IMG/VR virus record: IMGVR_UViG_3300047334_000085
Reading direction: 5' to 3' (one strand)
DNA length: 64,000 bases
Source: a virus
Shown here: positions 1 to 64,000 of the stretch, in pieces
Position numbering within the stretch: the stretch's first letter is position 1
Layout of the letters: every line of letters starts with the position of its first letter
Program-made: the position numbers and the translations under genes
The notes under the pieces: generated by a model
Databases searched by the model: none
Seen by the model: only the letters and a program-made list of their open reading frames with translations
Told to the model about the DNA's origin: nothing

Positions 1-1
1 G

Positions 2-346
2 ATCGTTGTCGAAGAGGTCGTGGTTCCGCTGCCGCCGCCACCGCCGCCGAACAAGCCCGCCAGGCTTCCTCCAGCGGTGGCGCCAGTAGCGCCACCAGTG
101 GCGGCGCCAGTGGCTGCACCAGTACCCGCCCCGCCCCGCCCTAGCCTCGCCATCGTGCCGCCGACCACGGTGTTCCTGCCGCGCCGTGTGGGCTGCTGCT
201 CGATGCCGATGTGGTCGAACAACGAGCGCACGAAATTCAATGCCGACGGCAGCCCGCTGCTGTGCCGCAAACCGACGTTGCAGGGATCGGGCTATTGCGC
301 CGAGCACCATGCGGCCACGCATGTGAAGGTGCCGCGCCGGGCATGA
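2..346 (+). CDS. GcrA-like cell-cycle regulator homologue, C-terminal part (5' end outside window)
   Basis: Frame is open from the window edge. A Pro/Ala-rich linker is followed by a Cys/His tail (CCSMPMW...LLCRKPTLQGSGYCAEHH) resembling the GcrA C-terminal domain. The stop overlaps the next ATG (ATGA 343-346). Confidence 0.5.
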   Translation: MVVEEVVVPLPPPPPPNKPARLPPAVAPVAPPVAAPVAAPVPAPPRPSLAIVPPTTVFLPRRVGCCSMPMWSNNERTKFNADGSPLLCRKPTLQGSGYCAEHHAATHVKVPRRA

Positions 347-897
347 GCGCGTTTCCAGCCCCGACCCTGAATGTCGATTTCCTCTCCCGGCTGCTGATGG
401 AGAAGGCGCGGCTGGTCGCGGCGATCGACGCTTTGGACATCGCCATCAGCGCCTATGAGGCGCTGGCGCTGGGGCTGCCGGTGCCCGCCATCCCGCCGCC
501 CGGCTATCTGCCGCCCGAGATCATCGCGGGCATCGCTGCGATGCCGGTGCAGGACGAGGCGGAGGTGCCGGCGGTGGCGGCGATGCCCGAAGAGGTGGCG
601 CGGTTCGCGCAGGCGCACGACATAAGCTGGCGCGGCTGGGACGATTTGCGCCGGGTGAACGAAAAGCGCGACCAGCTAAATCTGCCGCGCTTCAAGCGTC
701 CGTTCGCCATCCTGGCCAACCCCGAGGACGAAGCGATCAAGTCGCGCAGACCCGCCTATGCGGCGGATTTCAACGAGATTTCGGCCTGGGCCAATGATCA
801 GGGCGTCAGGTTCCGGGCCTGGGCGGATCTTCACGGTGTCAACATGGTGCGCGACGTGCAGAACCTGCCGCGCTTTCGTCGCAAGGCGATCGCGTGA
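343..897 (+). CDS. Hypothetical protein with an internal duplication of a ~30-aa W..W.DL..VN..RD..NLPRF(K/R)R motif
   Basis: Internal ATG of the 211..897 ORF, coupled by ATGA to the upstream stop. The two motif copies are HDISWRGWDDLRRVNEKRDQLNLPRFKR and QGVRFRAWADLHGVNMVRDVQNLPRFRR. Confidence 0.6.
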   Translation: MSAFPAPTLNVDFLSRLLMEKARLVAAIDALDIAISAYEALALGLPVPAIPPPGYLPPEIIAGIAAMPVQDEAEVPAVAAMPEEVARFAQAHDISWRGWDDLRRVNEKRDQLNLPRFKRPFAILANPEDEAIKSRRPAYAADFNEISAWANDQGVRFRAWADLHGVNMVRDVQNLPRFRRKAIA

Positions 898-1277
898 TGG
901 TGGCGTATTCCTTCAACAAGATGTTCGTGCCGCCGATCCTGGCGGGGACCAAGCGCCAGACCATCCGCGCCGAACGCAAGCGGCATGCGCGGCCGGGCGA
1001 TACGCTGCAACTCTACCGGGGGATGCGCACCAAGCACTGTGCGCTGATCGCGGTGGCGACGTGCACGGATGTTCAGCCGATCCACCTGCAAATCGCGTAT
1101 CCGCCGCACGCTGCGTTCGATGGGAAGCGATTGCGGCTGCTAGACGGCCTGGACGACTTCGCCCGCGCGGACGGGTTCGAGGATTGGCAGGCAATGCGCC
1201 AGTTCTGGGAGGTGAACCATCCAGACATGCCTGACTTCTCGGGCGTCTTGATACGTTGGGGAGACCTGGCAACGTGA
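894..1277 (+). CDS. ASCH (PUA-like) domain protein
   Basis: The N-terminus (FNKMFVPPILAGTKRQTIRAERKRHARPGDTLQLY) matches the ASCH pattern (F..I..G.K..T.R....GD). Start overlaps the upstream stop. Confidence 0.65.
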   Translation: MMVAYSFNKMFVPPILAGTKRQTIRAERKRHARPGDTLQLYRGMRTKHCALIAVATCTDVQPIHLQIAYPPHAAFDGKRLRLLDGLDDFARADGFEDWQAMRQFWEVNHPDMPDFSGVLIRWGDLAT

Positions 1278-2218
1278 AAGACATCATCGCCATCGTCTCC
1301 GTCTCGGGCGGCAAGGACAGTCAGGAAACCGCCAACCGCGCGATCGATGCCTACGGTCCGGACCGCGTCAGGCTGATGATGGCTGACACCGGCCACGAGC
1401 ATCCGCTGACCATGGATTTTGTGCGCAACGACCTGCCGGCGATGCTTGGCTTGCCTGTCACCATTCTGCGCGCTGATTTTTGCCAACGCCTCGCGCGCAA
1501 GCGAAGGTTCATCGCCGAGAACTGGGAATACATGGGCGTCCCGCTCGCGCGGATCGACCGGGCGCTGGAACTGCTGCGCCCCACAGGCAATCCCTACCTC
1601 GACCTGTGCATGTGGAAGGGCCGGTTTCCGTCCCGCAAGGCGCAGTTCTGCACGGGCTTACTGAAGGGCGACGTGCTGGATGCTTTCATCCTGGCAGCGA
1701 TGCGCGATGGACCGGTGGAGTCCTGGCAGGGCATCCGGCGCGACGAGAGTGAAAACCGGCGCGATGTAATCGCCTATGAGCCGGCATGTCTCGATCGCCC
1801 CTGGCCGATCGTGCGGCCGGTCGTGGACCTGACGGCACAGCAGACCGTCGATGCGATCCTGGCGCGCGGGCAATGGCTGAACCCGCTTTATTCCATGGGG
1901 ATGAAGCGGGTGGGCTGCATGCCCTGTATCAACTGCGGCAAGGACGAGTTGATGGAAATCTCGGACCGCTGGCCGGAAGAAATCGATCGCGTTCGCGAGT
2001 GGGAATCTATCGTCGCCGACGTATCGAAACGCGCATCGGCGACGTTCTTCGCCGATCCCATCAAACAGGGACGTTCCAGGCCGCACCCATCGGTCCAGTA
2101 TGCGCGAATTGATGAGGTGGTGGCGTGGTCGAAGACCAGCCGGGGTGGCAAGCAGTTTGATCTGATCCGCGCCATCCCGTCTGATCAATGCTCATCGCTC
2201 TACGGGCTATGCGAATGA
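1274..2218 (+). CDS. PAPS reductase / PP-loop ATP-pyrophosphatase family protein (DndC/CysH-like)
   Basis: SGGKDS PP-loop motif near the N-terminus (IVSVSGGKDSQ) and a C-terminal Cys cluster (GCMPCINCG). The GTG at 1274 forms a GTGA overlap with the ASCH stop. The ATG at 1256 is the alternative start. Confidence 0.8.
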   Translation: MKDIIAIVSVSGGKDSQETANRAIDAYGPDRVRLMMADTGHEHPLTMDFVRNDLPAMLGLPVTILRADFCQRLARKRRFIAENWEYMGVPLARIDRALELLRPTGNPYLDLCMWKGRFPSRKAQFCTGLLKGDVLDAFILAAMRDGPVESWQGIRRDESENRRDVIAYEPACLDRPWPIVRPVVDLTAQQTVDAILARGQWLNPLYSMGMKRVGCMPCINCGKDELMEISDRWPEEIDRVREWESIVADVSKRASATFFADPIKQGRSRPHPSVQYARIDEVVAWSKTSRGGKQFDLIRAIPSDQCSSLYGLCE

Positions 2219-2430
2219 GCGCCGACGCCAACTACTGCCCCCGATGCGGCCTGTGGCACGACATGCCGTTCTGCGACCACGACCCCGAAGCACCCTGCCT
2301 GGAAGGCTGCGGGCGCAAGCGGGGCTGGCGCTGGCTGGGCGATGACCGCGCCGAGGTGAAGCCGCGCACCCGCTGCTGGACCTGTTGGGCGGTGGGGCTG
2401 GGGCTGATCAAAGGAGCATTGGCGCAATGA
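2215..2430 (+). CDS. Small Cys-rich (zinc-ribbon-like) protein
   Basis: ATGA coupling at 2215-2218. Contains CPRCG...C..H...C..GC. Confidence 0.55.
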   Translation: MSADANYCPRCGLWHDMPFCDHDPEAPCLEGCGRKRGWRWLGDDRAEVKPRTRCWTCWAVGLGLIKGALAQ

Positions 2431-3383
2431 ACAAAGCTGTCCAACTGGCGATGGGCGACATCATCCCGGCGTCGATCGGGCATAACCACATCCCCCTGGC
2501 CGACCGCGCCGATCGGATACGTTCGCTGGTCAACGTCGCGCGCGGCTGCATCATCGAGATTGGGCGGGAACTGATCGAAGCGAAAGCCGATCAGCCGCAC
2601 GGGCAATGGTTGCCGTGGCTGGAACGTGAGTTCAATTGGTCTGTACCTACGGCTGATCGATACATGCAGGTCGCCCGTGCATTTCAAATTCCTCAGTATG
2701 AGGACTTTGCTTCTCTAACGATCGACGCGACCGCCCTTTACGCGCTGGCTGCGCCCGACGTTCCGCAGCAAGCCCGCGAAGAAGCTGTCGAACGCGCCGA
2801 ATCCGGCGAACACATCACACTGAAAGACGCACAGGAAATGGTCGCCAAGGCCGTGGCGGCGCGCGCCGAGACCGAAATGGAGATCATCGCCAATGCGGTC
2901 AAAGAAGCCAACGCCCAGCAGGAAGCCAAGACCAAGGCGGCAATTAAGGAAGCGACGCAGAAGCTGCGCGACGACAAGAAAGCACTGGCCGACACGATAG
3001 CCGCAATCAAGGCGGAACTGGCATCTCCTGATCTGAAAACGATCGCCGCCGTGTTGTGCAAGATGCTGAAGATCAAGCGCCTGACGGACCGGCATTACAG
3101 CGGCTTGGCGCAGGTGCTAGGGCGCGGCATTTCCGTCGGCAACAAGACCTATTCGCCATTGCCGGAAGAAGAACTCGCGCGGATCAGTGAGACGCTGCGG
3201 TTGGCCGGATCGGCGGCCAGCGCATTGGCAACACTCGGCGGTTCGGCGCCGCCGCATGCGCTTCTGGCGACGTGCATGCCGGTGCAACGGCTGATGATTC
3301 GCGACCGCCTTGGCGCCGCGCGTGCCTGGATAGAGCAATGCCAATCCGCGCTGGAAGATTACGATCCCAACGAAAAGGTCTGA
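2427..3383 (+). CDS. DUF3102-like phage protein
   Basis: AAGGAG at 2411-2416 precedes ATG 2427, which overlaps the upstream TGA. The N-terminal region (ADRIRSLVNVARGCIIEIGRELIEAK...HGQWLPWLEREF) matches the DUF3102 pattern as I recall it. Coiled-coil C-terminus. Confidence 0.65.
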   Translation: MNKAVQLAMGDIIPASIGHNHIPLADRADRIRSLVNVARGCIIEIGRELIEAKADQPHGQWLPWLEREFNWSVPTADRYMQVARAFQIPQYEDFASLTIDATALYALAAPDVPQQAREEAVERAESGEHITLKDAQEMVAKAVAARAETEMEIIANAVKEANAQQEAKTKAAIKEATQKLRDDKKALADTIAAIKAELASPDLKTIAAVLCKMLKIKRLTDRHYSGLAQVLGRGISVGNKTYSPLPEEELARISETLRLAGSAASALATLGGSAPPHALLATCMPVQRLMIRDRLGAARAWIEQCQSALEDYDPNEKV

Positions 3384-3387
3384 TGTC

Positions 3388-3891
3388 ATGACGCAACACA
3401 TTCGTCTGCGCTTTCCGGCTGACCTTTGGGCCAGCCTGGACGCCAAGATCCTGGAGGTCGAAGCCGAATTGAAGGCCGAAGACACCAAGGGCAAAGGTTA
3501 TACAAACGCCGATATTGGCGCCAAGCTCGTCGAATACTCGTCGATTCTGTTCGCTAACTTTTTCGCGGAAACCGTCGCCGATGTCGTGGCGCGGCGGATC
3601 AGTTTGGTGTTGGGCGGCGGGCAGGACGAAACATTGTCGTTCGATGACCAAGGCATCCTCCCTGGTATCATCGTGGCGACGCACTTCTCGGTGCCGCAGG
3701 CCGACAAGACCATGCCACGCTGGAAGCGCAAGCGCGATTGCACGCCGAACGATCTCACCATGGTTCTGCTGCATCGCGAGAAGATCGACGAAGCCCGCGC
3801 TGAAGTTAAGGCCAGCATCGAGGTGCTTCGGGAGACTGCTTTGCGGCGCGGCTGCAAGCCAGACCAGCCCATCAGCAGCGTCGGTTTCTGA
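3388..3891 (+). CDS. Hypothetical protein
   Basis: ORF track, co-directional and 4 nt after the previous stop. Balanced composition. Confidence 0.6.
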   Translation: MTQHIRLRFPADLWASLDAKILEVEAELKAEDTKGKGYTNADIGAKLVEYSSILFANFFAETVADVVARRISLVLGGGQDETLSFDDQGILPGIIVATHFSVPQADKTMPRWKRKRDCTPNDLTMVLLHREKIDEARAEVKASIEVLRETALRRGCKPDQPISSVGF

Positions 3892-3903
3892 AGCCACAGA
3901 GCC

Positions 3904-4230
3904 ATGAGCACCCGCTGGACCCCCGAGTTCATCGAGAAAGTCCGCAGGCTGGCGGAGCAGGGCTATTCTGCCAAACAGACCGCCGTAATAACCGTTATGC
4001 GTCTTGGCACGCTCACCCAGCAGTGCAGTGCGAGGGGCATCAGCTTCCAGCGGATGCCGAAAAGCCGCCGCCCGAGGATCAACCCCGAACCCGCGCCGTC
4101 GCCCGAAGATACGATGCAAGCCGAGGAACGGCTGCTGCTGTTAGCCCGCGCGGATCTTGCCCATCAGATTGCCCTGGCACGCGCCGAAGCTGCGACCGCG
4201 CCAATATACCGGGGGGGAGACTGGACTTGA
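3904..4230 (+). CDS. Small HTH protein resembling the GcrA N-terminal DNA-binding domain
   Basis: MSTRWTPEFIEKVRRLAEQGYSAKQTA... parallels the GcrA N-terminus (W T.E....L..L...G.SA.QIA). Confidence 0.45.
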   Translation: MSTRWTPEFIEKVRRLAEQGYSAKQTAVITVMRLGTLTQQCSARGISFQRMPKSRRPRINPEPAPSPEDTMQAEERLLLLARADLAHQIALARAEAATAPIYRGGDWT

Positions 4231-5246
4231 AAAAGAAGCCATCTACATGGATGCCGCTCTATATTGGCGATTACATGCGCGACACAGCGCATTTGTCTGC
4301 CACCGAACACGGCGCCTACATGCTGCTGCTGATGCACGCATGGACACATGGCGGCGCGTTGCCCGCTGCCCCACAACGGTTGTGCATCATCGGAAAGTTG
4401 GATGCCAAAGCCTGGAAGCAGTCAGGCCCGGTTCTCACAGCCTTCTTCGCGCGTGATGGGGATGTGTTGCGGCAGAAGCGCCTGGACGAAGAACTCGCCA
4501 TTGCGCAAAGCCACACAGAGCAACGTCGATCCGCTGGGAAGATTTCCGGCCAAGCGCGTACCCGCAAGATGCAAAATACAGGCAACGAAACGCCCGGAAA
4601 TGAGCAACGAGAAGTCAACGAGCGTTCAACGAGCGTTGCAACGGGAGGGCCAACGAAAGGTCAACGAAACGCCAGACCTTCACCTTCACCTTCACCAAAG
4701 AAAGGAAGAAAGAGTACGGGACTTCGTCCCGAGGTCATCCTGGCGGACGACCACGGCGGAATTCCACCGCCGTTGGACGGTTTGCCGGAGGCGAAACCAG
4801 GCAAGGCGAAACCGAACCCGACCGAGATCGTCGAATGGGCGGTCACGACCTGGAACCGCGTCTGCGGCGGCAAACTCAGCCCGGTGGTGAAGATCACGCC
4901 CAACCGCCGCGATGCGTTCCTGCGGCGCTGGCGCGAGGATTTCGGCGAGGATGCCGAGCAGTGGCAGCGGTTTTGCGAGCGGGTGGCGGCCTCGAACTTT
5001 CTGACCAACGCGGAGCGGAAAAACCGCGCTGACTGGCGGGCAAACTTCGATTTCGTGCTCGAACCGCGCAACCTGATCCGCATCGTCGAGGGGCTTTGGG
5101 ATCCGCCGCCCGTGGTCGAAAAGCACGACCCGTGGGCCTGGGTGGACAAGTTGAACGGGACCGAAACCGTCGGCGGCGATGGCACCGCAACCGAGTTTGA
5201 CCTGGAGGCGACGCCCGATGAACAGGGCACTTTCCGTCCGCACTGA
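4227..5246 (+). CDS. DUF1376 (YdaU-like) phage replication-associated protein
   Basis: WMPLYIGDYMRDTAHLSATEHGAYMLLLMHAW is the DUF1376 signature. TTG 4227 lies after GGGGGAGA and overlaps the upstream stop. ATG 4251 is the alternative. The upstream part of track ORF 4023.. is Arg/Pro junk. Confidence 0.7.
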   Translation: MKKKPSTWMPLYIGDYMRDTAHLSATEHGAYMLLLMHAWTHGGALPAAPQRLCIIGKLDAKAWKQSGPVLTAFFARDGDVLRQKRLDEELAIAQSHTEQRRSAGKISGQARTRKMQNTGNETPGNEQREVNERSTSVATGGPTKGQRNARPSPSPSPKKGRKSTGLRPEVILADDHGGIPPPLDGLPEAKPGKAKPNPTEIVEWAVTTWNRVCGGKLSPVVKITPNRRDAFLRRWREDFGEDAEQWQRFCERVAASNFLTNAERKNRADWRANFDFVLEPRNLIRIVEGLWDPPPVVEKHDPWAWVDKLNGTETVGGDGTATEFDLEATPDEQGTFRPH

Positions 5247-6003
5247 AACGCTGCCGGCGCTGGCCAGCCTGCCGCCGATGTCGGGTTCGTTGCGGTATTA
5301 CGTCGGCGGCGATGCGGTGATCGACGGTGATTTGCATCCCGTTCACGGCACGCCTGGACCGCGCGACATCGACGAAGCCCGGCGTGCGCTGCCCCAGGCG
5401 GAACACCAGTGCCGCCCGGCCACCATCGGCGTGATTGCGGCGTGGTGCCGCAAGCTGTCGCCGCATTTGCCGAAAGCGCCGATCGCGGACGATGCGGTGA
5501 TGCTCGCGGTGCAAGGCATCGCCATGGCCTGCGGTGATTTGCCCTACGCGGTGTGGACCGGCGAGACGGCCGCTGAAGCGCTGCGGGTGCTGGAGTGGTG
5601 GCCAACCCCGGCCAAGGTGCTGGAACTGCTGGCGCCCCATGCGCGGCGCTACAGGCGCATCCGTGACGGGCTGGCGCGGGTGGTGGCAGCCGGTGCACAG
5701 CCAGCGCAGCCGCCACACAAGCCCGAGGACCCGACGCCCGAGGCGGTTGCCTACGTGGCAGCGGCGGTGGCGACGGTGGTGGGGGAACGGACGTTCAGCC
5801 AGGGCTTGCCGAGCGAGCGGTTGAAGGTGCGGCCAGGGGCGATGTCGGACGGCACGTTGCTGGCGACCTATCAGCGCATTGTGGAAAACGGGCAGCGTGA
5901 TGGCGCTGGTGGTGCGGAAAAGCTGGCGGCGAACGCGGCGGCGATACGGGTGCGGCTGATCAAGGAAAAGATGGTCTGGGCCGATCCAGGCGCGGATGCC
6001 TAG
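5218..6003 (+). CDS. Hypothetical protein
   Basis: Internal ATG of ORF 5179..6003. Last gene of the rightward early block. The exact start is uncertain. Confidence 0.5.
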   Translation: MNRALSVRTETLPALASLPPMSGSLRYYVGGDAVIDGDLHPVHGTPGPRDIDEARRALPQAEHQCRPATIGVIAAWCRKLSPHLPKAPIADDAVMLAVQGIAMACGDLPYAVWTGETAAEALRVLEWWPTPAKVLELLAPHARRYRRIRDGLARVVAAGAQPAQPPHKPEDPTPEAVAYVAAAVATVVGERTFSQGLPSERLKVRPGAMSDGTLLATYQRIVENGQRDGAGGAEKLAANAAAIRVRLIKEKMVWADPGADA

Positions 6004-6017
6004 ATCGACCCGTTTAA

Positions 6018-6170
6018 CTACCTCAAATCGTCGGGCAGTTCGTCGGTCCAGTCGGGGTATGGATCACTGTCGGTTGGCCTCCACCGTGCTCGCCGTCGCT
6101 TCTCTTTCTCCAGCGCCATATCTGCCCTGGCGTCGCTGTCGCCATACTCGCGTTCGTCGTCGTCCATCAT
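6018..6170 (-). CDS. Small acidic protein (50 aa, below the ORF-track cutoff)
   Basis: GGAGG lies upstream of ATGATG on the minus strand. Translation is MMDDDEREYGDSDARADMALEKEKRRRARWRPTDSDPYPDWTDELPDDLR. Last gene of the leftward operon. Confidence 0.4.
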   Translation of the reverse strand: MMDDDEREYGDSDARADMALEKEKRRRARWRPTDSDPYPDWTDELPDDLR

Positions 6171-6243
6171 TCAACCTCCGACAGTATGGCGATCACCTCC
6201 GCCGCGTGGGCGAACAGCACTAGCGGTAGATCCAGGATCTTGG

Positions 6244-6540
6244 TCATGTTGATTTCCGCAAATTCGTCCAATAGCCGTCCCGCGCGTTGAACGTCATCCC
6301 CCGGTGGTCGCGGGCCTCGGCGTCAAGTTGGTCTTGCATTTCGCCCACCGTCATCGCCATCGCGCCGTCGCAGTCCACCATGGAGATTTCCAGCCTAGCC
6401 CGTTCGGCCCGCCGCTCTTTCCGCCTGCGATCGTGTCGGATCACCATGCGCAAGGCGTTGCGCACATGCGACTCTTCCATGTCGGACACGGCGATCTGGG
6501 TGCCGTCGCGCATGGTCCACATTTCGTCTTTTTCGAACAT
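6244..6540 (-). CDS. Hypothetical protein (98 aa)
   Basis: Start MFEKDEMW is chosen where ATGA overlaps the upstream gene stop at 6540. The upstream part of track ORF 6244..6813 is Arg-rich junk. Confidence 0.55.
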   Translation of the reverse strand: MFEKDEMWTMRDGTQIAVSDMEESHVRNALRMVIRHDRRRKERRAERARLEISMVDCDGAMAMTVGEMQDQLDAEARDHRGMTFNARDGYWTNLRKST

Positions 6541-6893
6541 CACTCTGCCTCCGACAATGCGGCCACCGCCGCGTGGTATTGCACGAACCGCTCGCGCACG
6601 GCTTTCAGCGCATCGCCGTAGGCGTCGCCTACCAGGGCGCCACGCGCCGCGAGGTCGTGCACCTCGGCGTAGTGGCGGGTTTCGCGGGCGGCCTCGCGTT
6701 CGGCGGCGATCGTGACATAGCGGGCCGACGTCAGATCGGCGCAGGTCTGTGCCATTGCGTCGAGCACCGCGAGGACGACATCGATGCGGGCGACCGCTGA
6801 TCCGTCGCGGCACACACCGGCGGCGATGCGCTGGTGCGCACAGACCGCCAGCACGGCCGCCAGGATCGGGTTTCGGTTGGCATGTGTGGGCAT
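6540..6893 (-). CDS. Hypothetical protein (117 aa)
   Basis: Start at MPTHANRNPILAAV. The preceding part of the track ORF is compositionally junk and overlaps the 6925..7140 gene. Confidence 0.5.
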   Translation of the reverse strand: MPTHANRNPILAAVLAVCAHQRIAAGVCRDGSAVARIDVVLAVLDAMAQTCADLTSARYVTIAAEREAARETRHYAEVHDLAARGALVGDAYGDALKAVRERFVQYHAAVAALSEAE

Positions 6894-6924
6894 ATGGCGA
6901 AAACCTTTCAATTCATCGCAGTTG

Positions 6925-7140
6925 TCAGCAGCCGGGTTTTGTGGGTGCGGTTCGGGCGAGCCATCCTTTCGCGGTGGCATAGCGGGCCGCGAACAACCGC
7001 ACGGCGCGTTCGGGCAGCACCACGGCGGTATCCGTGTCATCGAAGAGGACACGCACCATGCCCCGGCACGGCCTGCCGCGCAGCACGCGCCCGAGCCGTC
7101 CCGTTGTGGCGTGGGTGACGCCGGCACCAGCGCGGATCAT
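6925..7140 (-). CDS. Hypothetical small protein (71 aa)
   Basis: ORF track. It fills the gap in the leftward operon, 2 nt after the upstream gene. Confidence 0.45.
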   Translation of the reverse strand: MIRAGAGVTHATTGRLGRVLRGRPCRGMVRVLFDDTDTAVVLPERAVRLFAARYATAKGWLARTAPTKPGC

Positions 7141-7142
7141 GG

Positions 7143-7337
7143 TCAGATTTTCCCCATCAGATGCACCAGTACGAACATGGCGGTGACCCCGAGTGCGGCG
7201 GCGATCACGATCGAGCCTAGGAACTTGACCAGGAAGCGGCGAAGCTGCGGCGGGAACTCAGACCAGATCCAGGCGAACCAGCGGCAGGCGGTGAGCAGCA
7301 CGAGCACCGGCAACACCCACCAAAGCAGGGCGCTCAT
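7143..7337 (-). CDS. Small membrane protein (two predicted TM helices)
   Basis: MSALLWWVLPVLVLLTA...IVIAAALGVTAMFVLV. ATGA overlap with the upstream gene stop at 7334. Confidence 0.55.
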   Translation of the reverse strand: MSALLWWVLPVLVLLTACRWFAWIWSEFPPQLRRFLVKFLGSIVIAAALGVTAMFVLVHLMGKI

Positions 7338-8269
7338 GCCTCGCTCCCGCCGCACTCGTTGCCCAACACCGCCACCAGCGCCTGATGCGCCGCTGTCAAT
7401 GCTGGCGTGCCATCACCCACCGAGATCGTCAGATCGATCGCGGCCAAGGCGATCTGAGCGGCACGGCGCAGCGGATCATCCGACAGCCCGGTGAGGCAGG
7501 CGAGGAAGTCATCCGGTGTTGCTTCGGCAACCTCGGCCTCGACCGGCTGCGGCGGCTGGATCAGCCGTTCTTTTTCGGGGATCAGCGCCATCGCGGCCAG
7601 CGCGTTCATCGCGTACTGGCCTGCGTCCCCGCACGCCATCATCGCATCCAGATCGGCGTTGAATTCGGCCTCGATCCCTTCGGCGATCGCCACGGGCTTG
7701 TCGCCCACGGAACGGGCGTAGATGCCGTGCGCATCGATCCCGATGCGGCAGGCGTGCGTCCACCGCATCGCGATCAGCGTGCCTTTGGCTTCGGCCCAGT
7801 CGTCCGTGGCGAAGTCGCCCATGTGCCTATCGTTTGCGTCGAACGTCATCAGCGTGAAGCGGCGCGAGCCGTCCGAGTGCATTTCGCGCTGCGAAACGTC
7901 GGCGTAATCGATGTAGATCACCATCGCCCCGTCGGGGCCTCGAAACGTCCACGATGGCGCCGTGTCGTTGTGCCAGTGCGTCGGCACCATCCAGGCGGGA
8001 ATATCCTGCGGCAGCGTCTCGACCGGGTAATCAGGGAACTCGTATTCCAGGCTGCCGGGCGCACGGGCGGCGTTCGGCTGCACGTCGAGGTGGGTGACGC
8101 CCGCTGGATCAAAGGTTGCCACCAGGAGCTTCGGATGGCGGCCGTATTTGCACCACCAGACCTGGGCGCCGATCTCCGCACGGCGGGTCAGGGCTTTGAC
8201 GGCTGCCGCACGCTCGCGATAGGTGCGGGGGAGGATTTCGGCGGCGGCGGTTTTGATGATGTATGGCAT
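7334..8269 (-). CDS. Hypothetical protein (311 aa)
   Basis: Start at MPYIIKTAAAE. Balanced composition. No family recognised. Confidence 0.6.
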   Translation of the reverse strand: MPYIIKTAAAEILPRTYRERAAAVKALTRRAEIGAQVWWCKYGRHPKLLVATFDPAGVTHLDVQPNAARAPGSLEYEFPDYPVETLPQDIPAWMVPTHWHNDTAPSWTFRGPDGAMVIYIDYADVSQREMHSDGSRRFTLMTFDANDRHMGDFATDDWAEAKGTLIAMRWTHACRIGIDAHGIYARSVGDKPVAIAEGIEAEFNADLDAMMACGDAGQYAMNALAAMALIPEKERLIQPPQPVEAEVAEATPDDFLACLTGLSDDPLRRAAQIALAAIDLTISVGDGTPALTAAHQALVAVLGNECGGSEA

Positions 8270-8338
8270 CGTGGTTTTCCTGCCCCGGACCGGCGAGGCG
8301 CCCGTAGTCATTGAGTGAAGGCGTGTCAGGTCGTTCGG

Positions 8339-8677
8339 TCAGAAGCACCCGGCCCATGTGCAGAGTTGACCACCGCGAAACAGGACGCCAATTCCGCGAA
8401 CGACGTCGCAGAAGACCGTAAAAAGGAAGTAGGAGGCCGCGACCCTCCAGCCGATTGCCCAGACGGCGGCCCATAACGCCGCCCAAAGCGCAGCCGAAAA
8501 TTCACGAAGATCCTGACTCCACTTCGCCCGCAGAGCCGAATTTCCGGCAGAGCGTTCCCAACCCTCAAGAAACGTAAGAGCCACGCCAAGCAACACGACC
8601 GCGATGAAGGTGACGATGAACAGCGGGATGCCGATCTCGGCATAGAACACAAGCTGAGAGGCGATATCTCGGATCAT
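8339..8677 (-). CDS. Membrane protein (about 3 TM helices)
   Basis: Start MIRDIASQLVFYAEIGIPLFIVTFIAVVLLGVAL lies 1 nt after the upstream stop. Confidence 0.55.
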   Translation of the reverse strand: MIRDIASQLVFYAEIGIPLFIVTFIAVVLLGVALTFLEGWERSAGNSALRAKWSQDLREFSAALWAALWAAVWAIGWRVAASYFLFTVFCDVVRGIGVLFRGGQLCTWAGCF

Positions 8678-8678
8678 G

Positions 8679-8909
8679 TCACCTGCCTCCGCTTGATAGC
8701 TGGTCGATGTTGTGGCGTGCGGCATAGTCGGCGGCAGCGTGTTGGGCTGCCGCAACGCTCATGTCCGAAAACATGAACACCTCGCATATCCACCCCTTGC
8801 CGTGGTCGTGCACGCCGTACCCCGTGGTGCGGGTTTTCGCCTTCATTTCCACCACTTCGAAGCGGGGCTGAAGAATGGCCTTGATGCTCGTCTCGGTGCT
8901 GTCGCTCAT
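8679..8909 (-). CDS. Hypothetical small protein
   Basis: Start MSDSTETS lies directly after the upstream stop at 8911. Confidence 0.5.
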   Translation of the reverse strand: MSDSTETSIKAILQPRFEVVEMKAKTRTTGYGVHDHGKGWICEVFMFSDMSVAAAQHAAADYAARHNIDQLSSGGR

Positions 8910-8910
8910 G

Positions 8911-9420
8911 TCAGCGATCTCCCGGCGGGAAAAGATCATCCAGCGTGCAGCCCGCCACCGACACCTTGCCGACGCCGTCGAACGAAACCGCGTAGTGGCT
9001 GCCCATGTCCGGGTGGGCGCCGATCATGCGCTGCGGCCACTCGCGGGCAGCCTCGACCGTCGCGTAGCCGCGCGTCTCGGAATAGCCGTCGATCGCCTGA
9101 TACAGCACCTGGATGGGTTCGGGCGGCGCCATGGGCTTGGGCATCGCATCCGCCTCGGCCTGGGCGAGTGCCAGGGAGGCGCTGTAATCGGTGTCGGGAT
9201 ATTCGTCGGTGACAAACCGGCTGACCGTGTCGCCGTCCTTGACGAAGTGAAAAGCGCCGCGCGCTTCGGTGATCGCGATGGGCCACGCCTTGACCAAGAT
9301 CCCAACCACGCCCTCGGACGCCACCACCAGCACGTCGCCGTCGTGGATATCCTCGTTGCACTGGCTGTCGTCATAGGCTTCGCCAGTGGACTCGTAGCGG
9401 TGGATCTGAACGTTGCTCAT
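8911..9420 (-). CDS. Hypothetical protein (169 aa)
   Basis: ORF track. Acidic, balanced composition. ATGA-type overlap at 9420. Confidence 0.6.
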   Translation of the reverse strand: MSNVQIHRYESTGEAYDDSQCNEDIHDGDVLVVASEGVVGILVKAWPIAITEARGAFHFVKDGDTVSRFVTDEYPDTDYSASLALAQAEADAMPKPMAPPEPIQVLYQAIDGYSETRGYATVEAAREWPQRMIGAHPDMGSHYAVSFDGVGKVSVAGCTLDDLFPPGDR

Positions 9421-9755
9421 CAGATCGCTCCCCCGTTACGGTAGCGCCGGATTTCTGCCGCCATCGAGCGCAATTCGTCCCACATCACAGCCCAGTTCGC
9501 GAACCCGTGCTGGGCTGACCCTGCCAGTGCCTCAATGCGGCTGTCAGATAAGGCCGTGGCGGGCGCTGGAGCAGCAGCCGCCTCTTCGCGGTCGACCTCG
9601 TAGCAGCCAGCCTTGCGCACGAGACGCTCAACAGCGCCGGATTTTGCAGCAAAGCCTGATGCGGTGCGTTTGACGGGTATGCCGTGCCAAGCATGGTCGA
9701 TGCCGTCGGCGGGGCGGACCCGGAAGAGGTGCCCCGATGATGTGCGTATGATCAT
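9420..9755 (-). CDS. Hypothetical protein, first gene of the leftward operon
   Basis: ORF track. Followed upstream by about 470 bp with little coding potential. Confidence 0.55.
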   Translation of the reverse strand: MIIRTSSGHLFRVRPADGIDHAWHGIPVKRTASGFAAKSGAVERLVRKAGCYEVDREEAAAAPAPATALSDSRIEALAGSAQHGFANWAVMWDELRSMAAEIRRYRNGGAI

Positions 9756-9875
9756 GTTTCAATCTCCACCCCAGATCCGCCGAGGAGCGCGTTAGCCACC
9801 ATCACCATATCGGTGCTATCTGACCCTGGCAAACCAAAACGGAAAACCGACCACACAAAACCGGGAAAACATACG

Positions 9876-10121
9876 ATGACATTCAAGCAATCGTGGGATC
9901 GGCTGTGCCTGAGCGCTCGCTGGGCGCTGATCCAGTTGCTGCTGCTTTGGGTGATCCGGCTGATCCGGGTGACCGACCCCGACGCCCTGCCGCTGCTTAT
10001 GGGCCTGGGGTATTACATGGACCGATTGAGCATCCTGCATCCGGCAAAGACTGCGCCGTCTGCAAGGTCGCCTAAGACCGTCGCTTGCCCAGTATGCTTA
10101 GGGGATACCGAGCCTACGTGA
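9876..10121 (+). CDS. Possible small membrane protein
   Basis: Internal ATG (MTFKQSWDRL...) of ORF 9813..10121. G/C-ending codons in the first ~50 codons and a hydrophobic stretch LIQLLLLWVIRLI. No clear SD. Confidence 0.35.
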   Translation: MTFKQSWDRLCLSARWALIQLLLLWVIRLIRVTDPDALPLLMGLGYYMDRLSILHPAKTAPSARSPKTVACPVCLGDTEPT

Positions 10122-10147
10122 TGCGTTGGCGACACGCTCAAAAGTCG

Positions 10148-10164
10148 TGCATCGTCGCGATGCA
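10148..10164. promoter_or_regulatory. Perfect inverted repeat TGCATCG-N3-CGATGCA, candidate operator
   Basis: Read directly. It lies in the divergent intergenic region, 65 bp upstream of the PAS gene start. Confidence 0.3.
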
Positions 10165-10228
10165 ATAACACGATCGGATCGTTGCGCTAGTAGTGCTATA
10201 AGCCGGGCCATGCAGCGGAGGTGCGTCT

Positions 10229-10681
10229 GTGCCCTGGCGATTTCCCACCGATCCGAGTTTCGCGGACTATCACGAGGTCGCCTCCGCCGCGCTGGATGAC
10301 GCGCGCCTTTCGCTGCGCGCCAACGCCCTGGCTCGCGCCGTCCCCGAGGCGTTACCCGATGCCGTCGTCGTGGTCAGCGAAGCGGGCGAGATCGTCGCGG
10401 TGAACAATCAGGCTGAACTGATGTTCGGCTATCACCGCACCGAACTCATCGGCCAGCCAGTCGAGGTGCTTGTGCCGGACGAGGCGAGGGCGCGGCACGT
10501 TGAGCACAGGGCGGCTTTCGACCTTGCGCCGCGCATTCGTGACATGGGCGAAAATCTCCACCTCAATGCGAAACGCAAAACCGGCGAGGAAATCCCCGTG
10601 ATGGTGAGGCTGGGACCGGTTGTCATCCCGGACGGTGTATTCACGATCGTGGTGATCCGCCGCCGCGCTTCCGACGCCTGA
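10229..10681 (+). CDS. Stand-alone PAS domain protein (no output domain)
   Basis: GTG start. LPDAVVVVSEAGEIVAVNNQAELMFGYHRTELIGQPVEVLVPDEARARH..HR...L.AKRKTGEEIPVMVRL is a classic PAS fold signature. Confidence 0.7.
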   Translation: MPWRFPTDPSFADYHEVASAALDDARLSLRANALARAVPEALPDAVVVVSEAGEIVAVNNQAELMFGYHRTELIGQPVEVLVPDEARARHVEHRAAFDLAPRIRDMGENLHLNAKRKTGEEIPVMVRLGPVVIPDGVFTIVVIRRRASDA

Positions 10682-10688
10682 AAATCTC

Positions 10689-11105
10689 GTGACGATCATC
10701 GAAAGCCTCGCCTCGCTGCCAGTCGCGGCCTGGGCTTTTCTGTCCAGCCTCGCAACCGCCGCTGGATCGTGGTTTGTCGCCGTCAGGACCTTGCGCGCCG
10801 CAATGCTGCGCGAGCACGACAAGATCGGCGCCGATGCGCTCAACACCGGCTTGGCCGATCAAGCGAAATTCCGTCAGTCTCTGCTCGACACAATCAGCGA
10901 CCTGCGACAGCGGCTTGGCCAGTGCGAGACCGACCGCGATATCCTGCGTGGCAGGATCGCCGCGCTGGAGGAAGAACTGGCGATCCAGCAAGCGTCGGTC
11001 GAGATCATGCGTCGCTGGATCGCGTTCTTTCGTAGCCAGGGCCTGGCGAATTTACCCGAGATACCGGCCATCATGACGCAGGACAAACAACGGCCACAGC
11101 GCTGA
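10689..11105 (+). CDS. N-terminal TM plus coiled-coil protein
   Basis: GTG start 7 nt after the PAS gene stop. A hydrophobic N-terminus (LPVAAWAFLSSLATAAGSWFVAV) is followed by heptad-like LRQRLGQCETDRDILRGRIAALEEELA. Confidence 0.55.
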   Translation: MTIIESLASLPVAAWAFLSSLATAAGSWFVAVRTLRAAMLREHDKIGADALNTGLADQAKFRQSLLDTISDLRQRLGQCETDRDILRGRIAALEEELAIQQASVEIMRRWIAFFRSQGLANLPEIPAIMTQDKQRPQR

Positions 11106-11191
11106 AACCGTGCATTTCTTGCTAACGCCGTGCCAGCCTGCGTATTGTGCCGCTGCTTCCAATCTGTCGTTTGCCACTACAGGAGATTTTC

Positions 11192-11371
11192 ATGGGCCGC
11201 GCACTGGGTTCCGACACACCGACCGTCAAAGCGCCCGCGCAGACCAGCGCGCCGCAGAACACCGCGACCGGCTCCGGCTCGCGTCCGGGCAGCTACAAGG
11301 AGCCGATCGAAAGTTCCGCGCCGACCAGCCCTTACATGATCCGCCCGGCGCCGCCCGGCTGGCTCAAGTAA
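11192..11371 (+). CDS. Small low-complexity protein (59 aa)
   Basis: AGGAG sits 6-7 nt before ATG 11192. Confidence 0.4.
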   Translation: MGRALGSDTPTVKAPAQTSAPQNTATGSGSRPGSYKEPIESSAPTSPYMIRPAPPGWLK

Positions 11372-11406
11372 CCACGGGCAAAGTGTGAAACTGTGCGAAA
11401 TCGAAT

Positions 11407-11685
11407 GTGGCACGTAACGGTGTAAAAACGGGCGGCGGCAGTCGCAAGGGCATCCCGAACAAAGCGACTGCCGACGTCGCCGCCAAGCTGGCGGCGCTGA
11501 AATGCGACCCGCTCACGGGCATGGCGCGAATCGCGCTCAATCGGAAAAATCCTGTCGAACTCCGCGCCAAAATGTTTGCCGAACTGGCGCAGTATATCGC
11601 GCCCAAGCGCAAGGCGACGGAACATTACGTCAGCGAGGGCGCGGCGGTGCTGGGCCTGATCGTGATGCCGCCGAAAGACCCATGA
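11407..11685 (+). CDS. terS: Putative terminase small subunit
   Basis: Lies immediately upstream of terL, with its stop overlapping the terL ATG. A basic N-terminus (GGGSRKGIPNK) and ...LRAKMFAELAQYIAPKRKA resemble small-terminase-type proteins. The assignment rests mainly on position. Confidence 0.5.
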   Translation: MARNGVKTGGGSRKGIPNKATADVAAKLAALKCDPLTGMARIALNRKNPVELRAKMFAELAQYIAPKRKATEHYVSEGAAVLGLIVMPPKDP

Positions 11686-13043
11686 CGAACAGCGATCGCA
11701 TTGTCTGGCGGCCCACCGAACGCCAAGCCGAGTTTCTGGCCGCGCCCGAGGACGAGGTGCTTTACGGCGGCTCTGCTGGCGGCGGTAAGACCGATGCGCT
11801 GGTGATCGACGCGCTTGGTGGGCAGTGTCGCGCCGTCGAACAGCCCGAGTATCGAGCGTTGCTGCTCCGTCGGTCCTACCCCGAACTGAAGGAGGTGGTG
11901 GACCGCACGCAGGCGATCTATCCGGCGGCGTATCCAGGCGCCCGCTATGTCGAACCGGAATGGCGGTTTCCCTCCGGTGCGCGTCTCGAACTCGGCTACC
12001 TCGACCGCGACACCGACGTGATGCGGTATCAGTCCCGTCAGTTCCAGTGGATCGGCTGGGAAGAACTGGCGCAATGGGAAAGCGATTACGCCTACACCTA
12101 CATGATTTCTCGCCTGCGCCGGCCTGACCGGCTGGATATCCCGGTCTACATCCGCGCCACCTGCAACCCGGACGGTCCTGGCGCACGCTGGATTGCGAAG
12201 CGCTGGGGGATCAGCGCCGATGGCGCGTCCTGCCGCCGCACGATGCAGGTGAAGGGCAAGGAGTTCCGGCTGCGGTTCATCGCCGCTCGGCTGCACGATA
12301 ACCCGCATCTGACCGATACCGGCTATCGCGAGCGGCTCATGCTGCTGCCCGACCATCTGCGCAAGGCGCTGCTCGACGGGCGCTGGGACGAGCCGATCAT
12401 CGACGGCGCGATCTACAACGACGAACTCGTCAAGGCGCGCGAGCAAGGCCGCATCACCAGCGTGCCGTATGATCCGGTCGCGCGGGTGGATACGTGGTGG
12501 GATCTCGGCGTCGCCGACAGCACGGCGATCTGGTTCACCCAGGACGTCGGGCGCGAGTTGCGGGTGATCGATTACTACGAAGCGCAGGGCGAAGGCTTGC
12601 CGCACTATGCCGCCGTGCTGGACAAGCGCGGCTACCTCTACGGCCGCCACACAGCCCCGCACGACATTGAGGTGCGCGAACTGGGTTCCGGCCGCTCGCG
12701 GGTGGAAACCGCCGCCTCGCTCGGCATCCGCTTCGAGACCGCGCCCAACATCGGCGTCGACGACGGGATCCACGCAACCCGCATGCTGATGGCGCGGATG
12801 TGGTTCGACGAGCGGAAATGCGCCGCCGGGCTGGAGGCGCTGAAGCACTACCAGCGCGAGCGGAACAAGCGGCTGGCCGAGTGGAAGTCAACGCCGCTGC
12901 ACAACTGGGCCAGCCACGGTGCGGACGCGCTGCGCACCCTGGGCGTGGCGCACAAGGCGGCGCGTCCGGTCGTGCGGTCTGGGCGTGAGGTGCGCACGGT
13001 GCAGGCCAGCGGCGAAGCCTCGAACGCATGGTTAGGCGCATGA
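11682..13043 (+). CDS. terL: Terminase large subunit
   Basis: Walker A (LYGGSAGGGKTD), ...QWIGWEEL..., and nuclease-half motifs (VDTWWDLGVADSTAIW, HNWASHGADALR). The ATG at 11682 overlaps the terS TGA. Confidence 0.9.
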   Translation: MTNSDRIVWRPTERQAEFLAAPEDEVLYGGSAGGGKTDALVIDALGGQCRAVEQPEYRALLLRRSYPELKEVVDRTQAIYPAAYPGARYVEPEWRFPSGARLELGYLDRDTDVMRYQSRQFQWIGWEELAQWESDYAYTYMISRLRRPDRLDIPVYIRATCNPDGPGARWIAKRWGISADGASCRRTMQVKGKEFRLRFIAARLHDNPHLTDTGYRERLMLLPDHLRKALLDGRWDEPIIDGAIYNDELVKAREQGRITSVPYDPVARVDTWWDLGVADSTAIWFTQDVGRELRVIDYYEAQGEGLPHYAAVLDKRGYLYGRHTAPHDIEVRELGSGRSRVETAASLGIRFETAPNIGVDDGIHATRMLMARMWFDERKCAAGLEALKHYQRERNKRLAEWKSTPLHNWASHGADALRTLGVAHKAARPVVRSGREVRTVQASGEASNAWLGA

Positions 13044-13264
13044 ACGCCGCCGAGATCATCAGTGCGAACCCGCACTTTGCGTGGCGGCAGGCCCGCATCG
13101 GCGAGGTCGAGGGGCTGATCGGAACGGCGCCGGACGGTGCGGAGCAATGGGTGATCTGGCTGGGCGACCGTCACGTGTCCGGTCCGATGCCGTGGAGCCG
13201 CGAAGCGATCCAGGCGGGGCTGCTCAACCTGCATGCGGCGCGGATGGGCGACGATCCGCCCTGA
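13040..13264 (+). CDS. Hypothetical small protein
   Basis: ATGA overlap with the terL stop. Confidence 0.5.
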   Translation: MNAAEIISANPHFAWRQARIGEVEGLIGTAPDGAEQWVIWLGDRHVSGPMPWSREAIQAGLLNLHAARMGDDPP

Positions 13265-13309
13265 TCCGCGCGTTTTCTTGCGACGCGCCAATGGGTCTGT
13301 TACGTCTGT

Positions 13310-13708
13310 ATGCGGAACCCTTCGAAAGACCCTGCGATGGCGCTCGCTGCCCTGGTCCAGTCACCAACCGGTCCGACACTGGCCCAGGCGCAGCGGGTGC
13401 TGTGGCCGAAATACGAGTCGCACAAGGTTGTCGCCGCCGCCGTGATCAGCGAGATCGTGCGCGGTCCCGACGACCGCATCACCCTGATGGTCAAGCCTGA
13501 GCCGGACAGTGCCATCGAACCGTTCTGGCCCACCGTGCCCGCGATGGCGGATAGAGCCGAGATCGGCGGCTACGCTGTCATTTACGAGGATGGTTTCTGT
13601 TCCGTGTCGCCGGGAGCGTTGTTCACCAACGGCTACAGGCGGATCGATCCGACGCCCGAACCCCCGCAATCACCGCCGCCCAAGCTACCAACCCCAGCCG
13701 GAGACTGA
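13310..13708 (+). CDS. Hypothetical protein
   Basis: ORF track. ATG 13337 is an alternative start. Confidence 0.5.
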   Translation: MRNPSKDPAMALAALVQSPTGPTLAQAQRVLWPKYESHKVVAAAVISEIVRGPDDRITLMVKPEPDSAIEPFWPTVPAMADRAEIGGYAVIYEDGFCSVSPGALFTNGYRRIDPTPEPPQSPPPKLPTPAGD

Positions 13709-13713
13709 CGCCC

Positions 13714-13872
13714 ATGAAGTCAAAACATCCCTCCAAGGCCAAAGGCAAGGGCATGAAAGGACCGATGCCGAAGATGCCCATGCCCGGCAAGATGATGAAG
13801 GGCGAGCCGTCGGCGGACAAAATGATGGCCGACAAGATGCCCATGATGGGCAAGCACAAAGAGCGGATGTGA
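13714..13872 (+). CDS. Micro-ORF, 52 aa, Met/Lys/Pro/Gly-rich
   Basis: Below the ORF-track cutoff. GGAGA lies about 10 nt upstream. Codons are strongly G/C-ending. Translation is MKSKHPSKAKGKGMKGPMPKMPMPGKMMKGEPSADKMMADKMPMMGKHKERM. Confidence 0.45.
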   Translation: MKSKHPSKAKGKGMKGPMPKMPMPGKMMKGEPSADKMMADKMPMMGKHKERM

Positions 13873-13873
13873 G

Positions 13874-14035
13874 ATGCGCAAACCCGGAAAGACGAAGCCA
13901 GGCAAAGGCACGATGGAGCGCAAGCAGGCGCAGAAGGGCGGATCTGGGATCAACACCCCGGTCAAGCACGAGAAGGTGGCACAGGTGGAGATGCCGCAGC
14001 GCTACGGCCTGCCCACGCAGAAGCAGAAGATGTGA
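13874..14035 (+). CDS. Micro-ORF, 53 aa, Lys-rich basic
   Basis: Starts 1 nt after the previous stop. Translation is MRKPGKTKPGKGTMERKQAQKGGSGINTPVKHEKVAQVEMPQRYGLPTQKQKM. Confidence 0.45.
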   Translation: MRKPGKTKPGKGTMERKQAQKGGSGINTPVKHEKVAQVEMPQRYGLPTQKQKM

Positions 14036-14149
14036 CGGTGCGTGCGGATCGAGCGGTGCAACTCGTGGTGCGATTACCGCTCTAGGACGGGCGGCACGGC
14101 CTCGCTCGTTTGCGTCTACTGCGGCTGGCCGAGAGAGGACCCGACTGCG

Positions 14150-14335
14150 ATGGCGACGCTTCGCCTTTACGACATCCACATCGACGATTACCGCGATGCC
14201 ACGCAGGTCGATCTCGACCAGTTGCAGGAGGTGGCGAACGCCTATGCGCTGTTGCGCAGCCGACTGGCCGAGGATCACGCGGCGCTGCAAGAGCGGCTGC
14301 GGGCGATCCGCTCCAAGGCGGGGGTGCCAAATTGA
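14150..14335 (+). CDS. Hypothetical small protein
   Basis: Internal ATG (MATLRLYDIHIDDY...) of ORF 14042..14335. Confidence 0.45.
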   Translation: MATLRLYDIHIDDYRDATQVDLDQLQEVANAYALLRSRLAEDHAALQERLRAIRSKAGVPN

Positions 14336-14376
14336 GCAAGCCCGATGGCACAACCAGGACCCAGACAGGTTTGTCG

Positions 14377-14685
14377 ATGAACAATGCTGGTTCGGTGGAT
14401 CTGAACGAGAGTGTGGCGAATCCTAATCCTAATGCGCCGACCTATCCGTTTACCGCCGAACTGGTCGATGGAGAGGCTGACGTGTCTTTGGCAATTCGCA
14501 TCGAAGAAGACCAGCCGTATGACACGGTCACCATCGAGATGTGTAGTTTTGACGACAAGAACGAAGAGACCGGCAGAACCTTTCACACGACCATGCAAAT
14601 AATCCTGTCATTCGATCAGATAAAGGCGGTCCGGCATTTCCTTTCCTATCTGATCGACGCTCGCGAATTGATTGTGCCGACATGA
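14377..14685 (+). CDS. Hypothetical protein in a locally AT-richer segment
   Basis: MNNAGSVDLNES... The TTG at 14332, overlapping the upstream stop, is the alternative start. Confidence 0.5.
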   Translation: MNNAGSVDLNESVANPNPNAPTYPFTAELVDGEADVSLAIRIEEDQPYDTVTIEMCSFDDKNEETGRTFHTTMQIILSFDQIKAVRHFLSYLIDARELIVPT

Positions 14686-14903
14686 GCGGCGCCGATGCCT
14701 TCGTGATTCACCGCTTGCGTGCCAAACCGGTGGAATACACCGTCAAGATCCGCCACTTCGTCGCGGCGGGCGAATGGGTGATGGGCGTGTCTGTGCATGA
14801 CGTGTCCGAACCCGACGAGGTGCAGCGCGAGCGTGTCGCCGAGGACCTGCGGTTTGCCGCTGACCTGCTCGAAACCGGCGAATGGAGCGTCGATCATGGC
14901 TGA
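14682..14903 (+). CDS. Hypothetical small protein
   Basis: ATGA coupling. Confidence 0.55.
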   Translation: MSGADAFVIHRLRAKPVEYTVKIRHFVAAGEWVMGVSVHDVSEPDEVQRERVAEDLRFAADLLETGEWSVDHG

Positions 14904-15291
14904 ACCGACCTGCATGCGCGAACGTCGCGAAGCCGGGCTGCCCTATCCACGCACGTGCCAGCGCTGCGGGCTGTTCGGCGTGTGCTACCTCGATACCGTG
15001 CTGCCGCGCGTCAAGGCCGCGCCTGCCGGTGCACCAGCGCCGAAACCCAGCCTGTTGCGGGTGCCGACGCATTTCCATTCCGTCGCCGAGGTGCTGGGCG
15101 CGGCGGCACAGATGGACCTGCCGAACCTGCTGCTGCTGTCCGAGCGGGACGACGGTTCGCTTGTGTTCCTGGACTCGGGGCTGACCATGGCCGAGTGCAA
15201 CTGGATGCTCGACAAGCTAAAGGCGCTGATGCTGGCACCGCAGCAGCCGACGCACCCCGAAACGAGGCCCGATACTGGCGGTGCGGCATGA
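14896..15291 (+). CDS. Hypothetical protein
   Basis: Start at MAEPTCMRERREAGLPYPRTCQRCGLFGVCY. Overlaps the upstream stop by 8 nt. Confidence 0.55.
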   Translation: MAEPTCMRERREAGLPYPRTCQRCGLFGVCYLDTVLPRVKAAPAGAPAPKPSLLRVPTHFHSVAEVLGAAAQMDLPNLLLLSERDDGSLVFLDSGLTMAECNWMLDKLKALMLAPQQPTHPETRPDTGGAA

Positions 15292-15467
15292 GGCATGATG
15301 TCGAGATCAAGCTGACGGTGGCGAGCGAACCGCGCATGGTGGTCGCCACCCAGACGTTCGATGCCGATGAACCCATGGTGGACATGATCACCGAGTTCCT
15401 GGCCGAGTTTGGGATGGCCGACTGCGGCGAGCAGATCATCACCATCAAGATCACCAGCGTGCCGTGA
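15288..15467 (+). CDS. Hypothetical small protein (59 aa)
   Basis: ATGA coupling. Begins MRHDVEIKLTVASEPRMVV... Confidence 0.5.
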   Translation: MRHDVEIKLTVASEPRMVVATQTFDADEPMVDMITEFLAEFGMADCGEQIITIKITSVP

Positions 15468-15736
15468 CCATGCGCCCAAGCTGCGCCTGGGAGTGCTTGG
15501 CGACCGGAAACGTGGTCACCCGACCAGCCTGCGAGCGTTGCGGCGCCGGACCCTGCCACAACGGCCATGACAGCGCCGCCATGACGCAGAACGGCCCAGC
15601 CGAAGCCGGGCCGTTCGCGGCGGCCGTACACCCCACCCAATCGGCTAAGTCCGGGATTGGGACCGGGCTGCTTTCGCACGCGGGATGGCGCCCGCACAGC
15701 GCGGGGAGGATAGCACGCCATGATGTCGTCGGATAA
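15464..15736 (+). CDS. Possible Cys-rich small protein
   Basis: GTGA coupling. The composition is less convincing. Confidence 0.35.
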   Translation: MTMRPSCAWECLATGNVVTRPACERCGAGPCHNGHDSAAMTQNGPAEAGPFAAAVHPTQSAKSGIGTGLLSHAGWRPHSAGRIARHDVVG

Positions 15737-15959
15737 GCCGCCAACAACGGCAACGCAGCCAAGCCGCGAGTTCACGTTGTTCGGCAGGTTCTTTGCCTTG
15801 ACCCTAGAACTCGGCCTGCTGCACCGCGACGCGAAGCTGCTGGCCGCGTTCGTGATGGGCATCACGCCCGACCAGAACACCCAGACCGAGACGGAGATCG
15901 AGGCGACCGTCGGGGAAGTTCACGCCGCCGCCCGGCGTGTGCTGGCGAAACAGCGATGA
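15720..15959 (+). CDS. Hypothetical small protein
   Basis: ORF track. Confidence 0.5.
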   Translation: MMSSDKPPTTATQPSREFTLFGRFFALTLELGLLHRDAKLLAAFVMGITPDQNTQTETEIEATVGEVHAAARRVLAKQR

Positions 15960-16273
15960 CCGACGCCGCGCGGGTTCGCATCAGCAAGGTCACGTCCAAG
16001 GCCGGTGGGGCTTCGATCAGCATCCTCACACCGCCGCCCGAACCCGACGACACCAATTTCATTCCGACCCTGCTGTGGCTGATCAATCAGGCCCGCGCGG
16101 GCAAGGTGATGGGCTATGCCATCCTCGCCACGATCGCCACCGAAGGCGGCAACCGCCAGAAGTGCATTGAGGCGTCCAAAGCGTGGTCGGACGGCGAGGA
16201 ACATCACGTGCTGGGGCTGATGACGCGGATGCAGCAAAGCTATTCCAAGCGCACGTGGCCGGACGACGAGTGA
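15956..16273 (+). CDS. Hypothetical protein
   Basis: ATGA coupling. Confidence 0.55.
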   Translation: MTDAARVRISKVTSKAGGASISILTPPPEPDDTNFIPTLLWLINQARAGKVMGYAILATIATEGGNRQKCIEASKAWSDGEEHHVLGLMTRMQQSYSKRTWPDDE

Positions 16274-16276
16274 CAG

Positions 16277-16501
16277 ATGCCGAGGATGCGGGCGTTCCAG
16301 CAGGTGCAGTTCTACGATCCGTCCACCGACGCGCAGAGCGTGCGCATCTCGGGCTTCTCCGGGCGCGGCGAATTCTGGTGCAAGCGGATCATTCCGACGT
16401 CCGGGGCCAAGCGGCGGGCGATGTTGCGCGATGCCCTCGATCTTATCGAACAAGCCATTGAGCGGGATCTACTACCCGGCGAAGTCGTTATCGGCGAGTA
16501 A
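16277..16501 (+). CDS. Hypothetical small protein
   Basis: ORF track. Last gene before the hairpins. Confidence 0.55.
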   Translation: MPRMRAFQQVQFYDPSTDAQSVRISGFSGRGEFWCKRIIPTSGAKRRAMLRDALDLIEQAIERDLLPGEVVIGE

Positions 16502-16509
16502 GACGATAA

Positions 16510-16550
16510 GGCTGGAAAGGCCGGGAATTGAGTTGCCAGCCTTTCCGGCC
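16510..16550 (+). terminator. Stem-loop (15-bp stem with one G-U and one mismatch, 11-nt loop)
   Basis: GGCTGGAAAGGCCGG ... CCAGCCTTTCCGGCC, 9 nt after the stop at 16501. There is no clear U-tract. Confidence 0.45.
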
Positions 16551-16557
16551 TTCATCC

Positions 16558-16588
16558 TAAGCGGCGGAAGACCGCAAACCGCCGCTTA
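16558..16588 (+). terminator. Second stem-loop (10-bp perfect stem, 11-nt loop)
   Basis: TAAGCGGCGG aagaccgcaaa CCGCCGCTTA, followed by atcgTTTc. Confidence 0.45.
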
Positions 16589-16817
16589 ATCGTTTCATCG
16601 CAAACAGGAAATCCAGGTTTGCCATGCAAGTTACGTTTGGAACAAACACATACAGCCAGTCTCGATGTTTGCGAGTTGACGGAATGGTGAAGTTGACGTT
16701 TCCCATTTCGGCGAGCAGTCTGCCCGCTCACGAACGCATCAGGTGGCGAACCACCAGGATCGACCAAGAACGCGCATCGTGCGACTTTCTCAGCATCAGC
16801 GACTGAAGGCGAGACCG

Positions 16818-17033
16818 ATGAGGCTCTATTCATGCCCATGCTGCGAGGCGAAAACACCGGCACGCACCACTCCGGTAAGTGACAGCGATTGTGCACGCGG
16901 GTACATGTTCATGCGGGCACGCGGCTGGACAGCCGAACGGCTCCTGGCGGAGCGGTTCGAAGACATTGACGGGATGTCGCCGTCCATGACGGCGTGGCTG
17001 GTCAAACAGGCAGCGGAGGAACTCAAACAATGA
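16818..17033 (+). CDS. Small protein with N-terminal CPCC zinc-ribbon-like motif
   Basis: Internal ATG (MRLYSCPCCEAKTP...). First gene after the ~230-bp non-coding gap. Confidence 0.5.
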   Translation: MRLYSCPCCEAKTPARTTPVSDSDCARGYMFMRARGWTAERLLAERFEDIDGMSPSMTAWLVKQAAEELKQ

Positions 17034-17209
17034 TATCGCCAAGCAATTCCGACATCGGACGGCGGGTGATCTACTCCAATTTCGGCAAAGAAGAAGTGGG
17101 CGAGATCGTCTCGATCAACGACGGCTACGTGTTCGTGCGATACGACAGCCATGGCGAGACGCCCATGGCCACGGCGCGGGAAAACCTCACCTGGGCCAGC
17201 CTGAAATGA
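17030..17209 (+). CDS. Hypothetical small protein (SH3/Tudor-like by eye)
   Basis: ATGA coupling. Contains IGRRVIYSNFGKEEVGEIVSINDGYVFVRYD. Confidence 0.5.
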   Translation: MISPSNSDIGRRVIYSNFGKEEVGEIVSINDGYVFVRYDSHGETPMATARENLTWASLK

Positions 17210-17460
17210 AGCCGCCGCACGCGCTTTTCGCCACGTGGCGGGCGCCGCCGGCCGGACCGATCAGCATTGAGCGATTGCGCGAGGCGCGGGACAAGGTTGA
17301 CGGCATCACCGACCAGATCCTCAATTTGAACAGCGAATATCTTGGCATCGACGAGCAGGCGCGGCACGCCATGGCGCAAGCGGCGTCGCTGCTGCTGACT
17401 GCATCGGCCGCGCTGCATGGCCAGATACTGTTGACCGAGATCAGGTCGACGAGCACTTGA
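17206..17460 (+). CDS. Hypothetical small protein
   Basis: ATGA coupling. Confidence 0.5.
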   Translation: MKPPHALFATWRAPPAGPISIERLREARDKVDGITDQILNLNSEYLGIDEQARHAMAQAASLLLTASAALHGQILLTEIRSTST

Positions 17461-17687
17461 GCCGTATCGAGGTATTCTGGTCTTCGTTCCGCCAGCCGGC
17501 GTCGGTCGAATGGCAAGAGCGGATGTGGATACGCGGCGCGGTGGCGCTGGCCTATGAGCGATACGGCGAAAAGGCCGCGATGGATGCGCTGGCGGCCATC
17601 CTGACCAAGAAATTCGGCTTCGAGCCGGATCCGCGCAATCCGTGGAACTGGTTCCCAGCAAGGCAGAGGCGGACTCTGGACACATGA
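17457..17687 (+). CDS. Hypothetical small protein
   Basis: TTGA coupling (TTG start). Confidence 0.45.
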   Translation: MSRIEVFWSSFRQPASVEWQERMWIRGAVALAYERYGEKAAMDALAAILTKKFGFEPDPRNPWNWFPARQRRTLDT

Positions 17688-17908
17688 GCAGACAGCAGAA
17701 TTGGGTCATCGCATACAAGAAGCTGGGCGATGCGGCACGCGCGATCAGCGACAGCCAGCCGTTATGCGCGGACACGTCGACCCAGTTGGTGTTCGACATG
17801 AACGAAGCGCTCGATCTGGTGTCGCGGGTGCGAGCGTCGCTTTCGCGGCAAATCCACCGGATGGACCAGGGGTTGATCGAGGACCCGGAGTTTCCGTCGC
17901 ATGGATGA
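17684..17908 (+). CDS. Hypothetical small protein
   Basis: ATGA coupling. Confidence 0.5.
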   Translation: MSRQQNWVIAYKKLGDAARAISDSQPLCADTSTQLVFDMNEALDLVSRVRASLSRQIHRMDQGLIEDPEFPSHG

Positions 17909-18143
17909 AGAAAAAGCGGCGCGATACGAAATCCTCAAGGCGTGCAACGAGGCGGGCAAATTCGCCGTTGCCATGGGATGCTCGATGCCGGACGAGCAGC
18001 AGCAGGCGTTCGAGGCGATGCAGGTGGAAGGCTGGATCAGCCTGATCGACGTCTCGCCACTATGGATCGATGATCGTCCGGGGCTTTACCGGATTTTCCT
18101 GGCCAGCAAGGATGCAATGACATGGTTTCGCCAACAGGGGTGA
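17901..18143 (+). CDS. Hypothetical small protein
   Basis: ORF track, 8-nt overlap. Confidence 0.5.
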   Translation: MDEEKAARYEILKACNEAGKFAVAMGCSMPDEQQQAFEAMQVEGWISLIDVSPLWIDDRPGLYRIFLASKDAMTWFRQQG

Positions 18144-18337
18144 TCAGCTTGGCCGAGTTGAAGGCGATGCACCTCCGCCTGAATGAAATCTTCGGCGAAC
18201 TGATCAATCTTGGCCGCTCGATGCAAGGCGGGCAATCGGACACGGTTTTCGCGATGGGCTTGGCGGCCGGTTCCGTTTCGCGGGCCAAAGCGCTGGTTGG
18301 GCGCGACATTGACGACACCGCCAGCGAGGCAAAATGA
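18140..18337 (+). CDS. Hypothetical small protein
   Basis: GTG at 18140 forms GTGA with the upstream stop. ATG 18122 is the alternative. Confidence 0.45.
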   Translation: MISLAELKAMHLRLNEIFGELINLGRSMQGGQSDTVFAMGLAAGSVSRAKALVGRDIDDTASEAK

Positions 18338-18750
18338 GCGACCCGGCCGCGCGGCGGCGGCTGCGCATGCTGTACCGCAAGATCCCAAGTTCAGGCCCTT
18401 GTCTTGCGGGCTGCATCGATTGCTGCGGGCCGGTGGCGTGGTCTTTCGAGGAATTCGAACGGGTTCGCCACGACCTTCCGCTGCACGCCGAATGGGTCAC
18501 GATCAGAGGCGCGTCCGCGCTGCTTGATCCGACCACGATGCGCTGCCCGTTCGCCTCCGTCGAGCACGGCTGCAAGGTCTACGAGCGACGGCCGTTCATC
18601 TGCCGGATGTACGCCTCGGTTGAAGATACGCGCATGCGCTGCCCGCACGGCTGCAACGCCAAGCGGCCGCTGGAGATCGCCAACGCGGTGCGGCTGACGA
18701 GAAGCTATCAAAGAGAACCAACCGCACCGCAGGGAGAACAACATGGGTGA
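18334..18750 (+). CDS. YkgJ/UPF0153-like Cys-cluster (Zn/Fe-S) protein
   Basis: CLAGCIDCCGP...C.F......C.VYE.RP.ICR.Y matches the CxxCxxCC family pattern. Confidence 0.6.
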   Translation: MSDPAARRRLRMLYRKIPSSGPCLAGCIDCCGPVAWSFEEFERVRHDLPLHAEWVTIRGASALLDPTTMRCPFASVEHGCKVYERRPFICRMYASVEDTRMRCPHGCNAKRPLEIANAVRLTRSYQREPTAPQGEQHG

Positions 18751-19003
18751 GACGTATCTGGTCTGGTCAATGGAACATTGCGGCTGGTGGCACTGCCAGG
18801 GGCACGGCTACACCGCGAAGCTGTCCGAGGCGCGGGGGTTTTCGCGGGCGGATGCGCTCAAAGTCTGCACCGAAGCGATCCCCGGACAGGCTGCCAGGCA
18901 CGGTTATCTGCCCGAGTTGCCGGTTGCCTGCGAGGACATTGAGAACATGCAGCAGGTCTACCACACCGACTTTCCCTCCTTGCCGACGGAGTGCTGGGAA
19001 TGA
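18743..19003 (+). CDS. Hypothetical small protein
   Basis: ORF track. Confidence 0.5.
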   Translation: MGETYLVWSMEHCGWWHCQGHGYTAKLSEARGFSRADALKVCTEAIPGQAARHGYLPELPVACEDIENMQQVYHTDFPSLPTECWE

Positions 19004-19365
19004 CCGGCGATATGCCCGTCGAAAGGCTTTTCACCTTCTACATGCTGGATCAGAACAACAACGTCGTCCCCGCGACGATGATGGAATACGCCACGTGGAT
19101 GCAAGAGAACGACCGGACGATAGCGTTCAAGGAAGAAGACGGCGTGATCGTATCGACGGTTTTCCTAGGCGTGGACATGGGGATCATGCACGGCTTCGAC
19201 TCCGACCCTGTCGTGTTCGAAACCATGGTGTTCTGCGACCCGCGATCGCCGCTGTGGAAGAAATACGACCGGATCAGCGTGCGCTACCGGTCATACGAAA
19301 ACGCGATCAAGGGCCACAACAGCGTTCTTGAGACGCTGCGCCGCGCACAACAGGAAGGCGCTTAG
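19000..19365 (+). CDS. Hypothetical protein
   Basis: ATGA coupling. Confidence 0.55.
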   Translation: MTGDMPVERLFTFYMLDQNNNVVPATMMEYATWMQENDRTIAFKEEDGVIVSTVFLGVDMGIMHGFDSDPVVFETMVFCDPRSPLWKKYDRISVRYRSYENAIKGHNSVLETLRRAQQEGA

Positions 19366-19629
19366 ATGACCGCGATTGCCGTGATGGTGCTGATCGAAAC
19401 GGACGACCCGACGCTGCAACCTGGAAACCTCGACACCACCACGGCGCAAGCGGTTGCCAGACTGCGCCAGAAGATTATCAACGCGCTGCCGGACCTGCGG
19501 CGCGTTGTCTGCGTCATGGACGAGGAACAGGCGAGGGTGATGATGCTGGCGCACAACATGGCGATGCTCAAAAGCGGGGCGACGGTGCTGTGGCCACCGG
19601 TCACCTATGTTCCGCCGACCATGGATTGA
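19366..19629 (+). CDS. Hypothetical small protein
   Basis: ATG directly after the upstream stop. Confidence 0.5.
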   Translation: MTAIAVMVLIETDDPTLQPGNLDTTTAQAVARLRQKIINALPDLRRVVCVMDEEQARVMMLAHNMAMLKSGATVLWPPVTYVPPTMD

Positions 19630-19638
19630 GAGGTGATC

Positions 19639-19989
19639 ATGGCAGAAGAATTCTCCCGCGAGATCAGTTACCTGCTGTTTCTGCAAGCCTGCGGCTATCT
19701 CGACATCAAGCCGATCGGGCGCACGCACTGGGCGGGCATCCAGGCGAAGATGTACACCCATGCCGTTGTCACCGGCCAGATGGGCGATACGACCGGCATC
19801 GCCGATTGCTGGTGCTACCGAAGCTACGCCGACGCCAAGGCCGCGCTGGACGGCTGGAACGGCCAGGGCGAGCCGACAGGCTGGATACGCCATCCGCCCA
19901 GCGGGCGGCGTGTCAGCCAGTCCGAGGACGAGATCGACGCGGAGGGTGCCAAGGTGGGCGGCGTCGGCGTGCTCTATGTGAGGGGATGA
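19639..19989 (+). CDS. Hypothetical protein
   Basis: GAGAGG sits 5 nt before the ATG. Confidence 0.5.
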   Translation: MAEEFSREISYLLFLQACGYLDIKPIGRTHWAGIQAKMYTHAVVTGQMGDTTGIADCWCYRSYADAKAALDGWNGQGEPTGWIRHPPSGRRVSQSEDEIDAEGAKVGGVGVLYVRG

Positions 19990-20282
19990 CAATGATGCAG
20001 AAGCCTGACGCCAAGGCCGCCTCCAAGCCGCACGGCATGCGCATCGAGAAGCTGTATTGCTGGGTGCTGAACGACCCGCAGGACGGCGGCGAGGCCATCC
20101 CGGCATATCTTGCGCGGAATGGCACCTGGATGCCGCTGATGGGTGCTGACCGGGAGCGGATGGAGTCCCTGCGCCCGAACGCGCAACAGATCGCCGACGA
20201 ACTCAGTGTGACGATACGGCTGAAAGTGTTCGGCAACGGGGTGGAGATCGATTGCATCGCTCCAGTGGCGAAGCGTGATTGA
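19986..20282 (+). CDS. Hypothetical protein
   Basis: ATGA coupling. Begins MTMMQKPDAK... Confidence 0.5.
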   Translation: MTMMQKPDAKAASKPHGMRIEKLYCWVLNDPQDGGEAIPAYLARNGTWMPLMGADRERMESLRPNAQQIADELSVTIRLKVFGNGVEIDCIAPVAKRD

Positions 20283-20856
20283 ACTGCCCAAGATCATGCG
20301 CACGATGGAGCGCGACGCGCGGGGGTTTCCGATCCCGTTCATCGTCATGCGCGACAAGACCGGCTTTGCCCATTTCAACATCAACGATTCGCGCCGCGTC
20401 GAGACCGCGCTGGCCAAGCGGCTTTGCTCGATATGCGGCAAGCGGCTGGAAAAGCTGGTCTGGTTTGTCGGCGGCACGCTCTGCTTTACCAGCGACCGCG
20501 CCGCCTTCCTCGACCCGCCGATGCACCAGGAATGTGCCGAATTTGCCCTCGCGGTGTGCCCGTTCCTGGCCGCGCCGCGCTACACACGCAGCATCGGCCA
20601 GCGGCGGGTGAACCGCGAGCTGATGCCGGGCAACATGGCGCTGAATAACGTGGCCTATAATGGGCCGATGCGTCCCGAATGGTTCGCCATGGGCGGCTGC
20701 TTCGCGTTCAAGCGGGTTCGTCCCGACCGGGCCAACATCGGGCACAGCATTTTTGTGCCGCTCGACTGGCAGATGGTGGAGTTCTGGCGGCACGGCAATC
20801 CGACCAACGCGCCGGAGCGGGCGGAGATTGAGCATCTGGAAAGGCTGGCGGCATGA
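20275..20856 (+). CDS. Hypothetical protein with C.ICG ... H.EC motifs
   Basis: ORF track, GTG start. Confidence 0.55.
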   Translation: MIELPKIMRTMERDARGFPIPFIVMRDKTGFAHFNINDSRRVETALAKRLCSICGKRLEKLVWFVGGTLCFTSDRAAFLDPPMHQECAEFALAVCPFLAAPRYTRSIGQRRVNRELMPGNMALNNVAYNGPMRPEWFAMGGCFAFKRVRPDRANIGHSIFVPLDWQMVEFWRHGNPTNAPERAEIEHLERLAA

Positions 20857-21146
20857 GCGTGACTTGCATGCATTGCGATGAGCCGATCGCCGAAGAAGAA
20901 GTCGCCTGGGTGGCGACGCAGTCGCCGGGTGAAATGCCGACGCTGCGCGGCATGCACCGGGATTGCCAGATCCGACTGGTGATCGGCGGGCTTAATCATC
21001 TGATGGGCACCTGTCTGTGTCATGGCGGCAGCGACCCGCCCGACCCGCCGTTTCTGAGCCGGCGCGAGGCGGCCACGGCGGCGGTGCTGTATTATCGCTG
21101 GCGTGATGCAGAGGCCAAGCGAGGCGCGAAGGAAACCGGGACATGA
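20853..21146 (+). CDS. Cys/His-rich small protein
   Basis: ATGA coupling. Contains CMHCDEP...HRDC...CLCHG. Confidence 0.5.
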   Translation: MSVTCMHCDEPIAEEEVAWVATQSPGEMPTLRGMHRDCQIRLVIGGLNHLMGTCLCHGGSDPPDPPFLSRREAATAAVLYYRWRDAEAKRGAKETGT

Positions 21147-21406
21147 TTCTGGCGATCATCGAAACCGTGCACATCATCATCGCGATGGCCAATATCGCGC
21201 TGGTGTTGCTGTTGTGGCGCAAGGTGCGCGAGGGCAACCAGTGCGTTGCTCTGTTGCAGGCGATTTGCCTCAATGCGTTTCTGGCGCGGGACTGGCCCGT
21301 TCGATTGAACCGTTCGGTGGGGTTTCTGCGCAGTATCGACATGCCGAGTGAAGCGGAGATTTGGGAAATGTATGAACGCATCGGTTCAAACGACCGGGAA
21401 CCATGA
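21143..21406 (+). CDS. Small membrane protein
   Basis: ATGA coupling. Begins MILAIIETVHIIIAMANIALVLLLW. Confidence 0.5.
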   Translation: MILAIIETVHIIIAMANIALVLLLWRKVREGNQCVALLQAICLNAFLARDWPVRLNRSVGFLRSIDMPSEAEIWEMYERIGSNDREP

Positions 21407-21738
21407 CACGGCGGGATTTGCGCCGCAGCACGGCGCTGGCCAGCGGCAAGGTCGACCCCGATCAGCAGCCGATGGCGGTGCTGGATATCCGTTCGCTGCC
21501 GCAAATCGACGCCGAGGCGCTGCCCGGCCTGCCGTTGGGCATGGTGGCGTATCTGCGCGGCGGCGATCCGCCGATGATCCTGCTGTATGACCCGGTCGCA
21601 GACATGCACGTAGCGGTGCCGCTGGCATTGCGGCATGACCTGACACCCTATCTGGCGGCGCTGCGCGAGGCGCAGGCGCGTCAGGCGATGGGCGAGGCGC
21701 CCGAGGCGCAGGGATACAGGATCGAGGTTGGCCGATGA
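21403..21738 (+). CDS. Hypothetical protein
   Basis: ATGA coupling. Confidence 0.5.
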   Translation: MTRRDLRRSTALASGKVDPDQQPMAVLDIRSLPQIDAEALPGLPLGMVAYLRGGDPPMILLYDPVADMHVAVPLALRHDLTPYLAALREAQARQAMGEAPEAQGYRIEVGR

Positions 21739-22016
21739 CCCGAACATTCGCAGTCACCCGCATCGAAGCGGCGGCGGACGCCATCGGGGCGTTTCTGGAC
21801 AGCAAAACCGCACCGAAACCGGGCGACGATTTTGACACGACGTTGGCGCGTGTCGCGCTGGCAGCGGCCGATGCGGTTGATCCGCTGCGCTATCCGGCCA
21901 AGGAACTGGATGGCAGCGTGCCGCTGATGCTGTATTTCGGCAGCCGCGCGGACGCCGATGATTTTGCCGAAAAGGCCGTCGCGTCGATGAAAGATCCGGT
22001 GGAAATCATCGTTTGA
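21735..22016 (+). CDS. Hypothetical protein
   Basis: ATGA coupling. Confidence 0.5.
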   Translation: MTRTFAVTRIEAAADAIGAFLDSKTAPKPGDDFDTTLARVALAAADAVDPLRYPAKELDGSVPLMLYFGSRADADDFAEKAVASMKDPVEIIV

Positions 22017-22243
22017 GCACCGAAGAAGCCGACAGCGACGAAACCGCATGGCGGATCGTCTTCCACGAAGAGGGTTCAACACCCGACCAGCACATGACGG
22101 TGCTCGCCAAAGGCATGATCGACGACGGCCAGCTTGAAGCCCTCGAAGGCTTCATTCTGCGCCAGCGTGAACGCATCGATGCGCGGCAAAAGGACGAAAA
22201 CGCCGCCGTGATTGCTACCGATACGACGACAATGCTACCGTAG
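22013..22243 (+). CDS. Hypothetical acidic small protein
   Basis: TTGA coupling. Confidence 0.45.
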   Translation: MSTEEADSDETAWRIVFHEEGSTPDQHMTVLAKGMIDDGQLEALEGFILRQRERIDARQKDENAAVIATDTTTMLP

Positions 22244-22320
22244 GCGGACCGCACCGGCGCGGGGCTTGCCGGGTACCCAACGCTATTATCACCGCGCAAC
22301 GCGCGGAGGGGTGCCCGCGC

Positions 22321-22677
22321 ATGAGGCCGAAGCCGCTTACAGGCATATCGTTCAAACTGGCCGACCGGAACGGCACCTATCTCGGCGTGCTGATCGTGCC
22401 CGAATGGGTGGCGCGGCAACTGAACCCGCCGAATAGCGACCGCATCCATGACTACGTGACGGTGCGCATGCTGATCCGCGAAGTCCGGGCGTTTCCCACT
22501 GCTGACGATAACAAACGCGCAGAAATGGCGGGCTGTTTCACCATCTACCCGTCGATGGCGCTGGATGGCGCGATTGAGGTCAGCGGCATCAATATCGGCG
22601 CGCTCTCGTCGCAGACCGGCTTTGCCTTCCTGCCTGGCGCGGCCTATCTCGCCGACGTGCGACTGGCGCCGGGCTGA
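22321..22677 (+). CDS. Hypothetical protein immediately upstream of portal
   Basis: GGAGGGG lies before the ATG. TGATG overlap with the portal start. Confidence 0.55.
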   Translation: MRPKPLTGISFKLADRNGTYLGVLIVPEWVARQLNPPNSDRIHDYVTVRMLIREVRAFPTADDNKRAEMAGCFTIYPSMALDGAIEVSGINIGALSSQTGFAFLPGAAYLADVRLAPG

Positions 22678-25058
22678 TGCCGCAGGACACCACCCGGCCG
22701 AAAGACGACGGGCGCATCCGCATGCCGCCCACCGACAGCGCGATGAACAAGATCAGCCCGCCGTTCAAGATGGACGACAAGGGCACCATGCTGGGCGGTC
22801 CGCGTGGCGACAAGAAAAAGCAGCAGAAGCTGCTGGAACGGGTGCGCAAGCGGATGGACCGCGCCATCGCGGCCGAGTCCGACAACCGCAAAGCCGGGAT
22901 GGATGACCGCTCGTTTGTCGCCGGTAACCAGTGGCCGTCCGAAGTGGTGGCACAGCGCAACCTCGACAAGCGACCGTGCCTCACCTTCAACAAGTTCCCC
23001 ACCCTGATCAGCCAGATCACCAACGCGCAACGCCAGTCCAGGCCCTCGATCAACATCAGCCCGACCGGCGAGCGCGGCGATGCCGAGGTGGCGAAGATGT
23101 ACCGGGGCATGATCCGGTTCATTGAACGCGATTGCGGAGCCAATGCGCCAAACGGACCCTATGACACCGGGTTTGCCGATTCCGTCACGATGGGCTGGGG
23201 GTATTGGCGGGTGCTGACGGAATGGGAGGCGCCGGACAGCTTCAACCTCGTGCTCGTGGTCAAGCGCATCCGCAACCCGTTCACCGTTTATCTCGATCCG
23301 TCACACCAGGAGATCGACGGTTCTGACGCGAAATGGGGTTTCGTGTCGGAATTGCTGCCGCGCGAAGAATTCAAGGAGAAATGGCCGAAAGCCGACCAGA
23401 TGCCTTTCACCCAGGCCGGTCTGGGCGAGACGATGAAGCAGTGGATCACCACCGACGAAATCCGCATCGCCGAGTATTTCGAGATCGAATACCAGACCAG
23501 GACGCTGATCGAACTCAGCAACGGCCATACCGGCTGGGAAGACGAACTCGACGAGATCACCGATGGCTACATCAAGCGCGGCAAGCTGTGGGTGACGGAC
23601 GAGCGCGAGGCGCGGATCCCGCAGGTGATGTGGTACAAGGTCACCGCCAATGACGTGCTGATGGAACGGGAATGGCTGGGCAGCACCATCCCGATCGTCA
23701 AGGTGACCGGCCGGGAACTCGACATCGAGGGGCGGCCGAAGCTGAAAGGCATCGTGCGCGACGCCAAGGACGCGCAGCGCATGATCAATTACTGGGATAC
23801 CAGCAAGACCGAGATGGTCGCGCTGGCGCCGAAATCGCCCTACATCGGCGAGGAAGGCCAGTTCGAGGGCCACGAAGACGAGTGGAAGATGTCGAACATC
23901 CGTTCGACGCCCTATTTGTCCTACAAGGGCACCTCGGTGAACGGCACGCCCGCCCCGCCGCCGCAACGTGTCGCCTTTGCTGGCGTCCCGGCGGGCATCG
24001 TCGAGGCCAGCCAGTCCGCGCAGCAGCATCTGATGGGAATAACCGGCGTCCGGTTCGATAGCACGCTGGCCGAACGGACGATGGACGAAAGCGGCAAAGC
24101 GCTGCGGGAACTGCGCCAGTCCGGTGATATCGGCGCGTTTGACTTCATCGACAACCTCACCCAGTCGCTGCGACGTACTGGCGAGATCATGCTGGAACTG
24201 ATCCCGAAGATTTACAGCGAATCCCGCATCATCACGATCCTTCGCGAAGACGACAAAGAAGAGCAGGTCAAGATCGACCCCGCGCAGCCGAAGCCGATGG
24301 GCGAAATGCGCAAGCCCGACGGCAAGATGATGCGGGTGTTCAACCCGGTCATGGGCAAGTACGGCGTCACGGTCACGATCGGGCCGAACTTCGCCACCAA
24401 GCGGGTGGAAGCGGGCGAGAACATGATCGCCTTCGCCAAGGCGCTGCCGCAGACCGCCGCGCTGATCGCCGATCTGATCGCCAAGAACATGGACTGGCCG
24501 GGCGCGGAAGAGATCGCCACACGGCTGGCCAAGACCCTGCCGCCCAACCTGCTGGTGCCCGACCAGAAGGACCTCTCGCCGCAGGTGCAGGCGCTGCTGG
24601 CGTCGATGGACGGCCAGATCAAGCAGCTTACCCAGCAGCTACAGCAGGCGATGGCGGCGCTGACCGACAAGAACCAGGACCGGGCGCTGGCGGCCGACAA
24701 ATTCAACAAGGATTACGAGGCCAAGCTGCTGAAGATCGTGGCCGACGTCGAGACCAAGATGGCGGCGACGGAAGAGAAGGCGAAGGCCAATTTCAACACC
24801 CATATCGGCGCGCAAATCCGCGAAATGGGTGCGGATACCGCCGCGCTGATGCAGGCTTTGGAAAACCCGCCAGCCGCCGCCGAGGGTGGCGCCCCAGCGG
24901 CGGCGACGGGCGGCGACGGTTCGAACCCGGCTTCCGCTGACGAAGCCACGCCACCGCCGCAAGCCCTCTCACATCTGCGGGAAGGCCGCAACACCACGTT
25001 CGCGAACGGGCAGACCTGGACCCTCTCGAACGGCCAGCCGGTGCGGGTGAAGACATGA
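22677..25058 (+). CDS. Portal protein, P22 gp1-like
   Basis: AGNQWPSEVVAQRNLDKRPCLTFNKF..., IRIAEYFEIEYQ and IPIVKVTGRELDIEGRPKLKGIVRDAKDAQRMINYW parallel P22 gp1 segments ([45 protein letters not shown]). Long coiled-coil C-terminal barrel. Confidence 0.88.
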   Translation: MPQDTTRPKDDGRIRMPPTDSAMNKISPPFKMDDKGTMLGGPRGDKKKQQKLLERVRKRMDRAIAAESDNRKAGMDDRSFVAGNQWPSEVVAQRNLDKRPCLTFNKFPTLISQITNAQRQSRPSINISPTGERGDAEVAKMYRGMIRFIERDCGANAPNGPYDTGFADSVTMGWGYWRVLTEWEAPDSFNLVLVVKRIRNPFTVYLDPSHQEIDGSDAKWGFVSELLPREEFKEKWPKADQMPFTQAGLGETMKQWITTDEIRIAEYFEIEYQTRTLIELSNGHTGWEDELDEITDGYIKRGKLWVTDEREARIPQVMWYKVTANDVLMEREWLGSTIPIVKVTGRELDIEGRPKLKGIVRDAKDAQRMINYWDTSKTEMVALAPKSPYIGEEGQFEGHEDEWKMSNIRSTPYLSYKGTSVNGTPAPPPQRVAFAGVPAGIVEASQSAQQHLMGITGVRFDSTLAERTMDESGKALRELRQSGDIGAFDFIDNLTQSLRRTGEIMLELIPKIYSESRIITILREDDKEEQVKIDPAQPKPMGEMRKPDGKMMRVFNPVMGKYGVTVTIGPNFATKRVEAGENMIAFAKALPQTAALIADLIAKNMDWPGAEEIATRLAKTLPPNLLVPDQKDLSPQVQALLASMDGQIKQLTQQLQQAMAALTDKNQDRALAADKFNKDYEAKLLKIVADVETKMAATEEKAKANFNTHIGAQIREMGADTAALMQALENPPAAAEGGAPAAATGGDGSNPASADEATPPPQALSHLREGRNTTFANGQTWTLSNGQPVRVKT

Positions 25059-25678
25059 GCGGTGCGATGAACCCGTCCGATCCGTGGCGGCCGGTGCATC
25101 ATGCGGATGCCTGGACCCCGAAACTGGTGTCCGACAACACCAAGCCCGCCAAGGCCAAGCCGAAACCGGCCGATACGGCGCCTGAGACGGGGCCACAGGC
25201 CAAGCAGGACGGCGAACCAAAGCCTGGGCGCACCTCGGCCGCGATCACCGTCAGCACCCCTCTGGATGTCACCATGGCGCTGCCCGACGGGCTGGCGGAC
25301 GACATCATCACCTTGGTCGAGGCGCAGCGCGATCTTGCCGATCAGGTGGCAACGCTGGTCGACAAGCTGAACAAGTGGACCGCCGATGTGCAGAGCGCGA
25401 TGCAGGCGGCGCAGCAGCCGGTCATCGAGACCATGCAATCGACCTTGCAGCAGGTGATGGCCGGGCAGCAGGCGCTGGCCGCACAGGTCAAGCAACTCGC
25501 CGATGCGCAACCGGCGCTGACCTCGGGCATCGCCTCGTGGTCGCACAGCATCGAGGCCGCCATCCGGGCGCCACGGCGCGTGGCACTTGAGCGCGGCCAG
25601 GACGGTCTGGCGACCGGGGCCGTTTCCAGCGTCGTTTCCACCCCCACCCAACCACCCGAAGCAAGGACAAGCCCGTGA
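25055..25678 (+). CDS. Gln/Ala-rich coiled-coil protein
   Basis: ATGA coupling to portal. Confidence 0.6.
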   Translation: MSGAMNPSDPWRPVHHADAWTPKLVSDNTKPAKAKPKPADTAPETGPQAKQDGEPKPGRTSAAITVSTPLDVTMALPDGLADDIITLVEAQRDLADQVATLVDKLNKWTADVQSAMQAAQQPVIETMQSTLQQVMAGQQALAAQVKQLADAQPALTSGIASWSHSIEAAIRAPRRVALERGQDGLATGAVSSVVSTPTQPPEARTSP

Positions 25679-26769
25679 GCGTTTTTGCCACCGAGATCAA
25701 CATCTACGGCTCCGCCAACATGCCTGAAACCGACGGCGTGACCGTCGGCGGCGCGGTGGACCTGACCAAGATCATCACCTTCAGCGACATGGCGGCGACC
25801 GGCACGATCGATTTCCTGTCCTCGTCCTCCTCTGACACCGCCACCAAGATCCAGGTGGCCGGGCGCGACGCCTCGGGCATCTTGCAAACCCCGGCCGCCG
25901 TCACCCTGAACGGGCAGGTCAAGATCAACGGCAGCCAGTCGTTTCAGCGCCTGCTGTTCGGCGCGATCTCGGGTGCCAGTGCCAACGGCCCGCTGGCCAA
26001 CCCCGGCGGGACCGCAGCGGTGGGCGATGTGGCGGCGATGGCGCACACCCTGACCATCAGCGGCCACACTTGCCAGGCTGGCAGTGCGAACCATTCCGGC
26101 GTGACGCCTCCGACCATCAAGCTGCAATCGGGCGACGGGGCCAGCATCACGCTGGGCATGATCATCCACCTGACCGGCGGCACCGGTTCGGGCCAGATCA
26201 GACAGGCGTGCAGCACCTCTGGCACCGGCTCGGGGCAGTATGGCACCGACATCATCGCGGTGAACCGCGACTGGGGCACCGTGCCGGACGCGACCACGAC
26301 CTATGAGGTGGCGACGGGCATGCTGTTCCCGATCCTGCCCAACCCGGTCACAGCGGTCATCCGGCCGTTTTCCACCGTGGCGTCGGACGTGGTGGGCGGT
26401 TCGACCCGGCTCTACTACGAAAAGGCGTTCGTCCTGAACACGGACGGCACTACCGCGCTGACCTCGCAGACCCTGATCAAGCAGATTGACCCGTCGGGGC
26501 TGTATTCGGGTGGCGGTGCGTTCGATATCGCCCCGTGCACGGCGCTAAATGACACCAACACCACCACCAACCGCCAGACCGCGCCCAGCACCGGCGTTGG
26601 CTCATATTCGTCCGGTGCGGCGCCGCAGACCGTAACGCCGCCGGCGCAGACCGCCGCGTCGAACTCTGCCGCGCAGGCGCAAGGCTTCTGGATGCGGGAA
26701 ACCCTGCCGCCGGCGCTGGCGCCGACCAACACCTTCTTCGACCTGCGGAGTTTCGGCACCTCGACCTGA
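25675..26769 (+). CDS. Virion structural protein, unknown role (Thr/Gly/Ser-rich beta-type)
   Basis: GTGA coupling. The assignment rests on composition and position. Confidence 0.55.
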   Translation: MSVFATEINIYGSANMPETDGVTVGGAVDLTKIITFSDMAATGTIDFLSSSSSDTATKIQVAGRDASGILQTPAAVTLNGQVKINGSQSFQRLLFGAISGASANGPLANPGGTAAVGDVAAMAHTLTISGHTCQAGSANHSGVTPPTIKLQSGDGASITLGMIIHLTGGTGSGQIRQACSTSGTGSGQYGTDIIAVNRDWGTVPDATTTYEVATGMLFPILPNPVTAVIRPFSTVASDVVGGSTRLYYEKAFVLNTDGTTALTSQTLIKQIDPSGLYSGGGAFDIAPCTALNDTNTTTNRQTAPSTGVGSYSSGAAPQTVTPPAQTAASNSAAQAQGFWMRETLPPALAPTNTFFDLRSFGTST

Positions 26770-26798
26770 CCTAGCGGGCAAAAAGCGGGAGTAGCGCC

Positions 26799-28985
26799 TT
26801 GGCCCTGACCTATGTTGACCGGGCGCGGATGAGCACCGCGACCACCGGTACCGGTACCATCACGCTAGGTTCGGCGGCGACGGCGTATCAGACCTTTGCC
26901 GCAGCGGGTGTGAGCAACGGCAACACGGTCGAGTATCTGATCGAGGACGGCAACGCCTGGGAGATCGGCGTCGGCACGTATAACTCGACCGGTCCGACGC
27001 TGGCGCGGAGCCTGCGGTCTTCGTCCACCGGCTCGCTGATCAGCCTGTCGGGGAACGGCATCGTGACGGTGGTGTTCACCGCGCTGACGCAGACCGAGAC
27101 CTTGGCCTCCCCTCCGGCGATCGGCGGCACGGCGGCGAACAGCGGCGCGTTCACCACGCTCGCAACGTCGGGCCAGTACACGGCCAGCGCCAACATCGTG
27201 ATGAACGGGACCAACCCGCAGCTTTACATCGGCTCCACCGGCGCCAACCAATCGATCCTCAATATCGGCGCCGCCGCCGGGCAATACCGGATCATCTATT
27301 TCAACAGCGGGTTCCTGGCTCGCTGGTCGATTGCCACCAGCGGCGAGGCCGAAAGCGGATCGAACGCGGGCAGCAATCTAGCCATCGACTCGTATTCCGA
27401 TGCGGGCGGCTTTCTCGCTGCTGTGCTTTCGATCAACCGCGCCACCGGACTTGTGACCATCCCGGATCTCGGTTCGGCCTCGGCCGCCATCACCGGCGGC
27501 ACGATCGACGGCACGATCATCGGCGGCAGCACGCCGGCGGCGGCGACGTTCAACTTCATCACCGTATCCTCGATCTCGGGCAGCGCGGGCACCATCGACG
27601 GCGTGGTGATCGGCGGGACGACGCCGGCGGCCGGTTCGTTCACCACCGTCACCGCCACATCGACGGTCAGCGGTGTCGGTCTGATCGCCACCACCAGCGG
27701 GATATCGATCGGCACGAATACGCAGACCGGCGCTTCGCTGAGTTTCAACACCGCAGCGGCCAACTACCGGCTTATGAATTTTTACTCAGGCGGGGTATCG
27801 CGCTGGCAAGTCGGTGTCGATAACTCGACCGAGTCCGGATCGAACGCGGGCGCCAATTTCTTCTTCAATTCGAACACCGACGCGGGCGGCTTTCTGGCGC
27901 AACCGCTGACGATCAACCGCGCCAGCGGTCTGGTGAGCCTGTCGAAAGGGGCGGCGATCACCGGCGGATCGATCAACAACGCCACGGTCGGCGCCACCAC
28001 GCCATCGACCGGCGCGTTCACCACCCTGACCGCCAACAACACCGTCACCCTGGCGCCGGTCACCGCCAATGTCGGGCGCAACATCTTCCACAACCCCCTG
28101 TTCAACATCGCACAGCGAGGCACCGGACCGTTTACCACGGCGAGCGTCTACACCGCCGATCGGTGGATACTGTCGCTGGCCAATGACACCGACAGCATCA
28201 CCGTCGCGTCGCTGACCGACACCGACCGGTCCGGGATCGGCAATGAGTATGCCGAAAACGCCTTGCAATGCGTGGTGGCAGGGGTGAGCACCGGCCTGAC
28301 GCAGATCCTGCAATACACCGAGGACGTGCGCCGGACCGCCAACAAGACCGTTGTGCTAAGTTTCTGGGCCAAAGGTTCGGTGGCGCTGAACGTCGGCGGC
28401 TACATGAGCCAGAATTTCGGCAGCGGCGGTTCACCGTCGGCGTCCGTGTCGTTCGGCACGCAAAGTGTGGCGATCACGACAAGCTGGGCGCGCTACAGCA
28501 TGACGTTCACCGTGCCCTCGACCTCGGGCAAGACGTTGGGAACCACGGCCAACACGAGCAGTCTTCTAGTCGCCCTGGGTCTTTCGGCGGGTGCCGCAGC
28601 CAGTCCGACCTTGGGTGTCGGGGTGCAGTCCGGCACCTTCACCTTCTGGGGCATGCAACTCGAAGTCGGCCCTGTCGCGTCGCCGCTTGAGACCAAGGAA
28701 ATCGGCCGCGATCTGGTGCTTTGCCAGCGTTTCTATCAGGTCTTTTCGACGTTGCAGGTCTACACCAGCTATGGCCTCGCTGCGGGCGCGGCGATCCAGG
28801 ATTTCATCTTCCCCGTGACGATGCGCGTGGCCCCGACAGGCACGTTAAGCGGCGCCAGCTACGGCAACGCTTCGGCCGCGACGGTGAACGCAACAACCGT
28901 CAGCGAAGCCCGCATCCAGATCAGCATCACCGGAGTCGGCGCAGCGTTTGGCTCGTTTACCGCAGCCTTCAGCGCCGATTTCTGA
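26799..28985 (+). CDS. Tail fibre protein
   Basis: N-terminus has [15 protein letters not shown]...[16 protein letters not shown], typical of alphaproteobacterial phage fibres. It carries the repeated motif (I/T)GG(S/T)TPAAG(A/S)FT(T/F). TTG start. Confidence 0.7.
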
Positions 28986-28998
28986 TCGGTAGGGCCTG

Positions 28999-31782
28999 AT
29001 GTACGGCTCATCCGCCTATTCCAGCACCGCCTACGCCGCCGGGCGCACACAGTTCCTGGTGCAGATTGACGGCTTTGCGCCCGCCGAGTGGCTGGAAAGC
29101 CTGCGCCGTGACATTGCCGTTCCCGACGAGGCGCTGGTTGGCGTTCGCACCGACGCCAACAGTCCCGACTCGATCTCCGGTTCGCCGCAAACCACCGGGC
29201 TGATATCGGCGGAAAGCCTCGCCAGTGTGCGCGCCGATGCCAATGTGCCGCTGGAAAACCTTGAAGGGCTGCGCACCGACGGCAACCTGCCGGTGGAAAA
29301 TTTCACCGGTTCGCGCACCGACGGCAATGTGCCCAGCGAACGGTCCGGCAGCCCGCGCGGCGACACCGCCATCCCGGACGAATGGTTCGGCAGTGCGCGC
29401 GGCGACAGCCAGATCCCCAACGAGCGGTTGGAAGGCGTCATCACCGACGCCAATGGGCCGGTCGAAGACCTCAGCGGCGTCGCCAGGGACAGCCAGATAC
29501 CGGCCGAACGCAGTGCCGCGACCGCGAATGTGGGCCTGACGCCGGCAGAATCATCGGCCAACGAAGTCACCACCGGCGCCATTCCGGTGGAAAACCTGGG
29601 CGGCATTGTCCGCGACCGCACTCTGCCAGACGAAAGCCTCTCGGGTGTCATCACCACCGAGATCAGCCCGACAGAATGGTTGAGCACCGTGCTGCCGGTG
29701 CAAATCGACGCTTCGATCCCGATCGAATGGCTGGGCGTGTTCCCGACCGTGATGATCGACCAGTCGATGCCGACCGAATGGACGGCTTCGGTTGAAACCG
29801 ACGCCAATGTGCCGCTGCAAACCTCGGTTGATCTGGTTCGCACCGACGCCACGCCACCGACCGAAACGGTCGCATCGCTGCAAACCGACGCGGCCCCGCG
29901 CGACGAAACGCTCGCCAACGTCAGCATAGACGACAAGATCATCAACCGTTGGCATGGGCAGCCCACCACCACCAGCGCCATTCCGGCGGAAAACGCATCG
30001 GCACTGGAATCGGACGCGCTGACGCCGAACGCCGTGCTTGGATCTCCAACCGCCGATGCCGCGATCGCAGCGGAAACGACGGCCAATGTCAGCATAGACG
30101 ACAAGATCATCAACCGTTGGCACGGCCAGCCCGTCACGGATGCGGCGGTGCCGGCGGAGACGTCCTCGGCGGTGCACACCGAGACGCCGCCGCTCAACGA
30201 GTGGCTGGGCGCGCTGCCGGGCGATACAGCAATCCCAGCGGAAACGACGGCCAACGTCAGCATCGACGAAAAGATTATCAACCGCTGGCACGGCCAGCCG
30301 GTCACCACAACGGCGATCCCGGCGGAGTGGTTGATCTCCACCGCCACCACCGGTGCGATACCGACAGAACGGCTGGTTGGCGTCGCCACCGATCAAGCCC
30401 CGACGGCAGAATCGCAGGCCAACGAGCAGACCCACAACGCCAGCCCGGCGGAGACGACCGCCACGGTAGCCGCCGATGGCACGGCGCCGGTTGAGGCTGC
30501 GGCCGGTGTTATCGGCGACGAAGCCCCGCCGACGGAATGGACAAGTTCGGTCCTGGCGGTGCAGGTCGATACCAACATTCCGCTGGAATGGCTTGGCTCG
30601 ACGCTCATGGTCCAGACCGACGCCTCGGCGCCGACGGAATGGACCGGCACGGTTGAAACCGACGCATCGGCGCCGACCGAGGCCATGGTTTCGGTTAGTC
30701 GCGACGGCAAAAGCCCGGCCGAAAGCCTGCAATCGGCGCAAACCGAGGGCACAAGCCCGGTCGAATCGCTGGTTGGCGTGCAGAGCGACGCCAGCGCGCC
30801 GGACGAAACCACAGGCACGGTCAGCACCGACACAACGAGCCCGGTTGACGCGCTGCAATGGGTGGCGGCGACGGGTGCGACGCCGGTGGAATCGCTGGCC
30901 GGGGTGGCGACCGACAGCGTCACGGCAAATGAAGACCTGATCTCGGTCGATACCGACAGCGCAAGCCCGGCCGAGGCGATGCCATCCGTGCAAGCCGTCG
31001 GCGCCAGCCCGGTCGAGTCGTTGGCCGGTGTGCAGCGTGACACGAGCGAACCAACGGAAGGGCTTGGATCAGTCCAAACCTACGCTTCAAGTCCAATCGA
31101 GTGGTCCAGCTTGGTCGCTGGCGATGCGGCGATACCGGCAGAAGCACAGGCCGCCGCCTCCACCGATCGGGGCGTGCCGGTTGAAAGCCTGACCGGCGTG
31201 ATGGTCACGCAGAACGATCCAAACGAGTGGACGAGTTCTGTATCTGCGGTGCTGGTCGATCAATCGATCCCGGCCGAATGGACGGCATCGGTTGTCAATG
31301 ACGGCCTATCGGTTGACGAAACCGCTTCTGCGGTTGTCACCGACGCCGCAATCCCGGACGAGCGCGGCGAAATAGAGGTCGTGTTCGGCGGAGCGAATGA
31401 CCAGTGCATTGAGCCGCCGCCCGGTTATCGGCGGCTGCTGGACACCTCGAACGTTGACCTGGCAGCGCAAGAAGCGGCGCGGCTGCGCCAGTCGCGCATT
31501 GAAATCGGTCTGTTGCCGCAAGACGACGTGCCCGACCTGCCGGCACCGATCGCCGATATCCCGCCCGAACAGGCGATCATCTTCGTTGTTCCGCCGGTCA
31601 TCGAGGTTGTCCCGTTCGCGGCGGATGCGATTGCGGCCGAGATCGCAGCGACGTTGCTGGATGCCATTCGCGCCGACGATGCGGCAACGATCGCGGCTGA
31701 GGCGGAGGCGGATGCGCTGAAAATGATGCGCCTGATCGCCGATGACGCTGATGTTTTGATGCTGCTTTCGGCGCTGATTTGA
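28999..31782 (+). CDS. 927-aa repeat protein with about 50 copies of a 14-aa unit (consensus V.TDa.iP.E.l.g), probable fibre/appendage
   Basis: The repeat was read directly from the translation. N-terminus is MYGSSAYSSTAYAAG. Confidence 0.75.
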   Translation: MYGSSAYSSTAYAAGRTQFLVQIDGFAPAEWLESLRRDIAVPDEALVGVRTDANSPDSISGSPQTTGLISAESLASVRADANVPLENLEGLRTDGNLPVENFTGSRTDGNVPSERSGSPRGDTAIPDEWFGSARGDSQIPNERLEGVITDANGPVEDLSGVARDSQIPAERSAATANVGLTPAESSANEVTTGAIPVENLGGIVRDRTLPDESLSGVITTEISPTEWLSTVLPVQIDASIPIEWLGVFPTVMIDQSMPTEWTASVETDANVPLQTSVDLVRTDATPPTETVASLQTDAAPRDETLANVSIDDKIINRWHGQPTTTSAIPAENASALESDALTPNAVLGSPTADAAIAAETTANVSIDDKIINRWHGQPVTDAAVPAETSSAVHTETPPLNEWLGALPGDTAIPAETTANVSIDEKIINRWHGQPVTTTAIPAEWLISTATTGAIPTERLVGVATDQAPTAESQANEQTHNASPAETTATVAADGTAPVEAAAGVIGDEAPPTEWTSSVLAVQVDTNIPLEWLGSTLMVQTDASAPTEWTGTVETDASAPTEAMVSVSRDGKSPAESLQSAQTEGTSPVESLVGVQSDASAPDETTGTVSTDTTSPVDALQWVAATGATPVESLAGVATDSVTANEDLISVDTDSASPAEAMPSVQAVGASPVESLAGVQRDTSEPTEGLGSVQTYASSPIEWSSLVAGDAAIPAEAQAAASTDRGVPVESLTGVMVTQNDPNEWTSSVSAVLVDQSIPAEWTASVVNDGLSVDETASAVVTDAAIPDERGEIEVVFGGANDQCIEPPPGYRRLLDTSNVDLAAQEAARLRQSRIEIGLLPQDDVPDLPAPIADIPPEQAIIFVVPPVIEVVPFAADAIAAEIAATLLDAIRADDAATIAAEAEADALKMMRLIADDADVLMLLSALI
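29914..30417 (+). repeat. Three tandem 168-nt higher-order repeats (4 x 14 codons), each containing ANVSID(D/E)KIINRWHGQP
   Basis: Near-identical about 50-nt cores start at 29914, 30082 and 30250, exactly 168 nt apart. Confidence 0.8.
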
Positions 31783-31924
31783 CATCGCGGTGTCAGCGTG
31801 TGTTGGTAACTGATTGACGACACACGATCATATCAAATAAAAACCGAACGACGTGCCTGACCAACCGGCTGGTGACGTGCCGGGTGACCATCTCCGCCTG
31901 CCCTAGACGACCCCCAGGAGACGT

Positions 31925-33052
31925 TTGCCCGTGGCATCGATTGCCGTTTCGCGCCCACCTGACATCCTCATTCGCACAGCCCCGCCGCTGTCGGCGACGT
32001 CCGACTCCCCGTTGGCCGAGGTGGCAAAGCCACCGGTATCCGCATCCAACCATGCCGACGACAACGATGCCGGCATCCCGGCGGAAATGACGTTGCAGGA
32101 GAAGGCCGCAGCGGATGCGGCGCGATCGGTGGAAGCCGGTGCGGACCCAGAAACGACTGAGAAGCCTGCAAAACCGGCGAAAGCCGACAAGACCGCCAAG
32201 GCCGAACCAACTGAGCCGGAAGTCAAAGTTGAAGCCGCCGGCGAGGACGATGAAGTTGACGTTTCGGATCTTCCCCCAGGCACCCCGACATGGGCGGTGC
32301 GGGAGATATCGAAGGCACGCAAGGTCTCGCGCACCCAGGTTGCCGAAGCCGCCGCTGCCATCAAAGCCGCGACGGACGCTGCGGCGGCAGCGCGGGCGGA
32401 ACTCGCGGCGTTGCGCGCGGCGGCGGAAAAGACCCCCGAACAAGCCAAGCCCCTCGAACCGGTTGTCGATGCCCGCCCGACCCGCGATGCGTTCGATGAC
32501 CCCGATTCGTATGACACCGCGCTGACCGAATGGGCCGAACGCGAGGGCGTGCGCAAGGTTGCCGCCAAGCAGGAAGCCGAAGCGCAGGCCAAGGCGAAGG
32601 CCGACGCCGAAGCGGAAGCGGCGCGCCAAGCTGCGATCTGGACCGCGCGGCGTACGGCGGCGATCGAGAAATACCCCGATTACGAGAAGGTTGCCGAGGG
32701 CGATCATGTCGTCTCGATGCCGATGGCGTCTGCGATGATGGGCCTCGAAAACGGCACTGACGTTGCGATGTATCTGGGCCAGAACCCCGAAGAGAGTGCC
32801 AAGATTGCCGCGATGCCGAGCCCGGTGTTGCAGATGGTCGAGGTTTGCAAGCTGGCGGCACAGCTATCGGCGCCGAAGCCGCGCGCGACGCGCGCCAAGC
32901 CGATCGAGCCGATCGAGCGCAACACAGCACCCGCCGATACGTCCGAACGCGAGCCGTCGATGGATGAATGGGCGGCCAAGCGTAACCCCGAGATCATGAA
33001 CGGCCGCAAACCGTTCTTCAACGTCACTGAGCGCGTTGCGGCGCGGCACTGA
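31925..33052 (+). CDS. Putative scaffolding protein
   Basis: Ala/Glu/Lys-rich helical protein just upstream of the coat gene. AGGAG sits 5 nt before TTG 31925. Contains YPDYEKV...NPEESAKIAAM. Confidence 0.55.
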   Translation: MPVASIAVSRPPDILIRTAPPLSATSDSPLAEVAKPPVSASNHADDNDAGIPAEMTLQEKAAADAARSVEAGADPETTEKPAKPAKADKTAKAEPTEPEVKVEAAGEDDEVDVSDLPPGTPTWAVREISKARKVSRTQVAEAAAAIKAATDAAAAARAELAALRAAAEKTPEQAKPLEPVVDARPTRDAFDDPDSYDTALTEWAEREGVRKVAAKQEAEAQAKAKADAEAEAARQAAIWTARRTAAIEKYPDYEKVAEGDHVVSMPMASAMMGLENGTDVAMYLGQNPEESAKIAAMPSPVLQMVEVCKLAAQLSAPKPRATRAKPIEPIERNTAPADTSEREPSMDEWAAKRNPEIMNGRKPFFNVTERVAARH

Positions 33053-33066
33053 AAGGAAATACCGGC

Positions 33067-33375
33067 ATGCTCACCGCATCCTCGTTTGGCACCACGCCCG
33101 CAGACAAACCTTCGCGTCCGGCGACCGACCTCGAAAGTCTGCACGACACCATCACCGCCAGTGCGCGAGACACGGCGGAAATCATCGCGTCGCTGGCGTC
33201 GCTGGTGATCAAGCTGCGGGGCAGCAGCCCGCCGCAAGACGACCGCAACGTGACATCGCTGCCGGAGCGCCCGCCAGCGGGCATCCTGGCGGAACTCCGG
33301 TCGGCGATTTTCACCGTCAACGAAGGCCACGAGGTTATCAAAAGCCTGATCGGCGATTTGGCAACGCATCTCTGA
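33067..33375 (+). CDS. Hypothetical small protein
   Basis: ORF track. AAGGAAA before the ATG. Confidence 0.5.
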   Translation: MLTASSFGTTPADKPSRPATDLESLHDTITASARDTAEIIASLASLVIKLRGSSPPQDDRNVTSLPERPPAGILAELRSAIFTVNEGHEVIKSLIGDLATHL

Positions 33376-33393
33376 CCCTGCGGCAAGCCTGAC

Positions 33394-33447
33394 CGACCGG
33401 CCGGACAGCCGGGTGACCAAAGACCCCGACCGGCCGGACAGCCGGGT
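33394..33447 (+). repeat. Two copies of the 21-bp direct repeat CGACCGGCCGGACAGCCGGGT (33-bp period), each a small hairpin, plus four or more CTGACC motifs nearby
   Basis: Read directly, in the 223-bp leader upstream of the coat gene. Confidence 0.7.
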
Positions 33448-33598
33448 AGCCTGACCACCGACCACTGACCACCGAAGACTGAACCGCACCGGCGCGAATA
33501 AGCCGGGACCGCCACCGGAGCGCAGTCCGGGCAGGAACCCATCAGCATGACAACAATCATCTAGTCGCTCCGCGTGCGGGGCGCGCAGGAGTGTTACC

Positions 33599-34783
33599 GT
33601 GGCCTCAAACGCCCTACTCACGCCGGCCCTGATCACCAAGGAAACACTGGTGATCCTGGAGAACAACCTTGTCGCAGCCGGCAAGGTCAACCGTCAGTTC
33701 GAAAACCAGTTCGTCAAGATCGGCACCACGCTGACCGTGCGCAAGCCGAACCGGTTCAAGATCACCCTTGGCCCGGCTTTGCAGATCCAGGACATCAGCG
33801 AGCCGTCAACCTCGATCACCGTCTCCACCCAGGCGCATGTGGACTTCCAGTTCAGCAGCCAGGAACTGACGCTGACCATCGAGGAATACTCGGAGCGGTA
33901 TTGCAAGCCCGCCGCCGCCACCATCGCCAACCAGATCGATATCTCGGTGCTGCAAAACTTCACCGCGATCTACAGCGAGGTTGGCACGCCTGGCACCCTG
34001 CCGAACTCGTTTGCCTCGCTCGCCGCCGTCGGCCAGCGGCTTGACGAGCAGGCCGCACCGCAGGACGGCCGCGTGCTGATCCTCAACCCCGCCGCCTACT
34101 GGTCGATCGCCAACGGGCTGTCCAACCTGTTCACCCGTTCGGTTGCCGAACCGGCACTGAAAGGCTTCCTGGCCGCGATCGCCAACTTCGAAATCTACGA
34201 AGACCAGAACATCCAAAGCCAGACCGTCGGCAACTATGCCGGCACCCCGACCGTCAACGGCGCTGGGCAGACCGGGGCATCGCTGGTCACGCAGGGCTGG
34301 TCGAACAGCATCGCCACCCTGCTGAACGTGGGCGACGTGTTCACCATCGCGGGGGTGTTCGCGATCAACCCGCAAAGTCGCCAGTCCACCGGCAGCTTGA
34401 TGAACTTTGTCGTCACCACCACCGCTTCGTCTTCCGGCGGCGGCGCATCGACCCTGGCCATCAGCCCCGCGATCACCACCACCGGCGCCTATCAGAACGT
34501 TTCGAACTCCCCGGCGAACTCGGCTGCGATAACCGTTCTTGGAACGGCATCAACCACCTATTTCCAGAACATCGGGTTTACCCGCGATGCGTTCGGGTTA
34601 GTGTGTGTTCCCATGGAGTTACCGGGCGGCGTGGACTTCGCTGCACGTGAGATGTATCGCGCAATCAGCATGCGTATCGTTCGGGCTTTCGACATATTTA
34701 ACGACGTTACTCCGTGCCGTATCGATGTGCTGTACGGCACCAGCACGTTTTATCCAGAACTCGCCGCCCGGCTGACCAACTAA
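33599..34783 (+). CDS. Major capsid protein, P22 gp5 coat family
   Basis: LITKETLVILENNLVAAGKVNRQFENQFVKIGTTLTVRKPNRF is the characteristic N-arm of the P22 coat family. AGGAG-N7-GTG. A strong terminator follows. Confidence 0.88.
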   Translation: MASNALLTPALITKETLVILENNLVAAGKVNRQFENQFVKIGTTLTVRKPNRFKITLGPALQIQDISEPSTSITVSTQAHVDFQFSSQELTLTIEEYSERYCKPAAATIANQIDISVLQNFTAIYSEVGTPGTLPNSFASLAAVGQRLDEQAAPQDGRVLILNPAAYWSIANGLSNLFTRSVAEPALKGFLAAIANFEIYEDQNIQSQTVGNYAGTPTVNGAGQTGASLVTQGWSNSIATLLNVGDVFTIAGVFAINPQSRQSTGSLMNFVVTTTASSSGGGASTLAISPAITTTGAYQNVSNSPANSAAITVLGTASTTYFQNIGFTRDAFGLVCVPMELPGGVDFAAREMYRAISMRIVRAFDIFNDVTPCRIDVLYGTSTFYPELAARLTN

Positions 34784-34793
34784 GCCGGAAAAA

Positions 34794-34831
34794 GACGAAA
34801 AACCGGCCATAAAGCTCCGGTTTTTCGTTTC
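34794..34831 (+). terminator. Rho-independent terminator after the coat gene
   Basis: 12-bp perfect stem ACGAAAAACCGG / CCGGTTTTTCGT, 10-nt loop, T-rich tail. Confidence 0.75.
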
Positions 34832-34861
34832 AAGTTTATATCAGACGACGGACCGGAACCG

Positions 34862-35182
34862 ATGACGCCTCGCCAGATCAAACGCTTTCGAAAGCAATTC
34901 GCCGAACAGGTCGAGCAGGAACGCAACGGCGCGCCGATACCGCCCGAGATTGCCGCCCTGATGACCAAGCGGAAAGCGCCCGAGGTGCTGTATCAGCTTG
35001 TCGTCACGGTTGCCGAAACTGGTAAGTTGCTGCCGGTCGGACCGGCGATGATCAAAGACGCCTGCGGCCTGTGTGCGGCGGCCATCAATAAGCAGATCGC
35101 GTTGGGCCGCGAACGCACCTGGAAACACGTTGCCATCGTTCCACTCACCCCGATTGCGCCTTCAATTCACGGAGTAAACTGA
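34862..35182 (+). CDS. Hypothetical protein
   Basis: ORF track. Confidence 0.5.
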   Translation: MTPRQIKRFRKQFAEQVEQERNGAPIPPEIAALMTKRKAPEVLYQLVVTVAETGKLLPVGPAMIKDACGLCAAAINKQIALGRERTWKHVAIVPLTPIAPSIHGVN

Positions 35183-35183
35183 C

Positions 35184-35492
35184 ATGGCTGGCCCCAACAA
35201 CGAACCGGTTACCTCTGGCATCATCACCACCACCACCAACCAGCGGGCGCTGTCCGATGGCAACCCGATCGGCACCACGTTCGGCAACAGCCCGACCGAC
35301 CTGATCAGCCATTACGGCGTGACCTGCGTTGTGCAGTTCACCCAGCCGGGTTCGCCCAACACCACCACCAGCGCGGCCGGCAGCACCACCAACGTGTTCA
35401 CCAACACCACCTTTACCGGTGGCACCGGCACCACCGCCTATTCGGTGGGTGACATCGTCACCATGCTGAAGCAGCAGGGCCTGCTGGCGTAA
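35184..35492 (+). CDS. Thr-rich small virion-type protein (possible head decoration)
   Basis: Begins 1 nt after the upstream stop. C-terminal ...AYSVGDIVTMLKQQGLLA. Confidence 0.5.
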   Translation: MAGPNNEPVTSGIITTTTNQRALSDGNPIGTTFGNSPTDLISHYGVTCVVQFTQPGSPNTTTSAAGSTTNVFTNTTFTGGTGTTAYSVGDIVTMLKQQGLLA

Positions 35493-35510
35493 CGCAACGC
35501 CAATTTGGTG

Positions 35511-35891
35511 ATGCTGTTGGACATCGACGGGGAATGTTACCTCTTTGCCAGCGGCAACAACGAGGGCGAGATGGACACGGTCGAGGCAGCGGCGCGGGCA
35601 ATGTGCCTGTCGGAAGGTGAAGATCCCGACACCATGCTCGGGATGCAAAAGGCGCCGCTGTATGGACCGCGCGGCTATCTGGTCGCACTGCCGGCGGATC
35701 AGACATTTCCGGCTTGGGGTGTTTATGTGCCGCTGGCGAAAACCTGCCTCAACGCCGTGGCCGCACCCAGTCAGATGATGCTGACGGCAGGGGCAAAAGC
35801 GCTGCAATATTACTGCGACGCAACGCCGGACAAGCAGGCGGAAGCGGTGTGGCGCGCGATGCACGCCGTCATGCTGATCGAAAGGACATAA
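35511..35891 (+). CDS. Hypothetical protein
   Basis: TTG, GTG and ATG candidates lie at 35505, 35508 and 35511. The start is uncertain. Confidence 0.45.
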   Translation: MLLDIDGECYLFASGNNEGEMDTVEAAARAMCLSEGEDPDTMLGMQKAPLYGPRGYLVALPADQTFPAWGVYVPLAKTCLNAVAAPSQMMLTAGAKALQYYCDATPDKQAEAVWRAMHAVMLIERT

Positions 35892-35893
35892 CG

Positions 35894-36736
35894 ATGCCGA
35901 TGCTGCAACAGCACGCCGACACGATCATTCGCGATGCACCGCCGACACGCGAGCATAAGGAATATCCGAAATACATGACGCATCCGGCGTATCAGCCGGG
36001 GCGTGTGGGCGAGGAAGTGCGCTCACCGGCGGGTTTCAGCTACCACGTTGGCGGAACGCCCATTCGCTATCCGCCGATGCTGGTGCGCGATGCCGACCAG
36101 GAAGAGTATTACCGCAGCCAGGGCTATGTCACCCAGGGCAAGTCCGACCCGGCCGCGTTCGCTGCGGCGGTGCAGGCAATGCCGCCGCCGGACGAAAACT
36201 ACCGGCCGAAGGAATACCCGAAATGGGTGGGCGATTTCCTGGTCAATAACCGCGAGGAAGAGGAAGCGGCGGCGCATAAGCGGCGGGTGCAGCTTGGCAT
36301 CGAGCCGCCTGGGGAAGAGGACGCGCCGGAAATCACGCCGACAGACCCCGTCCCTGAAATCGCCCATGAGGCCCCGCCCGAACCCGCGCCGTCACCAGAG
36401 TCCAACCCGCCACCTGCGCCGCAAACCGCGCTGCTGGATGCCCGCATGACCGCGCTGGAAGCGGATATGAGCGAAATCAAGCTGATGTTCGTGCAGTTCA
36501 TGGCGGCCAACCGGATGCACCCGCCTATGTTCGCCGCACCTGAAGCCATGCAGCAGGAACGCCAGGCCGCAGCAGAGGCGCCGGTGCCCGACGAAACCCT
36601 GCCGGAACCGGCCACACCCGCGAAACAGCGGGCGAAATCCGCGAAACCGCGCAAGCCGCAGAGCCGGCGATCACCGCGCGATACCCAGACCGCACGCGCG
36701 GCCAAACAGGTCGCCGCACTGATGGCGACCTCATAA
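35894..36736 (+). CDS. Hypothetical protein with two EYPK(Y/W) motifs and a Pro-rich centre
   Basis: Internal ATG of ORF 35714... Contains HKEYPKYMTH and PKEYPKWVGD. Confidence 0.6.
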   Translation: MPMLQQHADTIIRDAPPTREHKEYPKYMTHPAYQPGRVGEEVRSPAGFSYHVGGTPIRYPPMLVRDADQEEYYRSQGYVTQGKSDPAAFAAAVQAMPPPDENYRPKEYPKWVGDFLVNNREEEEAAAHKRRVQLGIEPPGEEDAPEITPTDPVPEIAHEAPPEPAPSPESNPPPAPQTALLDARMTALEADMSEIKLMFVQFMAANRMHPPMFAAPEAMQQERQAAAEAPVPDETLPEPATPAKQRAKSAKPRKPQSRRSPRDTQTARAAKQVAALMATS

Positions 36737-36742
36737 CGCGCC

Positions 36743-37468
36743 ATGACCACCGCCCTCGATCTGATCCAGGACAGTCTCGAAATGCTCGGCGTCTACGGGC
36801 CGGGCGACGCGATCAGTTCCGCCGACAGTTCCCGCTCGCTGATCGTGCTGAACGACATGCTGGATAGCTGGTCGAACGACGCGATGACCTGCTTTGCATG
36901 GCTGCAACAGTCATTCGCGCTGGCGGTCAACGTCACCCAGTACACATGCGGACCGGGCGGAACCATCAGCAACGTCCGCCCGCTGCGCGTCTCGGACAGC
37001 GCCGGATCCGCCTACATCCTCGATCAGAACAACAACAAATACCCGATGGATGTGGTCGACCAGCTTACCTACAACCTGCGCACCACGGCGGCGGTGAACT
37101 CGAACCTGCCCGACACGCTGTTCTACGACCCGCAATTCCCCTTGGGCATCGTCAACATCTGGCCAACCCCGTCGCAGGTCTACGAAGTCTACTTCTTCTC
37201 GTATCTGCAACTGGCGGAATTCCCGACGATCTACACCGCCGTCTCCCTGCCGCCCGGCTACAATCTGGCGATCAAGACCAACCTGGCGGTCGCACTGAAA
37301 CCGTATTTCACCTCCGCCCAGCTTGATCCGATCATCATCAAACGGGCCGCCGAAAGCCTCGGTTCGGTCAAGCGCAACAACAACCGCACCCAGCGGTCGA
37401 TTTACGAGCCCGAAATCATCGCGCGCGGCCAGTCCACGTACAACATCCGCTCGGATCGAAACTACTAA
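36743..37468 (+). CDS. Head-to-tail adaptor, P22 gp4-like
   Basis: The N-terminus (LDLIQDSLEMLGVYGPGDAISSADSSRSLIVLNDMLDSWSND) mirrors gp4 (LVRAALRKLGV...DAVDDLEAMMAEW). It lies upstream of the gp10-like gene. Confidence 0.55.
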   Translation: MTTALDLIQDSLEMLGVYGPGDAISSADSSRSLIVLNDMLDSWSNDAMTCFAWLQQSFALAVNVTQYTCGPGGTISNVRPLRVSDSAGSAYILDQNNNKYPMDVVDQLTYNLRTTAAVNSNLPDTLFYDPQFPLGIVNIWPTPSQVYEVYFFSYLQLAEFPTIYTAVSLPPGYNLAIKTNLAVALKPYFTSAQLDPIIIKRAAESLGSVKRNNNRTQRSIYEPEIIARGQSTYNIRSDRNY

Positions 37469-37483
37469 CCCGAGAGGACCGAC

Positions 37484-39817
37484 ATGGCGCAATCCCCGAT
37501 CCTGGGCGGTTTTTCCAGATCCCGGTCGGCCAATGTCAGCGATGGCGAGGCTTACAATCTCTATCTCGAAGTCGTCGAAACCAAGGACGGCAAAGTTCCC
37601 GGCGCGCTTTACCTCACCGCCGGGCTGGACCTGATCGGCACACTCGGACCCGGCCCGGTGCGCGGCGTCAAAGTGCTCAACGACGTGCTCTATGTGGTCT
37701 CCGGCAACAACGTCTACAGCCTGACCGAGAACGGCACCGCAACGCTGATAGGCCAGATCGTCGATGGCACGGCGCCTGTCTCGATGTTCCAGAACACCAA
37801 GCAGATCATGATCGTGGACGGCGTCGGCGGCTGGCTGGCACCTGGCGGCTATCCGCTGACCGGTGGCACCATCACCGGCAGCGCAACCAACCCGACCACC
37901 GGCGCCAACGTCACACTCACCGGCCTCGCCGGCGGCCTGTATGCGGTCAACGACACGATCACCCTGCAAGCGGCGACGGGAACCCAGACCAGCTATCCGA
38001 TCTTGATGGTGACGGCGATCGCCAACAATCCGGTCACGCTCTACACACTGCCCAACGCCGGGACGACGTACAACTCGAACACCTCCAACACCACCACCGC
38101 GATCACCGGCAAACCCGGCGTCGGCTCGGGCCTGACACTCAATACCACCGCCACATCGGGCGTGCTGACGGCCGCGACCGTGGCAGCGGGCGGCAGCCAG
38201 TACGCGCTGAACGATACCGGCCTGATCAAAACCTACTCGGAAGACGCGGTGTATCAGGTCACCGGCGTGTCGGCCGGCGTGGTCACCTCGGTGCGGCTGC
38301 TTTACGGCGGTTCGGAATATGCGAGCGGCACGGGACAGGCCACACTCGCCGCACCCGCCGTGCCCGCCGCCAACGGAACCGGCTTCATCATCAGCACCAC
38401 CGCCAGCGCCGGGCCGATCACCGCCTCCACCCTGGTCGCCGGCGGCAAGAGTTACGTCGTCGGCAATGTCGGCTCAATCGATGGCGGCAGCGGCGATGCG
38501 ACATATCGGGTGACGGCGATCGGCCCGTCCGGGATGGTCAGCGCCTTCACCATCACCCAGGCCGGAACGGTCAACGACAAGGCCGCCACCTTCACCCAAA
38601 AGAGCACCTCCGGCTCCGGTTCGGGCTTTACCCTGACATCGCCCGGATACGGCTCGTTTCTCGGGCTGGTCGAGATCACCCTGCCGTTTCCCAACCCGAC
38701 CGTCGGCGGGATCTCGGACGGCTTCGGCGTGCTGGTGTTCCAGGGCCAGCAATACCTCGCCGCATCCGACGAACTGGACCTCTCGACATGGCAGCCGCTG
38801 TCGTACGGCGTTTCCGACAGTTCGCCCGATAATTGTATGTCTTTGGCGGTGATTCACGACGAAGTTTACCTGATCAAAGAAAATCACACGGAAATCTGGA
38901 TCGACAATGGAACGTCGCCGTTTCCGTTCGCACTGCTCACCTCCGCGCGCATGGAAAGCGGCACCATCGCGCCGTTTTCGCCCGCACCGCTGGGCGAATT
39001 CCTGCTGTGGCTGTCGCGCAATGAACAGGGCAAGGGCATCGTTGTCCGCGCCCAAGGCTACAATCTCATCCCGGTTTCCACACAGGCGCTGATCGCGGAA
39101 TTCGACACCTATGCGAACCTTGGCGACGCCATCGGCTACGGCCGCCAACAAGGCGGGCATCAGTTCTATGTGCTGACCTTCCCCGAGGCGAACAAAACCT
39201 GGGTCTATGACCTGACATCGAGCGAACTCACCGGCGTGCCGCAATGGCACCGCCTGGCCGCCTGGACCGACGGGCAGTGGAACCGCCACGCCGGCAACTG
39301 CTTCACCCCCTGGACCGGTTCGGTCACGCTGGTCAGCACCACCACCACCTATCAGGCGAACTCGGTGATCATCACCGGCGAGACGCTGGAAACCGCGCAA
39401 GGGCTGGTGGGGCTGCCAACCAGCTTCTACACCGCGCTGTTCTCGGTGTGGCTGAACCTGCCGGAAAGCGGCGGGACGGGGCTGATCTTCTCCAACCAGG
39501 GCGGCATGGCGACGCCGGGCCTGTCCATCACCATCCAGAACGACGCCACCGGCAGCCCGCAAATCACCGTCAAAGCCTGGGATTCATCGTCCGCCGCGAT
39601 CGTGGTGGCGACGTATGACTTCACCACCTGGGCGGCGTGGGTGAACATCCTGATCTCGATCGACACCGCGACGCAGCAATTGCAGGTCTACGCCAACACG
39701 ATCGTCTCGAACAAATTGGTCGAAAGCAATCTGTCGCCGGTGGCGATCACGTGGTCTTCCAGCCATGCGATTGCGCCGTCGGCGACGCAATCCTGGGCCG
39801 TCACTGCGGTTCCATGA
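37484..39817 (+). CDS. P22 gp10-like tail-hub protein with an inserted Thr/Gly-rich region and a C-terminal LamG/ConA-like domain
   Basis: N-terminal propeller-like segments and ...GHQFYVLTFPEANKTWVYDLTSSE..VPQWHRL parallel gp10 (HELLIIHLPRHVLVYDASSSQNGPQWCVL). The tail (LFSVWLNLPESGGTGLIFSN...ILISID...LQVYAN) is LamG-like. Confidence 0.6.
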   Translation: MAQSPILGGFSRSRSANVSDGEAYNLYLEVVETKDGKVPGALYLTAGLDLIGTLGPGPVRGVKVLNDVLYVVSGNNVYSLTENGTATLIGQIVDGTAPVSMFQNTKQIMIVDGVGGWLAPGGYPLTGGTITGSATNPTTGANVTLTGLAGGLYAVNDTITLQAATGTQTSYPILMVTAIANNPVTLYTLPNAGTTYNSNTSNTTTAITGKPGVGSGLTLNTTATSGVLTAATVAAGGSQYALNDTGLIKTYSEDAVYQVTGVSAGVVTSVRLLYGGSEYASGTGQATLAAPAVPAANGTGFIISTTASAGPITASTLVAGGKSYVVGNVGSIDGGSGDATYRVTAIGPSGMVSAFTITQAGTVNDKAATFTQKSTSGSGSGFTLTSPGYGSFLGLVEITLPFPNPTVGGISDGFGVLVFQGQQYLAASDELDLSTWQPLSYGVSDSSPDNCMSLAVIHDEVYLIKENHTEIWIDNGTSPFPFALLTSARMESGTIAPFSPAPLGEFLLWLSRNEQGKGIVVRAQGYNLIPVSTQALIAEFDTYANLGDAIGYGRQQGGHQFYVLTFPEANKTWVYDLTSSELTGVPQWHRLAAWTDGQWNRHAGNCFTPWTGSVTLVSTTTTYQANSVIITGETLETAQGLVGLPTSFYTALFSVWLNLPESGGTGLIFSNQGGMATPGLSITIQNDATGSPQITVKAWDSSSAAIVVATYDFTTWAAWVNILISIDTATQQLQVYANTIVSNKLVESNLSPVAITWSSSHAIAPSATQSWAVTAVP

Positions 39818-41478
39818 CCTACAGCATCGTCAACCTGGGCCATCTTTCGGGCGGCAACCTCAGCTATGCGATGGCGGTCTCCGCCGATGGCACGACGGTA
39901 ACCGGCTATGCCAACACAAGCACGGGCGGCGCCTCGCAAGCGTTCTACTGGACCTCCGGTTCGGGGATGGTCGGCATCGGCACGGTCAGCGGCCAGACCA
40001 CGGCCGCCGGGCTGGCCCTGTCCGCGAACGGGTCTGTCATCGTCGGCGTGTCCGGCACGCACGGCTTCCGCTGGACCTCTGGCACCGGGATTGTCGATCT
40101 CGGCGTCAACAACGTGCCGTTTTGCTGTTCGTCCGACGGCAGCACCGTCTACGGCAACAACATCTCGACCGGACAGGGGTTTGTCTGGACCTCGGGCAGC
40201 GGCGTGGTCGCCATCCCCGGACCAAGCGGGCTGTATGGCGCGGTCTGGCAACTCAACGGCTGCTCTGGCGACGGCATAACCACCGTCGGCTATTATTTCG
40301 ATGGGTCCGGCGTCACCCACGCCTGCACCCGGACATCGGCCGGCGGCTTCGTCACCCTGGCCAACCTGCCGGGCGGCACATCAGCCGACAACAGCGTAGC
40401 CAACGGCATTTCCTCCGACGGGACGGTGATCTTCGGCTCGGACCAGTCGGTCGGCGAAGGCATCTGGACCAACGGCACGCCATCACTCACCGCGACCATC
40501 GCGCAAAACCCGCAATCCAATCCGGGTTATGCGGTCGGTGTCTGGGATCATCTGTCCTCGAACGGCTCTGTCATCGTTGCCAGCGGCTATCAGGCGCTGG
40601 TCAGCGGCAGCGTGGTCGACCTGCCCAATCTGGGCCTCGGCAACAGCAGCACCTTTGCCACCGGCGTGAACGGCGACGGTTCGGTGCTGGCCGGCGCGTC
40701 CTTCAATGCCAGCAATGTCTGCTATGCGGTGATCTGGACGAGCGCGACGCCGCCACCCAGCCAGGAAGCGACGGTTGCGGAATTGTTCTTCGCCGCCACC
40801 TCGGGCTTCGTCGATCTCACCGTGCCGTCCAACCGGCGCCTGTTCATCTCGGCGGCCGGCGGCGCGGAAAACCTCGGCGCCAACGGCCAGGCGCCGTTCG
40901 GCGTGGTGCCGGCGGTGTTCCTCACCTCGAACGGCACACCCTCATCCTTTGCCGCCAATGCCGGGCGCGGCGGCGCGTTCGCGATCACCGGCGGCAGCCT
41001 CACGGCGGGCGGCTCGGCGCCACCCGGCTCATCGCAGACCGTGACGACGGAGCAGGTCAATTCCACCGGCCAGGGCGTGCTGGGCGACTATGCCTCGGGC
41101 AACCTCTATGCGTTCAACCCGAAAACCAAACTCGACAACGGCGTGCAACGCCGCTGGCTGCGCCGCTGGCGCGCCCTGCCCGGCGGCAACCCGTCCGCCA
41201 AGACCTTCGCCGCGCTGTGGGTGGATATGCAGACCGGTGCGGGCGTGCCGGAAGGCACCAACCCGCACGTCATGCTGCGCTGGTCGGACGATGGCGGGCA
41301 CACATGGTCGGATCAACGCATCGAGTCGGTGGGGCTTTTGGGTGTGACAGCGGCCACCGTGAAGTTCAATCGCCTCGGCACGACCAGAAGATTTGCTGCT
41401 TCAGACCGTATTTTCGAGTTGTCATCGGCGGATCAGTTCATGGTGGCCATTCTCGACGCAGGAGTGGATGTCACATGA
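39814..41478 (+). CDS. HAF-type repeat protein whose C-terminus resembles the last module of P22 gp10
   Basis: ATGA coupling. About 5-6 repeats of ~40 aa (A.AVSADG..V.G....QAFYWTSGSGMV.IG). C-terminus is ...MLRWSDDGGHTWSDQRIESVG...VKFNRLGTTRR..FELS. Confidence 0.55.
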   Translation: MTYSIVNLGHLSGGNLSYAMAVSADGTTVTGYANTSTGGASQAFYWTSGSGMVGIGTVSGQTTAAGLALSANGSVIVGVSGTHGFRWTSGTGIVDLGVNNVPFCCSSDGSTVYGNNISTGQGFVWTSGSGVVAIPGPSGLYGAVWQLNGCSGDGITTVGYYFDGSGVTHACTRTSAGGFVTLANLPGGTSADNSVANGISSDGTVIFGSDQSVGEGIWTNGTPSLTATIAQNPQSNPGYAVGVWDHLSSNGSVIVASGYQALVSGSVVDLPNLGLGNSSTFATGVNGDGSVLAGASFNASNVCYAVIWTSATPPPSQEATVAELFFAATSGFVDLTVPSNRRLFISAAGGAENLGANGQAPFGVVPAVFLTSNGTPSSFAANAGRGGAFAITGGSLTAGGSAPPGSSQTVTTEQVNSTGQGVLGDYASGNLYAFNPKTKLDNGVQRRWLRRWRALPGGNPSAKTFAALWVDMQTGAGVPEGTNPHVMLRWSDDGGHTWSDQRIESVGLLGVTAATVKFNRLGTTRRFAASDRIFELSSADQFMVAILDAGVDVT

Positions 41479-42065
41479 AGTCAAAGCCGTTTCTCATCAC
41501 CGGGCTGCCTCGCTCGCGAACCGCCTGGATGGCGGCGGCAGCGCTGAATGACGTCTCGATCTGCGTGCATGAACCGCTGCGCAGCGCCGAACGATGGGAA
41601 GACGTGTTCACGACGGTGTGGAACATGAGCGGATTTCGCTATCTTGGCGTGTCCGATCACGGCATGGGCTTTCACCTGCCCGAGATCATGAACCGGCTCG
41701 CGCCGCAAACCCTGATCATCCAGCGGCCGATCCGGGAGGTGGAAGCCTCGCTGCGGCGGCTGCGCTTGCCCGACAGCAATATCTGCGAGCTTCTGCAAGG
41801 CGTTCTCGACTCGGTGCATCACCATGCAATCATGCGCGTGGCGTATGATGATCTCTGCAATACCGCCACCGTGGCGCGGTGCCTGCGGCATCTGATGCCG
41901 GATGCCAGCATTTCCTGGGACCGCATCCGCAACCTGCAACGGCTGAACATCCAGGCGCACGATATCGGCGCGGTGATCACCGACGGTATCACGCGCGGCC
42001 GGAAACGCGACGTGTGCAAGCTGATCCCGCCGCATCTCGTTGAACAGTTCCGCCTGCTGGCATGA
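41475..42065 (+). CDS. Sulfotransferase-fold-like (P-loop PRS.T) hypothetical protein
   Basis: ATGA coupling. The N-terminus (FLITGLPRSRTAWMAAA....HEP) resembles the 5'-PSB loop of Stf0-type sulfotransferases. This is a weak match. Confidence 0.4.
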   Translation: MKSKPFLITGLPRSRTAWMAAAALNDVSICVHEPLRSAERWEDVFTTVWNMSGFRYLGVSDHGMGFHLPEIMNRLAPQTLIIQRPIREVEASLRRLRLPDSNICELLQGVLDSVHHHAIMRVAYDDLCNTATVARCLRHLMPDASISWDRIRNLQRLNIQAHDIGAVITDGITRGRKRDVCKLIPPHLVEQFRLLA

Positions 42066-42835
42066 CCATCAAACCGATCATCCTCGCCCCGCGCGAACAG
42101 TTCACCGACAAGGACGGCAACATCGCGCGTTCCTGGTGGCGGGCGCTGAATACGCTTTTCAACAATTCCGGGACCCTCGCCTCGCCGCTGGTGACCACCG
42201 CAAGTGCGGTGCTGTCGGCGGCGGATCTGAGCAGCGGCGGGACAATCTCCGCACCCGACATGCCGGCGGAGACGCTGCTGGGCAATGCCACCGCTACCGC
42301 CGCGCAGCCGGGAACGGTCGAGGTCGGATCGTCGCTGGCGTTCAACAGCGGCACGATCAATCTGGCAAGCCTCCCGGCAGGCACCTTGCTGGGCAATGGC
42401 GGTTCGCTGGCGGCGGTCCCCAGCGAGGTGGCGATCGGCAGCAACCTCACGCTGGCGAGCGGCACGCTGTCCGTGTCAGACAGCATCGATACGACCTATG
42501 CCTATACGATCCGGGATACGCGCGGGCAGGTGAACGACGCCACCGCACTGGCCAACGAGGCGCTGACGCTGGCCGTGCTCGGGGGATCAGGAACATCGGG
42601 CGGCGCAGGCACCATCACCGTGGCGGCCGATAGCCTGTTCGGCAATGCCGGGACGGTTGCCGCAGCCGGGCAAAGCATATCGGTCGGCTACGGCCTCACC
42701 CTGACAACGCTGGGCACCCTGGCAATCAATCCGCTGACCGCGCCGATCTGGGCGCCGCTGGTCAATGGCGACCTGCCAGGCCCCACCCTCATCGCCGATC
42801 CGCTCGGCCAGTGCATCATGGTTGAAATCCGATGA
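42062..42835 (+). CDS. Tail fibre-like protein
   Basis: ATGA coupling. Repeated motif LLGN...P..V.IGS.L....GTL. Confidence 0.55.
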   Translation: MTIKPIILAPREQFTDKDGNIARSWWRALNTLFNNSGTLASPLVTTASAVLSAADLSSGGTISAPDMPAETLLGNATATAAQPGTVEVGSSLAFNSGTINLASLPAGTLLGNGGSLAAVPSEVAIGSNLTLASGTLSVSDSIDTTYAYTIRDTRGQVNDATALANEALTLAVLGGSGTSGGAGTITVAADSLFGNAGTVAAAGQSISVGYGLTLTTLGTLAINPLTAPIWAPLVNGDLPGPTLIADPLGQCIMVEIR

Positions 42836-44169
42836 CATCATCCATCCTCACCGACTATCTCGGCCAGGGTTTGGCATCGGCGCGGCCGACCACGCCGCCG
42901 ATCGCAACCACCGCACTGGCGCTTTACTACGCCGACGATACCGGCGTGCTGTCGCTGTGGGATACCCAAACCAGCGCCTGGGTGACCGTGGTAGGCGGCG
43001 GCACGGCATTGAGCGCGGTGGGAACCGGCCTGACCATCACCTCGCCCGGCACCGTGGCCCTCGATCCGCTGGGCACCGGGCTTTCGATCAGCGGCGGGAC
43101 GATCAACGCGCAATGGTCGGGCGGGGCAATCACCACCGTCGGCCCTGGACTGCACACCGCATCGAACACCCTGGCGGCGAACTGGAACGGCGGCACGGTC
43201 AACGCGCTGGGCACCGGGCTTGCGATCTCCGGCGGATCACTGGTGCCGAACTGGGAAGCCGGCACCATCACCACCGTGGGTGCGGGGCTGTTCACGTCCG
43301 CCAACACCCTCGAAGCGAACTGGAACGGCGGCACGGTGACCACGCTGGGCAGCGGTCTGTCGCTGACCGGTGGCACGCTGATCGCCACGGGCGGCGGCGG
43401 CGGCGGGGTTTCGACCATCGTGGCTGGCGGGGGCCTGACGGGTGGCACGATCACCACCTCGGGCACCATCGCGGCGAACTGGAACGGCGGGACGGTGACA
43501 TCGCTGGGTTCGGGGCTGACGCTGTCGGGCGGCACCCTGTCGGCATCGGGCGGCGGCGGCACCACGCTGCCGTTCTTCAACATCGCCGCCGGCGTGCCCT
43601 CGCTGTCTTCCTTCACCCAGGTCAACGTCTCCGGCACGACCTCGATTGCGCAGTCCTCGACCGAAAAGGTCATCACCCTGAGCGACACCGGGGCCAACTT
43701 GTTCGATCTACGGGGAATTACGTACCCAGCCCCGTCAACGCCGTACCGGATTGCCATGCTTGTGTGCGACGATCCCGGCATTACCCCACAGCGCGGTCTG
43801 GTCTGGGGTTTCAGCGACGGCACGAAATATCAGGTCCTGTATCGGTTCAATTCGAGCAGCGGGCTGTATCTGGTCGATTTCAGCGACGCCAATACCGAAG
43901 CCGGCGCCAGTTCGCAGCCTTCGCCGCCGGTGTTCACGGGCGGCGCGCAAATCTGGCTCGGCTGCCACAATGACGGAACCAACATCTATTACGAAATGAG
44001 CACCGACGGCGTGGTGTGGTCGACGATCTATTCGACCACGATCGCGGGCAATTACATCACCACCATTGCCAGCGTGTTTGTCGGGATCTCGCCGCAATCG
44101 ACCGCGACGCCGTCGGCATTTTCAATCCAGTGCTTCGACCCCAACGGCTTGACCAGAGCCTTCACCTGA
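42832..44169 (+). CDS. Tail fibre protein with (A/E)NWNGGTV..LG.GL...GGTL repeats and a C-terminal beta-sandwich-like domain
   Basis: ATGA coupling. The repeats are read directly from the translation. Confidence 0.65.
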   Translation: MTSSILTDYLGQGLASARPTTPPIATTALALYYADDTGVLSLWDTQTSAWVTVVGGGTALSAVGTGLTITSPGTVALDPLGTGLSISGGTINAQWSGGAITTVGPGLHTASNTLAANWNGGTVNALGTGLAISGGSLVPNWEAGTITTVGAGLFTSANTLEANWNGGTVTTLGSGLSLTGGTLIATGGGGGGVSTIVAGGGLTGGTITTSGTIAANWNGGTVTSLGSGLTLSGGTLSASGGGGTTLPFFNIAAGVPSLSSFTQVNVSGTTSIAQSSTEKVITLSDTGANLFDLRGITYPAPSTPYRIAMLVCDDPGITPQRGLVWGFSDGTKYQVLYRFNSSSGLYLVDFSDANTEAGASSQPSPPVFTGGAQIWLGCHNDGTNIYYEMSTDGVVWSTIYSTTIAGNYITTIASVFVGISPQSTATPSAFSIQCFDPNGLTRAFT

Positions 44170-44185
44170 CGCGAGAGACACAGCC

Positions 44186-44527
44186 ATGAGCGTGCAAGTC
44201 ATTCAGATGTTTACGCCGACGGTGCTGACCACCTCGGCGGCGACGCTGTACACGGTCTCGACTGGCAGCGCGGCCTCGGTGCTGGCGCGCGGGCGCATCC
44301 GCTTCACCAACACCACGGCGGTGGCCGCAACCGTCACGGCTTACGGTGTGCCATCCGCCGGCACGGCTGGATCGGGCAACAATTTCTGCCCGACCTTGTC
44401 TGTGCCGGCTTACTCGAACCTCGATGTCGACGTGCCGGTGATCGGTGAAGGCGGGTTCATTCAGGCGCTGGCCTCGGCGGGGACGACAGTGACCGCGCAC
44501 GCTATGGATGGGGTGCTGTTCAGCTAA
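44186..44527 (+). CDS. Small beta-rich protein downstream of the fibres
   Basis: ORF track. GAGAGA before the ATG. Confidence 0.5.
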   Translation: MSVQVIQMFTPTVLTTSAATLYTVSTGSAASVLARGRIRFTNTTAVAATVTAYGVPSAGTAGSGNNFCPTLSVPAYSNLDVDVPVIGEGGFIQALASAGTTVTAHAMDGVLFS

Positions 44528-44631
44528 AGACGGTAAACCAGCACCAACTCGACCACCGACAAAAGCAAGCTGATCGCGCACATCCAGATGCAGTAATTCA
44601 GCTTGCGGATGGTTTTGTCCGTCTCGGCCAT
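44524..44631 (-). CDS. Micro-ORF, 35 aa, single TM
   Basis: Not in the ORF track. Translation is MAETDKTIRKLNYCIWMCAISLLLSVVELVLVYRL. TGATG coupling to the upstream micro-ORF. Its stop overlaps the convergent gene end. Confidence 0.35.
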   Translation of the reverse strand: MAETDKTIRKLNYCIWMCAISLLLSVVELVLVYRL

Positions 44632-44741
44632 CAGATCGCGCCCGTCTTGATGGCGATCAGAACAAGCAGCCACACGATCGCGCTGCCTTCCACGGCCAGA
44701 AGACCCATCAGCACCGGAAACGCCCAGCGAGGGGCCGGCAT
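44631..44741 (-). CDS. Micro-ORF, 36 aa, single TM
   Basis: Not in the ORF track. Translation is MPAPRWAFPVLMGLLAVEGSAIVWLLVLIAIKTGAI. TGATG coupling to the 44741..45088 gene. Confidence 0.35.
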   Translation of the reverse strand: MPAPRWAFPVLMGLLAVEGSAIVWLLVLIAIKTGAI

Positions 44742-45088
44742 CATTTGCGCTTGGCTTTTTCCAGCGCGATCACGCGCGCTTCCAACTCGATATAGAGATT
44801 GAACAAACTCTTGGCTTGTTCGGCCAGCGGGAGGCTTTCACGGAGCGCATCCGGCGCCGTTTCTTCTGCGCTGTCGGCGTCACCAAAGCCCACGATTGTC
44901 TTAGCATCGAGGCGATCTTGAAGTCGGTCGATACGCGCCGTCAGATCGCGGCGGAATAAATTAACCTCAGCGGCAAGCTCGTCGAGTCTGTTAGCGTGAG
45001 CGACCCCCGAATTCACCACGGTGTTTCTCAGTCCCCTAAAATCGCGTCCTAGATCATCCAAAGCCGCCAGGATCAGATCGTCAGACAT
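44741..45088 (-). CDS. Coiled-coil protein in a reversed, AT-richer cassette
   Basis: Start at MSDDLILAALDDLGRDF (internal ATG of track ORF 44741..45178). Heptad-like LDELAAEVNLFRRDLTARIDRLQDRLD. Confidence 0.5.
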   Translation of the reverse strand: MSDDLILAALDDLGRDFRGLRNTVVNSGVAHANRLDELAAEVNLFRRDLTARIDRLQDRLDAKTIVGFGDADSAEETAPDALRESLPLAEQAKSLFNLYIELEARVIALEKAKRK

Positions 45089-45288
45089 CGCAATTCCCCT
45101 CTGTGTCGCCGTTTCGGTAAACACATACACTGCGCGGCAGACAATCAGCAACCGCACAGGCCGGTGGTTTTGCAGCATCGTTGCCGATCACGCGGCCACG
45201 GTGCTACACAGGCGCCTCGACCACACCGGCGTGGGACGTTCCGGGCATCTTCCGTTTCTGACAGCGCAATCGGCGCCGGAGGTGTCCC

Positions 45289-46176
45289 ATTCCCTATCTT
45301 ATCGCGTCCGGCATAGGCGCCGTCGGTTCGATCGCATCCGGGATCTTCGGCGCCGGCGCCGAAAGCAAAGCCGCGAAAGCCGAGGAACAGGCGTTTCGCG
45401 AGGCAACGAACCTCGAAGAGCAAAATTACGCCACGGCGCAACAAGCCTATGCGCCGTATCAAGCCGCCGGCACCAACGCGCTGGCGCAAATCCAGAAGCT
45501 GCTGAACATCGGACCCGGCACCGCAGGCAACGCGACCGATCCCATCCTGCAAATGCTGGGCATCGGCGGCGGCGGTGCGGGCATCAACCCGGCCACATTC
45601 CAGGCATCACCCGGTTACCAGTACGCCTTGCAGCAGGGCACGCAGGCGGTGAACAACGCCGCCGCGACCGGTGGCGGGGTGGGCGGCAACGCGCTCAAGC
45701 AGTTGCAGGCCACTGGCCAGGGCCTCGCCAATCAGAACTTCACCAACTATCTCAACAGCGCCAGCGGCGCGTTCCAGGGGCTTCTCGGAAACCTCGGCGG
45801 TCTGGTTTCCACCGGCCAGAACGCCACCAACTCGATTTCCAGCCTCGGTGCCAACGTCGCCAAACAGGCGGGTGCCAACGCCATCGGCGCCGGCGAGGCG
45901 CAAGGCTCGGGCATCGTCGGTTCGTCCAATGCGCTGTGGGGTGGCATTACCAACGCGCTGAACAACATCGGCGGCGGGCTGACCGGCGGACCTGGCACCG
46001 GCGGGGCTCCTAACGGCGGCGGCGGCGTCAATGCGCTGCTGTATGCGCTGATGAACCAAGGCGGAGCGCCCATTCCAGGCCAGCCAAGCGCCTATGCCGG
46101 GCAGATGGTCGATACCTCCGGCTGGGGTGCGCCGGTGGGGCCGAACAACATTCCGGCCACCGTCTGGAATAACTGA
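45289..46176 (+). CDS. Gly/Asn/Ala-rich internal-virion/ejection-type protein, probable non-canonical ATT start
   Basis: The track ORF starts at ATG 45553, but the same frame is open from 45262 and protein-like (PYLIASGIGAVGSIASGIFGAGAESKAAKAEEQAF...). GGAGG (45278-45282) sits 6 nt before ATT 45289. Contains a FQASPGYQYALQQG motif. Confidence 0.5.
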   Translation: MPYLIASGIGAVGSIASGIFGAGAESKAAKAEEQAFREATNLEEQNYATAQQAYAPYQAAGTNALAQIQKLLNIGPGTAGNATDPILQMLGIGGGGAGINPATFQASPGYQYALQQGTQAVNNAAATGGGVGGNALKQLQATGQGLANQNFTNYLNSASGAFQGLLGNLGGLVSTGQNATNSISSLGANVAKQAGANAIGAGEAQGSGIVGSSNALWGGITNALNNIGGGLTGGPGTGGAPNGGGGVNALLYALMNQGGAPIPGQPSAYAGQMVDTSGWGAPVGPNNIPATVWNN

Positions 46177-48281
46177 TGGGCCTCGATCCGACCCTCGTTA
46201 ACGGCTTCCGGCCGACCCCGATCGGGCCGGACATCGGCACCATGATGCAGAACGCGCAAGCGATGATGCAGGTCGATGCCGCGAAGCAGCAGATGGGCCG
46301 GCAGAACGCGCTGCGCGGCATCCTCTCGCAGCCGGGCGCGATCGACGACAAGGGCAACCCGACCCCGGATGTGATGAAACAGGTCTACGGCATCGATCCG
46401 CAGGCCGGGATGGCGTTGCAGCAGAACATGCTGGTCAACCAGCAGCGCCAGCTCCAGACCGACATGCTGAAGTCCAAGGCGTTCAGCGACAAAATGGACC
46501 TCATGAGCGACGCCTACGCGCCGATCTACGAGACGTATCAGGATGAGGTGAAGGCCGGAGCGACGCCGGAGCAAGCCGGGGCGCATGCGCAGGAGGGCAT
46601 TACCGCCGCATACAACAGGCTGAAAGAGGGCGGAGCGCTGACGCCGCAGGAAGTGCAAAACCTGCCGACGCAATGGGACCCGACCAAAATCGGGCAGTTT
46701 GTCCAGGGATCGAAGAACTTTCAGGAGTGGCGGTCCAATCAGGCGAAGGCGGCGAAGGATCAGCGCACCGAGGCGCGCGAGGAAGAGTCGCTGAAGGAGC
46801 GCGAGCGGCACGACCGGGCGGAAGAAGGCCGGACCGATTTTGGCCCCGTGGTGCAAGGCATCGTCACGCAGGACGGCAAGCCGGTTCGCGTCATGGCGCA
46901 GCAGAACAGGCAGACCGGCGAATGGGTGTCAGCCGACGGCGACCGCAGACCGCTCGACAAGACGTTTCAAATCCAGAAGCCGCCGGCTGCGGGTTCGGTT
47001 GCGGAAACCCGTGAGCGGTTTCGTGACGACCTCGACGCTGACCCGGAGTGGAAGAACCGCTCCAACATCGACAAAGACATGGAGGTGGAAAGCCGCATCA
47101 AGATCGCCCAGGGCACCAAGAGCGACCCTGCGGCGTGGGATTCGCTGGCCGAAGAAATCGCTTCGTATCGCACCGCGCCGCTGTCCGGCTTTGCCAAGGT
47201 CCGCCCTGGCGGGCCGGAGGTGATGGCACGGGTGATGAAGCTGAACCCGGACTATGAGGAAGGGCGCTTCCAGGAAGTCAACCGCGCCATGATCGAGTTT
47301 GGCCCCGGCAAGAAGGGCGACACGATCCGGTCTTTGAACACCGCTGTGCAGCATCTCGATGTGCTGGATAAGGCTGCTGACGCGCTGAACAATGGCAATG
47401 TCGCGCTGTTCAATCGTCTCGCGAACACGATTGCGATTGAGTTTGGGGTGCCGGCGCCGACCAATTTCAACGGCTTGAAACAGATTGTCGGCACCGAACT
47501 GCAAAAGGCCATCGGGGGCGGCATCGGCGCCGAATCCGACCGCGCACAATTCGGCAAGGCCCTTGATGCGTCCAATTCGCGTGAAGCGCTGGGCGCTGTG
47601 ATCAACAGTTTCAAGCTGCTGATGGGCGGACAGGCGAGGACGCTGAAGCAGCAATACGAGGATTCGACCAACTTCACATCGGGGCCGTTTGCGTTCGAAA
47701 AGAAACTGCTGCCCGAAACCATCCAGCAACTCGGGCTGTCTTCGGGCGAAAGCGGAAAGGCGGGCGCGGGCGAAACAGCAAAGCCGCCGCCAGAAGTTAT
47801 GACCAGCGCCGGCGGAAGATGGCCGGAAGGCACGCAGATCCCGCCCGATGCGGTGAAAAATCTACAGCAACACCCGGAAACCGCCGATGCGTTCAGCAGG
47901 AATTTCGGCGTCGGGGCGACGAAGCAAATCCTTGGCGACAAGATGCCAGGCGAGAAGAAGGCCGACACAACACCGGCCAAGAAGGACGAAGGAGCCAAGC
48001 CGCAGGGCGCGGTCGAGGTGCCCGCAGCGCGTGCCAAGGACCCCGACGGCACGACCTATAACGGCGGCAAATTCGTCAAGCGCGGCGGCTACCTCGTGCC
48101 GCTGACCGCGCAGGATAATGCCGCCGCCGCCAAGCCCGGTGCGACGCAGCCAAAGACCGCCATTCCGCCACGTCCGGCGCGTGTGCCGCGCGGCAGCGTC
48201 TACAGCCCAAGCCGTCAGATGTGGCGTGATTCCACCGGACGGCTCTACGACGCCGACGGCAATGCGTTCCCGGCGCCATAA
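46176..48281 (+). CDS. Internal-virion/ejection-type protein (701 aa)
   Basis: TGATG coupling on both sides. The assignment rests on position, like P22 gp20. Confidence 0.65.
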   Translation: MGLDPTLVNGFRPTPIGPDIGTMMQNAQAMMQVDAAKQQMGRQNALRGILSQPGAIDDKGNPTPDVMKQVYGIDPQAGMALQQNMLVNQQRQLQTDMLKSKAFSDKMDLMSDAYAPIYETYQDEVKAGATPEQAGAHAQEGITAAYNRLKEGGALTPQEVQNLPTQWDPTKIGQFVQGSKNFQEWRSNQAKAAKDQRTEAREEESLKERERHDRAEEGRTDFGPVVQGIVTQDGKPVRVMAQQNRQTGEWVSADGDRRPLDKTFQIQKPPAAGSVAETRERFRDDLDADPEWKNRSNIDKDMEVESRIKIAQGTKSDPAAWDSLAEEIASYRTAPLSGFAKVRPGGPEVMARVMKLNPDYEEGRFQEVNRAMIEFGPGKKGDTIRSLNTAVQHLDVLDKAADALNNGNVALFNRLANTIAIEFGVPAPTNFNGLKQIVGTELQKAIGGGIGAESDRAQFGKALDASNSREALGAVINSFKLLMGGQARTLKQQYEDSTNFTSGPFAFEKKLLPETIQQLGLSSGESGKAGAGETAKPPPEVMTSAGGRWPEGTQIPPDAVKNLQQHPETADAFSRNFGVGATKQILGDKMPGEKKADTTPAKKDEGAKPQGAVEVPAARAKDPDGTTYNGGKFVKRGGYLVPLTAQDNAAAAKPGATQPKTAIPPRPARVPRGSVYSPSRQMWRDSTGRLYDADGNAFPAP

Positions 48282-51200
48282 TGCCGCTTGACCAGCAAAA
48301 CCTCCCCGATGATTGGGCTGTCGCCGCTGACGATGACCCCGAGGAAGGCCGCCGCGCCAAGGCGGCGTTCGAGCGCAACAAGGCGTGGACCAAGCCCGGC
48401 GCGAGAGATTTCACCACCACGCTGTCACCGGCCGAGGAAAAGAAGTTCCAGGCGTGGGTGAAAGCCAACGATATCCCCAACGATGACAGCCCGCAGGCCG
48501 ATTACGACATGCGCGGCTACTGGAAAGCCTCGCAGGACCCGAAAACCTGGAAGAAGCTACAGACCGAGGGGAAGATACCCGAGGACGTCGAACCGGCCGG
48601 AACCAAGGTCGATCCGAATGACGGCAAGCCGCACTACCCGGACTGGTGGAAAACGCCGTTTCACGAGACGTTCTCGAATGAAAGCCAGTGGGCGGACCCG
48701 GCCAAGGCGCCGAAGTGGAACGCCAAGGACCAGCTTGTTGGCCTAGACGGAAAGGTGCTTTTCGACGATCGGGACCGGGCCAAGCGGCCAGACCAGAACG
48801 CCGATGCGTTTGTCCCGGATGCGCCGGCGGGTGATCAGTTCGTCCCGGATCCGCCCACGGGGCAAGCGCGGGCAAATCCGGGAACTGGCGCGGGCGCAAA
48901 TGACTGGCTGGTACCCGAAGAGGACGGTAGCGCAGCGCAGCCGGGCGCGGCAAGCCCGGCGGTGCCACCGGTGGATGATCTGGGCAATCCGATCGATACA
49001 GGCGGTGCGCCGCAGCCAGCCGCCGCGAGCGGTGCCGGACAGCCTGCCGCAGCGCAGACCATGCCACCGCTCGATGAGTTGGGTATCGGGCAGATGGACC
49101 CGAAAACCGGTCAATTGCCTCCCGGCATGCAAACCGCAAACCCGCTGGATATTCCGCAGTTTGGCGCCAATTGGCTGAAAAACATGGGGGAAGACTGGCG
49201 GACCGGCTTTGCGGACAAGCCAGGATACACGTATGGCCAAGTGCTGCCCTATGCGACGAACCAGCAGACCGGCGCGGTCGAATGGGGACATCAGCCGGAA
49301 TGGGGCCGCCAAATCCTGCGCGGTCTTGGCATCAGCCCGCTCCAGTTCGACATCACCAATCCACAGCAACGCGCGGATGTCGGCGCGGCCACCTTTGCGC
49401 TGGCTCCGGCGCTGTTCCCGGCGATGCGTGGCGGACGTTTTCCCGCCGCGACCGAACCGCCAGCCGGGCCGAAACCGCGTGTTGAGCCGCCGCCTGTTGG
49501 CGGAGGACCGACGGCCGGACCTGATGGCGGTCCATCGCCGCCGCCATCGGGCGGACCGGGCGGCGCGGCGTCCGAACTCGATGATATGTGGCGCGATTTC
49601 AAGAGAAAGCACGGCTATGACCCGCGCACGGAAGATGCGCCAAAGGCCGAGCAACCGCTTGGACCGGCGACGCTGGACGAACCGGCGCCGCCACCTGCGG
49701 CATCCGAAACGCCAGCGCCGGCACTGGAGCAAGCCAAGCCGGAAGAGTTCGTGCCCGACGAACCAGAAAAGGCGAAACCGCAAGCCGAGCCGGAAAAGAG
49801 CACCCGCGTCACCTTCTTTGACCAGAACCGGGGCGAATACGCGACCGGCACGCTCGTCGGCGTCCGGCCGGACGGGATTTATGTCGTTGACCAGGCAGCG
49901 GGCGCTTATACGCTCGTGCACCCCGGATCAGTGGTTGATACCCGCGAGGTCACGGCTGCGCCAACTGCTGATGAACCGGCAGGACCCGATAGTACGAACA
50001 CCCCGCCGCCAACCGAAAACGCCGGGCAGCAAGGCCCCGGAAAGTCCGGGCCGACGGCGGCGGCCGGCGGAGAAACCGCTGGGGCCGGCGCTGATCTCCC
50101 GGCTGGTGCTCCTGAAAAGCCGCAACCGCGCACCGTCAGCGAAATCCAGGCGGAAGACGGCGTTCCGCTCGGCACGGCGGTGCAGACCCATGAGGCGGAG
50201 AAGCTGGCAGCGGAAACCCCGCCAGCGGTCATACCGCCCGACGGCGAGCCGCCGCCCGAAGACCTGAAGAGCGCGCATGAAGGCCCGTGGGAAACGGCCG
50301 GAAAGAACGCTGAAGGCGAGACGGTTTACCGCAACCCGAAAGGCCGGATGGCGACGTTCGATGCCGGCGTGCCGTGGCTGGGTGCGGCGGACGGTTCGGA
50401 TGACGACAACGAGCGGCTGAAGGTGGTCGAGCCTGCCGAGGGCAAAACCAAGGGGAAAACCAAGGGCGAAACCAAGGGTGAAACCCCCGAAAGTGAGCCT
50501 GAAGCCGAGGTGCCGAAGGCGCGGCCGGTCGAGCAAATCCAGGCCGAGGATGGTGTCGGGCTCGGGACGGCGGTGCAGAAGCACGAGGACGAAAAAGCCG
50601 CAGAGCAAGCGGCGGAGAATGTCAAGACCGATAAATCCCCGGATGATTTATCGTTTAACGGCGAGCCCGCCGGCGAAGCCGCCGAACCGGCGGTGAAGCC
50701 CAAACGTGAAACCGCGAAAAGACCGCCGACCGCAACAGAGATTGCGGCAGAGCAACGCCCACCGCGCACCGGGGCAGAGCGGCCGTCTTACTGGATGAAC
50801 GAACCCGAAATCGACGAAGCAATCGACCGCTGGCGCGATGACCCGTTGTTGGGACCGACGACACGCTGGCTCGGCGAGTATCGGGATGCGGTCAACCGCA
50901 ACTCAGACGGCTGGCCGCATTGGGGCGGCAAGGTCGCCGAAACCCTGATGGGATTGATCCAACAGGCTGACCCGCGCTTTGCAAACTACTTTGACAAGCG
51001 CGGCAGGACGATTTTTCCCAACCGGGCGGAAATCAAAGCGGCGGTAGCGCCGATCAAGGCGTTCGCCACCAAGCACAACTTGAAAATCCCGGATTTCGAA
51101 CTGGAGGCAAAAGAGGCGAAGAAGGCCAACGCTGATGACGAAGCGCCGCCGACCAAACTTAAACCCGGCCAGAAGTTTCACGAAAATCCGGACTCCAAAC

Positions 51201-54200
51201 TCGTGGCTGATACGTTGCGCGATGGGGATCACGTAACGACCGACCAAGGAGACACATTCACCGTCACCTATGTCGGCGCCGTGCACAGGAATAAGCCGGA
51301 ACAGGGGAATATGATCGACGTCCGATGGGACAACGGCAAAGAAGTATCCTATCGCCCAGAAGACCTCGAAAGCGTCCTCGCCCCTCGCCCTTATTTCGAC
51401 GCCACTGGCGAGCGGAAGATGGGCGAGGGAGCAACGATCAAGCGCGCCAAGCCAGGGGCGAAGCCGGAATCAAAAACCGAGGCGCCCGCCGCGAAACCGG
51501 CCGCCAAGCCAGAAGAACCGCCCGCCAAGCCCGAATGGAAGATGACGCTGGACGACCTCGATCCGGCTTACCGGGAACGGCGCTACGGCGATCTCTCGCT
51601 GACGGAGTTTCTGCGCCAGGCGCAGTTGCACGAGGCGATCGGTGCCGCCAACGATGCCAGAAGCCAGACACCGCAGGGGCGCAAGGCGGCGTTCGAACGC
51701 GGCAAACGGCTGTTCAGGCCGGGCGGCTACATCCACATGCACCCGGACGGGCAGAAGCCGCCCACCGAGACGCCGCAAGCGAAGCCCGCACCAGCGCCCG
51801 AACCGCCCAGCCAGGACGACACCCATCCGGCATCGCACGACTGGTCTGTGAAGATCGCCGACACGCTGCGCGATCAGGGGCAGGCCAAGGCCAGCGAGAT
51901 GTTCAACGCCCTGGCGGATGCGAACAATCTGACGCCGGCGCAGCGTGAGAAGCTGCTGACCTATACGCGCGGTGCGACCGACAACCCGGATTGGACACCG
52001 ACGCCCTCGCCGACGCCAAAAACCGACACCAAAGCGCGAGCCGGAACTTCAAATGCGCCATCGGCGCTGCCGAGTGCTGCACAAGAATCGCTGGCGCAGC
52101 AGATGAACCATATCGCCGATCTATGGACGGCACAGGGCCGCCCAGAGGTGGCGGCTGAAATCCGGCGCGGGATGCCGGGCAACCTCACACCGGAGGCCGT
52201 CGCAGAGCAATACCAGAGGCTGCGGAACGCCGCACAGCCTGCGCCCGGCGCAGATGCCAAAACGCCACCAAAGCCCACGCGCATTATCACTCCCGAAGAC
52301 CTGGAACGGGCGGAATTGTTCGACCCGGCGCCCGACACAAGGGATATTCTGGACGCGCGGTTCGCCCTGCCGGACGGCAGCATGATTGCTGGATCGGAAA
52401 ACCAGACGCACAGCGACATTGTGCATGCGCTGGATGACGAGCAGATGAAGCCGTCGGTCACCGATTTCGTCGATGAGACGCATGCCGCCCAGCTTGGGAT
52501 GGCGCCCGAAGACGACCCCAATGCGCTCGATGTGTCGATCCGCTATCCGCTGACGCCGGCGCAAAAAACCGCCGTCGCGCAATACATTGCCGCCCGCGCC
52601 ACTTACAACGACGCGCCGGTGATGGTGCAGTACATGCGCGAGACGTTCCCGGTCGATGGCGCCCGGCAGTTCCAGGGCGAGGTCGCCGCGATCGAGGCGC
52701 AAGCCGATCTGTTCGACGGCGCCGCTGCACCCGCCGCGACTGGGACCGACCGCGTTGAAGTCGTCTTGCCATCAGGCCGGAAGATCAGCCTGCCTAGGCA
52801 AATGACGCAAGCAGCGGTTGAGATCGCTCAAGCCGTAGCCGCAGCCGACGCCCAGGTAACAGCGCTGCGCGACGCGATGGGGACGCCCAACACGACGACG
52901 CTCGCGCGGGCCGGTAATGAGGCGCGCGACGCTATCTTTGCACTCCTGCAAACCGCCGGGAAGCACGGGACAGACGTTGACGATTTGCTTGTGAGCGACC
53001 CGTTCTATGCGGGCTTTATGGGGTTTAGCGAGAAGGTGCCGCTGGCGAAGAACCGCGAGAACGCAGCCGGGATGCTCGCTGCATTTGACGCGCTTCTTGG
53101 GCGGCTGGCGCGCGACCACAAAAAGCTATTTGGCGACATATTCTACACACCAGCGGATCAGCCCGCCGCCGCACCCACACCTGATTTGCAAACGCCGGGC
53201 GAAAACGCCATATCGGAGACCCCGGAGGCCGAAGATGGCGATCGAACCGAAAACAGCGGCGTGGATCAAGCAGCAGGTGGCGGATCTCGCCCATCGCGGT
53301 CTGGCACCCGGAAGCCCAAGGGAAACCGACCTTCTGCGCCACTGGAGCCAGGTTCGACCGAAAATGCTGCACCGACTGGACGCAGCGGGGATGGCGGAGA
53401 AGCTGGCGTTCGTCCTGGATCAGAAGAGGTGGGAGGCACGCCAGCAGTACATAGCGGCGGGGATGCCGCCACCGGACGCGGAGGAACAGGCGACACGGGA
53501 GTGGTGCCTGATGGAGCCGGAGGACGAACCGCAAACCCAGCCGTCACCCGACCCAATTTCCACATTGACGACCCCAAGCGAATAATCGGCGGATCCGGGC
53601 CGAAGCAGCGTTTCGCCCGCAACCGCGCCGCTTTAAGGGCGCTTGAAGACATCCAGGCGGAAGGCCGCGATCCGACCCAGGAAGAACTGGAGACCATGGC
53701 CGGGTTCATCGGCTGGGGATCGTTCGGTCAGGAAGTTTTCCAGGGCAGTTTCGAACGCCAACCCTACCGCGAGGGATGGGAGGAAGAAGGCCGCTGGCTG
53801 CGTGAGCACCTGGGCAGAGAGGCGTGGGAAAGTGCCCGCGACTCCATCCGCAACGCCCATTACACCGACCCGCCTACCGTCGCCGCGATGTGGGACATGG
53901 TTCGCCACATGGGCTTCAGGGGCGGGCGGGTGCTGGAACCGTCCATGGGTGTCGGCAACTTCTTCGGCATGATGCCGCGCGACCTGATGGGTCAAAGCGA
54001 TCTGACCGGCATCGAGAAGGAGAAGACCACCGGCGAAATGGCGAAGCTGCTGTATCCGCACGCTGGTATCCATGTGAAAGGCTACGAGGAAAGCAAAACC
54101 GCCGACAATTTCTATGATCTGGTCATCGGCAACTGGCCGTTCGCGCAGCAAAGCCCGCCCGACCGGCGCTATGACAGGCTTTCACCGGCCTTGCACAATT

Positions 54201-57200
54201 ACTTTTTCCTCAAGGCGCTTGATCAGGTCCGGCCGGGCGGGCTCGTGGTCGGCATCACCAGCAACGGCACAATGGACAGCGTTGGCCGCGCCGCTAGGCT
54301 GGAAATGGCGAAGAAAGGCAAGCTGATTGCTGCGTTCCGCCTGCCGTCCGGTGCGTTCAAGGATTACGCCGGCACCAACGTTGTCGCCGACATCATCATC
54401 TTGCAGAAGCGGGCGGAACCGCTGGCCAATGCCGTCGATGAGCCGTGGATCGATGCCACCGAGATGAGCACCGAGCATGGCGACATAAGGGTGAACCAGT
54501 ACTTCCAGGATCACCCGCAGAACGTGCTTGGCACCCTCGATTGGGGCCACGGCACCACTTCGGGGCGGCCGGGAATGATCGTGCATCGCCCCGACGACCT
54601 GGAGGAACGGCTGCAAGCGCTGCCGGCGACGCTGCCAACGGACGCCTACCAGCCCGTGATGCGCGGACGCGAGCCGCGCTTTCTGATCAACAACACGAAG
54701 GACCGGCAGGGCAACATCGTCATCGCTGACGACGGCCATCTTTATCAGGTTCAGGGCGAGCGGCTGGCTCGGCTTGACGACCTGAAAAGCGGGATGACCA
54801 CGGGTTCGGCCAAGGTGGTGAAGGCGCGCGAAGATCAGGTTCGCCGCATGATCGGGATGCGCAAGACGTATGGCGCGCTGATCGACGCCGAACGTGACGG
54901 CAAGCCGGAAGCCGACACGCTGCGCAAGTCGCTGAAGGCGCAGTACGACCAGTTCCGCGCCGCGCACGGTCCGATCGGTAAATCTGACGGCTTGCGTGTG
55001 CTCGACCGCATGAAGGACCCGGCGCGTTCGGCGGTTGAATCGCTGGAACGGCCGGACGGGACGCCTTCGCCCATTCTGACCGAGCCGACGGTGCGTTCGA
55101 GGCGGAACCTGGAAAACCCCTCGATCGCCGACGCATTTGTCCTGGCGCGCAACGAGCAGGCAAATTTCGACCTCGACCGCGTGGCCGAACTGACCGGCAA
55201 GCCGCGCAACGCGGTTGAGGATGTGTTGCTCGACCAGGGCGCCATCCTGCGAACGCCGGGCGGCGGTTTTCAGGCGACCGACGATTATCTGTCAGGCAAC
55301 GTCCGGCGCAAGCTGCGTGAGGCCAAGGACGCGCTGGCCGCTGGCGACGCCAAAATGCAGCCGTCGATCGACGCGCTGACCAAGGTTTTGCCGCCCGACA
55401 CGCCCTATTACAACATCGAGGCGAAGCTGGGTGCGACCTGGGTGGGTGACGACGCATACCGGGCCTTTATCGGCGACCTGTTGGCTCTGACCCCCGATCA
55501 GCGCGCGGCCGTGGATGTCCGGTTCGCCGGGAGCCGCTGGAAGGTGCGGTTCAATGACCGTTCCATAAACCGCAAGGCTGAGGCCAGGACTGTCCACGGG
55601 CACGAAGATTACCCGTTCAACCAGTTGATGATGGCGGCGATGGGCAACCGGTCCATCAGACTCACCTATAAAGACGCCGACGGCAACGATCACCTTGACG
55701 AGAAGGCGACCGAGGAAGTCAACGCCAAAGTCCAGGATCTCAAAGACAAGTTCACCGACTGGGCGTGGTCAGACCCGGAACGCAAGCTGGCTTTCGAACA
55801 AGCCTTCAACGAGTCGATGAACGCCATCGCCAAACCACACTTTGACGGATCGTTCATGGATCTGTCGGGGATGGCGCTGCGCCGGGGCAACGACCCGTTT
55901 TCGCTGCGCCGGCATCAGATCAACGCCATCTGGCGCGCCGTGGTGCTCGGGCGCGGACTGTTTGCCCATGAGGTCGGCACCGGCAAAAGCTACACCATGG
56001 CTGGCGTCGCGGTTGAAGGGCGCCGCTACGGCAAATTCCGCAAGCCCGTGGTGTTCGCGCACAACGCCAACAGCGCCGCCGTCGCCCAAGAGTTCCAGGA
56101 CATGTACCCGGGCGGCAAATTCTTCTACATCAGCCAGCTAAAGCCGGACGAGATCGCCACCAGCCTGCGCCGCATCGCCAACGAGGACTGGGATGCGGTG
56201 ATCATGCCGCACAGCCTGATTGACCGCATGGCGCTGACCAAGCCGACGCTGATGGCATTGGCGGCGGAACAAATCGCGGAACTGGAAAACGCCGCGATCG
56301 AGGCGGCGGCCGAGGATGACATTACGCTGACGCCGGAAGAGATTTACAGCCTGATCGAAGCGTCCAAAACGGACAAGAAGGCGATGGGGCGCCTGCGCAG
56401 CCCGACCGCGAAGGATGTTGTCCGGCAGATACAGACGCTTCTGAACAACATCGAGAAACAGGCCAACCGCGCCTCGCAAGAGGACGCCGTGCCGTTTGAG
56501 CAACTGGGCATCGACGCCATTTTGGTGGACGAAGCGCACGAGTTCAAAAAGCCGCCGTTCGCCACGGCGATGAAGATGCGCGGGCTGAACAAGAAGGCCA
56601 GCGACCGCTCCATCGCGCTTGATTTCCTGACCAAATACGTCAAGGCCAACAACGCCGGGAAGGGCGTGTTCCTGTTCACCGGGACGCCTGTGACCAACAC
56701 GTTGAACGAAATCTTCAACATGGCTCGCTACTTCATGGATGACCGGATGGAGGAAGCCGGCATCAAGGAGTGGGATGCCTGGTTCAACACCTTCGCCGAC
56801 GCGACCAACGACATCGAACTGACCAGCACCGGCGAGATTGAGCCCGTGAAACGGCTCGCGGCATTCAACAACGTCGATGAACTGGTGCGCCAGATGTCGG
56901 AGTTCGTTGATGTCGTCCAGGCCAAGGACATGCCCGAATTCAAGCCACGGCCGACACCGTCGGGCAAGACCCTGACATCGCCGGATCTGACGCCGGAAGA
57001 GCTTAATTTCCTGATGAACGGCCGGACCCTGAAGCCGGAGGGGCGCCCCTACATCAAGGTGGTCACCGACGTGGGCGAGATGTCGCCCGCCCAGGTGGAG
57101 ATCCTCGACGAACTGCGTGAACTGGCCCGCGAGTTTAAGGCCGCTGACGGGAAGCAGAAAAAGGAGTGGATGCAGCAGGGTGACGAGCGGGTGCCGATCC

Positions 57201-60200
57201 GCATCGAGACCAACTCCGCCAACACCGGCATCGATCCCAGGCTGTACAACCCGGACGCGCCGGACACCGAAGACAGCAAGATCAACCGCATCGTGCGCAA
57301 CGTGCTGCGTCACTACGGCGAGCCGGACGCGGCGCAGGCGATCTTCCTCGATCGCGGGTTCAATCCGGTGAAATCGTCCGAGGGGCGGGCCAGCCGCTTC
57401 GTTGTGGTCGATGAACTGATCAAGAAGCTGGTCGAGGGCGGCATCCCGCGTGACCAAATCGCCGTCGTCGCCGGCGGGATGAAAGCGGAGAAGAAGAAAG
57501 AGATCGCCGACGGCATGAACTCCGGCAAGTACCGGATTGCCATCGGCCAGAGCGGCACGCTGGGCGTTGGCGTCAACATGCAGCAGCGGTTGCGCGCCAT
57601 TCACCACTTTGACGCGCCATGGCGTCCGGGTGATCTGGAACAGCGCAACGGCCGCATGAACCGCCAGGGCAACACCTGGAACATGGCATACGAATACCGC
57701 TACGTGACCGAAGGCATCGACGGCCGCCGCTGGCAGGTTCTTCAGGTCAAAGACAAGTTCATCAAGGCGTTCATCGCCGCGTTCAACGACACCAGCGGCA
57801 AGCGCATCGGCAATATCGAGGGCGATGCGGCGGATATGGCGGAGGAGGAGGACTTCTCGAAAACCTTGTCGGCCGCTGCCGGCGACCCGAGAATTATGAT
57901 CCGGGCGAAATACAAGGCCGATGTGGACCGTTTGCAGCGCCGCGAGCGGTTGCACACGCGAGGTCAGGCCGAGGCGATCCAGCTTGCCCGCGATCGGCGG
58001 GTGAGCGGCGAGCGTTTGCAGCAGCAGGCGGCCGAGCAAGGCCGTTACGCCGATCGCTGGGAAGCATCGGTTGACCGTGCGGCGAAGGCGGCCGAGGCCG
58101 ATGGAGACGACCGCAAGTGGTATGAGATTGACGGCGACGAGGCCCAGGCGGCGGCCAAAATCGCTGACCTGGACACCAAGATCGCCGGTTTGGACGATCA
58201 AATCTCCAAGGCGCGGAAGGGGCTTCAAGATTTAAAGGACGAAGGCAAGCCGTTCGGTCACGTTGAACGGCGCCTTGACCGGCTGATTGGCGCCAAAGAC
58301 CGGGCGCAGGCGGCGATTGAAAGCGCCAGGTCCACCGGGCGCTGGTTTGATACCGGCAGCGATCTTCAGGATGCGCTTGACAAGGCGATCGCCCAGGTCG
58401 CCAGGGGCGAGAAGCGGAAACTCGCGACAGTCGGCGGTTTTGATATCGTCGGTAACTGGAGCAGCCCGTTCAACTTGAACGAGGCGCCGCGCATCGAGAT
58501 CTACGACCCCCCGAGCGGGCAGTTTGTAGACTGGGTGACCGGATTGACGGTGCTGCGCATCGCCAATGAACTGAACCAACGGCGCCAAAAACAACAATCC
58601 TGGGCGACTGAGGCCGCCGAGAAGATTGCGTCGATCCCCGCGCTGGAAGCGGCTGGCAAACAGGATTTCCCGCAGCAGGAAAAGCTGACCAAAGTGCGCC
58701 AGCAGCTTGCCGCGCTGGAAGACGATTTACAGACCAATCCAAACCCGCCGCCGTCATGGCTGCGCAACGGCGCGCCGATGGATACCGACATTTACGTGGA
58801 CGGGGAGCCCCGCACGGTGCGTGGGCATCGGGTGGCCGACGACTATTTCCTGGTCACCGACGAGGGCGAGGTGCCCTACCTCGCGGCGATGGACGCCAAC
58901 GGGCTGCGGATTTTCACGGTTCACGAGCCGCCGCAAGTGGTGTCGCGGGAAGCGCCGGACTGGGTCAAGCCGCATCTGGAAGCGACCAGAGGGGTGTCCG
59001 AGGGCGACCCGTATGTCTGGCACGGCGAACTGGTCTGGCACAACCGAGACCTCGCGCTGATCAAGGGCACCACAAACCTGTGGGGACCGGACGAGACCAC
59101 GTTTGTGGGGTTCAAAAAGGGCATGCCTGCGGAACCGGGCCGCAACCACATCGGCATGATGACGCCGAGGGGCTTCAAGCCCCAAGAGTGGGAGCGGCTA
59201 GGTCAAGCACGCGACGATTACCTTTCGCGCGAGGCGAACAGGGCGGCGCTTGATGCTACGGCCAAGCCGGTGCCGGCGAGCGCGTTCTCGCCGACGCGCG
59301 GCCTCGATTTCAACATGGATCGCGGCGCCGATGATGCGGACCGGCCGGTGCGCGGGCTGCCGCGCGGCGGGCTGGCCGAGGACAGCGGTGGCATATCGGT
59401 GCCGCTCTACTCGGCGGTGCAGCGGGCGGCGGACGGGCTGAAGCAGGCCAAGGGGACCGGTCAGCAGATGCTGGCGCAGATCACCAAGGCGCCGGGCGTG
59501 AAGCCGGAAGAGATTGAATGGATGGGTCTGGATGACTGGCTGAAAGGCCAGCCGTCGGTGACCAAGCAGCAGATCCAGGATTTCGTGGCGGCCAACCGGC
59601 TGGATGTGCGGGAGGTGCACAAGGGTGGCGCCGAAGCCCGTGCCGCCTTGCTGGCGCTGGAGCCGGAACTTCGTGCGCTTGGGATCAAGAAAGAGCTTGG
59701 CGAAATCTCGTCAAGGGACATTGCTGACAAGGGCGGATCGGATGATCTGCTTGACAGGTTTTGGGATGCCTTAGAGCAATCGACAAAAGAACCGCCGAAA
59801 TACGCCTCTTGGCTGAAGCCGTTCCAGGCCACGCCGAATTACCGCGAGGTGGTGTTCACACTGCCGCCGAGTGCCGAACGGCAAGTCTACAATGTAGTAC
59901 CTCACCCTTCAGGCACGGGATTTGCCATTCAGCGCGGCAACGGTTCGTTTATCACGCAAGGCCCCACGACGCCGAACCCAGGCGCGCCAACATTGTGGGA
60001 CAGCAGAGAAAGCGCGGAGCACTACGGTGTTCCTGTGCATCGCGCGAAAGACCGTCAGCAGGGCGGCGACTACCTTTCAGGACACTGGCACGAACCGAAT
60101 GTCGTTGCTCATGCCCGTATTGACGAGTTCACCGCCCCGGACGGCGCGCGGGTGCTGATGGTCCATGAGGTGCAAAGCGACTGGCACCAGAAAGGGCGGA

Positions 60201-62338
60201 GGGAAGGGTATATTGAGCCGCCACCCGTCCCGGAAAAAATCACATCGCTACCGGCGGGCTATAGCGTCATCAAGTTCCCGACCGGCTTTCTCGTGACGGA
60301 CCCCGATGGCCGGCACATGACGTCGAGCGCCTTCCAGACCCAGGACGCAGCGGTTGCTGACACGATTGACCGCCTGAACGAATTGGAGGCTGACCGGGCA
60401 CAAAGGCCGTATCAGGGCGATCGCGTCCCCAACGCGCCGTTCAAGACCACGTGGCCGGCGCTGGTGATGAAGCGGATGATCAAATTCGCCGTGGATAACG
60501 GCTTTGACCGTGTGGCGTGGTCGCCGGGGGAGCTGCACGCGGACCGGTATAACCTGTCCAAGCATATCAGCCGCGTCGAATATGACCAAAGCCCCAACAA
60601 CCCCGAGGGCGGAAATTTCAAGGCGTTCGATCAGGACGGCTTTGCGGTGATTAACCGCTACGCCAAAACGGCTGAGTTGCCCGACATAATCGGCAAGGCG
60701 GCGGCGGACAAACTGCTGGCGCGAAATCCCGAGGGCGACAAAATCACGCAGGCCAGCAGTATCAGGCGAACGCTTCGCGGCCTTGATCTGAAAGTCGGCG
60801 GCGAGGGCATGACCGGCTTCTACGACGACATTCTGCCCAGGACGGTGCAGAAGATCGTCGGGAAATACGGTGCCAAGGTCGGGCGGAGCGAGGTCCGAGG
60901 TGGACCGGAGGCTGATGCTTACGAGGCACTCAACCGTGGGCAATCGTCATCGGTGGGAGACCGTAGCAAAGCCTTTGCTACCGTCCATTCCTTCGACATC
61001 ACGCCGGCGTTGCGCGACGCGGTGCAGACTGAGGGGATGGCGCTGTTCGAGCGCAAGCCGGGTGGTGCGGATACGAAACAGACATGGGCGACGCCGCTGG
61101 CCGGAGACATCGGCGGGACCGTCGCCTGGGAGAATAAGGGCCTCGCTCTGATCCGGGGCCATTCGCTCAATGGCAAGCGTATCTACGTGCCGGCCAAGGA
61201 AGGCATCGGCCGCGCCAGCGTGGATATCGACAGCTACACCGGCAAGCACTTCACGCCGGACGAACTCGCCCGCCTGAGAACGGCGCGTGACAAGGTTGCG
61301 GCGGCCGATGTTGCGGCGCTGACGAAGCGCCAAGCGGCAAGCAAACGGGTTTCGCCATGGCCCGACGGCGGGATGAACTTCACCGACCTGCTGTTCGAGG
61401 CGCCGGAGCAAGGCCATGGCGAGGCTGGCGACTGGACCCGGCAGAAGGGCATCGAAACCCACCACGAGCACATCGCGGTGGTGGACAATGCGACCGGGCG
61501 GATTGTGCATGCCGGGACCAACAATCAGCGCCGCGAAGTCGATTTTCCGCACGCCAACATCGCCAGGACGAACAACAGCGTCACGCTGCACCACAACCAC
61601 CCCAACAACACCGGGCAGTCACGGCCGGATATCGTCTACATGGCAAATCCGGGCGTCAGCCATATGGTCGTGCATGGGCATGACGGATCGACCTCGATCG
61701 CCTCGCTGGGTGCCAACGCCGGGTTCGTGCGGACCGCTGATGAGGTGGCAGCGAACGCCAAGACATTGGGCGAGGCATACGACCGGGCGGATGCAACCGC
61801 TCGGCAATTGCTGCGCAAGCGGGTTACCGCCGGCGACGTGAGCGAAGAAGTAGCGGGCCAGTTCCGCGCCGAAGTCACCAACCGGCTGCTGGATGCGGAA
61901 GGGATCACCAACTATGTGTCCACCCGTGAACTGCCGCCCGCTATCAAGCTGGCTGTCGAGCAGACATTGAAAGACCTGGGCTATGATAAGCGGCAGATTG
62001 ATCGATCCACCCGACGAGTTCGCCCCGAAGAGCGAGTTGCAAGCCTTCCTCGACCAGTACGAGGCGGATCCGGACCCGGACGTAAAGCGGATGGTGGCCG
62101 AGGTAAGGGGCTATCTGGAGGACAAGGACAAGCCGATGTCGCAACGCCGGCCGATCAACCAAGCCGCGCAGATGCGGCAGCGCAAGAGGTAGCCGGCAGC
62201 GATATGATCCGCAACGCGCTGGCGTGGATGGCTGGCAGGGCGTCGAAGCCTGGCGGGCTTGCGGAGGCGCCGAACGCCCTGGCTGCGATAAGCCGCAGCA
62301 TACCGAAATCGCCGTCCCGCAACGCTTTGAGGCAATGA
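48281..62338 (+). CDS. Giant polyvalent protein (4,685 aa): N6-adenine DNA methyltransferase + SNF2/DEAH helicase + JAB/MPN-like + multiple unassigned modules
   Basis: Uninterrupted frame in the ORF track. The motifs are listed in the sub-features. Two internal stretches look non-coding in this frame (see findings). Confidence 0.75.
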   Translation: MPLDQQNLPDDWAVAADDDPEEGRRAKAAFERNKAWTKPGARDFTTTLSPAEEKKFQAWVKANDIPNDDSPQADYDMRGYWKASQDPKTWKKLQTEGKIPEDVEPAGTKVDPNDGKPHYPDWWKTPFHETFSNESQWADPAKAPKWNAKDQLVGLDGKVLFDDRDRAKRPDQNADAFVPDAPAGDQFVPDPPTGQARANPGTGAGANDWLVPEEDGSAAQPGAASPAVPPVDDLGNPIDTGGAPQPAAASGAGQPAAAQTMPPLDELGIGQMDPKTGQLPPGMQTANPLDIPQFGANWLKNMGEDWRTGFADKPGYTYGQVLPYATNQQTGAVEWGHQPEWGRQILRGLGISPLQFDITNPQQRADVGAATFALAPALFPAMRGGRFPAATEPPAGPKPRVEPPPVGGGPTAGPDGGPSPPPSGGPGGAASELDDMWRDFKRKHGYDPRTEDAPKAEQPLGPATLDEPAPPPAASETPAPALEQAKPEEFVPDEPEKAKPQAEPEKSTRVTFFDQNRGEYATGTLVGVRPDGIYVVDQAAGAYTLVHPGSVVDTREVTAAPTADEPAGPDSTNTPPPTENAGQQGPGKSGPTAAAGGETAGAGADLPAGAPEKPQPRTVSEIQAEDGVPLGTAVQTHEAEKLAAETPPAVIPPDGEPPPEDLKSAHEGPWETAGKNAEGETVYRNPKGRMATFDAGVPWLGAADGSDDDNERLKVVEPAEGKTKGKTKGETKGETPESEPEAEVPKARPVEQIQAEDGVGLGTAVQKHEDEKAAEQAAENVKTDKSPDDLSFNGEPAGEAAEPAVKPKRETAKRPPTATEIAAEQRPPRTGAERPSYWMNEPEIDEAIDRWRDDPLLGPTTRWLGEYRDAVNRNSDGWPHWGGKVAETLMGLIQQADPRFANYFDKRGRTIFPNRAEIKAAVAPIKAFATKHNLKIPDFELEAKEAKKANADDEAPPTKLKPGQKFHENPDSKLVADTLRDGDHVTTDQGDTFTVTYVGAVHRNKPEQGNMIDVRWDNGKEVSYRPEDLESVLAPRPYFDATGERKMGEGATIKRAKPGAKPESKTEAPAAKPAAKPEEPPAKPEWKMTLDDLDPAYRERRYGDLSLTEFLRQAQLHEAIGAANDARSQTPQGRKAAFERGKRLFRPGGYIHMHPDGQKPPTETPQAKPAPAPEPPSQDDTHPASHDWSVKIADTLRDQGQAKASEMFNALADANNLTPAQREKLLTYTRGATDNPDWTPTPSPTPKTDTKARAGTSNAPSALPSAAQESLAQQMNHIADLWTAQGRPEVAAEIRRGMPGNLTPEAVAEQYQRLRNAAQPAPGADAKTPPKPTRIITPEDLERAELFDPAPDTRDILDARFALPDGSMIAGSENQTHSDIVHALDDEQMKPSVTDFVDETHAAQLGMAPEDDPNALDVSIRYPLTPAQKTAVAQYIAARATYNDAPVMVQYMRETFPVDGARQFQGEVAAIEAQADLFDGAAAPAATGTDRVEVVLPSGRKISLPRQMTQAAVEIAQAVAAADAQVTALRDAMGTPNTTTLARAGNEARDAIFALLQTAGKHGTDVDDLLVSDPFYAGFMGFSEKVPLAKNRENAAGMLAAFDALLGRLARDHKKLFGDIFYTPADQPAAAPTPDLQTPGENAISETPEAEDGDRTENSGVDQAAGGGSRPSRSGTRKPKGNRPSAPLEPGSTENAAPTGRSGDGGEAGVRPGSEEVGGTPAVHSGGDAATGRGGTGDTGVVPDGAGGRTANPAVTRPNFHIDDPKRIIGGSGPKQRFARNRAALRALEDIQAEGRDPTQEELETMAGFIGWGSFGQEVFQGSFERQPYREGWEEEGRWLREHLGREAWESARDSIRNAHYTDPPTVAAMWDMVRHMGFRGGRVLEPSMGVGNFFGMMPRDLMGQSDLTGIEKEKTTGEMAKLLYPHAGIHVKGYEESKTADNFYDLVIGNWPFAQQSPPDRRYDRLSPALHNYFFLKALDQVRPGGLVVGITSNGTMDSVGRAARLEMAKKGKLIAAFRLPSGAFKDYAGTNVVADIIILQKRAEPLANAVDEPWIDATEMSTEHGDIRVNQYFQDHPQNVLGTLDWGHGTTSGRPGMIVHRPDDLEERLQALPATLPTDAYQPVMRGREPRFLINNTKDRQGNIVIADDGHLYQVQGERLARLDDLKSGMTTGSAKVVKAREDQVRRMIGMRKTYGALIDAERDGKPEADTLRKSLKAQYDQFRAAHGPIGKSDGLRVLDRMKDPARSAVESLERPDGTPSPILTEPTVRSRRNLENPSIADAFVLARNEQANFDLDRVAELTGKPRNAVEDVLLDQGAILRTPGGGFQATDDYLSGNVRRKLREAKDALAAGDAKMQPSIDALTKVLPPDTPYYNIEAKLGATWVGDDAYRAFIGDLLALTPDQRAAVDVRFAGSRWKVRFNDRSINRKAEARTVHGHEDYPFNQLMMAAMGNRSIRLTYKDADGNDHLDEKATEEVNAKVQDLKDKFTDWAWSDPERKLAFEQAFNESMNAIAKPHFDGSFMDLSGMALRRGNDPFSLRRHQINAIWRAVVLGRGLFAHEVGTGKSYTMAGVAVEGRRYGKFRKPVVFAHNANSAAVAQEFQDMYPGGKFFYISQLKPDEIATSLRRIANEDWDAVIMPHSLIDRMALTKPTLMALAAEQIAELENAAIEAAAEDDITLTPEEIYSLIEASKTDKKAMGRLRSPTAKDVVRQIQTLLNNIEKQANRASQEDAVPFEQLGIDAILVDEAHEFKKPPFATAMKMRGLNKKASDRSIALDFLTKYVKANNAGKGVFLFTGTPVTNTLNEIFNMARYFMDDRMEEAGIKEWDAWFNTFADATNDIELTSTGEIEPVKRLAAFNNVDELVRQMSEFVDVVQAKDMPEFKPRPTPSGKTLTSPDLTPEELNFLMNGRTLKPEGRPYIKVVTDVGEMSPAQVEILDELRELAREFKAADGKQKKEWMQQGDERVPIRIETNSANTGIDPRLYNPDAPDTEDSKINRIVRNVLRHYGEPDAAQAIFLDRGFNPVKSSEGRASRFVVVDELIKKLVEGGIPRDQIAVVAGGMKAEKKKEIADGMNSGKYRIAIGQSGTLGVGVNMQQRLRAIHHFDAPWRPGDLEQRNGRMNRQGNTWNMAYEYRYVTEGIDGRRWQVLQVKDKFIKAFIAAFNDTSGKRIGNIEGDAADMAEEEDFSKTLSAAAGDPRIMIRAKYKADVDRLQRRERLHTRGQAEAIQLARDRRVSGERLQQQAAEQGRYADRWEASVDRAAKAAEADGDDRKWYEIDGDEAQAAAKIADLDTKIAGLDDQISKARKGLQDLKDEGKPFGHVERRLDRLIGAKDRAQAAIESARSTGRWFDTGSDLQDALDKAIAQVARGEKRKLATVGGFDIVGNWSSPFNLNEAPRIEIYDPPSGQFVDWVTGLTVLRIANELNQRRQKQQSWATEAAEKIASIPALEAAGKQDFPQQEKLTKVRQQLAALEDDLQTNPNPPPSWLRNGAPMDTDIYVDGEPRTVRGHRVADDYFLVTDEGEVPYLAAMDANGLRIFTVHEPPQVVSREAPDWVKPHLEATRGVSEGDPYVWHGELVWHNRDLALIKGTTNLWGPDETTFVGFKKGMPAEPGRNHIGMMTPRGFKPQEWERLGQARDDYLSREANRAALDATAKPVPASAFSPTRGLDFNMDRGADDADRPVRGLPRGGLAEDSGGISVPLYSAVQRAADGLKQAKGTGQQMLAQITKAPGVKPEEIEWMGLDDWLKGQPSVTKQQIQDFVAANRLDVREVHKGGAEARAALLALEPELRALGIKKELGEISSRDIADKGGSDDLLDRFWDALEQSTKEPPKYASWLKPFQATPNYREVVFTLPPSAERQVYNVVPHPSGTGFAIQRGNGSFITQGPTTPNPGAPTLWDSRESAEHYGVPVHRAKDRQQGGDYLSGHWHEPNVVAHARIDEFTAPDGARVLMVHEVQSDWHQKGRREGYIEPPPVPEKITSLPAGYSVIKFPTGFLVTDPDGRHMTSSAFQTQDAAVADTIDRLNELEADRAQRPYQGDRVPNAPFKTTWPALVMKRMIKFAVDNGFDRVAWSPGELHADRYNLSKHISRVEYDQSPNNPEGGNFKAFDQDGFAVINRYAKTAELPDIIGKAAADKLLARNPEGDKITQASSIRRTLRGLDLKVGGEGMTGFYDDILPRTVQKIVGKYGAKVGRSEVRGGPEADAYEALNRGQSSSVGDRSKAFATVHSFDITPALRDAVQTEGMALFERKPGGADTKQTWATPLAGDIGGTVAWENKGLALIRGHSLNGKRIYVPAKEGIGRASVDIDSYTGKHFTPDELARLRTARDKVAAADVAALTKRQAASKRVSPWPDGGMNFTDLLFEAPEQGHGEAGDWTRQKGIETHHEHIAVVDNATGRIVHAGTNNQRREVDFPHANIARTNNSVTLHHNHPNNTGQSRPDIVYMANPGVSHMVVHGHDGSTSIASLGANAGFVRTADEVAANAKTLGEAYDRADATARQLLRKRVTAGDVSEEVAGQFRAEVTNRLLDAEGITNYVSTRELPPAIKLAVEQTLKDLGYDKRQIDRSTRRVRPEERVASLPRPVRGGSGPGRKADGGRGKGLSGGQGQADVATPADQPSRADAAAQEVAGSDMIRNALAWMAGRASKPGGLAEAPNALAAISRSIPKSPSRNALRQ
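50441..50485 (+). repeat. 12-nt tandem repeat encoding GKTK GKTK GETK GET
   Basis: ggcaaaaccaag gggaaaaccaag ggcgaaaccaag ggtgaaacc. Confidence 0.8.
53235..53585 (+). CDS. Candidate nested +1-frame gene (116 aa) inside the giant ORF
   Basis: GGAGG 53224-53228, then 6 nt, then ATG 53235. TAA at 53583. The translation is balanced and helical (MAIEPKTAAWIKQQVADLAHRGL...REWCLMEPEDEP). Third-position G+C is much higher in this frame than in the host frame. Confidence 0.4.
   Translation: MAIEPKTAAWIKQQVADLAHRGLAPGSPRETDLLRHWSQVRPKMLHRLDAAGMAEKLAFVLDQKRWEARQQYIAAGMPPPDAEEQATREWCLMEPEDEPQTQPSPDPISTLTTPSE
53555..54412 (+). other. N6-adenine methyltransferase module of the giant ORF
   Basis: NFHIDDPKR...FIGWGSF entry motif, AdoMet motif VLEPSMGVGNFFG (about 53930), catalytic-type IGNWPFA (about 54131), ...ADIIILQKR. 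Confidence 0.8.
55913..57673 (+). other. SNF2/DEAH-type helicase module of the giant ORF
   Basis: HEVGTGKSYT (motif I), ILVDEAHEFKK (motif II), FTGTPVTN (motif III), GTLGVGVNMQ, DLEQRNGRMNRQGN (motif VI). Confidence 0.85.
60060..60560 (+). other. Unassigned conserved-looking module (HWHEPNVVAHARIDEF...LMVHEVQSDWHQKGR...PFKTTWPALVMKRMIKFAVDNGFDRVAWSPGE)
   Basis: Motifs read from the translation. I recall similar E.QSDW-type modules in other very large phage proteins but cannot name a family. Confidence 0.4.
61451..61710 (+). other. JAB/MPN (RadC-like) metallopeptidase-type module of the giant ORF
   Basis: E.HHEHIAVV...VTLHHNHPNNTGQSRPDI matches the E...HxH(P)x(6-7)S/RxxD JAMM pattern. Confidence 0.6.
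61983..62192 (+). CDS. Candidate nested +1-frame gene (69 aa) near the 3' end of the giant ORF
   Basis: The ORF-track translation (MISGRLIDPPDEFAPKSELQAFLDQYEADPDPDVKRMVAEVRGYLEDKDKP...) is protein-like with G/C-ending codons. The host frame here reads Arg/Gly/Pro filler with mostly A/T-ending codons. Confidence 0.4.
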   Translation: MISGRLIDPPDEFAPKSELQAFLDQYEADPDPDVKRMVAEVRGYLEDKDKPMSQRRPINQAAQMRQRKR

Positions 62339-62340
62339 GC

Positions 62341-64000
62341 ATGGCCGACAGCGACACCGACATTCCGACCATGACCATCCGGCCTCGGTCCAGGCAGGAA
62401 GGCCAGGGCGGAACCGACCCGAAAGCCAAAGGCTGGGACGGCGGCAAGCTGTCGTACGGCGATATGGTCCAGAAATGGAAGGACCGGGGCTATTCCGACG
62501 CCGGGGCGCGCGGGATGGCCGACAACATGACCCGCGAATCCAGCGGCGACCCCACCGCGATCGGACCGGGTGGGGCGGCGATCGGGCTGTTCCAGCATGA
62601 GGGCGAGCGGCGGAAGGCGTTGGAGGCGTTCGCCAAGGAGCGCGGCACGAAGCCGACCGACCCTGACACCCAGTTCGAGTTCGCCGACAACGAGTTGAAG
62701 CGCGATTACCCGAAATTGCGGGAAAAGCTGCAAAACACCACCAACCGAGCGGATGCCGAGGACAGTTTCAAGCGGGTGTTCGAGCGGCCGAAATCGGTGC
62801 TGTGGGCCGAGCGTCCGCCGAAGACGGAGACGCCGGACTTCCGGTTTTCGCCCTATGCGATGGCGGAGTATGCCAAGCGGCCGAACACCGACGTGGTGAT
62901 GATGTCGCCGGACGATTACCTCGACCTTTCGCCGGTGCTGGGGGGACGGCCGTTTTCCAACCCGGCGGGGCGGTCGCTGTTGTCGTCGGTGGACCGGGGC
63001 GAGCCGATCGAGGCCATCCCGACGCTGGATGTCGATGTGGATGGCAACACCGGCACGGTGACCGACCAGGACGGGCGGCATCGGGCGTTGCTGGCCAAGC
63101 ATGCCGGCGTGGATGCGATCCCGGTGGCGATCCAGAAGAACGGCAAGGGTGAACCGACTGAACTGGTTGGCCAGCAAGGCAAGATCCTGCCGAACGCCTT
63201 TCCCAAGGTCGAGGCGCCGAAGGCTGAGAAGCCGCGATCGATGATGCAGAGCATCGGCGATGCGATCATCCCGCGTGCGGAGGCGGCGGAAGACGACCCA
63301 TATGCGAAATACACGCCGCCCGGCCAAGGGGCTGGTGAACAGGGCGGAGCGGGGGAACAAGACCCCTACGCCAAATATGCGCCGCCCGAGGAACCCGACA
63401 GCGCGGCCGTCTCGGCGGCCAAGGGTGCTGGCGCGGGTGTTGCGCGCGAGGGGCTTGGTGCGCTGGAACTGGCAGGCAAGGGAATACAGGCGGTTGGCGA
63501 CTATTTTTCGCCGCCGCAGCAAAACCTCAGCGGGCTTGTCACCGGCCAGGAGCCGCAGCGCGGCGCGGTTGGGCAGGCCGGGAAATCCTTGTACGATTGG
63601 GCTGCTGGCCAGGACCAAGCCATCGACAAAGCCATGGAGGCGGACGAAAAGGCGCATCCCTGGGCCACCGGCATAGGCGATTTTGCGGGTGGCATGCTCA
63701 TTCCCGGCCTTGGCACGGAGTTGGTTGCCGGCAAGCTCATCGGCAAGATCGGCAGCCGGGTGGCGCGCAACGCACTGAAAGCCGGCGTGGCTGGCGGTGT
63801 CGGCGGCGCGCTGGAACCCACTGGCGACAAAGATTACTGGCGAGACAAGGGCGGGCAGGTTCTCAAGGGGGCCGCCGTCAGCACCCTTGCTGGCGGTCTT
63901 GGCGACCTCGCATCGCGCGCGGCAGCGCCCACACTGACCGCCGCGACGCGCAAGCTGATGCGCGAGGGCGTTGAACTGACACCAGGCCAGATGGCGGGCG
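62341..64000 (+). CDS. Ejection-type protein with phage tail-lysozyme (PF18013-like) and ParB/Srx-like domains (3' end outside window)
   Basis: Absent from the ORF track because there is no stop before the window end. ATG lies 2 nt after the giant ORF stop. Contains GMADNMTRESSGDPTAIGPGGAAIGLFQHEGERR (lysozyme-2 pattern), TDQDGRHRALLAKHAGVDAIPVAI (ParB DG.HR motif) and a Gly-rich hydrophobic C-terminal part. Confidence 0.7.
   Translation, partial: MADSDTDIPTMTIRPRSRQEGQGGTDPKAKGWDGGKLSYGDMVQKWKDRGYSDAGARGMADNMTRESSGDPTAIGPGGAAIGLFQHEGERRKALEAFAKERGTKPTDPDTQFEFADNELKRDYPKLREKLQNTTNRADAEDSFKRVFERPKSVLWAERPPKTETPDFRFSPYAMAEYAKRPNTDVVMMSPDDYLDLSPVLGGRPFSNPAGRSLLSSVDRGEPIEAIPTLDVDVDGNTGTVTDQDGRHRALLAKHAGVDAIPVAIQKNGKGEPTELVGQQGKILPNAFPKVEAPKAEKPRSMMQSIGDAIIPRAEAAEDDPYAKYTPPGQGAGEQGGAGEQDPYAKYAPPEEPDSAAVSAAKGAGAGVAREGLGALELAGKGIQAVGDYFSPPQQNLSGLVTGQEPQRGAVGQAGKSLYDWAAGQDQAIDKAMEADEKAHPWATGIGDFAGGMLIPGLGTELVAGKLIGKIGSRVARNALKAGVAGGVGGALEPTGDKDYWRDKGGQVLKGAAVSTLAGGLGDLASRAAAPTLTAATRKLMREGVELTPGQMAG

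Follow-up and report, generated by a model that had tools for sequence, protein, structure and literature searches.

The shafts of the adenovirus fibre, reovirus sigma1 and PRD1 P5 are triple beta-spirals, in which short pseudo-repeats carry alternating hydrophobic residues and a conserved Pro/Gly turn. The number of repeats sets the length of such a fibre and varies between relatives. Narrow single-chain beta-solenoids devote one short coil to each repeat, as in the insect antifreeze proteins (coils of 12 or 15 residues), the ice-nucleation protein (16 residues) and the hexapeptide enzymes with a left-handed beta-helix. In these solenoids a ladder of identical residues runs along the rod, and the length of the rod is proportional to the copy number. 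In phage tail fibres, collagen-like and other variable repeats form arrays between conserved attachment and distal parts, and the number of collagen-like repeats differs among closely related phages. A 14-aa C-terminal repeat (LLAPYNLRSTVQAE) is present in about 20 tandem units in a large tail protein of Aeromonas phage BUCT552.

We analyzed a 64,000-nucleotide stretch of viral DNA (IMG/VR record IMGVR_UViG_3300047334_000085, hereafter the window) that encodes a 927-aa protein with a long array of 14-residue repeats. Like the triple beta-spiral shafts, the array consists of short pseudo-repeats, of a length close to theirs, with alternating hydrophobic residues and a conserved Pro/Gly turn. 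However, its period is 14 residues, whereas those shafts are homotrimers with a period of 15-16 residues and no invariant D...P.E, and we found no sequence or fold match between the window protein and the shafts (PDB; Foldseek against PDB and BFVD). The strand pattern predicted by AF2, together with top Foldseek rows that do not reach significance, points to the narrow single-chain beta-solenoids, but the described solenoids have other motifs (TCT, AGYGST, [LIV]Gxxxx), none of them with 14 residues, no link to phages and TM-scores of about 0.1. Two specific candidates were rejected. The left-handed beta-helix hexapeptide repeat (PF00132; 18 residues per coil) gives no Pfam Hexapep match and 14 is not a multiple of 6, and the GGxGxDxUx motif of the RTX/beta-roll Ca-binding repeat is absent from the translation, which has no Pfam match to it either. 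The collagen-like tail-fibre repeats show the same evolutionary behaviour as the window array, but they follow a G-X-Y pattern that the window repeat lacks, and the chemistry of the two repeats is unrelated. Likewise, the BUCT552 repeat was rejected as a homolog: its match, the one hit in a tblastn search with the array of P0006, a relative of the window protein, lies in an antisense frame, its motif is different, and the family profile does not match it.

A tandem array of 14-residue repeats

The features of the locus are listed in Table 1. GC content by codon position in the repeat ORF is 0.66/0.53/0.76, in keeping with the + frame, and the identical 927-aa protein is a called gene on 88.5-kb contigs. 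Scanning the surroundings of the gene for promoters and terminators returned no signal stronger than expected from shuffled sequences. All of the repeat examples quoted in the initial annotation were found in the translation of 28999..31782, and its central claim, that the protein contains about 50 tandem 14-aa repeats, is borne out. Identity at a lag of 14 residues is 0.26, compared with 0.081 ± 0.010 in shuffled sequences (z = 18.4), and a local HMM of the unit finds 40-49 units between aa 21 and aa 792, depending on the score cut-off. The spacing between the starts of successive units is 14 residues in 32 cases, 17 in 5 cases and 28 in 6 cases. Besides the five 17-residue variants, a form that had also been proposed, the array contains three variant units in which I and R replace P and E. 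Each 17-residue variant consists of a 3-4 residue insert (VLP, VFPT, VLA, TLM or VSA) after an EW-containing unit. The repeat HMM matches no other gene of the window, and no paralogue came up when the C-terminal domain was compared by BLAST with every ORF of the window.

Table 1. Features of the repeat-protein gene and of the genes around it
Feature	Position	Strand	Details
P22-like portal gene	22677..25058	+	PF16510 1.1e-161; upstream boundary of the cassette
207-aa helical protein	25055..25678	+	First cassette gene after the portal
364-aa cassette protein	25675..26769	+	No assigned function; 81-89% identity in related podophages
Fibre-like 728-aa protein	26799..28985	+	phrog_4492 tail fiber 3.8e-50; weak CBM_4_9 match
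Repeat-protein ORF	28999..31782	+	Complete, ATG start, 927 aa
Conserved N-terminal motif MYGSSAYSSTAYAAGRTQFL	28999..29058	+	aa 1-20; kept in orthologs on L102, L006, L005
Repeat array	29059..31374	+	aa 21-792; about 46-55 tandem 14-aa units
Three higher-order 168-nt units (4 x 14 codons)	29905..30408	+	aa 303-470
17-aa core ANVSIDDKIINRWHGQP, first copy	29914..29964	+	Other copies at 30082-30132 and 30250-30300
Conserved C-terminal domain	31375..31779	+	aa 793-927; 135 aa, helical; alignments A4, A5; 55-61% identity
Scaffolding protein gene	31925..33052	+	phrog_8865 and PF11651; downstream boundary of the cassette
Coat gene	33599-34783		After the scaffold gene

Among the 41 full units, the most conserved positions are E10 (40/41) and P8 (37/41), followed by D4 and S/G14 (29/41 each), V1 (25/41), and T3 and L12 (21/41 each). 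Position 7 is I, V, L or A in about half of the window units, and W11 is present in 11 of 41 (27%), compared with 64% across the repeat family described below. We read the window units as a relaxed version of the repeat, with far lower hydrophobicity than is typical of the family. The array, in which A, T, S, D and E are abundant, could be partly disordered.

Taken further, such disorder would make the array a degenerate acidic spacer that lost its hydrophobic core in the window lineage. Instead of a rod, it would be a flexible tether or bristle with a negative charge. The protein is indeed strongly acidic, with a pI of 4.05 and 142 D+E residues versus 37 K+R, and its composition (A 14.7%, T 10.1%, S 9.3%, P 7.8%, D+E 15.3%) and the low frequency of W11 fit a disordered spacer. 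So do the AF2 scores, which fall below a pLDDT of 50 for aa 610-800 despite an alignment and to 33 without one, and the tolerance of orthologs for anything from 0 to 55 units. However, the conservation of D4, P8 and E10, with V1 and L12 kept in more than half of the units, is more constraint than a disordered linker needs. In addition, a 17-aa core within the array is under purifying selection, and the AF2 model has regular beta structure in the region of greatest alignment depth. We consider a largely disordered spacer improbable.

A small core protein with an array of variable length

Four orthologs share the conserved N- and C-termini of the 927-aa protein. With the window protein included, the lengths are 158, 480, 567, 579 and 927 aa, and the 480-, 567- and 579-aa proteins have both termini of the window protein. 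A recognizable version of the N-terminal motif is found in the repeat-less protein L087/P0153 (MFGSTPFGAQPYAAS) and in the array protein P0033. Two sequence motifs, FGGAND and PPPGYRRLLDT, lie in the C-terminal domain, along with two helices and a Pro-rich linker; one helix spans aa 821-835, and the other, of 55 residues, spans aa 872-926 and ends in DDADVLMLLSALI. Alignments A4 and A5 of this core family contain 51 invariant columns, and the window protein has the signature of the family, namely the FGGA-PPPGYRR-LDT motif, the REIGL helix and a C-terminal helix ending in D(D/E)xDVLxLL(S/A)AL. P0153-P0158 match the core-family profile A5 at E values from 1.7e-63 to 8.9e-5, and the C-terminal domain has six profile hits, each of them a protein of 142-189 aa that lacks the array. 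The gene for the core protein comes immediately after a fibre gene, in phages that have a P22-like portal, both in the window and on L005, L006, L087, L088 and L102.

Copy number, which the initial annotation proposed to compare among relatives, varies greatly: there are no units in the 158-aa form, about 23, 29 and 31 in the intermediate ones and up to about 50 in the window protein. Between the 158-aa ortholog and its counterpart on L006, the C-terminal domain and the intergenic region are about 98% identical (judged by eye on the alignment), and the similarity ends exactly at the array border. At the level of sequence comparison, these data show that the N- and C-terminal parts make up a protein of roughly 150 aa that lacks the array in most relatives and always follows a fibre gene, and that the array has been inserted into the linker between the two parts, with a length that varies across the orthologs from 0 to about 55 units. 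PHROG and PDB profile searches with the core family returned no relative of known function. No prophage copy of the C-terminal domain turned up in a scan of GTDB genomes, and the corresponding IMG/VR search returned only two contigs that were already known.

Higher-order repeats and stability of the array

The initial annotation reported three 168-nt units with a near-identical core and attributed them to recent unequal recombination. We recovered the three units, which start at 29905, 30073 and 30241 with a period of exactly 168 nt and whose cores start at 29914, 30082 and 30250. The core, ANVSID(D/E)KIINRWHGQP, is itself a variant repeat unit. Between each pair of copies, the 17 codons of the core differ by 3-6 synonymous and 0-1 non-synonymous changes, while the 36 codons outside it differ by 22-26 non-synonymous changes. 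Judged by this pattern of substitution, the 17-aa core is under purifying selection and the 168-nt units represent an old duplication with selection acting on the core. A second higher-order repeat of 252 nt (6 units) is found at 30679/30931, with 70% identity. Recent recombination does not fit these data, since the 168-nt copies are only 58-69% identical overall and have diverged at synonymous sites within the conserved core.

The further suggestion that the array is still expanding and contracting would, in its fullest form, make the gene a contingency locus, in which slipped-strand events or unequal recombination rapidly change array length within a population and produce a phase-variable host range. 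The spread of ortholog lengths and an exact 35-nt repeat at 29920/30088, in frame and 168 nt apart, are what such a locus might leave behind. However, this 35-nt stretch is the longest exact internal repeat in the ORF, the 14-aa units are only about 60-75% identical at the nucleotide level, and TRF detects no more than two short 42-nt arrays (76-77% matches). The divergence of the higher-order copies argues in the same direction, and three 88.5-kb assemblies of the phage, from different ENA analyses, carry the ORF without a single nucleotide difference. Ongoing expansion and contraction is not supported, and we regard a contingency locus as very improbable. Of the earlier interpretation as a whole, the absence of a named family, the position of the gene and the variation in copy number stand, while recent recombination and ongoing change in array length do not.

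Gene neighbourhood

The genes are arranged in the order portal, 207-aa protein, 364-aa protein, fibre-like 728-aa protein, repeat ORF, scaffold and coat. The unusual placement noted in the initial annotation, between portal and scaffold genes and beside a fibre gene, is supported by matches to PF16510, phrog_4492, phrog_8865 and PF11651. A 77%-identical copy of the 364-aa gene lies in the tail-fibre region of a Mu-like prophage, which encodes a protein with LamG and an array three genes downstream of that copy. The presence of this gene in both settings points to a mobile fibre cassette between portal and scaffold. Prophage copies of the 364-aa gene are found in Stellaceae MAGs, which makes an alphaproteobacterium the probable host of the phage. 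Relatives retain only the N-terminal 110-240 aa of the fibre-like protein; its distal part is mosaic. Identity among relatives is 88-91% for the coat protein, 82% for the portal and 55-61% for the C-terminal domain of the repeat protein, suggesting that the fibre cassette evolves fast in comparison with coat and portal.

The position of the gene also bears on a different possibility, namely that the protein is not part of the virion and that its core of about 150 aa is an assembly factor, either chaperone-like and dedicated to the upstream fibre or an accessory of head assembly, with the array as a tolerated passenger. The fibre chaperones lambda Tfa, Mu U' and T4 gp38 are encoded directly downstream of their fibre genes, and the core always occupies this classic position. 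It is also small and helical in the AF2 model, and array-less forms are the majority. On the other hand, neither the window protein nor P0153-P0158 has a Pfam or PHROG match to a Tfa/gp38-type or other chaperone family, and membership in such a family was rejected. On L087, another small ORF already stands between the core and the fibre gene; this ORF matches only PHROG families of unknown function. Moreover, arrays of 320-770 aa with conserved unit positions have been kept in four lineages, which would be costly for a passenger, and elsewhere the repeat family occurs in proteins of phage structural modules. An assembly factor therefore seems quite unlikely to us. A scaffold-like protein, an internal or ejection protein and a DNA mimic were rejected as well; gene adjacency and acidity are all that speaks for them, and the context of the repeat family points to fibres.

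The repeat in other phages

The initial annotation assigned the repeat to no named family, and Pfam, PHROG and PDB-sequence searches of the window protein were likewise empty. The sole Pfam line, YajR_YAM at E 0.007, is below the cut-off and was dismissed as noise. An exhaustive search of 1.84e9 representatives with a profile of 3 units, however, returned 362 clusters at E<=1e-3, of which 147 reach E<=1e-10, and with the window protein as the sole query P0001-P0004 were retrieved at E values from 1.5e-34 to 8.6e-4. The consensus is [VIL]-x-x-D-x-x-[IV]-P-x-E-W-[LT]-x-[GA] or, in a second form, [VIL]-x-x-D-x-x-[IV]-P-x-E-(W)-[LT]-x-[GS], and across the family D is conserved in 92%, P in 88%, E in 87% and W in 64%, and a spacing of 14 is dominant (261 of 528 intervals counted). 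The window protein fits this family in its period and in D4, P8 and E10.

In the usual layout of family members, the N-terminal 250-500 aa are globular and often include Laminin_G_3, and the array comes next, before a short tail. P0006, for example, has a canonical array at aa 436-877. A ConA-like lectin domain is frequent at the N-terminus; Laminin_G_3 was found in 17 of 72 members and the Gp77 fibre-tail adaptor in 1 of 72. The window protein departs from this layout: its array begins at aa 21, and a helical domain of 135 aa comes after it. Since this is the opposite of the arrangement in most members, the family may not be a valid guide to its function. All members whose surroundings were examined lie in phage structural modules: downstream of baseplate-type genes on a myovirus-type contig, beside the portal gene in a prophage, in podovirus tail modules with an SU10-type adaptor and Gp77, and in the tail-fibre region of the Mu-like prophage described above. 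These contexts show that the repeat forms the C-terminal half of proteins from podovirus tail modules and from tail-fibre or baseplate regions of myovirus-type contigs and prophages. By the same evidence, it defines a rare, undescribed family whose members are phage proteins from structural modules.

The one library family that overlaps the repeat is phrog_6079 ("tail protein"), a cluster of whole proteins for which neither a repeat nor a structure has been described and no function tested. It aligns to the array in 6 of 10 relatives scanned singly (five at E<=3e-7, one at 0.002) and matches 12 of 72 family members in a batch scan; on the arrays of P0005, P0006, P0007, P0009 and P0012, the alignment covers profile positions of about 41-210 at E values down to 7.6e-16. 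The window protein itself matches no PHROG, phrog_6079 included, at E<=0.01. Neither tblastn of the window protein nor megablast of the 20-kb region found a match among 50,697 phage records, and tblastn of P0005 matched Streptomyces phage Yara in the lectin domain only. A BLAST look-up of the family member with the Gp77 domain did not find it, and a search of the literature for the 14-residue repeat, the GP4 fibre-tail adaptor and the strings IPVEW/IPIEW/IPAEW found no description.

Predicted fold and proposed function

A monomer of the window protein was modelled with AF2. When alignment A8 was supplied, the model showed periodic 3-strand units in aa 476-605 (pLDDT 58-68), with strands in register between successive units of one chain, and a 55-residue C-terminal helix at a pLDDT of 86-96. 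Overall confidence is low (mean pLDDT 55.6), and the single-sequence model was unusable. Foldseek against PDB and BFVD gave no significant match; the top PDB rows are all left-handed beta-helix enzymes (E>=0.06, TM about 0.1). Three short strands per unit at a pLDDT of about 60, together with these non-significant rows, agree weakly with the beta-solenoid suggested in the initial annotation.

We think it somewhat probable that the ORF encodes a component of a virion appendage belonging to the tail-fibre cassette, composed of the 20-aa N-terminal motif, the array of about 50 units and the 135-aa C-terminal domain, and that the array acts as a rod or spacer of variable length. Each unit would form one narrow, three-sided beta coil with V1, I7 and L12 pointing inward and D4, P8 and G14 at the corners. 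The array would then be a stiff rod that gains about 4.8 A per unit, reaching roughly 24 nm here and 11-15 nm in the relatives, and would be missing from the 158-aa form. The C-terminal helix may oligomerize or may anchor the protein to the fibre or virion, while the rod would set how far the N-terminal tip, or the acidic surface of the rod itself, projects. Its length would change through occasional duplication or deletion of units and mosaic recombination at the array borders, rather than as a fast switch.

Alternatively, the units of three chains could intertwine in a trimeric beta-fibre, as a triple beta-spiral or beta-helix like the shafts of adenovirus and reovirus or T4 gp5/gp12, with the C-terminal helix as a trimerizing coiled coil and each unit adding 2-3 times as much length to the rod as in a solenoid. 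Trimers are the usual form of phage fibres. The bulky I7, I/V9 and W11 of the family units would be hard to bury in a 14-residue single-chain coil, the C-terminal helix is confidently predicted, and the monomer confidence of only about 60 in the array is frequent for obligate trimers. However, the period of 14 differs from that of known triple beta-spirals, no fibre shaft was matched by sequence or fold in PDB or BFVD, and AF2, in a monomer prediction that could miss a trimeric fold, places the strands in register within a single chain. A trimeric fibre is thus unlikely in our estimate, although less so than a disordered spacer.

Returning to the rod or spacer of a virion appendage, a broader proposal is possible but doubtful. 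The 14-aa unit may be a new building block of fibres, either a narrow beta-solenoid or a novel trimeric beta-fibre, with an Asp/Glu ladder that might need divalent cations. It would serve as a plug-in molecular ruler in unrelated carriers (lectin-headed fibres, fibre-tail adaptors and the fibre-associated protein of about 150 aa), move with the fibre cassette between podoviruses and myoviruses, and tune the reach of the adhesin tip.

Significance

The host range of a phage is decided by its fibres and appendages, whose sequence space is to a large extent unannotated. The work defines a rare repeat family that comprises about 360 clusters in a set of 1.84 billion representatives and lacks both a Pfam entry and a solved structure. 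It also shows that a fibre cassette sits inside the head-gene block of a P22-like module and is common to Mu-like prophages. The orthologs form a natural length series in one protein (0, about 23, 29, 31 and 50 units), which offers a ready test of spacer length versus adsorption. If the 14-residue coil or a new trimeric shaft proves true, it would be a new structural motif that is useful for the annotation of fibres in metagenomes, and the fold would allow rods of defined length to be engineered.

Repeat array of the window protein

The product of the repeat ORF (the window protein) is periodic over nearly its entire length, with P-x-[EDQ] anchors at 14-residue steps and a few steps of 17 residues. 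A unit HMM places 40-49 units between residues 21 and 792, the number varying with the cut-off, and the lag-14 identity is 0.26, compared with 0.081 ± 0.010 for shuffled sequences (z = 18.4), confirming the tandem 14-aa repeats described in the initial annotation. GC content by codon position (0.66/0.53/0.76) agrees with the plus-strand frame, and the ORF termini are kept in orthologs. The unit consensus is V-q-T-D-g-a-i-P-a-E-w-L-a-S/G; among the 41 full units, P is found in 37, E in 40, and D in 29. The 17-residue variants noted previously occur at five places, each after an E-W unit, with extra residues VLP, VFPT, VLA, TLM, and VSA. The three exact 168-nt higher-order units are likewise present. 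Their 17-aa core, ANVSID(D/E)KIINRWHGQP, contains a variant unit, V-S-I-D-D-K-I-I-N-R-W-H-G-Q, in which I and R replace the usual P and E. The initial annotation is confirmed as an observation, and its interpretation is supported in part.

Features of the window discussed in the text
Feature	Coordinates	Strand	Basis or remark
PAPS-reductase-like gene	1256-2218	+	PF01507, phrog_424
Large terminase gene	11502-13043	+	phrog_979/phrog_2
Portal gene, P22-like	22677-25058	+	PF16510, 1e-161
Repeat ORF	28999-31782	+	ATG start, 927 aa
168-nt higher-order units (three)	starts 29905, 30073, 30241; cores 29914, 30082, 30250	+	internal repeat comparison
Weaker higher-order repeat, 252 nt	30679/30931	+	internal repeat comparison
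Intergenic region, 142 nt	31783-31924		3' of repeat gene
Scaffold gene	31925-33052	+	P22-like head gene
Coat gene	33599-34783	+	P22-like head gene
4685-aa ORF	48281-62338	+	Pfam ResIII (aa 2541-2765), Helicase_C (aa 3058-3130)

Age and stability of the repeat units

The higher-order units had been attributed to recent unequal recombination, a proposal that their divergence does not bear out. Pairwise nucleotide identity among these units (56 codons each) is 58-69%; any two copies of the 17-codon core are separated by 3-6 synonymous and 0-1 non-synonymous changes, against 22-26 non-synonymous changes in the other 36 codons. This pattern shows that the duplication is old and that the core is held by purifying selection. 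Ordinary units are ~60-75% identical at the nucleotide level, and TRF detects just two short 42-nt arrays. No exact internal repeat exceeds 35 nt (29920/30088), the corresponding length in other window genes being 14-16 nt. A k-mer-based contig (L098) breaks at the first 17-aa core, as would be expected from the 35-nt repeat if the assembler k-mer were below 35.

Three 88.5-kb assemblies of the phage genome with differing start points have 0 mismatches across the repeat ORF. The window is identical to ENA ERZ12293621 scaffold_239_c1, an 88.5-kb genome, and the exact window protein is found in 28 collection blocks, equal to the number for the adjoining 364-aa protein. Neither the three assemblies nor the internal repeat divergence gives any sign of rapid length variation within this population. 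Array length therefore varies between lineages, probably through duplication or deletion together with recombination at the array borders. The suggestion that the array expands and contracts is borne out between lineages (0 to 50-55 units) but finds no support within the population. The nucleotide-level divergence of the units and the identity of the ORF across assemblies also argue against a fast contingency locus, which we regard as very improbable.

The array as an insertion into a ~150-aa protein

Two IMG/VR contigs (L005 and L006), whose portals are 82% identical to that of the window, and a JGI contig with an 89%-identical 364-aa gene (L102) have the same gene order as the window and encode repeat proteins of 480, 579, and 567 aa at the same position. 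These proteins and the window protein have two conserved ends (55-61% identity, 51 invariant columns in their alignment), an N-terminal motif, MYG(S/G)(S/T)(A/G)YS...Y, and a C-domain of ~125-135 aa with FGGA(N/T)D, PPPGYRR(L/M)LDT, REIGLL, a Pro-rich stretch, and the ending ...DDADVLMLLSALI. A 158-aa ortholog on a metagenome contig (L087) has both ends without the array. The DNA of L087 and L006 is near-identical (~98%, a by-eye estimate on the alignment) over the C-domain and the downstream intergenic region, and the similarity ends precisely at the array/C-domain junction, a mosaic breakpoint at the array border. A C-domain profile found only six matches in 5.8 billion proteins, all of 142-189 aa and none with an array. 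One of the six is encoded on contig L088, where the gene order is portal, 158 aa, 622-aa fibre, and core protein. An array-less protein of ~150 aa (the core protein), encoded 3' of a fibre gene, is therefore the ancestral and common state, and the array was inserted into the ~10-residue linker between the N-motif and 'FGGA'. Across orthologs the array has 0, ~23, 29, 31, or 50-55 units; relative to L102, its closest relative, the window protein has an extra 360 aa mid-array, including the higher-order repeat. That the protein is a fibre-assembly factor carrying the array as a passenger seems unlikely to us.

L006 and L087 retain part of the intergenic region 3' of the repeat gene (TTGACGACACACGAT...). 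By eye, this region contains a GTGTGT/ACACAC inverted repeat; a promoter/terminator scan reported nothing in it.

An unnamed repeat family

As first supposed, the repeat falls in no named family: searches of Pfam, PHROG, and PDB sequences gave no match for the window protein. When 5.8 billion proteins were searched by word index, only four relatives emerged (P0001-P0004), each with the period-14 unit and with a consensus, D..IP.EW, stronger than that of the window protein. A three-unit profile built from blocks of the window protein and of these relatives was searched exhaustively against 1.84 billion cluster representatives; it matched 362 proteins at E ≤ 1e-3, of which 147 reached E ≤ 1e-10 and 25 reached E ≤ 1e-30. 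The family consensus (299 units) is [VIL] (39/20/15%), x, x, D (92%), x, x, [IVAL], P (88%), [IVA], E (87%), W (64%), [LT], [AG], [GATS], with a spacing mostly of 14 and minor spacings of 15-17. The usual architecture is a globular N-terminal region of 250-500 aa, the array, and a short tail. A scan of 72 members detected Laminin_G_3 (a ConA-like lectin domain) in 17 and the Gp77 fibre-tail adaptor domain in one; phrog_6079 'tail protein' was matched by 12 members and a 'virion structural protein' PHROG by eight. The uncharacterised phrog_6079 is the only library entry that touches the repeat, its match covering the array itself in members examined individually; the window protein lies below its threshold. 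The largest array among the 150 best profile matches is that of the window protein (at least 40 units), followed by P0005 (33).

Every context examined is a phage structural module. One member lies 3' of baseplate-type genes on a myovirus-type contig and another adjoins the portal gene of a prophage, and in each of four podoviruses (P22-type portal, SU10-type adaptor, Gp77) the array protein comes after the adaptor and a ~340-aa gene. On contig L004, the D..IP.EW repeat is present in two adjacent genes (6190-9561 and 9561-10982) of a podovirus tail module that includes an SU10-type adaptor; they are P0003 and a second gene truncated by the contig end.

Aeromonas phage BUCT552 (Casjensviridae; L091 8831-13261, MW978786) was rejected as a relative, its tblastn match being spurious and in an antisense frame. 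Its large 'putative tail protein' (QVW27843) ends in ~20 tandem 14-aa units of a different repeat, LLAPYNLRSTVQAE.

Genome context and the fibre cassette

Four genes lie between portal and scaffold, encoding a 207-aa helical protein, the 364-aa protein, a 728-aa fibre-like protein (phrog_4492 'tail fiber', 3.8e-50; weak CBM_4_9), and the repeat protein. Window GC content is 63.7%. Cultured phages gave no DNA match and no close relative, the best coat match being 42% identical. Among related podophages, identity is 88-91% for the coat, 81-89% for the 364-aa protein, 82% for the portal, and 53-67% for the scaffold; of the fibre, only the N-terminal 110-240 aa are kept, the remainder being mosaic (374, 728, 1084, and 1251 aa in total). 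Homologs of the 364-aa protein number more than 788. A 77%-identical copy in a Mu-like prophage ends the baseplate/tail-fibre region, after Baseplate_J and Mu gp48, and three genes 3' of it a 470-aa Laminin_G_3 protein carries the window protein's repeat at its C-terminus (profile E 1e-11). The tail-fibre region that carries both genes (L103/L104 8320-12452) shows cassette exchange between myovirus and podovirus backgrounds. The four genes are therefore best read as a horizontally exchanged host-recognition cassette rather than as genes of the head. Alphaproteobacterial hosts are hinted at by homologs of the 364-aa gene, some of which occur on Stellaceae MAG contigs of 0.4-1.1 Mb.

The genome is large for its P22-like head type. 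The large terminase gene lies ~9.6 kb 5' of the portal gene with ~25 small ORFs between them, unlike P22, where the two are adjacent. The 4685-aa ORF ends the structural and ejection-protein block; so large a helicase-domain protein is unusual for a phage with a P22-like head module. In L102, a LAGLIDADG_3 match splits the domain of a 1149-aa P22-type portal (4705-8154), suggesting an intein or homing-endonuclease insertion.

Predicted structure and possible role

Single-sequence AF2 of the window protein gave a pLDDT of 33. A second run on aa 476-927, with an alignment of homologous arrays and core-protein homologs, gave a mean pLDDT of 55.6. Residues 476-605, the first ~nine units of this target (pLDDT 58-68), are modeled as strictly periodic, with three short strands per 14 residues at positions 14-3, 6, and 10-11. 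Since strands this short could only pair with neighboring units, each 14-aa unit would form one three-sided coil if AF2 is right. Corners would lie at D4-G5, P8, and x13-G14, with V1, I7, and L12 inward and ladders of D4 and E10 along the surface; at 4.8 Å per coil, the array would be ~24 nm long. Foldseek of the model against PDB and BFVD found nothing significant (best E ~0.06, TM ~0.1); every one of the top PDB rows, although non-significant, is a left-handed beta-helix enzyme, which fits a solenoid-like model. A trimeric beta-fibre in place of a single-chain solenoid is a possibility to which we give less weight; with triple beta-spiral geometry, the array would be two to three times longer. 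Residues 610-800 have pLDDT below 50, and this, together with the relaxed consensus of the window array, would suit a largely disordered acidic tether, which we consider doubtful. Helices at aa 821-835 and 872-926 (55 residues, terminal) have pLDDT 77-96.

With modest confidence, we favor the window protein as a fibre-cassette component. Its long C-terminal helix would oligomerize or anchor it, and the inserted array of 14-aa coils would form a rod of lineage-specific length that may set the conserved N-terminal tip and an acidic surface at a distance from the anchor. Functionally, such an array resembles other repeat shafts, namely the triple beta-spirals of adenovirus and reovirus fibres and collagen-like phage fibres; in structure, should the AF2 model hold, it would resemble the narrow beta-solenoids of antifreeze and ice-nucleation proteins. 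The array belongs to none of these groups, having a period of 14, a different motif, and no sequence or fold match. On this reading, the repeat is a case of a known phenomenon, the variable-length repeat shafts of phage appendages, and the family itself is undescribed, rare, and found in phage structural modules, with an unusual carrier here within a mobile fibre cassette.

Follow-up and report, generated by a model that had tools for sequence, protein, structure and literature searches.

A giant DarB-like gene among the ejection genes of a P22-like virus, with unannotated domain families flanking its enzymatic core

The giant gene and its neighbours

The window analysed here, a stretch of 64,000 nucleotides of viral DNA, carries on its plus strand an open reading frame at 48281..62338 that encodes a protein of 4,685 amino acids (510.5 kDa, pI 5.5) and takes up 22% of the window. 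An ORF scan recovered it as one ATG-started frame without internal stops, at exactly the coordinates given in an earlier note that was made from the sequence alone. GC3 was the highest of the codon-position values in 19 of the 23 windows of 600 nt along the gene, and the remaining four coincide with Pro/Ala/Gly-rich linkers, where GC1 is raised as expected. The exact product was found in 30 blocks of an assembly collection, and all ten contigs that were read, mostly 50–200 kb long and from separate assemblies (ENA and NCBI), encode the identical 4,685-aa protein, so that the frame is not the product of an isolated sequencing error. The extreme length of the ORF might suggest that errors in sequencing or assembly have merged several neighbouring genes into a single frame, and high-GC genomes do yield long spurious frames (a 696-aa antisense ORF at 56138-58228 is an example). 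However, the identical product on at least ten contigs, the codon-position GC signal that runs unbroken along the ORF, and the existence of relatives of 3,640–4,947 aa in finished phage genomes effectively refute this explanation and leave it a negligible chance.

Megablast with the whole giant gene against deposited phages returned no match, hence the gene has no close nucleotide relative among them, and scans of IMG/VR and GTDB genomes revealed no close relatives. At the DNA level only three short, chance-level pairs of repeats were found within the ORF; the repeats seen at the protein level, described below, are old.

The giant gene lies at the distal end of a structural module and is joined by overlaps of 1–4 nt to its neighbours. 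Upstream, a gene at 45553..46176 (+) encodes a 207-aa 'DNA ejection' protein of the P22 gp7 type (phrog_598, E=2e-11; 29% identity to gp03 of phage VvAW1) and overlaps by 1 nt an ORF of 701 aa at 46176..48281 (+), the stop codon of which in turn overlaps the ATG of the giant ORF by 1 nt (TAATG). Family searches with the 701-aa protein gave no match, and it is a candidate ejection protein by its position; the earlier description of two ejection-type genes holds for the 207-aa protein and lacks such a family match for its neighbour. Downstream, the TGA of the giant ORF overlaps the ATG (ATGA) of a gene at 62335..64000 (+), 915 aa long in the full contig, whose product carries an N-terminal Phage_lysozyme2 domain (PF18013, E=2e-22) and is probably a muralytic ejection protein.

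The order of the module is that of P22, with a P22-type portal (phrog_156, E=2e-126; 26% identity to P22 gp1, E=1e-33), a gp10-type tail hub (Phage_stabilise, PF11134, on a 777-aa protein) and the gp7-type ejection protein, and it also includes a scaffold and a major head protein. The position resembles that of P22 gp7, gp20 and gp16, which likewise follow the tail-hub genes, and the 207-aa gene shares the PHROG label 'DNA ejection' with gp7. The slot proposed earlier thus agrees with the gp7-type gene upstream and with the P22-like module, but finds no counterpart in pairwise similarity to gp7, gp20 or gp16: BLASTP and phmmer comparisons of the giant, 701-aa and 915-aa proteins with P22 proteins gave no match at E<=0.01, and gp20 and gp16 have no detectable similarity to the giant or the 701-aa protein.

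The methyltransferase-helicase core

The core of the giant protein, at aa ~1760-3560, is a triad of LPD36, N6-adenine methyltransferase and SNF2 helicase of the P1 DarB type. The family phrog_10089 ('DarB-like antirestriction') matches aa 1668-3253 with E=0 and 1421 bits, and in a five-way alignment of the core with those of USP_18, Bcep22, VvAW1 and P1 DarB all catalytic motifs of the methyltransferase and the helicase are intact in the giant protein. The LPD36-type helical domain (53564..53860, +; domain definition from PMC5512222) was recognised by motif and alignment only, without a Pfam match; its GxGU motif is GWGS (aa 1811-1814), aligned with GWGS in USP_18, GWGA in Bcep22, GWGG in VvAW1 and GEGG in P1 DarB.

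The gamma-class N6-adenine DNA methyltransferase (53861..54460, +), identified by PHROG match and alignment, has an HYT helix cap at aa 1858-1863, motif I as LEPSMGVGNF at aa 1885-1894 and motif IV as GNWPF at aa 1950-1954; the Pfam Eco57I methyltransferase match has E=0.03. The motif IV tetrapeptide is NWPF in the giant protein and USP_18, NPPF in Bcep22 and VvAW1, and NVPF in P1 DarB, so that the second position varies (W, P or V) and the other three residues are the same in all five sequences. NWPF, noticed earlier as a variant tetrapeptide, is thus a genuine family variant.

The SNF2-type SF2 helicase/translocase (55886..57775, +) is matched by ResIII (E=6e-6) and Helicase_C (E=2e-6), both exceeding the Pfam cut-offs, as well as by the alignment, and its motifs are GTGKS (aa 2566), DEAHEF (2750), TGTPVTNT (2800) and QRNGRMNRQG (3121); the region also gives a DrmD-like match. 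Homology and motifs therefore bear out the SNF2/DEAH helicase and the N6-adenine methyltransferase that had been read by eye. A C-terminal extension of the DarB-type core (57776..58960, +) matches phrog_10089 positions 3006-3227 with E=2e-7, includes a charged helical, coiled-coil-like stretch, and is 27.5% identical to residues 3014-3269 of USP_18 gp31. Sequence and profile searches with the DarB core detected no sequence-related structure in the PDB copy searched.

The N-terminal part

The N-terminal 1,761 aa consist of small globular islands spaced by 977 aa of Pro/Ala/Gly-rich linker. The linker map counts 14 stretches of low hydrophobicity in the whole protein, with 1,089 aa between them; 12 of the stretches (the 977 aa) lie within this part, and a Gly/Pro/Ala-rich linker at 53141..53563 (+; aa 1621-1761) lies ahead of the core.

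The N-terminal domain (48362..48784, +; aa 28-168, or aa 40-147 as matched to the coordinates of the earlier note) is marked by the motifs DYDMRGYW and HYPDWWKTPFHETFSNES. The family search confirmed by homology that this is a real family, with 873 cluster representatives at E<=1e-3, and the relatives occur either as stand-alone proteins of 150–200 aa or within giants. Alignment A2 shows the invariant residues of the domain, for which no match was found in Pfam, PHROG or PDB; the family is widespread yet unannotated.

Farther along, a small domain with the pattern 'HEGPWE...GETVYRNPKG...GVPW' (aa ~655-715) and its flanking repeats occupy 50138..50596 (+). The repeats, IQAEDGV.LGTAVQ.HE.EK at aa 620-641 and 751-772, are the duplicated segment recognised earlier; 17 of 22 positions are identical between the copies, and the entire unit with both repeats recurs at 58% identity in P0126, a metagenomic giant. 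Another conserved small domain (50792..51157, +; aa 838-959) matches phrog_22197 (E=5e-6) and has the stand-alone relatives P0240 and P0272. Two further segments had been described as SH3/Tudor-like, and this description was not confirmed. The putative first one is a beta-rich island at 49799..49951 (+; aa 507-557) without a Pfam or PHROG family match, to which a related segment was seen by eye in P0126; the putative second one, at 51179..51373 (+; aa 967-1031), gives the weak hints MIB_HERC2 (E=0.036) and phrog_11307 (E=0.0017). Pfam and NCBIfam searches with the flanks of the giant protein gave nothing above chance level, and the matches to AAA_33 (E=0.0036) and RuvA_C (E=0.0014) were not credited.

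The C-terminal modules

Two small domains, recognised by their similarity to each other (35% identity, pairwise E=2e-5), lie at 59024..59212 (+; VWHNRDLALIKG...FKPQEWERLGQAR) and 61115..61288 (+; AWENKGLALIRG...FTPDELARLRTAR, with a weak DUF7917 match, E=0.018). Between them is the E.QSDW module (59381..61060, +; aa 3701-4260, 560 aa), named for the sequence HEVQSDWHQ at aa 3962-3970. A large-database search with the 560-aa query identified 173 homologues, none with a Pfam annotation across the module, and so established as a real family what had been claimed from the motif. The 1,435-aa C-terminal query returned only three matches in the same kind of search, probably as low-complexity words saturated the candidate list, and a query of aa 4261-4600 returned no homologues. 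The E, Q, S, D, W and Q of E.QSDW.Q are invariant in alignment A1 (E263, Q265, S266, D267, W268 and Q270 of its first sequence), and the module recurs in polyvalent-type phage proteins of BFVD.

AlphaFold2 modelled the module with good confidence as an N-terminal helical subdomain followed by an alpha/beta body (pLDDT 82.7, pTM 0.79). Foldseek with this model against PDB gave no match at E<0.06, the best having E=0.065 and a TM score <0.1, and no PDB profile matched the module. Weak GNAT and MreB rows from Foldseek were rejected as chance, and a reading of 'D...E-x-Q' as a PD-(D/E)xK nuclease was dropped because the order of the predicted strands puts the acidic residue elsewhere than this fold demands, and the structure search gave nothing in its favour.

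The last module (61346..62047, +; aa 4356-4589), recognised by motif and homologues, contains a JAMM-like motif: E4396, then H4438-x-H4440-x6-S4447-x2-D4450 within HHNHPNNTGQSRPD (aa 4437-4450), then HGHD. The canonical JAMM motif is E...H-x-H-x7-S-x2-D, and the H-to-S spacer is one residue shorter here. Homologues were found in P0129, P0134 and a 231-aa Azospirillum plasmid protein, and all five motif residues are invariant in four sequences that are 20–30% identical to the copy of the giant protein (alignment A4). The Pfam JAB and RadC models did not match the giant protein at E<=10; among the homologues, the Azospirillum protein alone gives sub-threshold matches, to Prok-JAB (E=0.0036) and to RadC (E=0.027). 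A profile of two sequences ranked RadC 2qlc first (E=0.17), a match that was gone with four sequences, and sequence and profile searches of PDB yielded nothing significant. A single-sequence AlphaFold model of the region was unusable (pLDDT 50.8, ~40 over the motif). The JAB/MPN-like module proposed earlier is thus a candidate by its motif, and it may be a RadC-like JAB. For RadC-type JABs of polyvalent proteins the predicted targets are nucleic acids, and a peptidase function is not expected (PMC5512222); self-processing by this module, an idea raised earlier, is conjectural.

Comparison with known systems

Polyvalent proteins, as described by Iyer, Burroughs, Anand, de Souza and Aravind (2017; PMC5512222), combine several effector-type domains, are encoded among late virion genes and have the methyltransferase-helicase core as a theme; a possible RadC-type JAB would be another shared trait. 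The giant protein combines a methyltransferase and a helicase with at least three further conserved modules in a structural-gene context, and the earlier polyvalent-protein reading was borne out by its DarB-type core in the ejection part of a P22-like module. None of the domains catalogued for polyvalent proteins (LPD1–39, MPTase-PolyVal, ART-PolyVal, PBECR and others) matched it through a Pfam model at E<=0.1 with the whole protein or at E<=5 with segments, whereas Bcep22 gp75 and VvAW1 gp01 matched LPD3 and/or LPD38. The N-terminal domain and the E.QSDW module lie outside the Pfam models, including those built from PMC5512222. The N-terminal 1,650 aa and the C-terminal 1,100 aa are not common to the reference phages. 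Modules of the giant protein recur in other giant phage proteins.

In gene order the module resembles that of VvAW1 (NC_020488; genome 38.7 kb), in which gp01 ('DarB-like antirestriction', 3,640 aa) lies in the same slot of a P22-like module that is colinear over eight genes. The shared order runs TerL, portal (38% identity), scaffold, major head protein (41%), gp08, Hc3 and gp05, and continues with the 'DNA ejection' protein gp03, one further gene and the giant gene. The cores are 30–31% identical over about 1,500–1,600 aa, with no similarity outside the core; gp01 is 1,045 aa shorter, has the canonical NPPF as its tetrapeptide and carries a C-terminal LPD38 domain that is absent from the giant protein.

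In size, Bcep22 gp75 (4,602 aa) and JC1 gp69 (4,515 aa), both of Lessievirus, are comparable, and proteins of this order (4,500–4,950 aa) are characteristic of Bcep22-like phages; they account for a similar genome share (about 22%), and their genes also close the structural module. In its core, Bcep22 gp75 is 30–31% identical to the giant protein over about 1,500 aa. An N-terminal SLT domain, LPD3 and LPD38 are found in Bcep22 gp75, whereas the giant protein lacks all three and has in their stead its own N-terminal domain, E.QSDW module and JAMM-motif module. Murein cleavage, placed inside gp75 by the SLT domain, would fall here to the lysozyme domain of the next gene. Pseudomonas phage vB_PaeM_USP_18 gp31 (4,947 aa, annotated as hypothetical) has the closest core that was found, 47% identical over about 1,500–1,600 aa, with the NWPF variant and the extension behind the helicase likewise present, but its N-terminal ~1,400 aa, its C-terminal ~1,700 aa and its neighbour genes are unrelated. 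When 20 ORFs of the window were compared with 31–44 kb of Bcep22 and USP_18 (tblastn), no match was obtained, and only the core of the giant gene is common. The suggestion that such a cargo would be unusual was accordingly not upheld, given VvAW1 with its giant in the same slot and the 4,515–4,947-aa versions in Bcep22, JC1 and USP_18.

P1 DarB (2,255 aa), the archetype of the methyltransferase-SNF2 dyad, is half the size of the giant protein. It aligns in the GxGU motif, YT cap, motif I, N-x-P-F and helicase motifs I, II, III and VI, with only 25–34% identity in three local stretches, and has no accessory modules like those seen here. P1, a myovirus, loads its DarB by a dedicated Dar pathway. 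This DarB is the only family member with genetic evidence, namely for protection in cis against EcoK and EcoB, and it is packaged in the head. The 250-kDa protein is present at about 40 copies per head, carries an N-terminal capsid-targeting signal and protects against EcoK/EcoB (PMC9024508, PMC5512222); its loading requires DarA, Hdf, DdrA, DdrB and Ulx, and no such partners are reported in Lessieviruses (PMC9144972). For DNA methylation by DarB-family proteins, PMC5512222 puts forward a proposed mechanism.

Proposed role

We suggest that the giant ORF probably encodes a DarB-type polyvalent protein that is a virion cargo of a P22-like podovirus. From the homologues, we infer by analogy that the protein would be packaged and would have anti-restriction activity. 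JC1 gp69 (4,515 aa) was detected with 51 unique peptides by mass spectrometry in CsCl-purified virions (PMC9144972), and for virion association in Bcep22 the sources are the JC1 paper and the annotation in GenBank. Bcep22 and JC1 are a different lineage with dissimilar neighbouring structural proteins, and so the JC1 virion evidence comes from another lineage.

On the model of these homologues, the giant protein would be made late and loaded into the procapsid along with the ejection proteins, and at infection it would leave through the portal-tail channel with or before the DNA; the beads-on-a-string build of its N-terminal part would help the protein to thread through a narrow channel. Once inside the cytoplasm, the SNF2 motor would track the entering phage DNA while the methyltransferase methylated adenines, or, alternatively, the complex would occlude phage DNA in cis. 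Either methylation or occlusion would guard against type I-like restriction, as P1 DarB does. More speculatively, the N-terminal domain, the HEGPWE unit, the E.QSDW module and the JAMM-motif module may add early-infection or anti-defence activities.

It is quite improbable that the protein is instead a late intracellular enzyme that never enters the virion, its methyltransferase-helicase modifying progeny DNA before packaging in the manner of Dam-type phage methylases. Such an enzyme would have intact methyltransferase and motor motifs, as this one does, the packaging of the giant protein is read from homologues only, and no P1-type Dar loading partners were identified; yet the gene sits inside a translationally coupled ejection-protein operon, the JC1 and P1 homologues are physically in virions, and a simple maintenance methylase would hardly warrant a cost of 14 kb, or 22% of the window, with many non-enzymatic modules that serve as linkers and adaptors.

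Also unlikely is a mainly structural protein, with secondary enzymes, that forms or extends a trans-envelope ejection conduit or an internal core like T7 gp16 and P22 gp16/gp20. Neither similarity to P22 gp16 or gp20 nor transmembrane or channel-type features were identified; it is the enzymatic core, not the flanks, that is conserved across all relatives, and P1 darB is absent from the essential structural genes identified in PMC9024508. Three features speak for a conduit: the gene follows a gp7-type gene at roughly the place of gp20/gp16, the N-terminal third of the protein is long and rich in linkers, and a neighbouring gene supplies lysozyme as in T7-type ejectosomes. A structural role and a DarB-type cargo can both hold.

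Significance

A giant DarB-like gene among phage ejection genes is of an already known kind and an expected feature; what differs is the decoration with outer modules. The copy described here is one more, well-preserved example: beyond Bcep22-like phages and P1, P22-type podoviruses too devote more than one fifth of their coding capacity to one DarB-type giant. What such giants have in common is the enzymatic core, their flanks being freely exchanged, and here the flanks reveal two abundant domain families that have no counterpart in Pfam, PHROG or PDB. As the N-terminal and E.QSDW families repeatedly travel with virion-delivered proteins, they are reasonable candidates for anti-defence or takeover activities. 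Tentatively, the N-terminal 'DYDMRGFW / HxPDxWKTPYHxSFSNES' domain and the E.QSDW module might be new classes of injected effectors, fused to DarB-type giants or standing alone next to portal or terminase genes, and the E.QSDW module might act enzymatically to knock out a host defence or to commandeer a host process as the DNA enters.

The giant gene and its neighbours

The frame at 48281-62338 (+) starts with ATG, lacks internal stops and encodes 4,685 aa (predicted 510.5 kDa, pI 5.5), so that one gene takes up 22% of the 64-kb window, whose G+C content is 61-66%. GC3 is the top codon position in 19 of 23 windows of 600 nt along this ORF, and the other four cover Pro/Ala/Gly-rich linker, in which GC1 is raised, as expected. 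The identical 4,685-aa sequence was found in 30 blocks of a public assembly collection, and one carrier, an 88.5-kb ENA/NCBI contig, has the same genes around it as in the window. Because the codon-position GC signal is continuous and the exact product is present on all 10 contigs read, the frame is real and reproducible, and an assembly artefact as its origin is scarcely credible. An earlier note, made from the sequence alone, had proposed this single frame; the ORF call falls at the same coordinates and recurs on separate contigs, and all the motifs quoted there were found where they had been placed.

The + strand of the window encodes a podovirus-type structural module consisting of a large terminase (11502-13040), a P22-type portal (22677-25055; phrog_156, E=2e-126), a scaffold (31925-33049), a major head protein (33599-34780), a gp10-type 'Phage_stabilise'/Hc3 protein (37484-39814), a 207-aa 'DNA ejection' protein (45553-46173; phrog_598, E=2e-11), a 701-aa protein without a family match (46176-48278), the giant protein, and a protein with a Phage_lysozyme2 domain at its N-terminus (PF18013, E=2e-22). 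The last four genes overlap one another by 1-4 nt (TGATG, TAATG, ATGA), as expected for a translationally coupled operon. In pairwise comparison with P22 proteins, the portal was matched (26% identity, E=1e-33), the scaffold marginally, and nothing else, including gp7, gp20 and gp16. As only these two are detectable pairwise, the label 'P22-like' given in the earlier note is valid for families and gene order, not as close kinship.

The layout of the module has further features. Large terminase and portal, adjacent in P22 and in Vibrio phage VvAW1, lie about 9.6 kb apart in the window, with mostly small genes between them (13043-22677). Portal and scaffold, adjacent in P22, are here separated by four genes of 207, 364, 728 and 927 aa (25055-31782), of which the 728-aa product matches tail-fibre PHROGs (phrog_4492, E=4e-50). 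Directly upstream of the gp7-type gene, three small minus-strand genes (~44524-45088; 35, 37 and 115 aa by public gene calls on a matching contig) interrupt the structural operon, an arrangement that resembles a moron-like insertion.

The lysozyme-domain gene, whose start overlaps the giant ORF stop codon in ATGA, occupies 62335-64000 (+) in the window and is complete (915 aa) at 24061-26808 on a public contig (L012). Its product, perhaps polyvalent in its own right, is probably the ejection protein that cleaves murein. A ParB/Srx-like 'DGRHRALLAKHAGVDAIPVAI' stretch, seen by eye at aa ~300-330, is without Pfam confirmation.

The DarB-type core

The middle of the giant protein (aa 1668-3253) is phrog_10089, 'DarB-like antirestriction' (PHROGs profiles, E=0), a profile that also matches the post-helicase stretch. 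Searches by tblastn with this core, the triad of LPD36, N6-adenine MTase and SNF2 helicase typical of P1 DarB, identified 134 phage and 2,066 plasmid records. The top match was Pseudomonas phage vB_PaeM_USP_18/25 (47%), and matches of ~31% came from Bcep22-like phages, Ralstonia phages, Erwinia PEp14, Klebsiella SopranoGao, Ochrobactrum POI1126 and VvAW1. A five-way alignment of the giant protein with USP_18 gp31, Bcep22 gp75, VvAW1 gp01 and P1 DarB contains every defining feature set out for the LPD36-MTase-SNF2 unit by Iyer et al. (PMC5512222). In the giant protein, GxGU reads GWGS (aa 1811), the helix cap YT stands at aa 1861, SAM motif I is LEPSMGVGNF, the catalytic tetrapeptide is NWPF, and helicase motifs I, II, III and VI are all present. 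The catalytic motifs are thus intact, and the MTase and helicase read in the earlier note align with those of P1 DarB. The tetrapeptide noted there as a variant is, by this alignment, normal position-2 variation inside the DarB family, since USP_18 also has NWPF, Bcep22 and VvAW1 have NPPF, and P1 DarB has NVPF. A PDB search found no solved structure sequence-related to the core. The collection's precomputed annotation places newer Pfam families on DarB-type cores (PF28554 DUF8437, PF28555 Helicase_dom, PF28553 WH_1); in the hmmscan results no PF28xxx family came up, and the core drew older families alone.

Accessory modules

The N-terminal third consists of small islands strung along 977 aa of low-hydrophobicity Pro/Ala/Gly linker. 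The N-terminal domain (aa 28-168; 48362-48784, +), with the sharply conserved pattern DYDMRGFW...HxPDxWKTPYHxSFSNES...APxWN, had been picked out in the earlier note and is a real family of ~130 aa, with 873 cluster representatives (50% clustering, E<=1e-3), typically 45-60% identical. The domain stands alone in proteins of 150-200 aa or lies within giants as long as 4,492 aa, where its position varies; SLT is sometimes its neighbour. It has no counterpart in Pfam, PHROG or PDB and could merit definition as a new domain family. Its lead-in recurs once in the N-terminal third, as a 44-nt direct repeat (48358-48401 and 51682-51725, 73% identity) encodes the related segments 'KAAFERNKAW.KPG' at aa 27 and 'KAAFERGKRLFRPGG' at aa 1135. 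Further along, a small HEGPWE domain lies between two IQAEDGV.LGTAVQ repeats (aa 620-772; 50138-50596), the whole unit being kept at 58% identity in a metagenomic giant homologue, P0126, and aa 838-959 match phrog_22197. The SH3-like segments proposed for this third received weak support for the label and no firm family match.

The E.QSDW module (aa 3701-4260; 59381-61060, +) likewise proved to be a genuine family, with 173 homologues, mostly stand-alone proteins of 600-950 aa without a Pfam domain, and a few fused to PF18760 or PF04266. At one public locus (L005) a stand-alone E.QSDW gene lies directly upstream of terminase, P22 portal and P22 coat genes; at a second (L006) it follows, with a 4-nt overlap, a giant InPase-helicase gene (protein >3,876 aa); and at a third (L013) it stands between a portal-adjacent peptidase M15 protein and one annotated as 'type I restriction enzyme'. 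These loci suggest that the same functions exist both fused and split. An AlphaFold2 model (97-sequence alignment; pLDDT 82.7, pTM 0.79) gave no fold match in the PDB by Foldseek (best E=0.065), and in BFVD its matches at E<=1e-3 were 25 large phage proteins, several of them carrying the annotation ART-PolyVal, LT_GEWL or 'large polyvalent protein associated'. A diverged ~65-aa domain flanks the module on either side (59024-61288; copies 35% identical, E=2e-5). Bracketing by paired short segments therefore occurs twice, around this module and around the HEGPWE domain, the latter arrangement being the one conserved in P0126; the paired segments could act as structural clamps or be left over from cassette insertion.

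The JAMM-motif module (aa 4356-4589) has homologues in two other giants, P0129 (E=4e-14) and P0134 (E=2e-23), and in a 231-aa Azospirillum plasmid protein, and the E, H-x-H, S and D of the JAMM-like motif are invariant across all four. The Pfam JAB and RadC models do not match the giant protein and touch the Azospirillum homologue alone, sub-threshold. A RadC structure ranked first for a two-sequence profile (E=0.17) and was gone with four sequences, and a single-sequence model of the region was unusable. A RadC-like JAB is a plausible identity that we slightly favour, and for such a domain the literature favours a nucleic-acid-directed role over self-cleavage (PMC5512222). Functions for the accessory modules are speculative.

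Comparison with known giants and a possible mechanism

Eight genes of the window have colinear counterparts in VvAW1 (NC_020488), namely TerL, portal (38%), scaffold, major head protein (41%), gp08, Hc3, gp05 and 'DNA ejection' gp03. One gene further on, the 3,640-aa 'DarB-like antirestriction' gp01 occupies the exact slot of the giant ORF. USP_18 gp31 (4,947 aa) and Bcep22 gp75 (4,602 aa) also end the structural module, right before lysis genes; the genes around them show no relation to the window's. By BLASTP, the giant protein shares with these reference giants only aa ~1657-3250, plus a weak 250-aa extension with USP_18. Bcep22 gp75 has SLT, LPD3 and LPD38, and VvAW1 gp01 has LPD38, all absent from the giant protein, in which a Pfam search found none of the other catalogued polyvalent-associated domains.

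Lessieviruses all encode such a giant, its gene amounting to 22.1% of the JC1 genome, and 51 unique peptides of JC1 gp69 (4,515 aa) were recovered from CsCl-purified virions (PMC9144972). Each P1 head contains ~40 copies of DarB (250 kDa), packaged via a targeting signal at its N-terminus; DarB inhibits EcoK and EcoB and is believed to pass into the cell (PMC9024508). Beside these packaged homologues, it seems improbable that the giant protein is a late methylase left out of the virion. By analogy, we suggest that it would be made late, co-packaged with the ejection proteins and expelled into the cell at infection, where its SNF2 motor would track the entering DNA using ATP while adenine methylation or occlusion would shield that DNA from type I-like restriction. 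In terms of its anatomy, the linker-rich N-terminal third would suit passage through a narrow channel, and murein cleavage would be handed to the next gene, that with the lysozyme domain. A mainly structural role in the ejectosome is rather unlikely, and would be compatible with this protective delivery.

Polyvalent DarB-type giants encoded where a podovirus structural module ends in its ejection genes are a kind already established in the literature and routine annotation. The term 'DarB-like' turns up in 20 papers since 2019, and the titles or abstracts of those listed reveal no evident functional study of podophage giants. What is new here, as far as sequence comparison goes, is a differing set of decorations on a protein without a close relative among deposited phages, IMG/VR and GTDB genomes. 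The remaining interest lies in the N-terminal and E.QSDW domain families, both abundant and uncatalogued, and in how the DarB core works biochemically.
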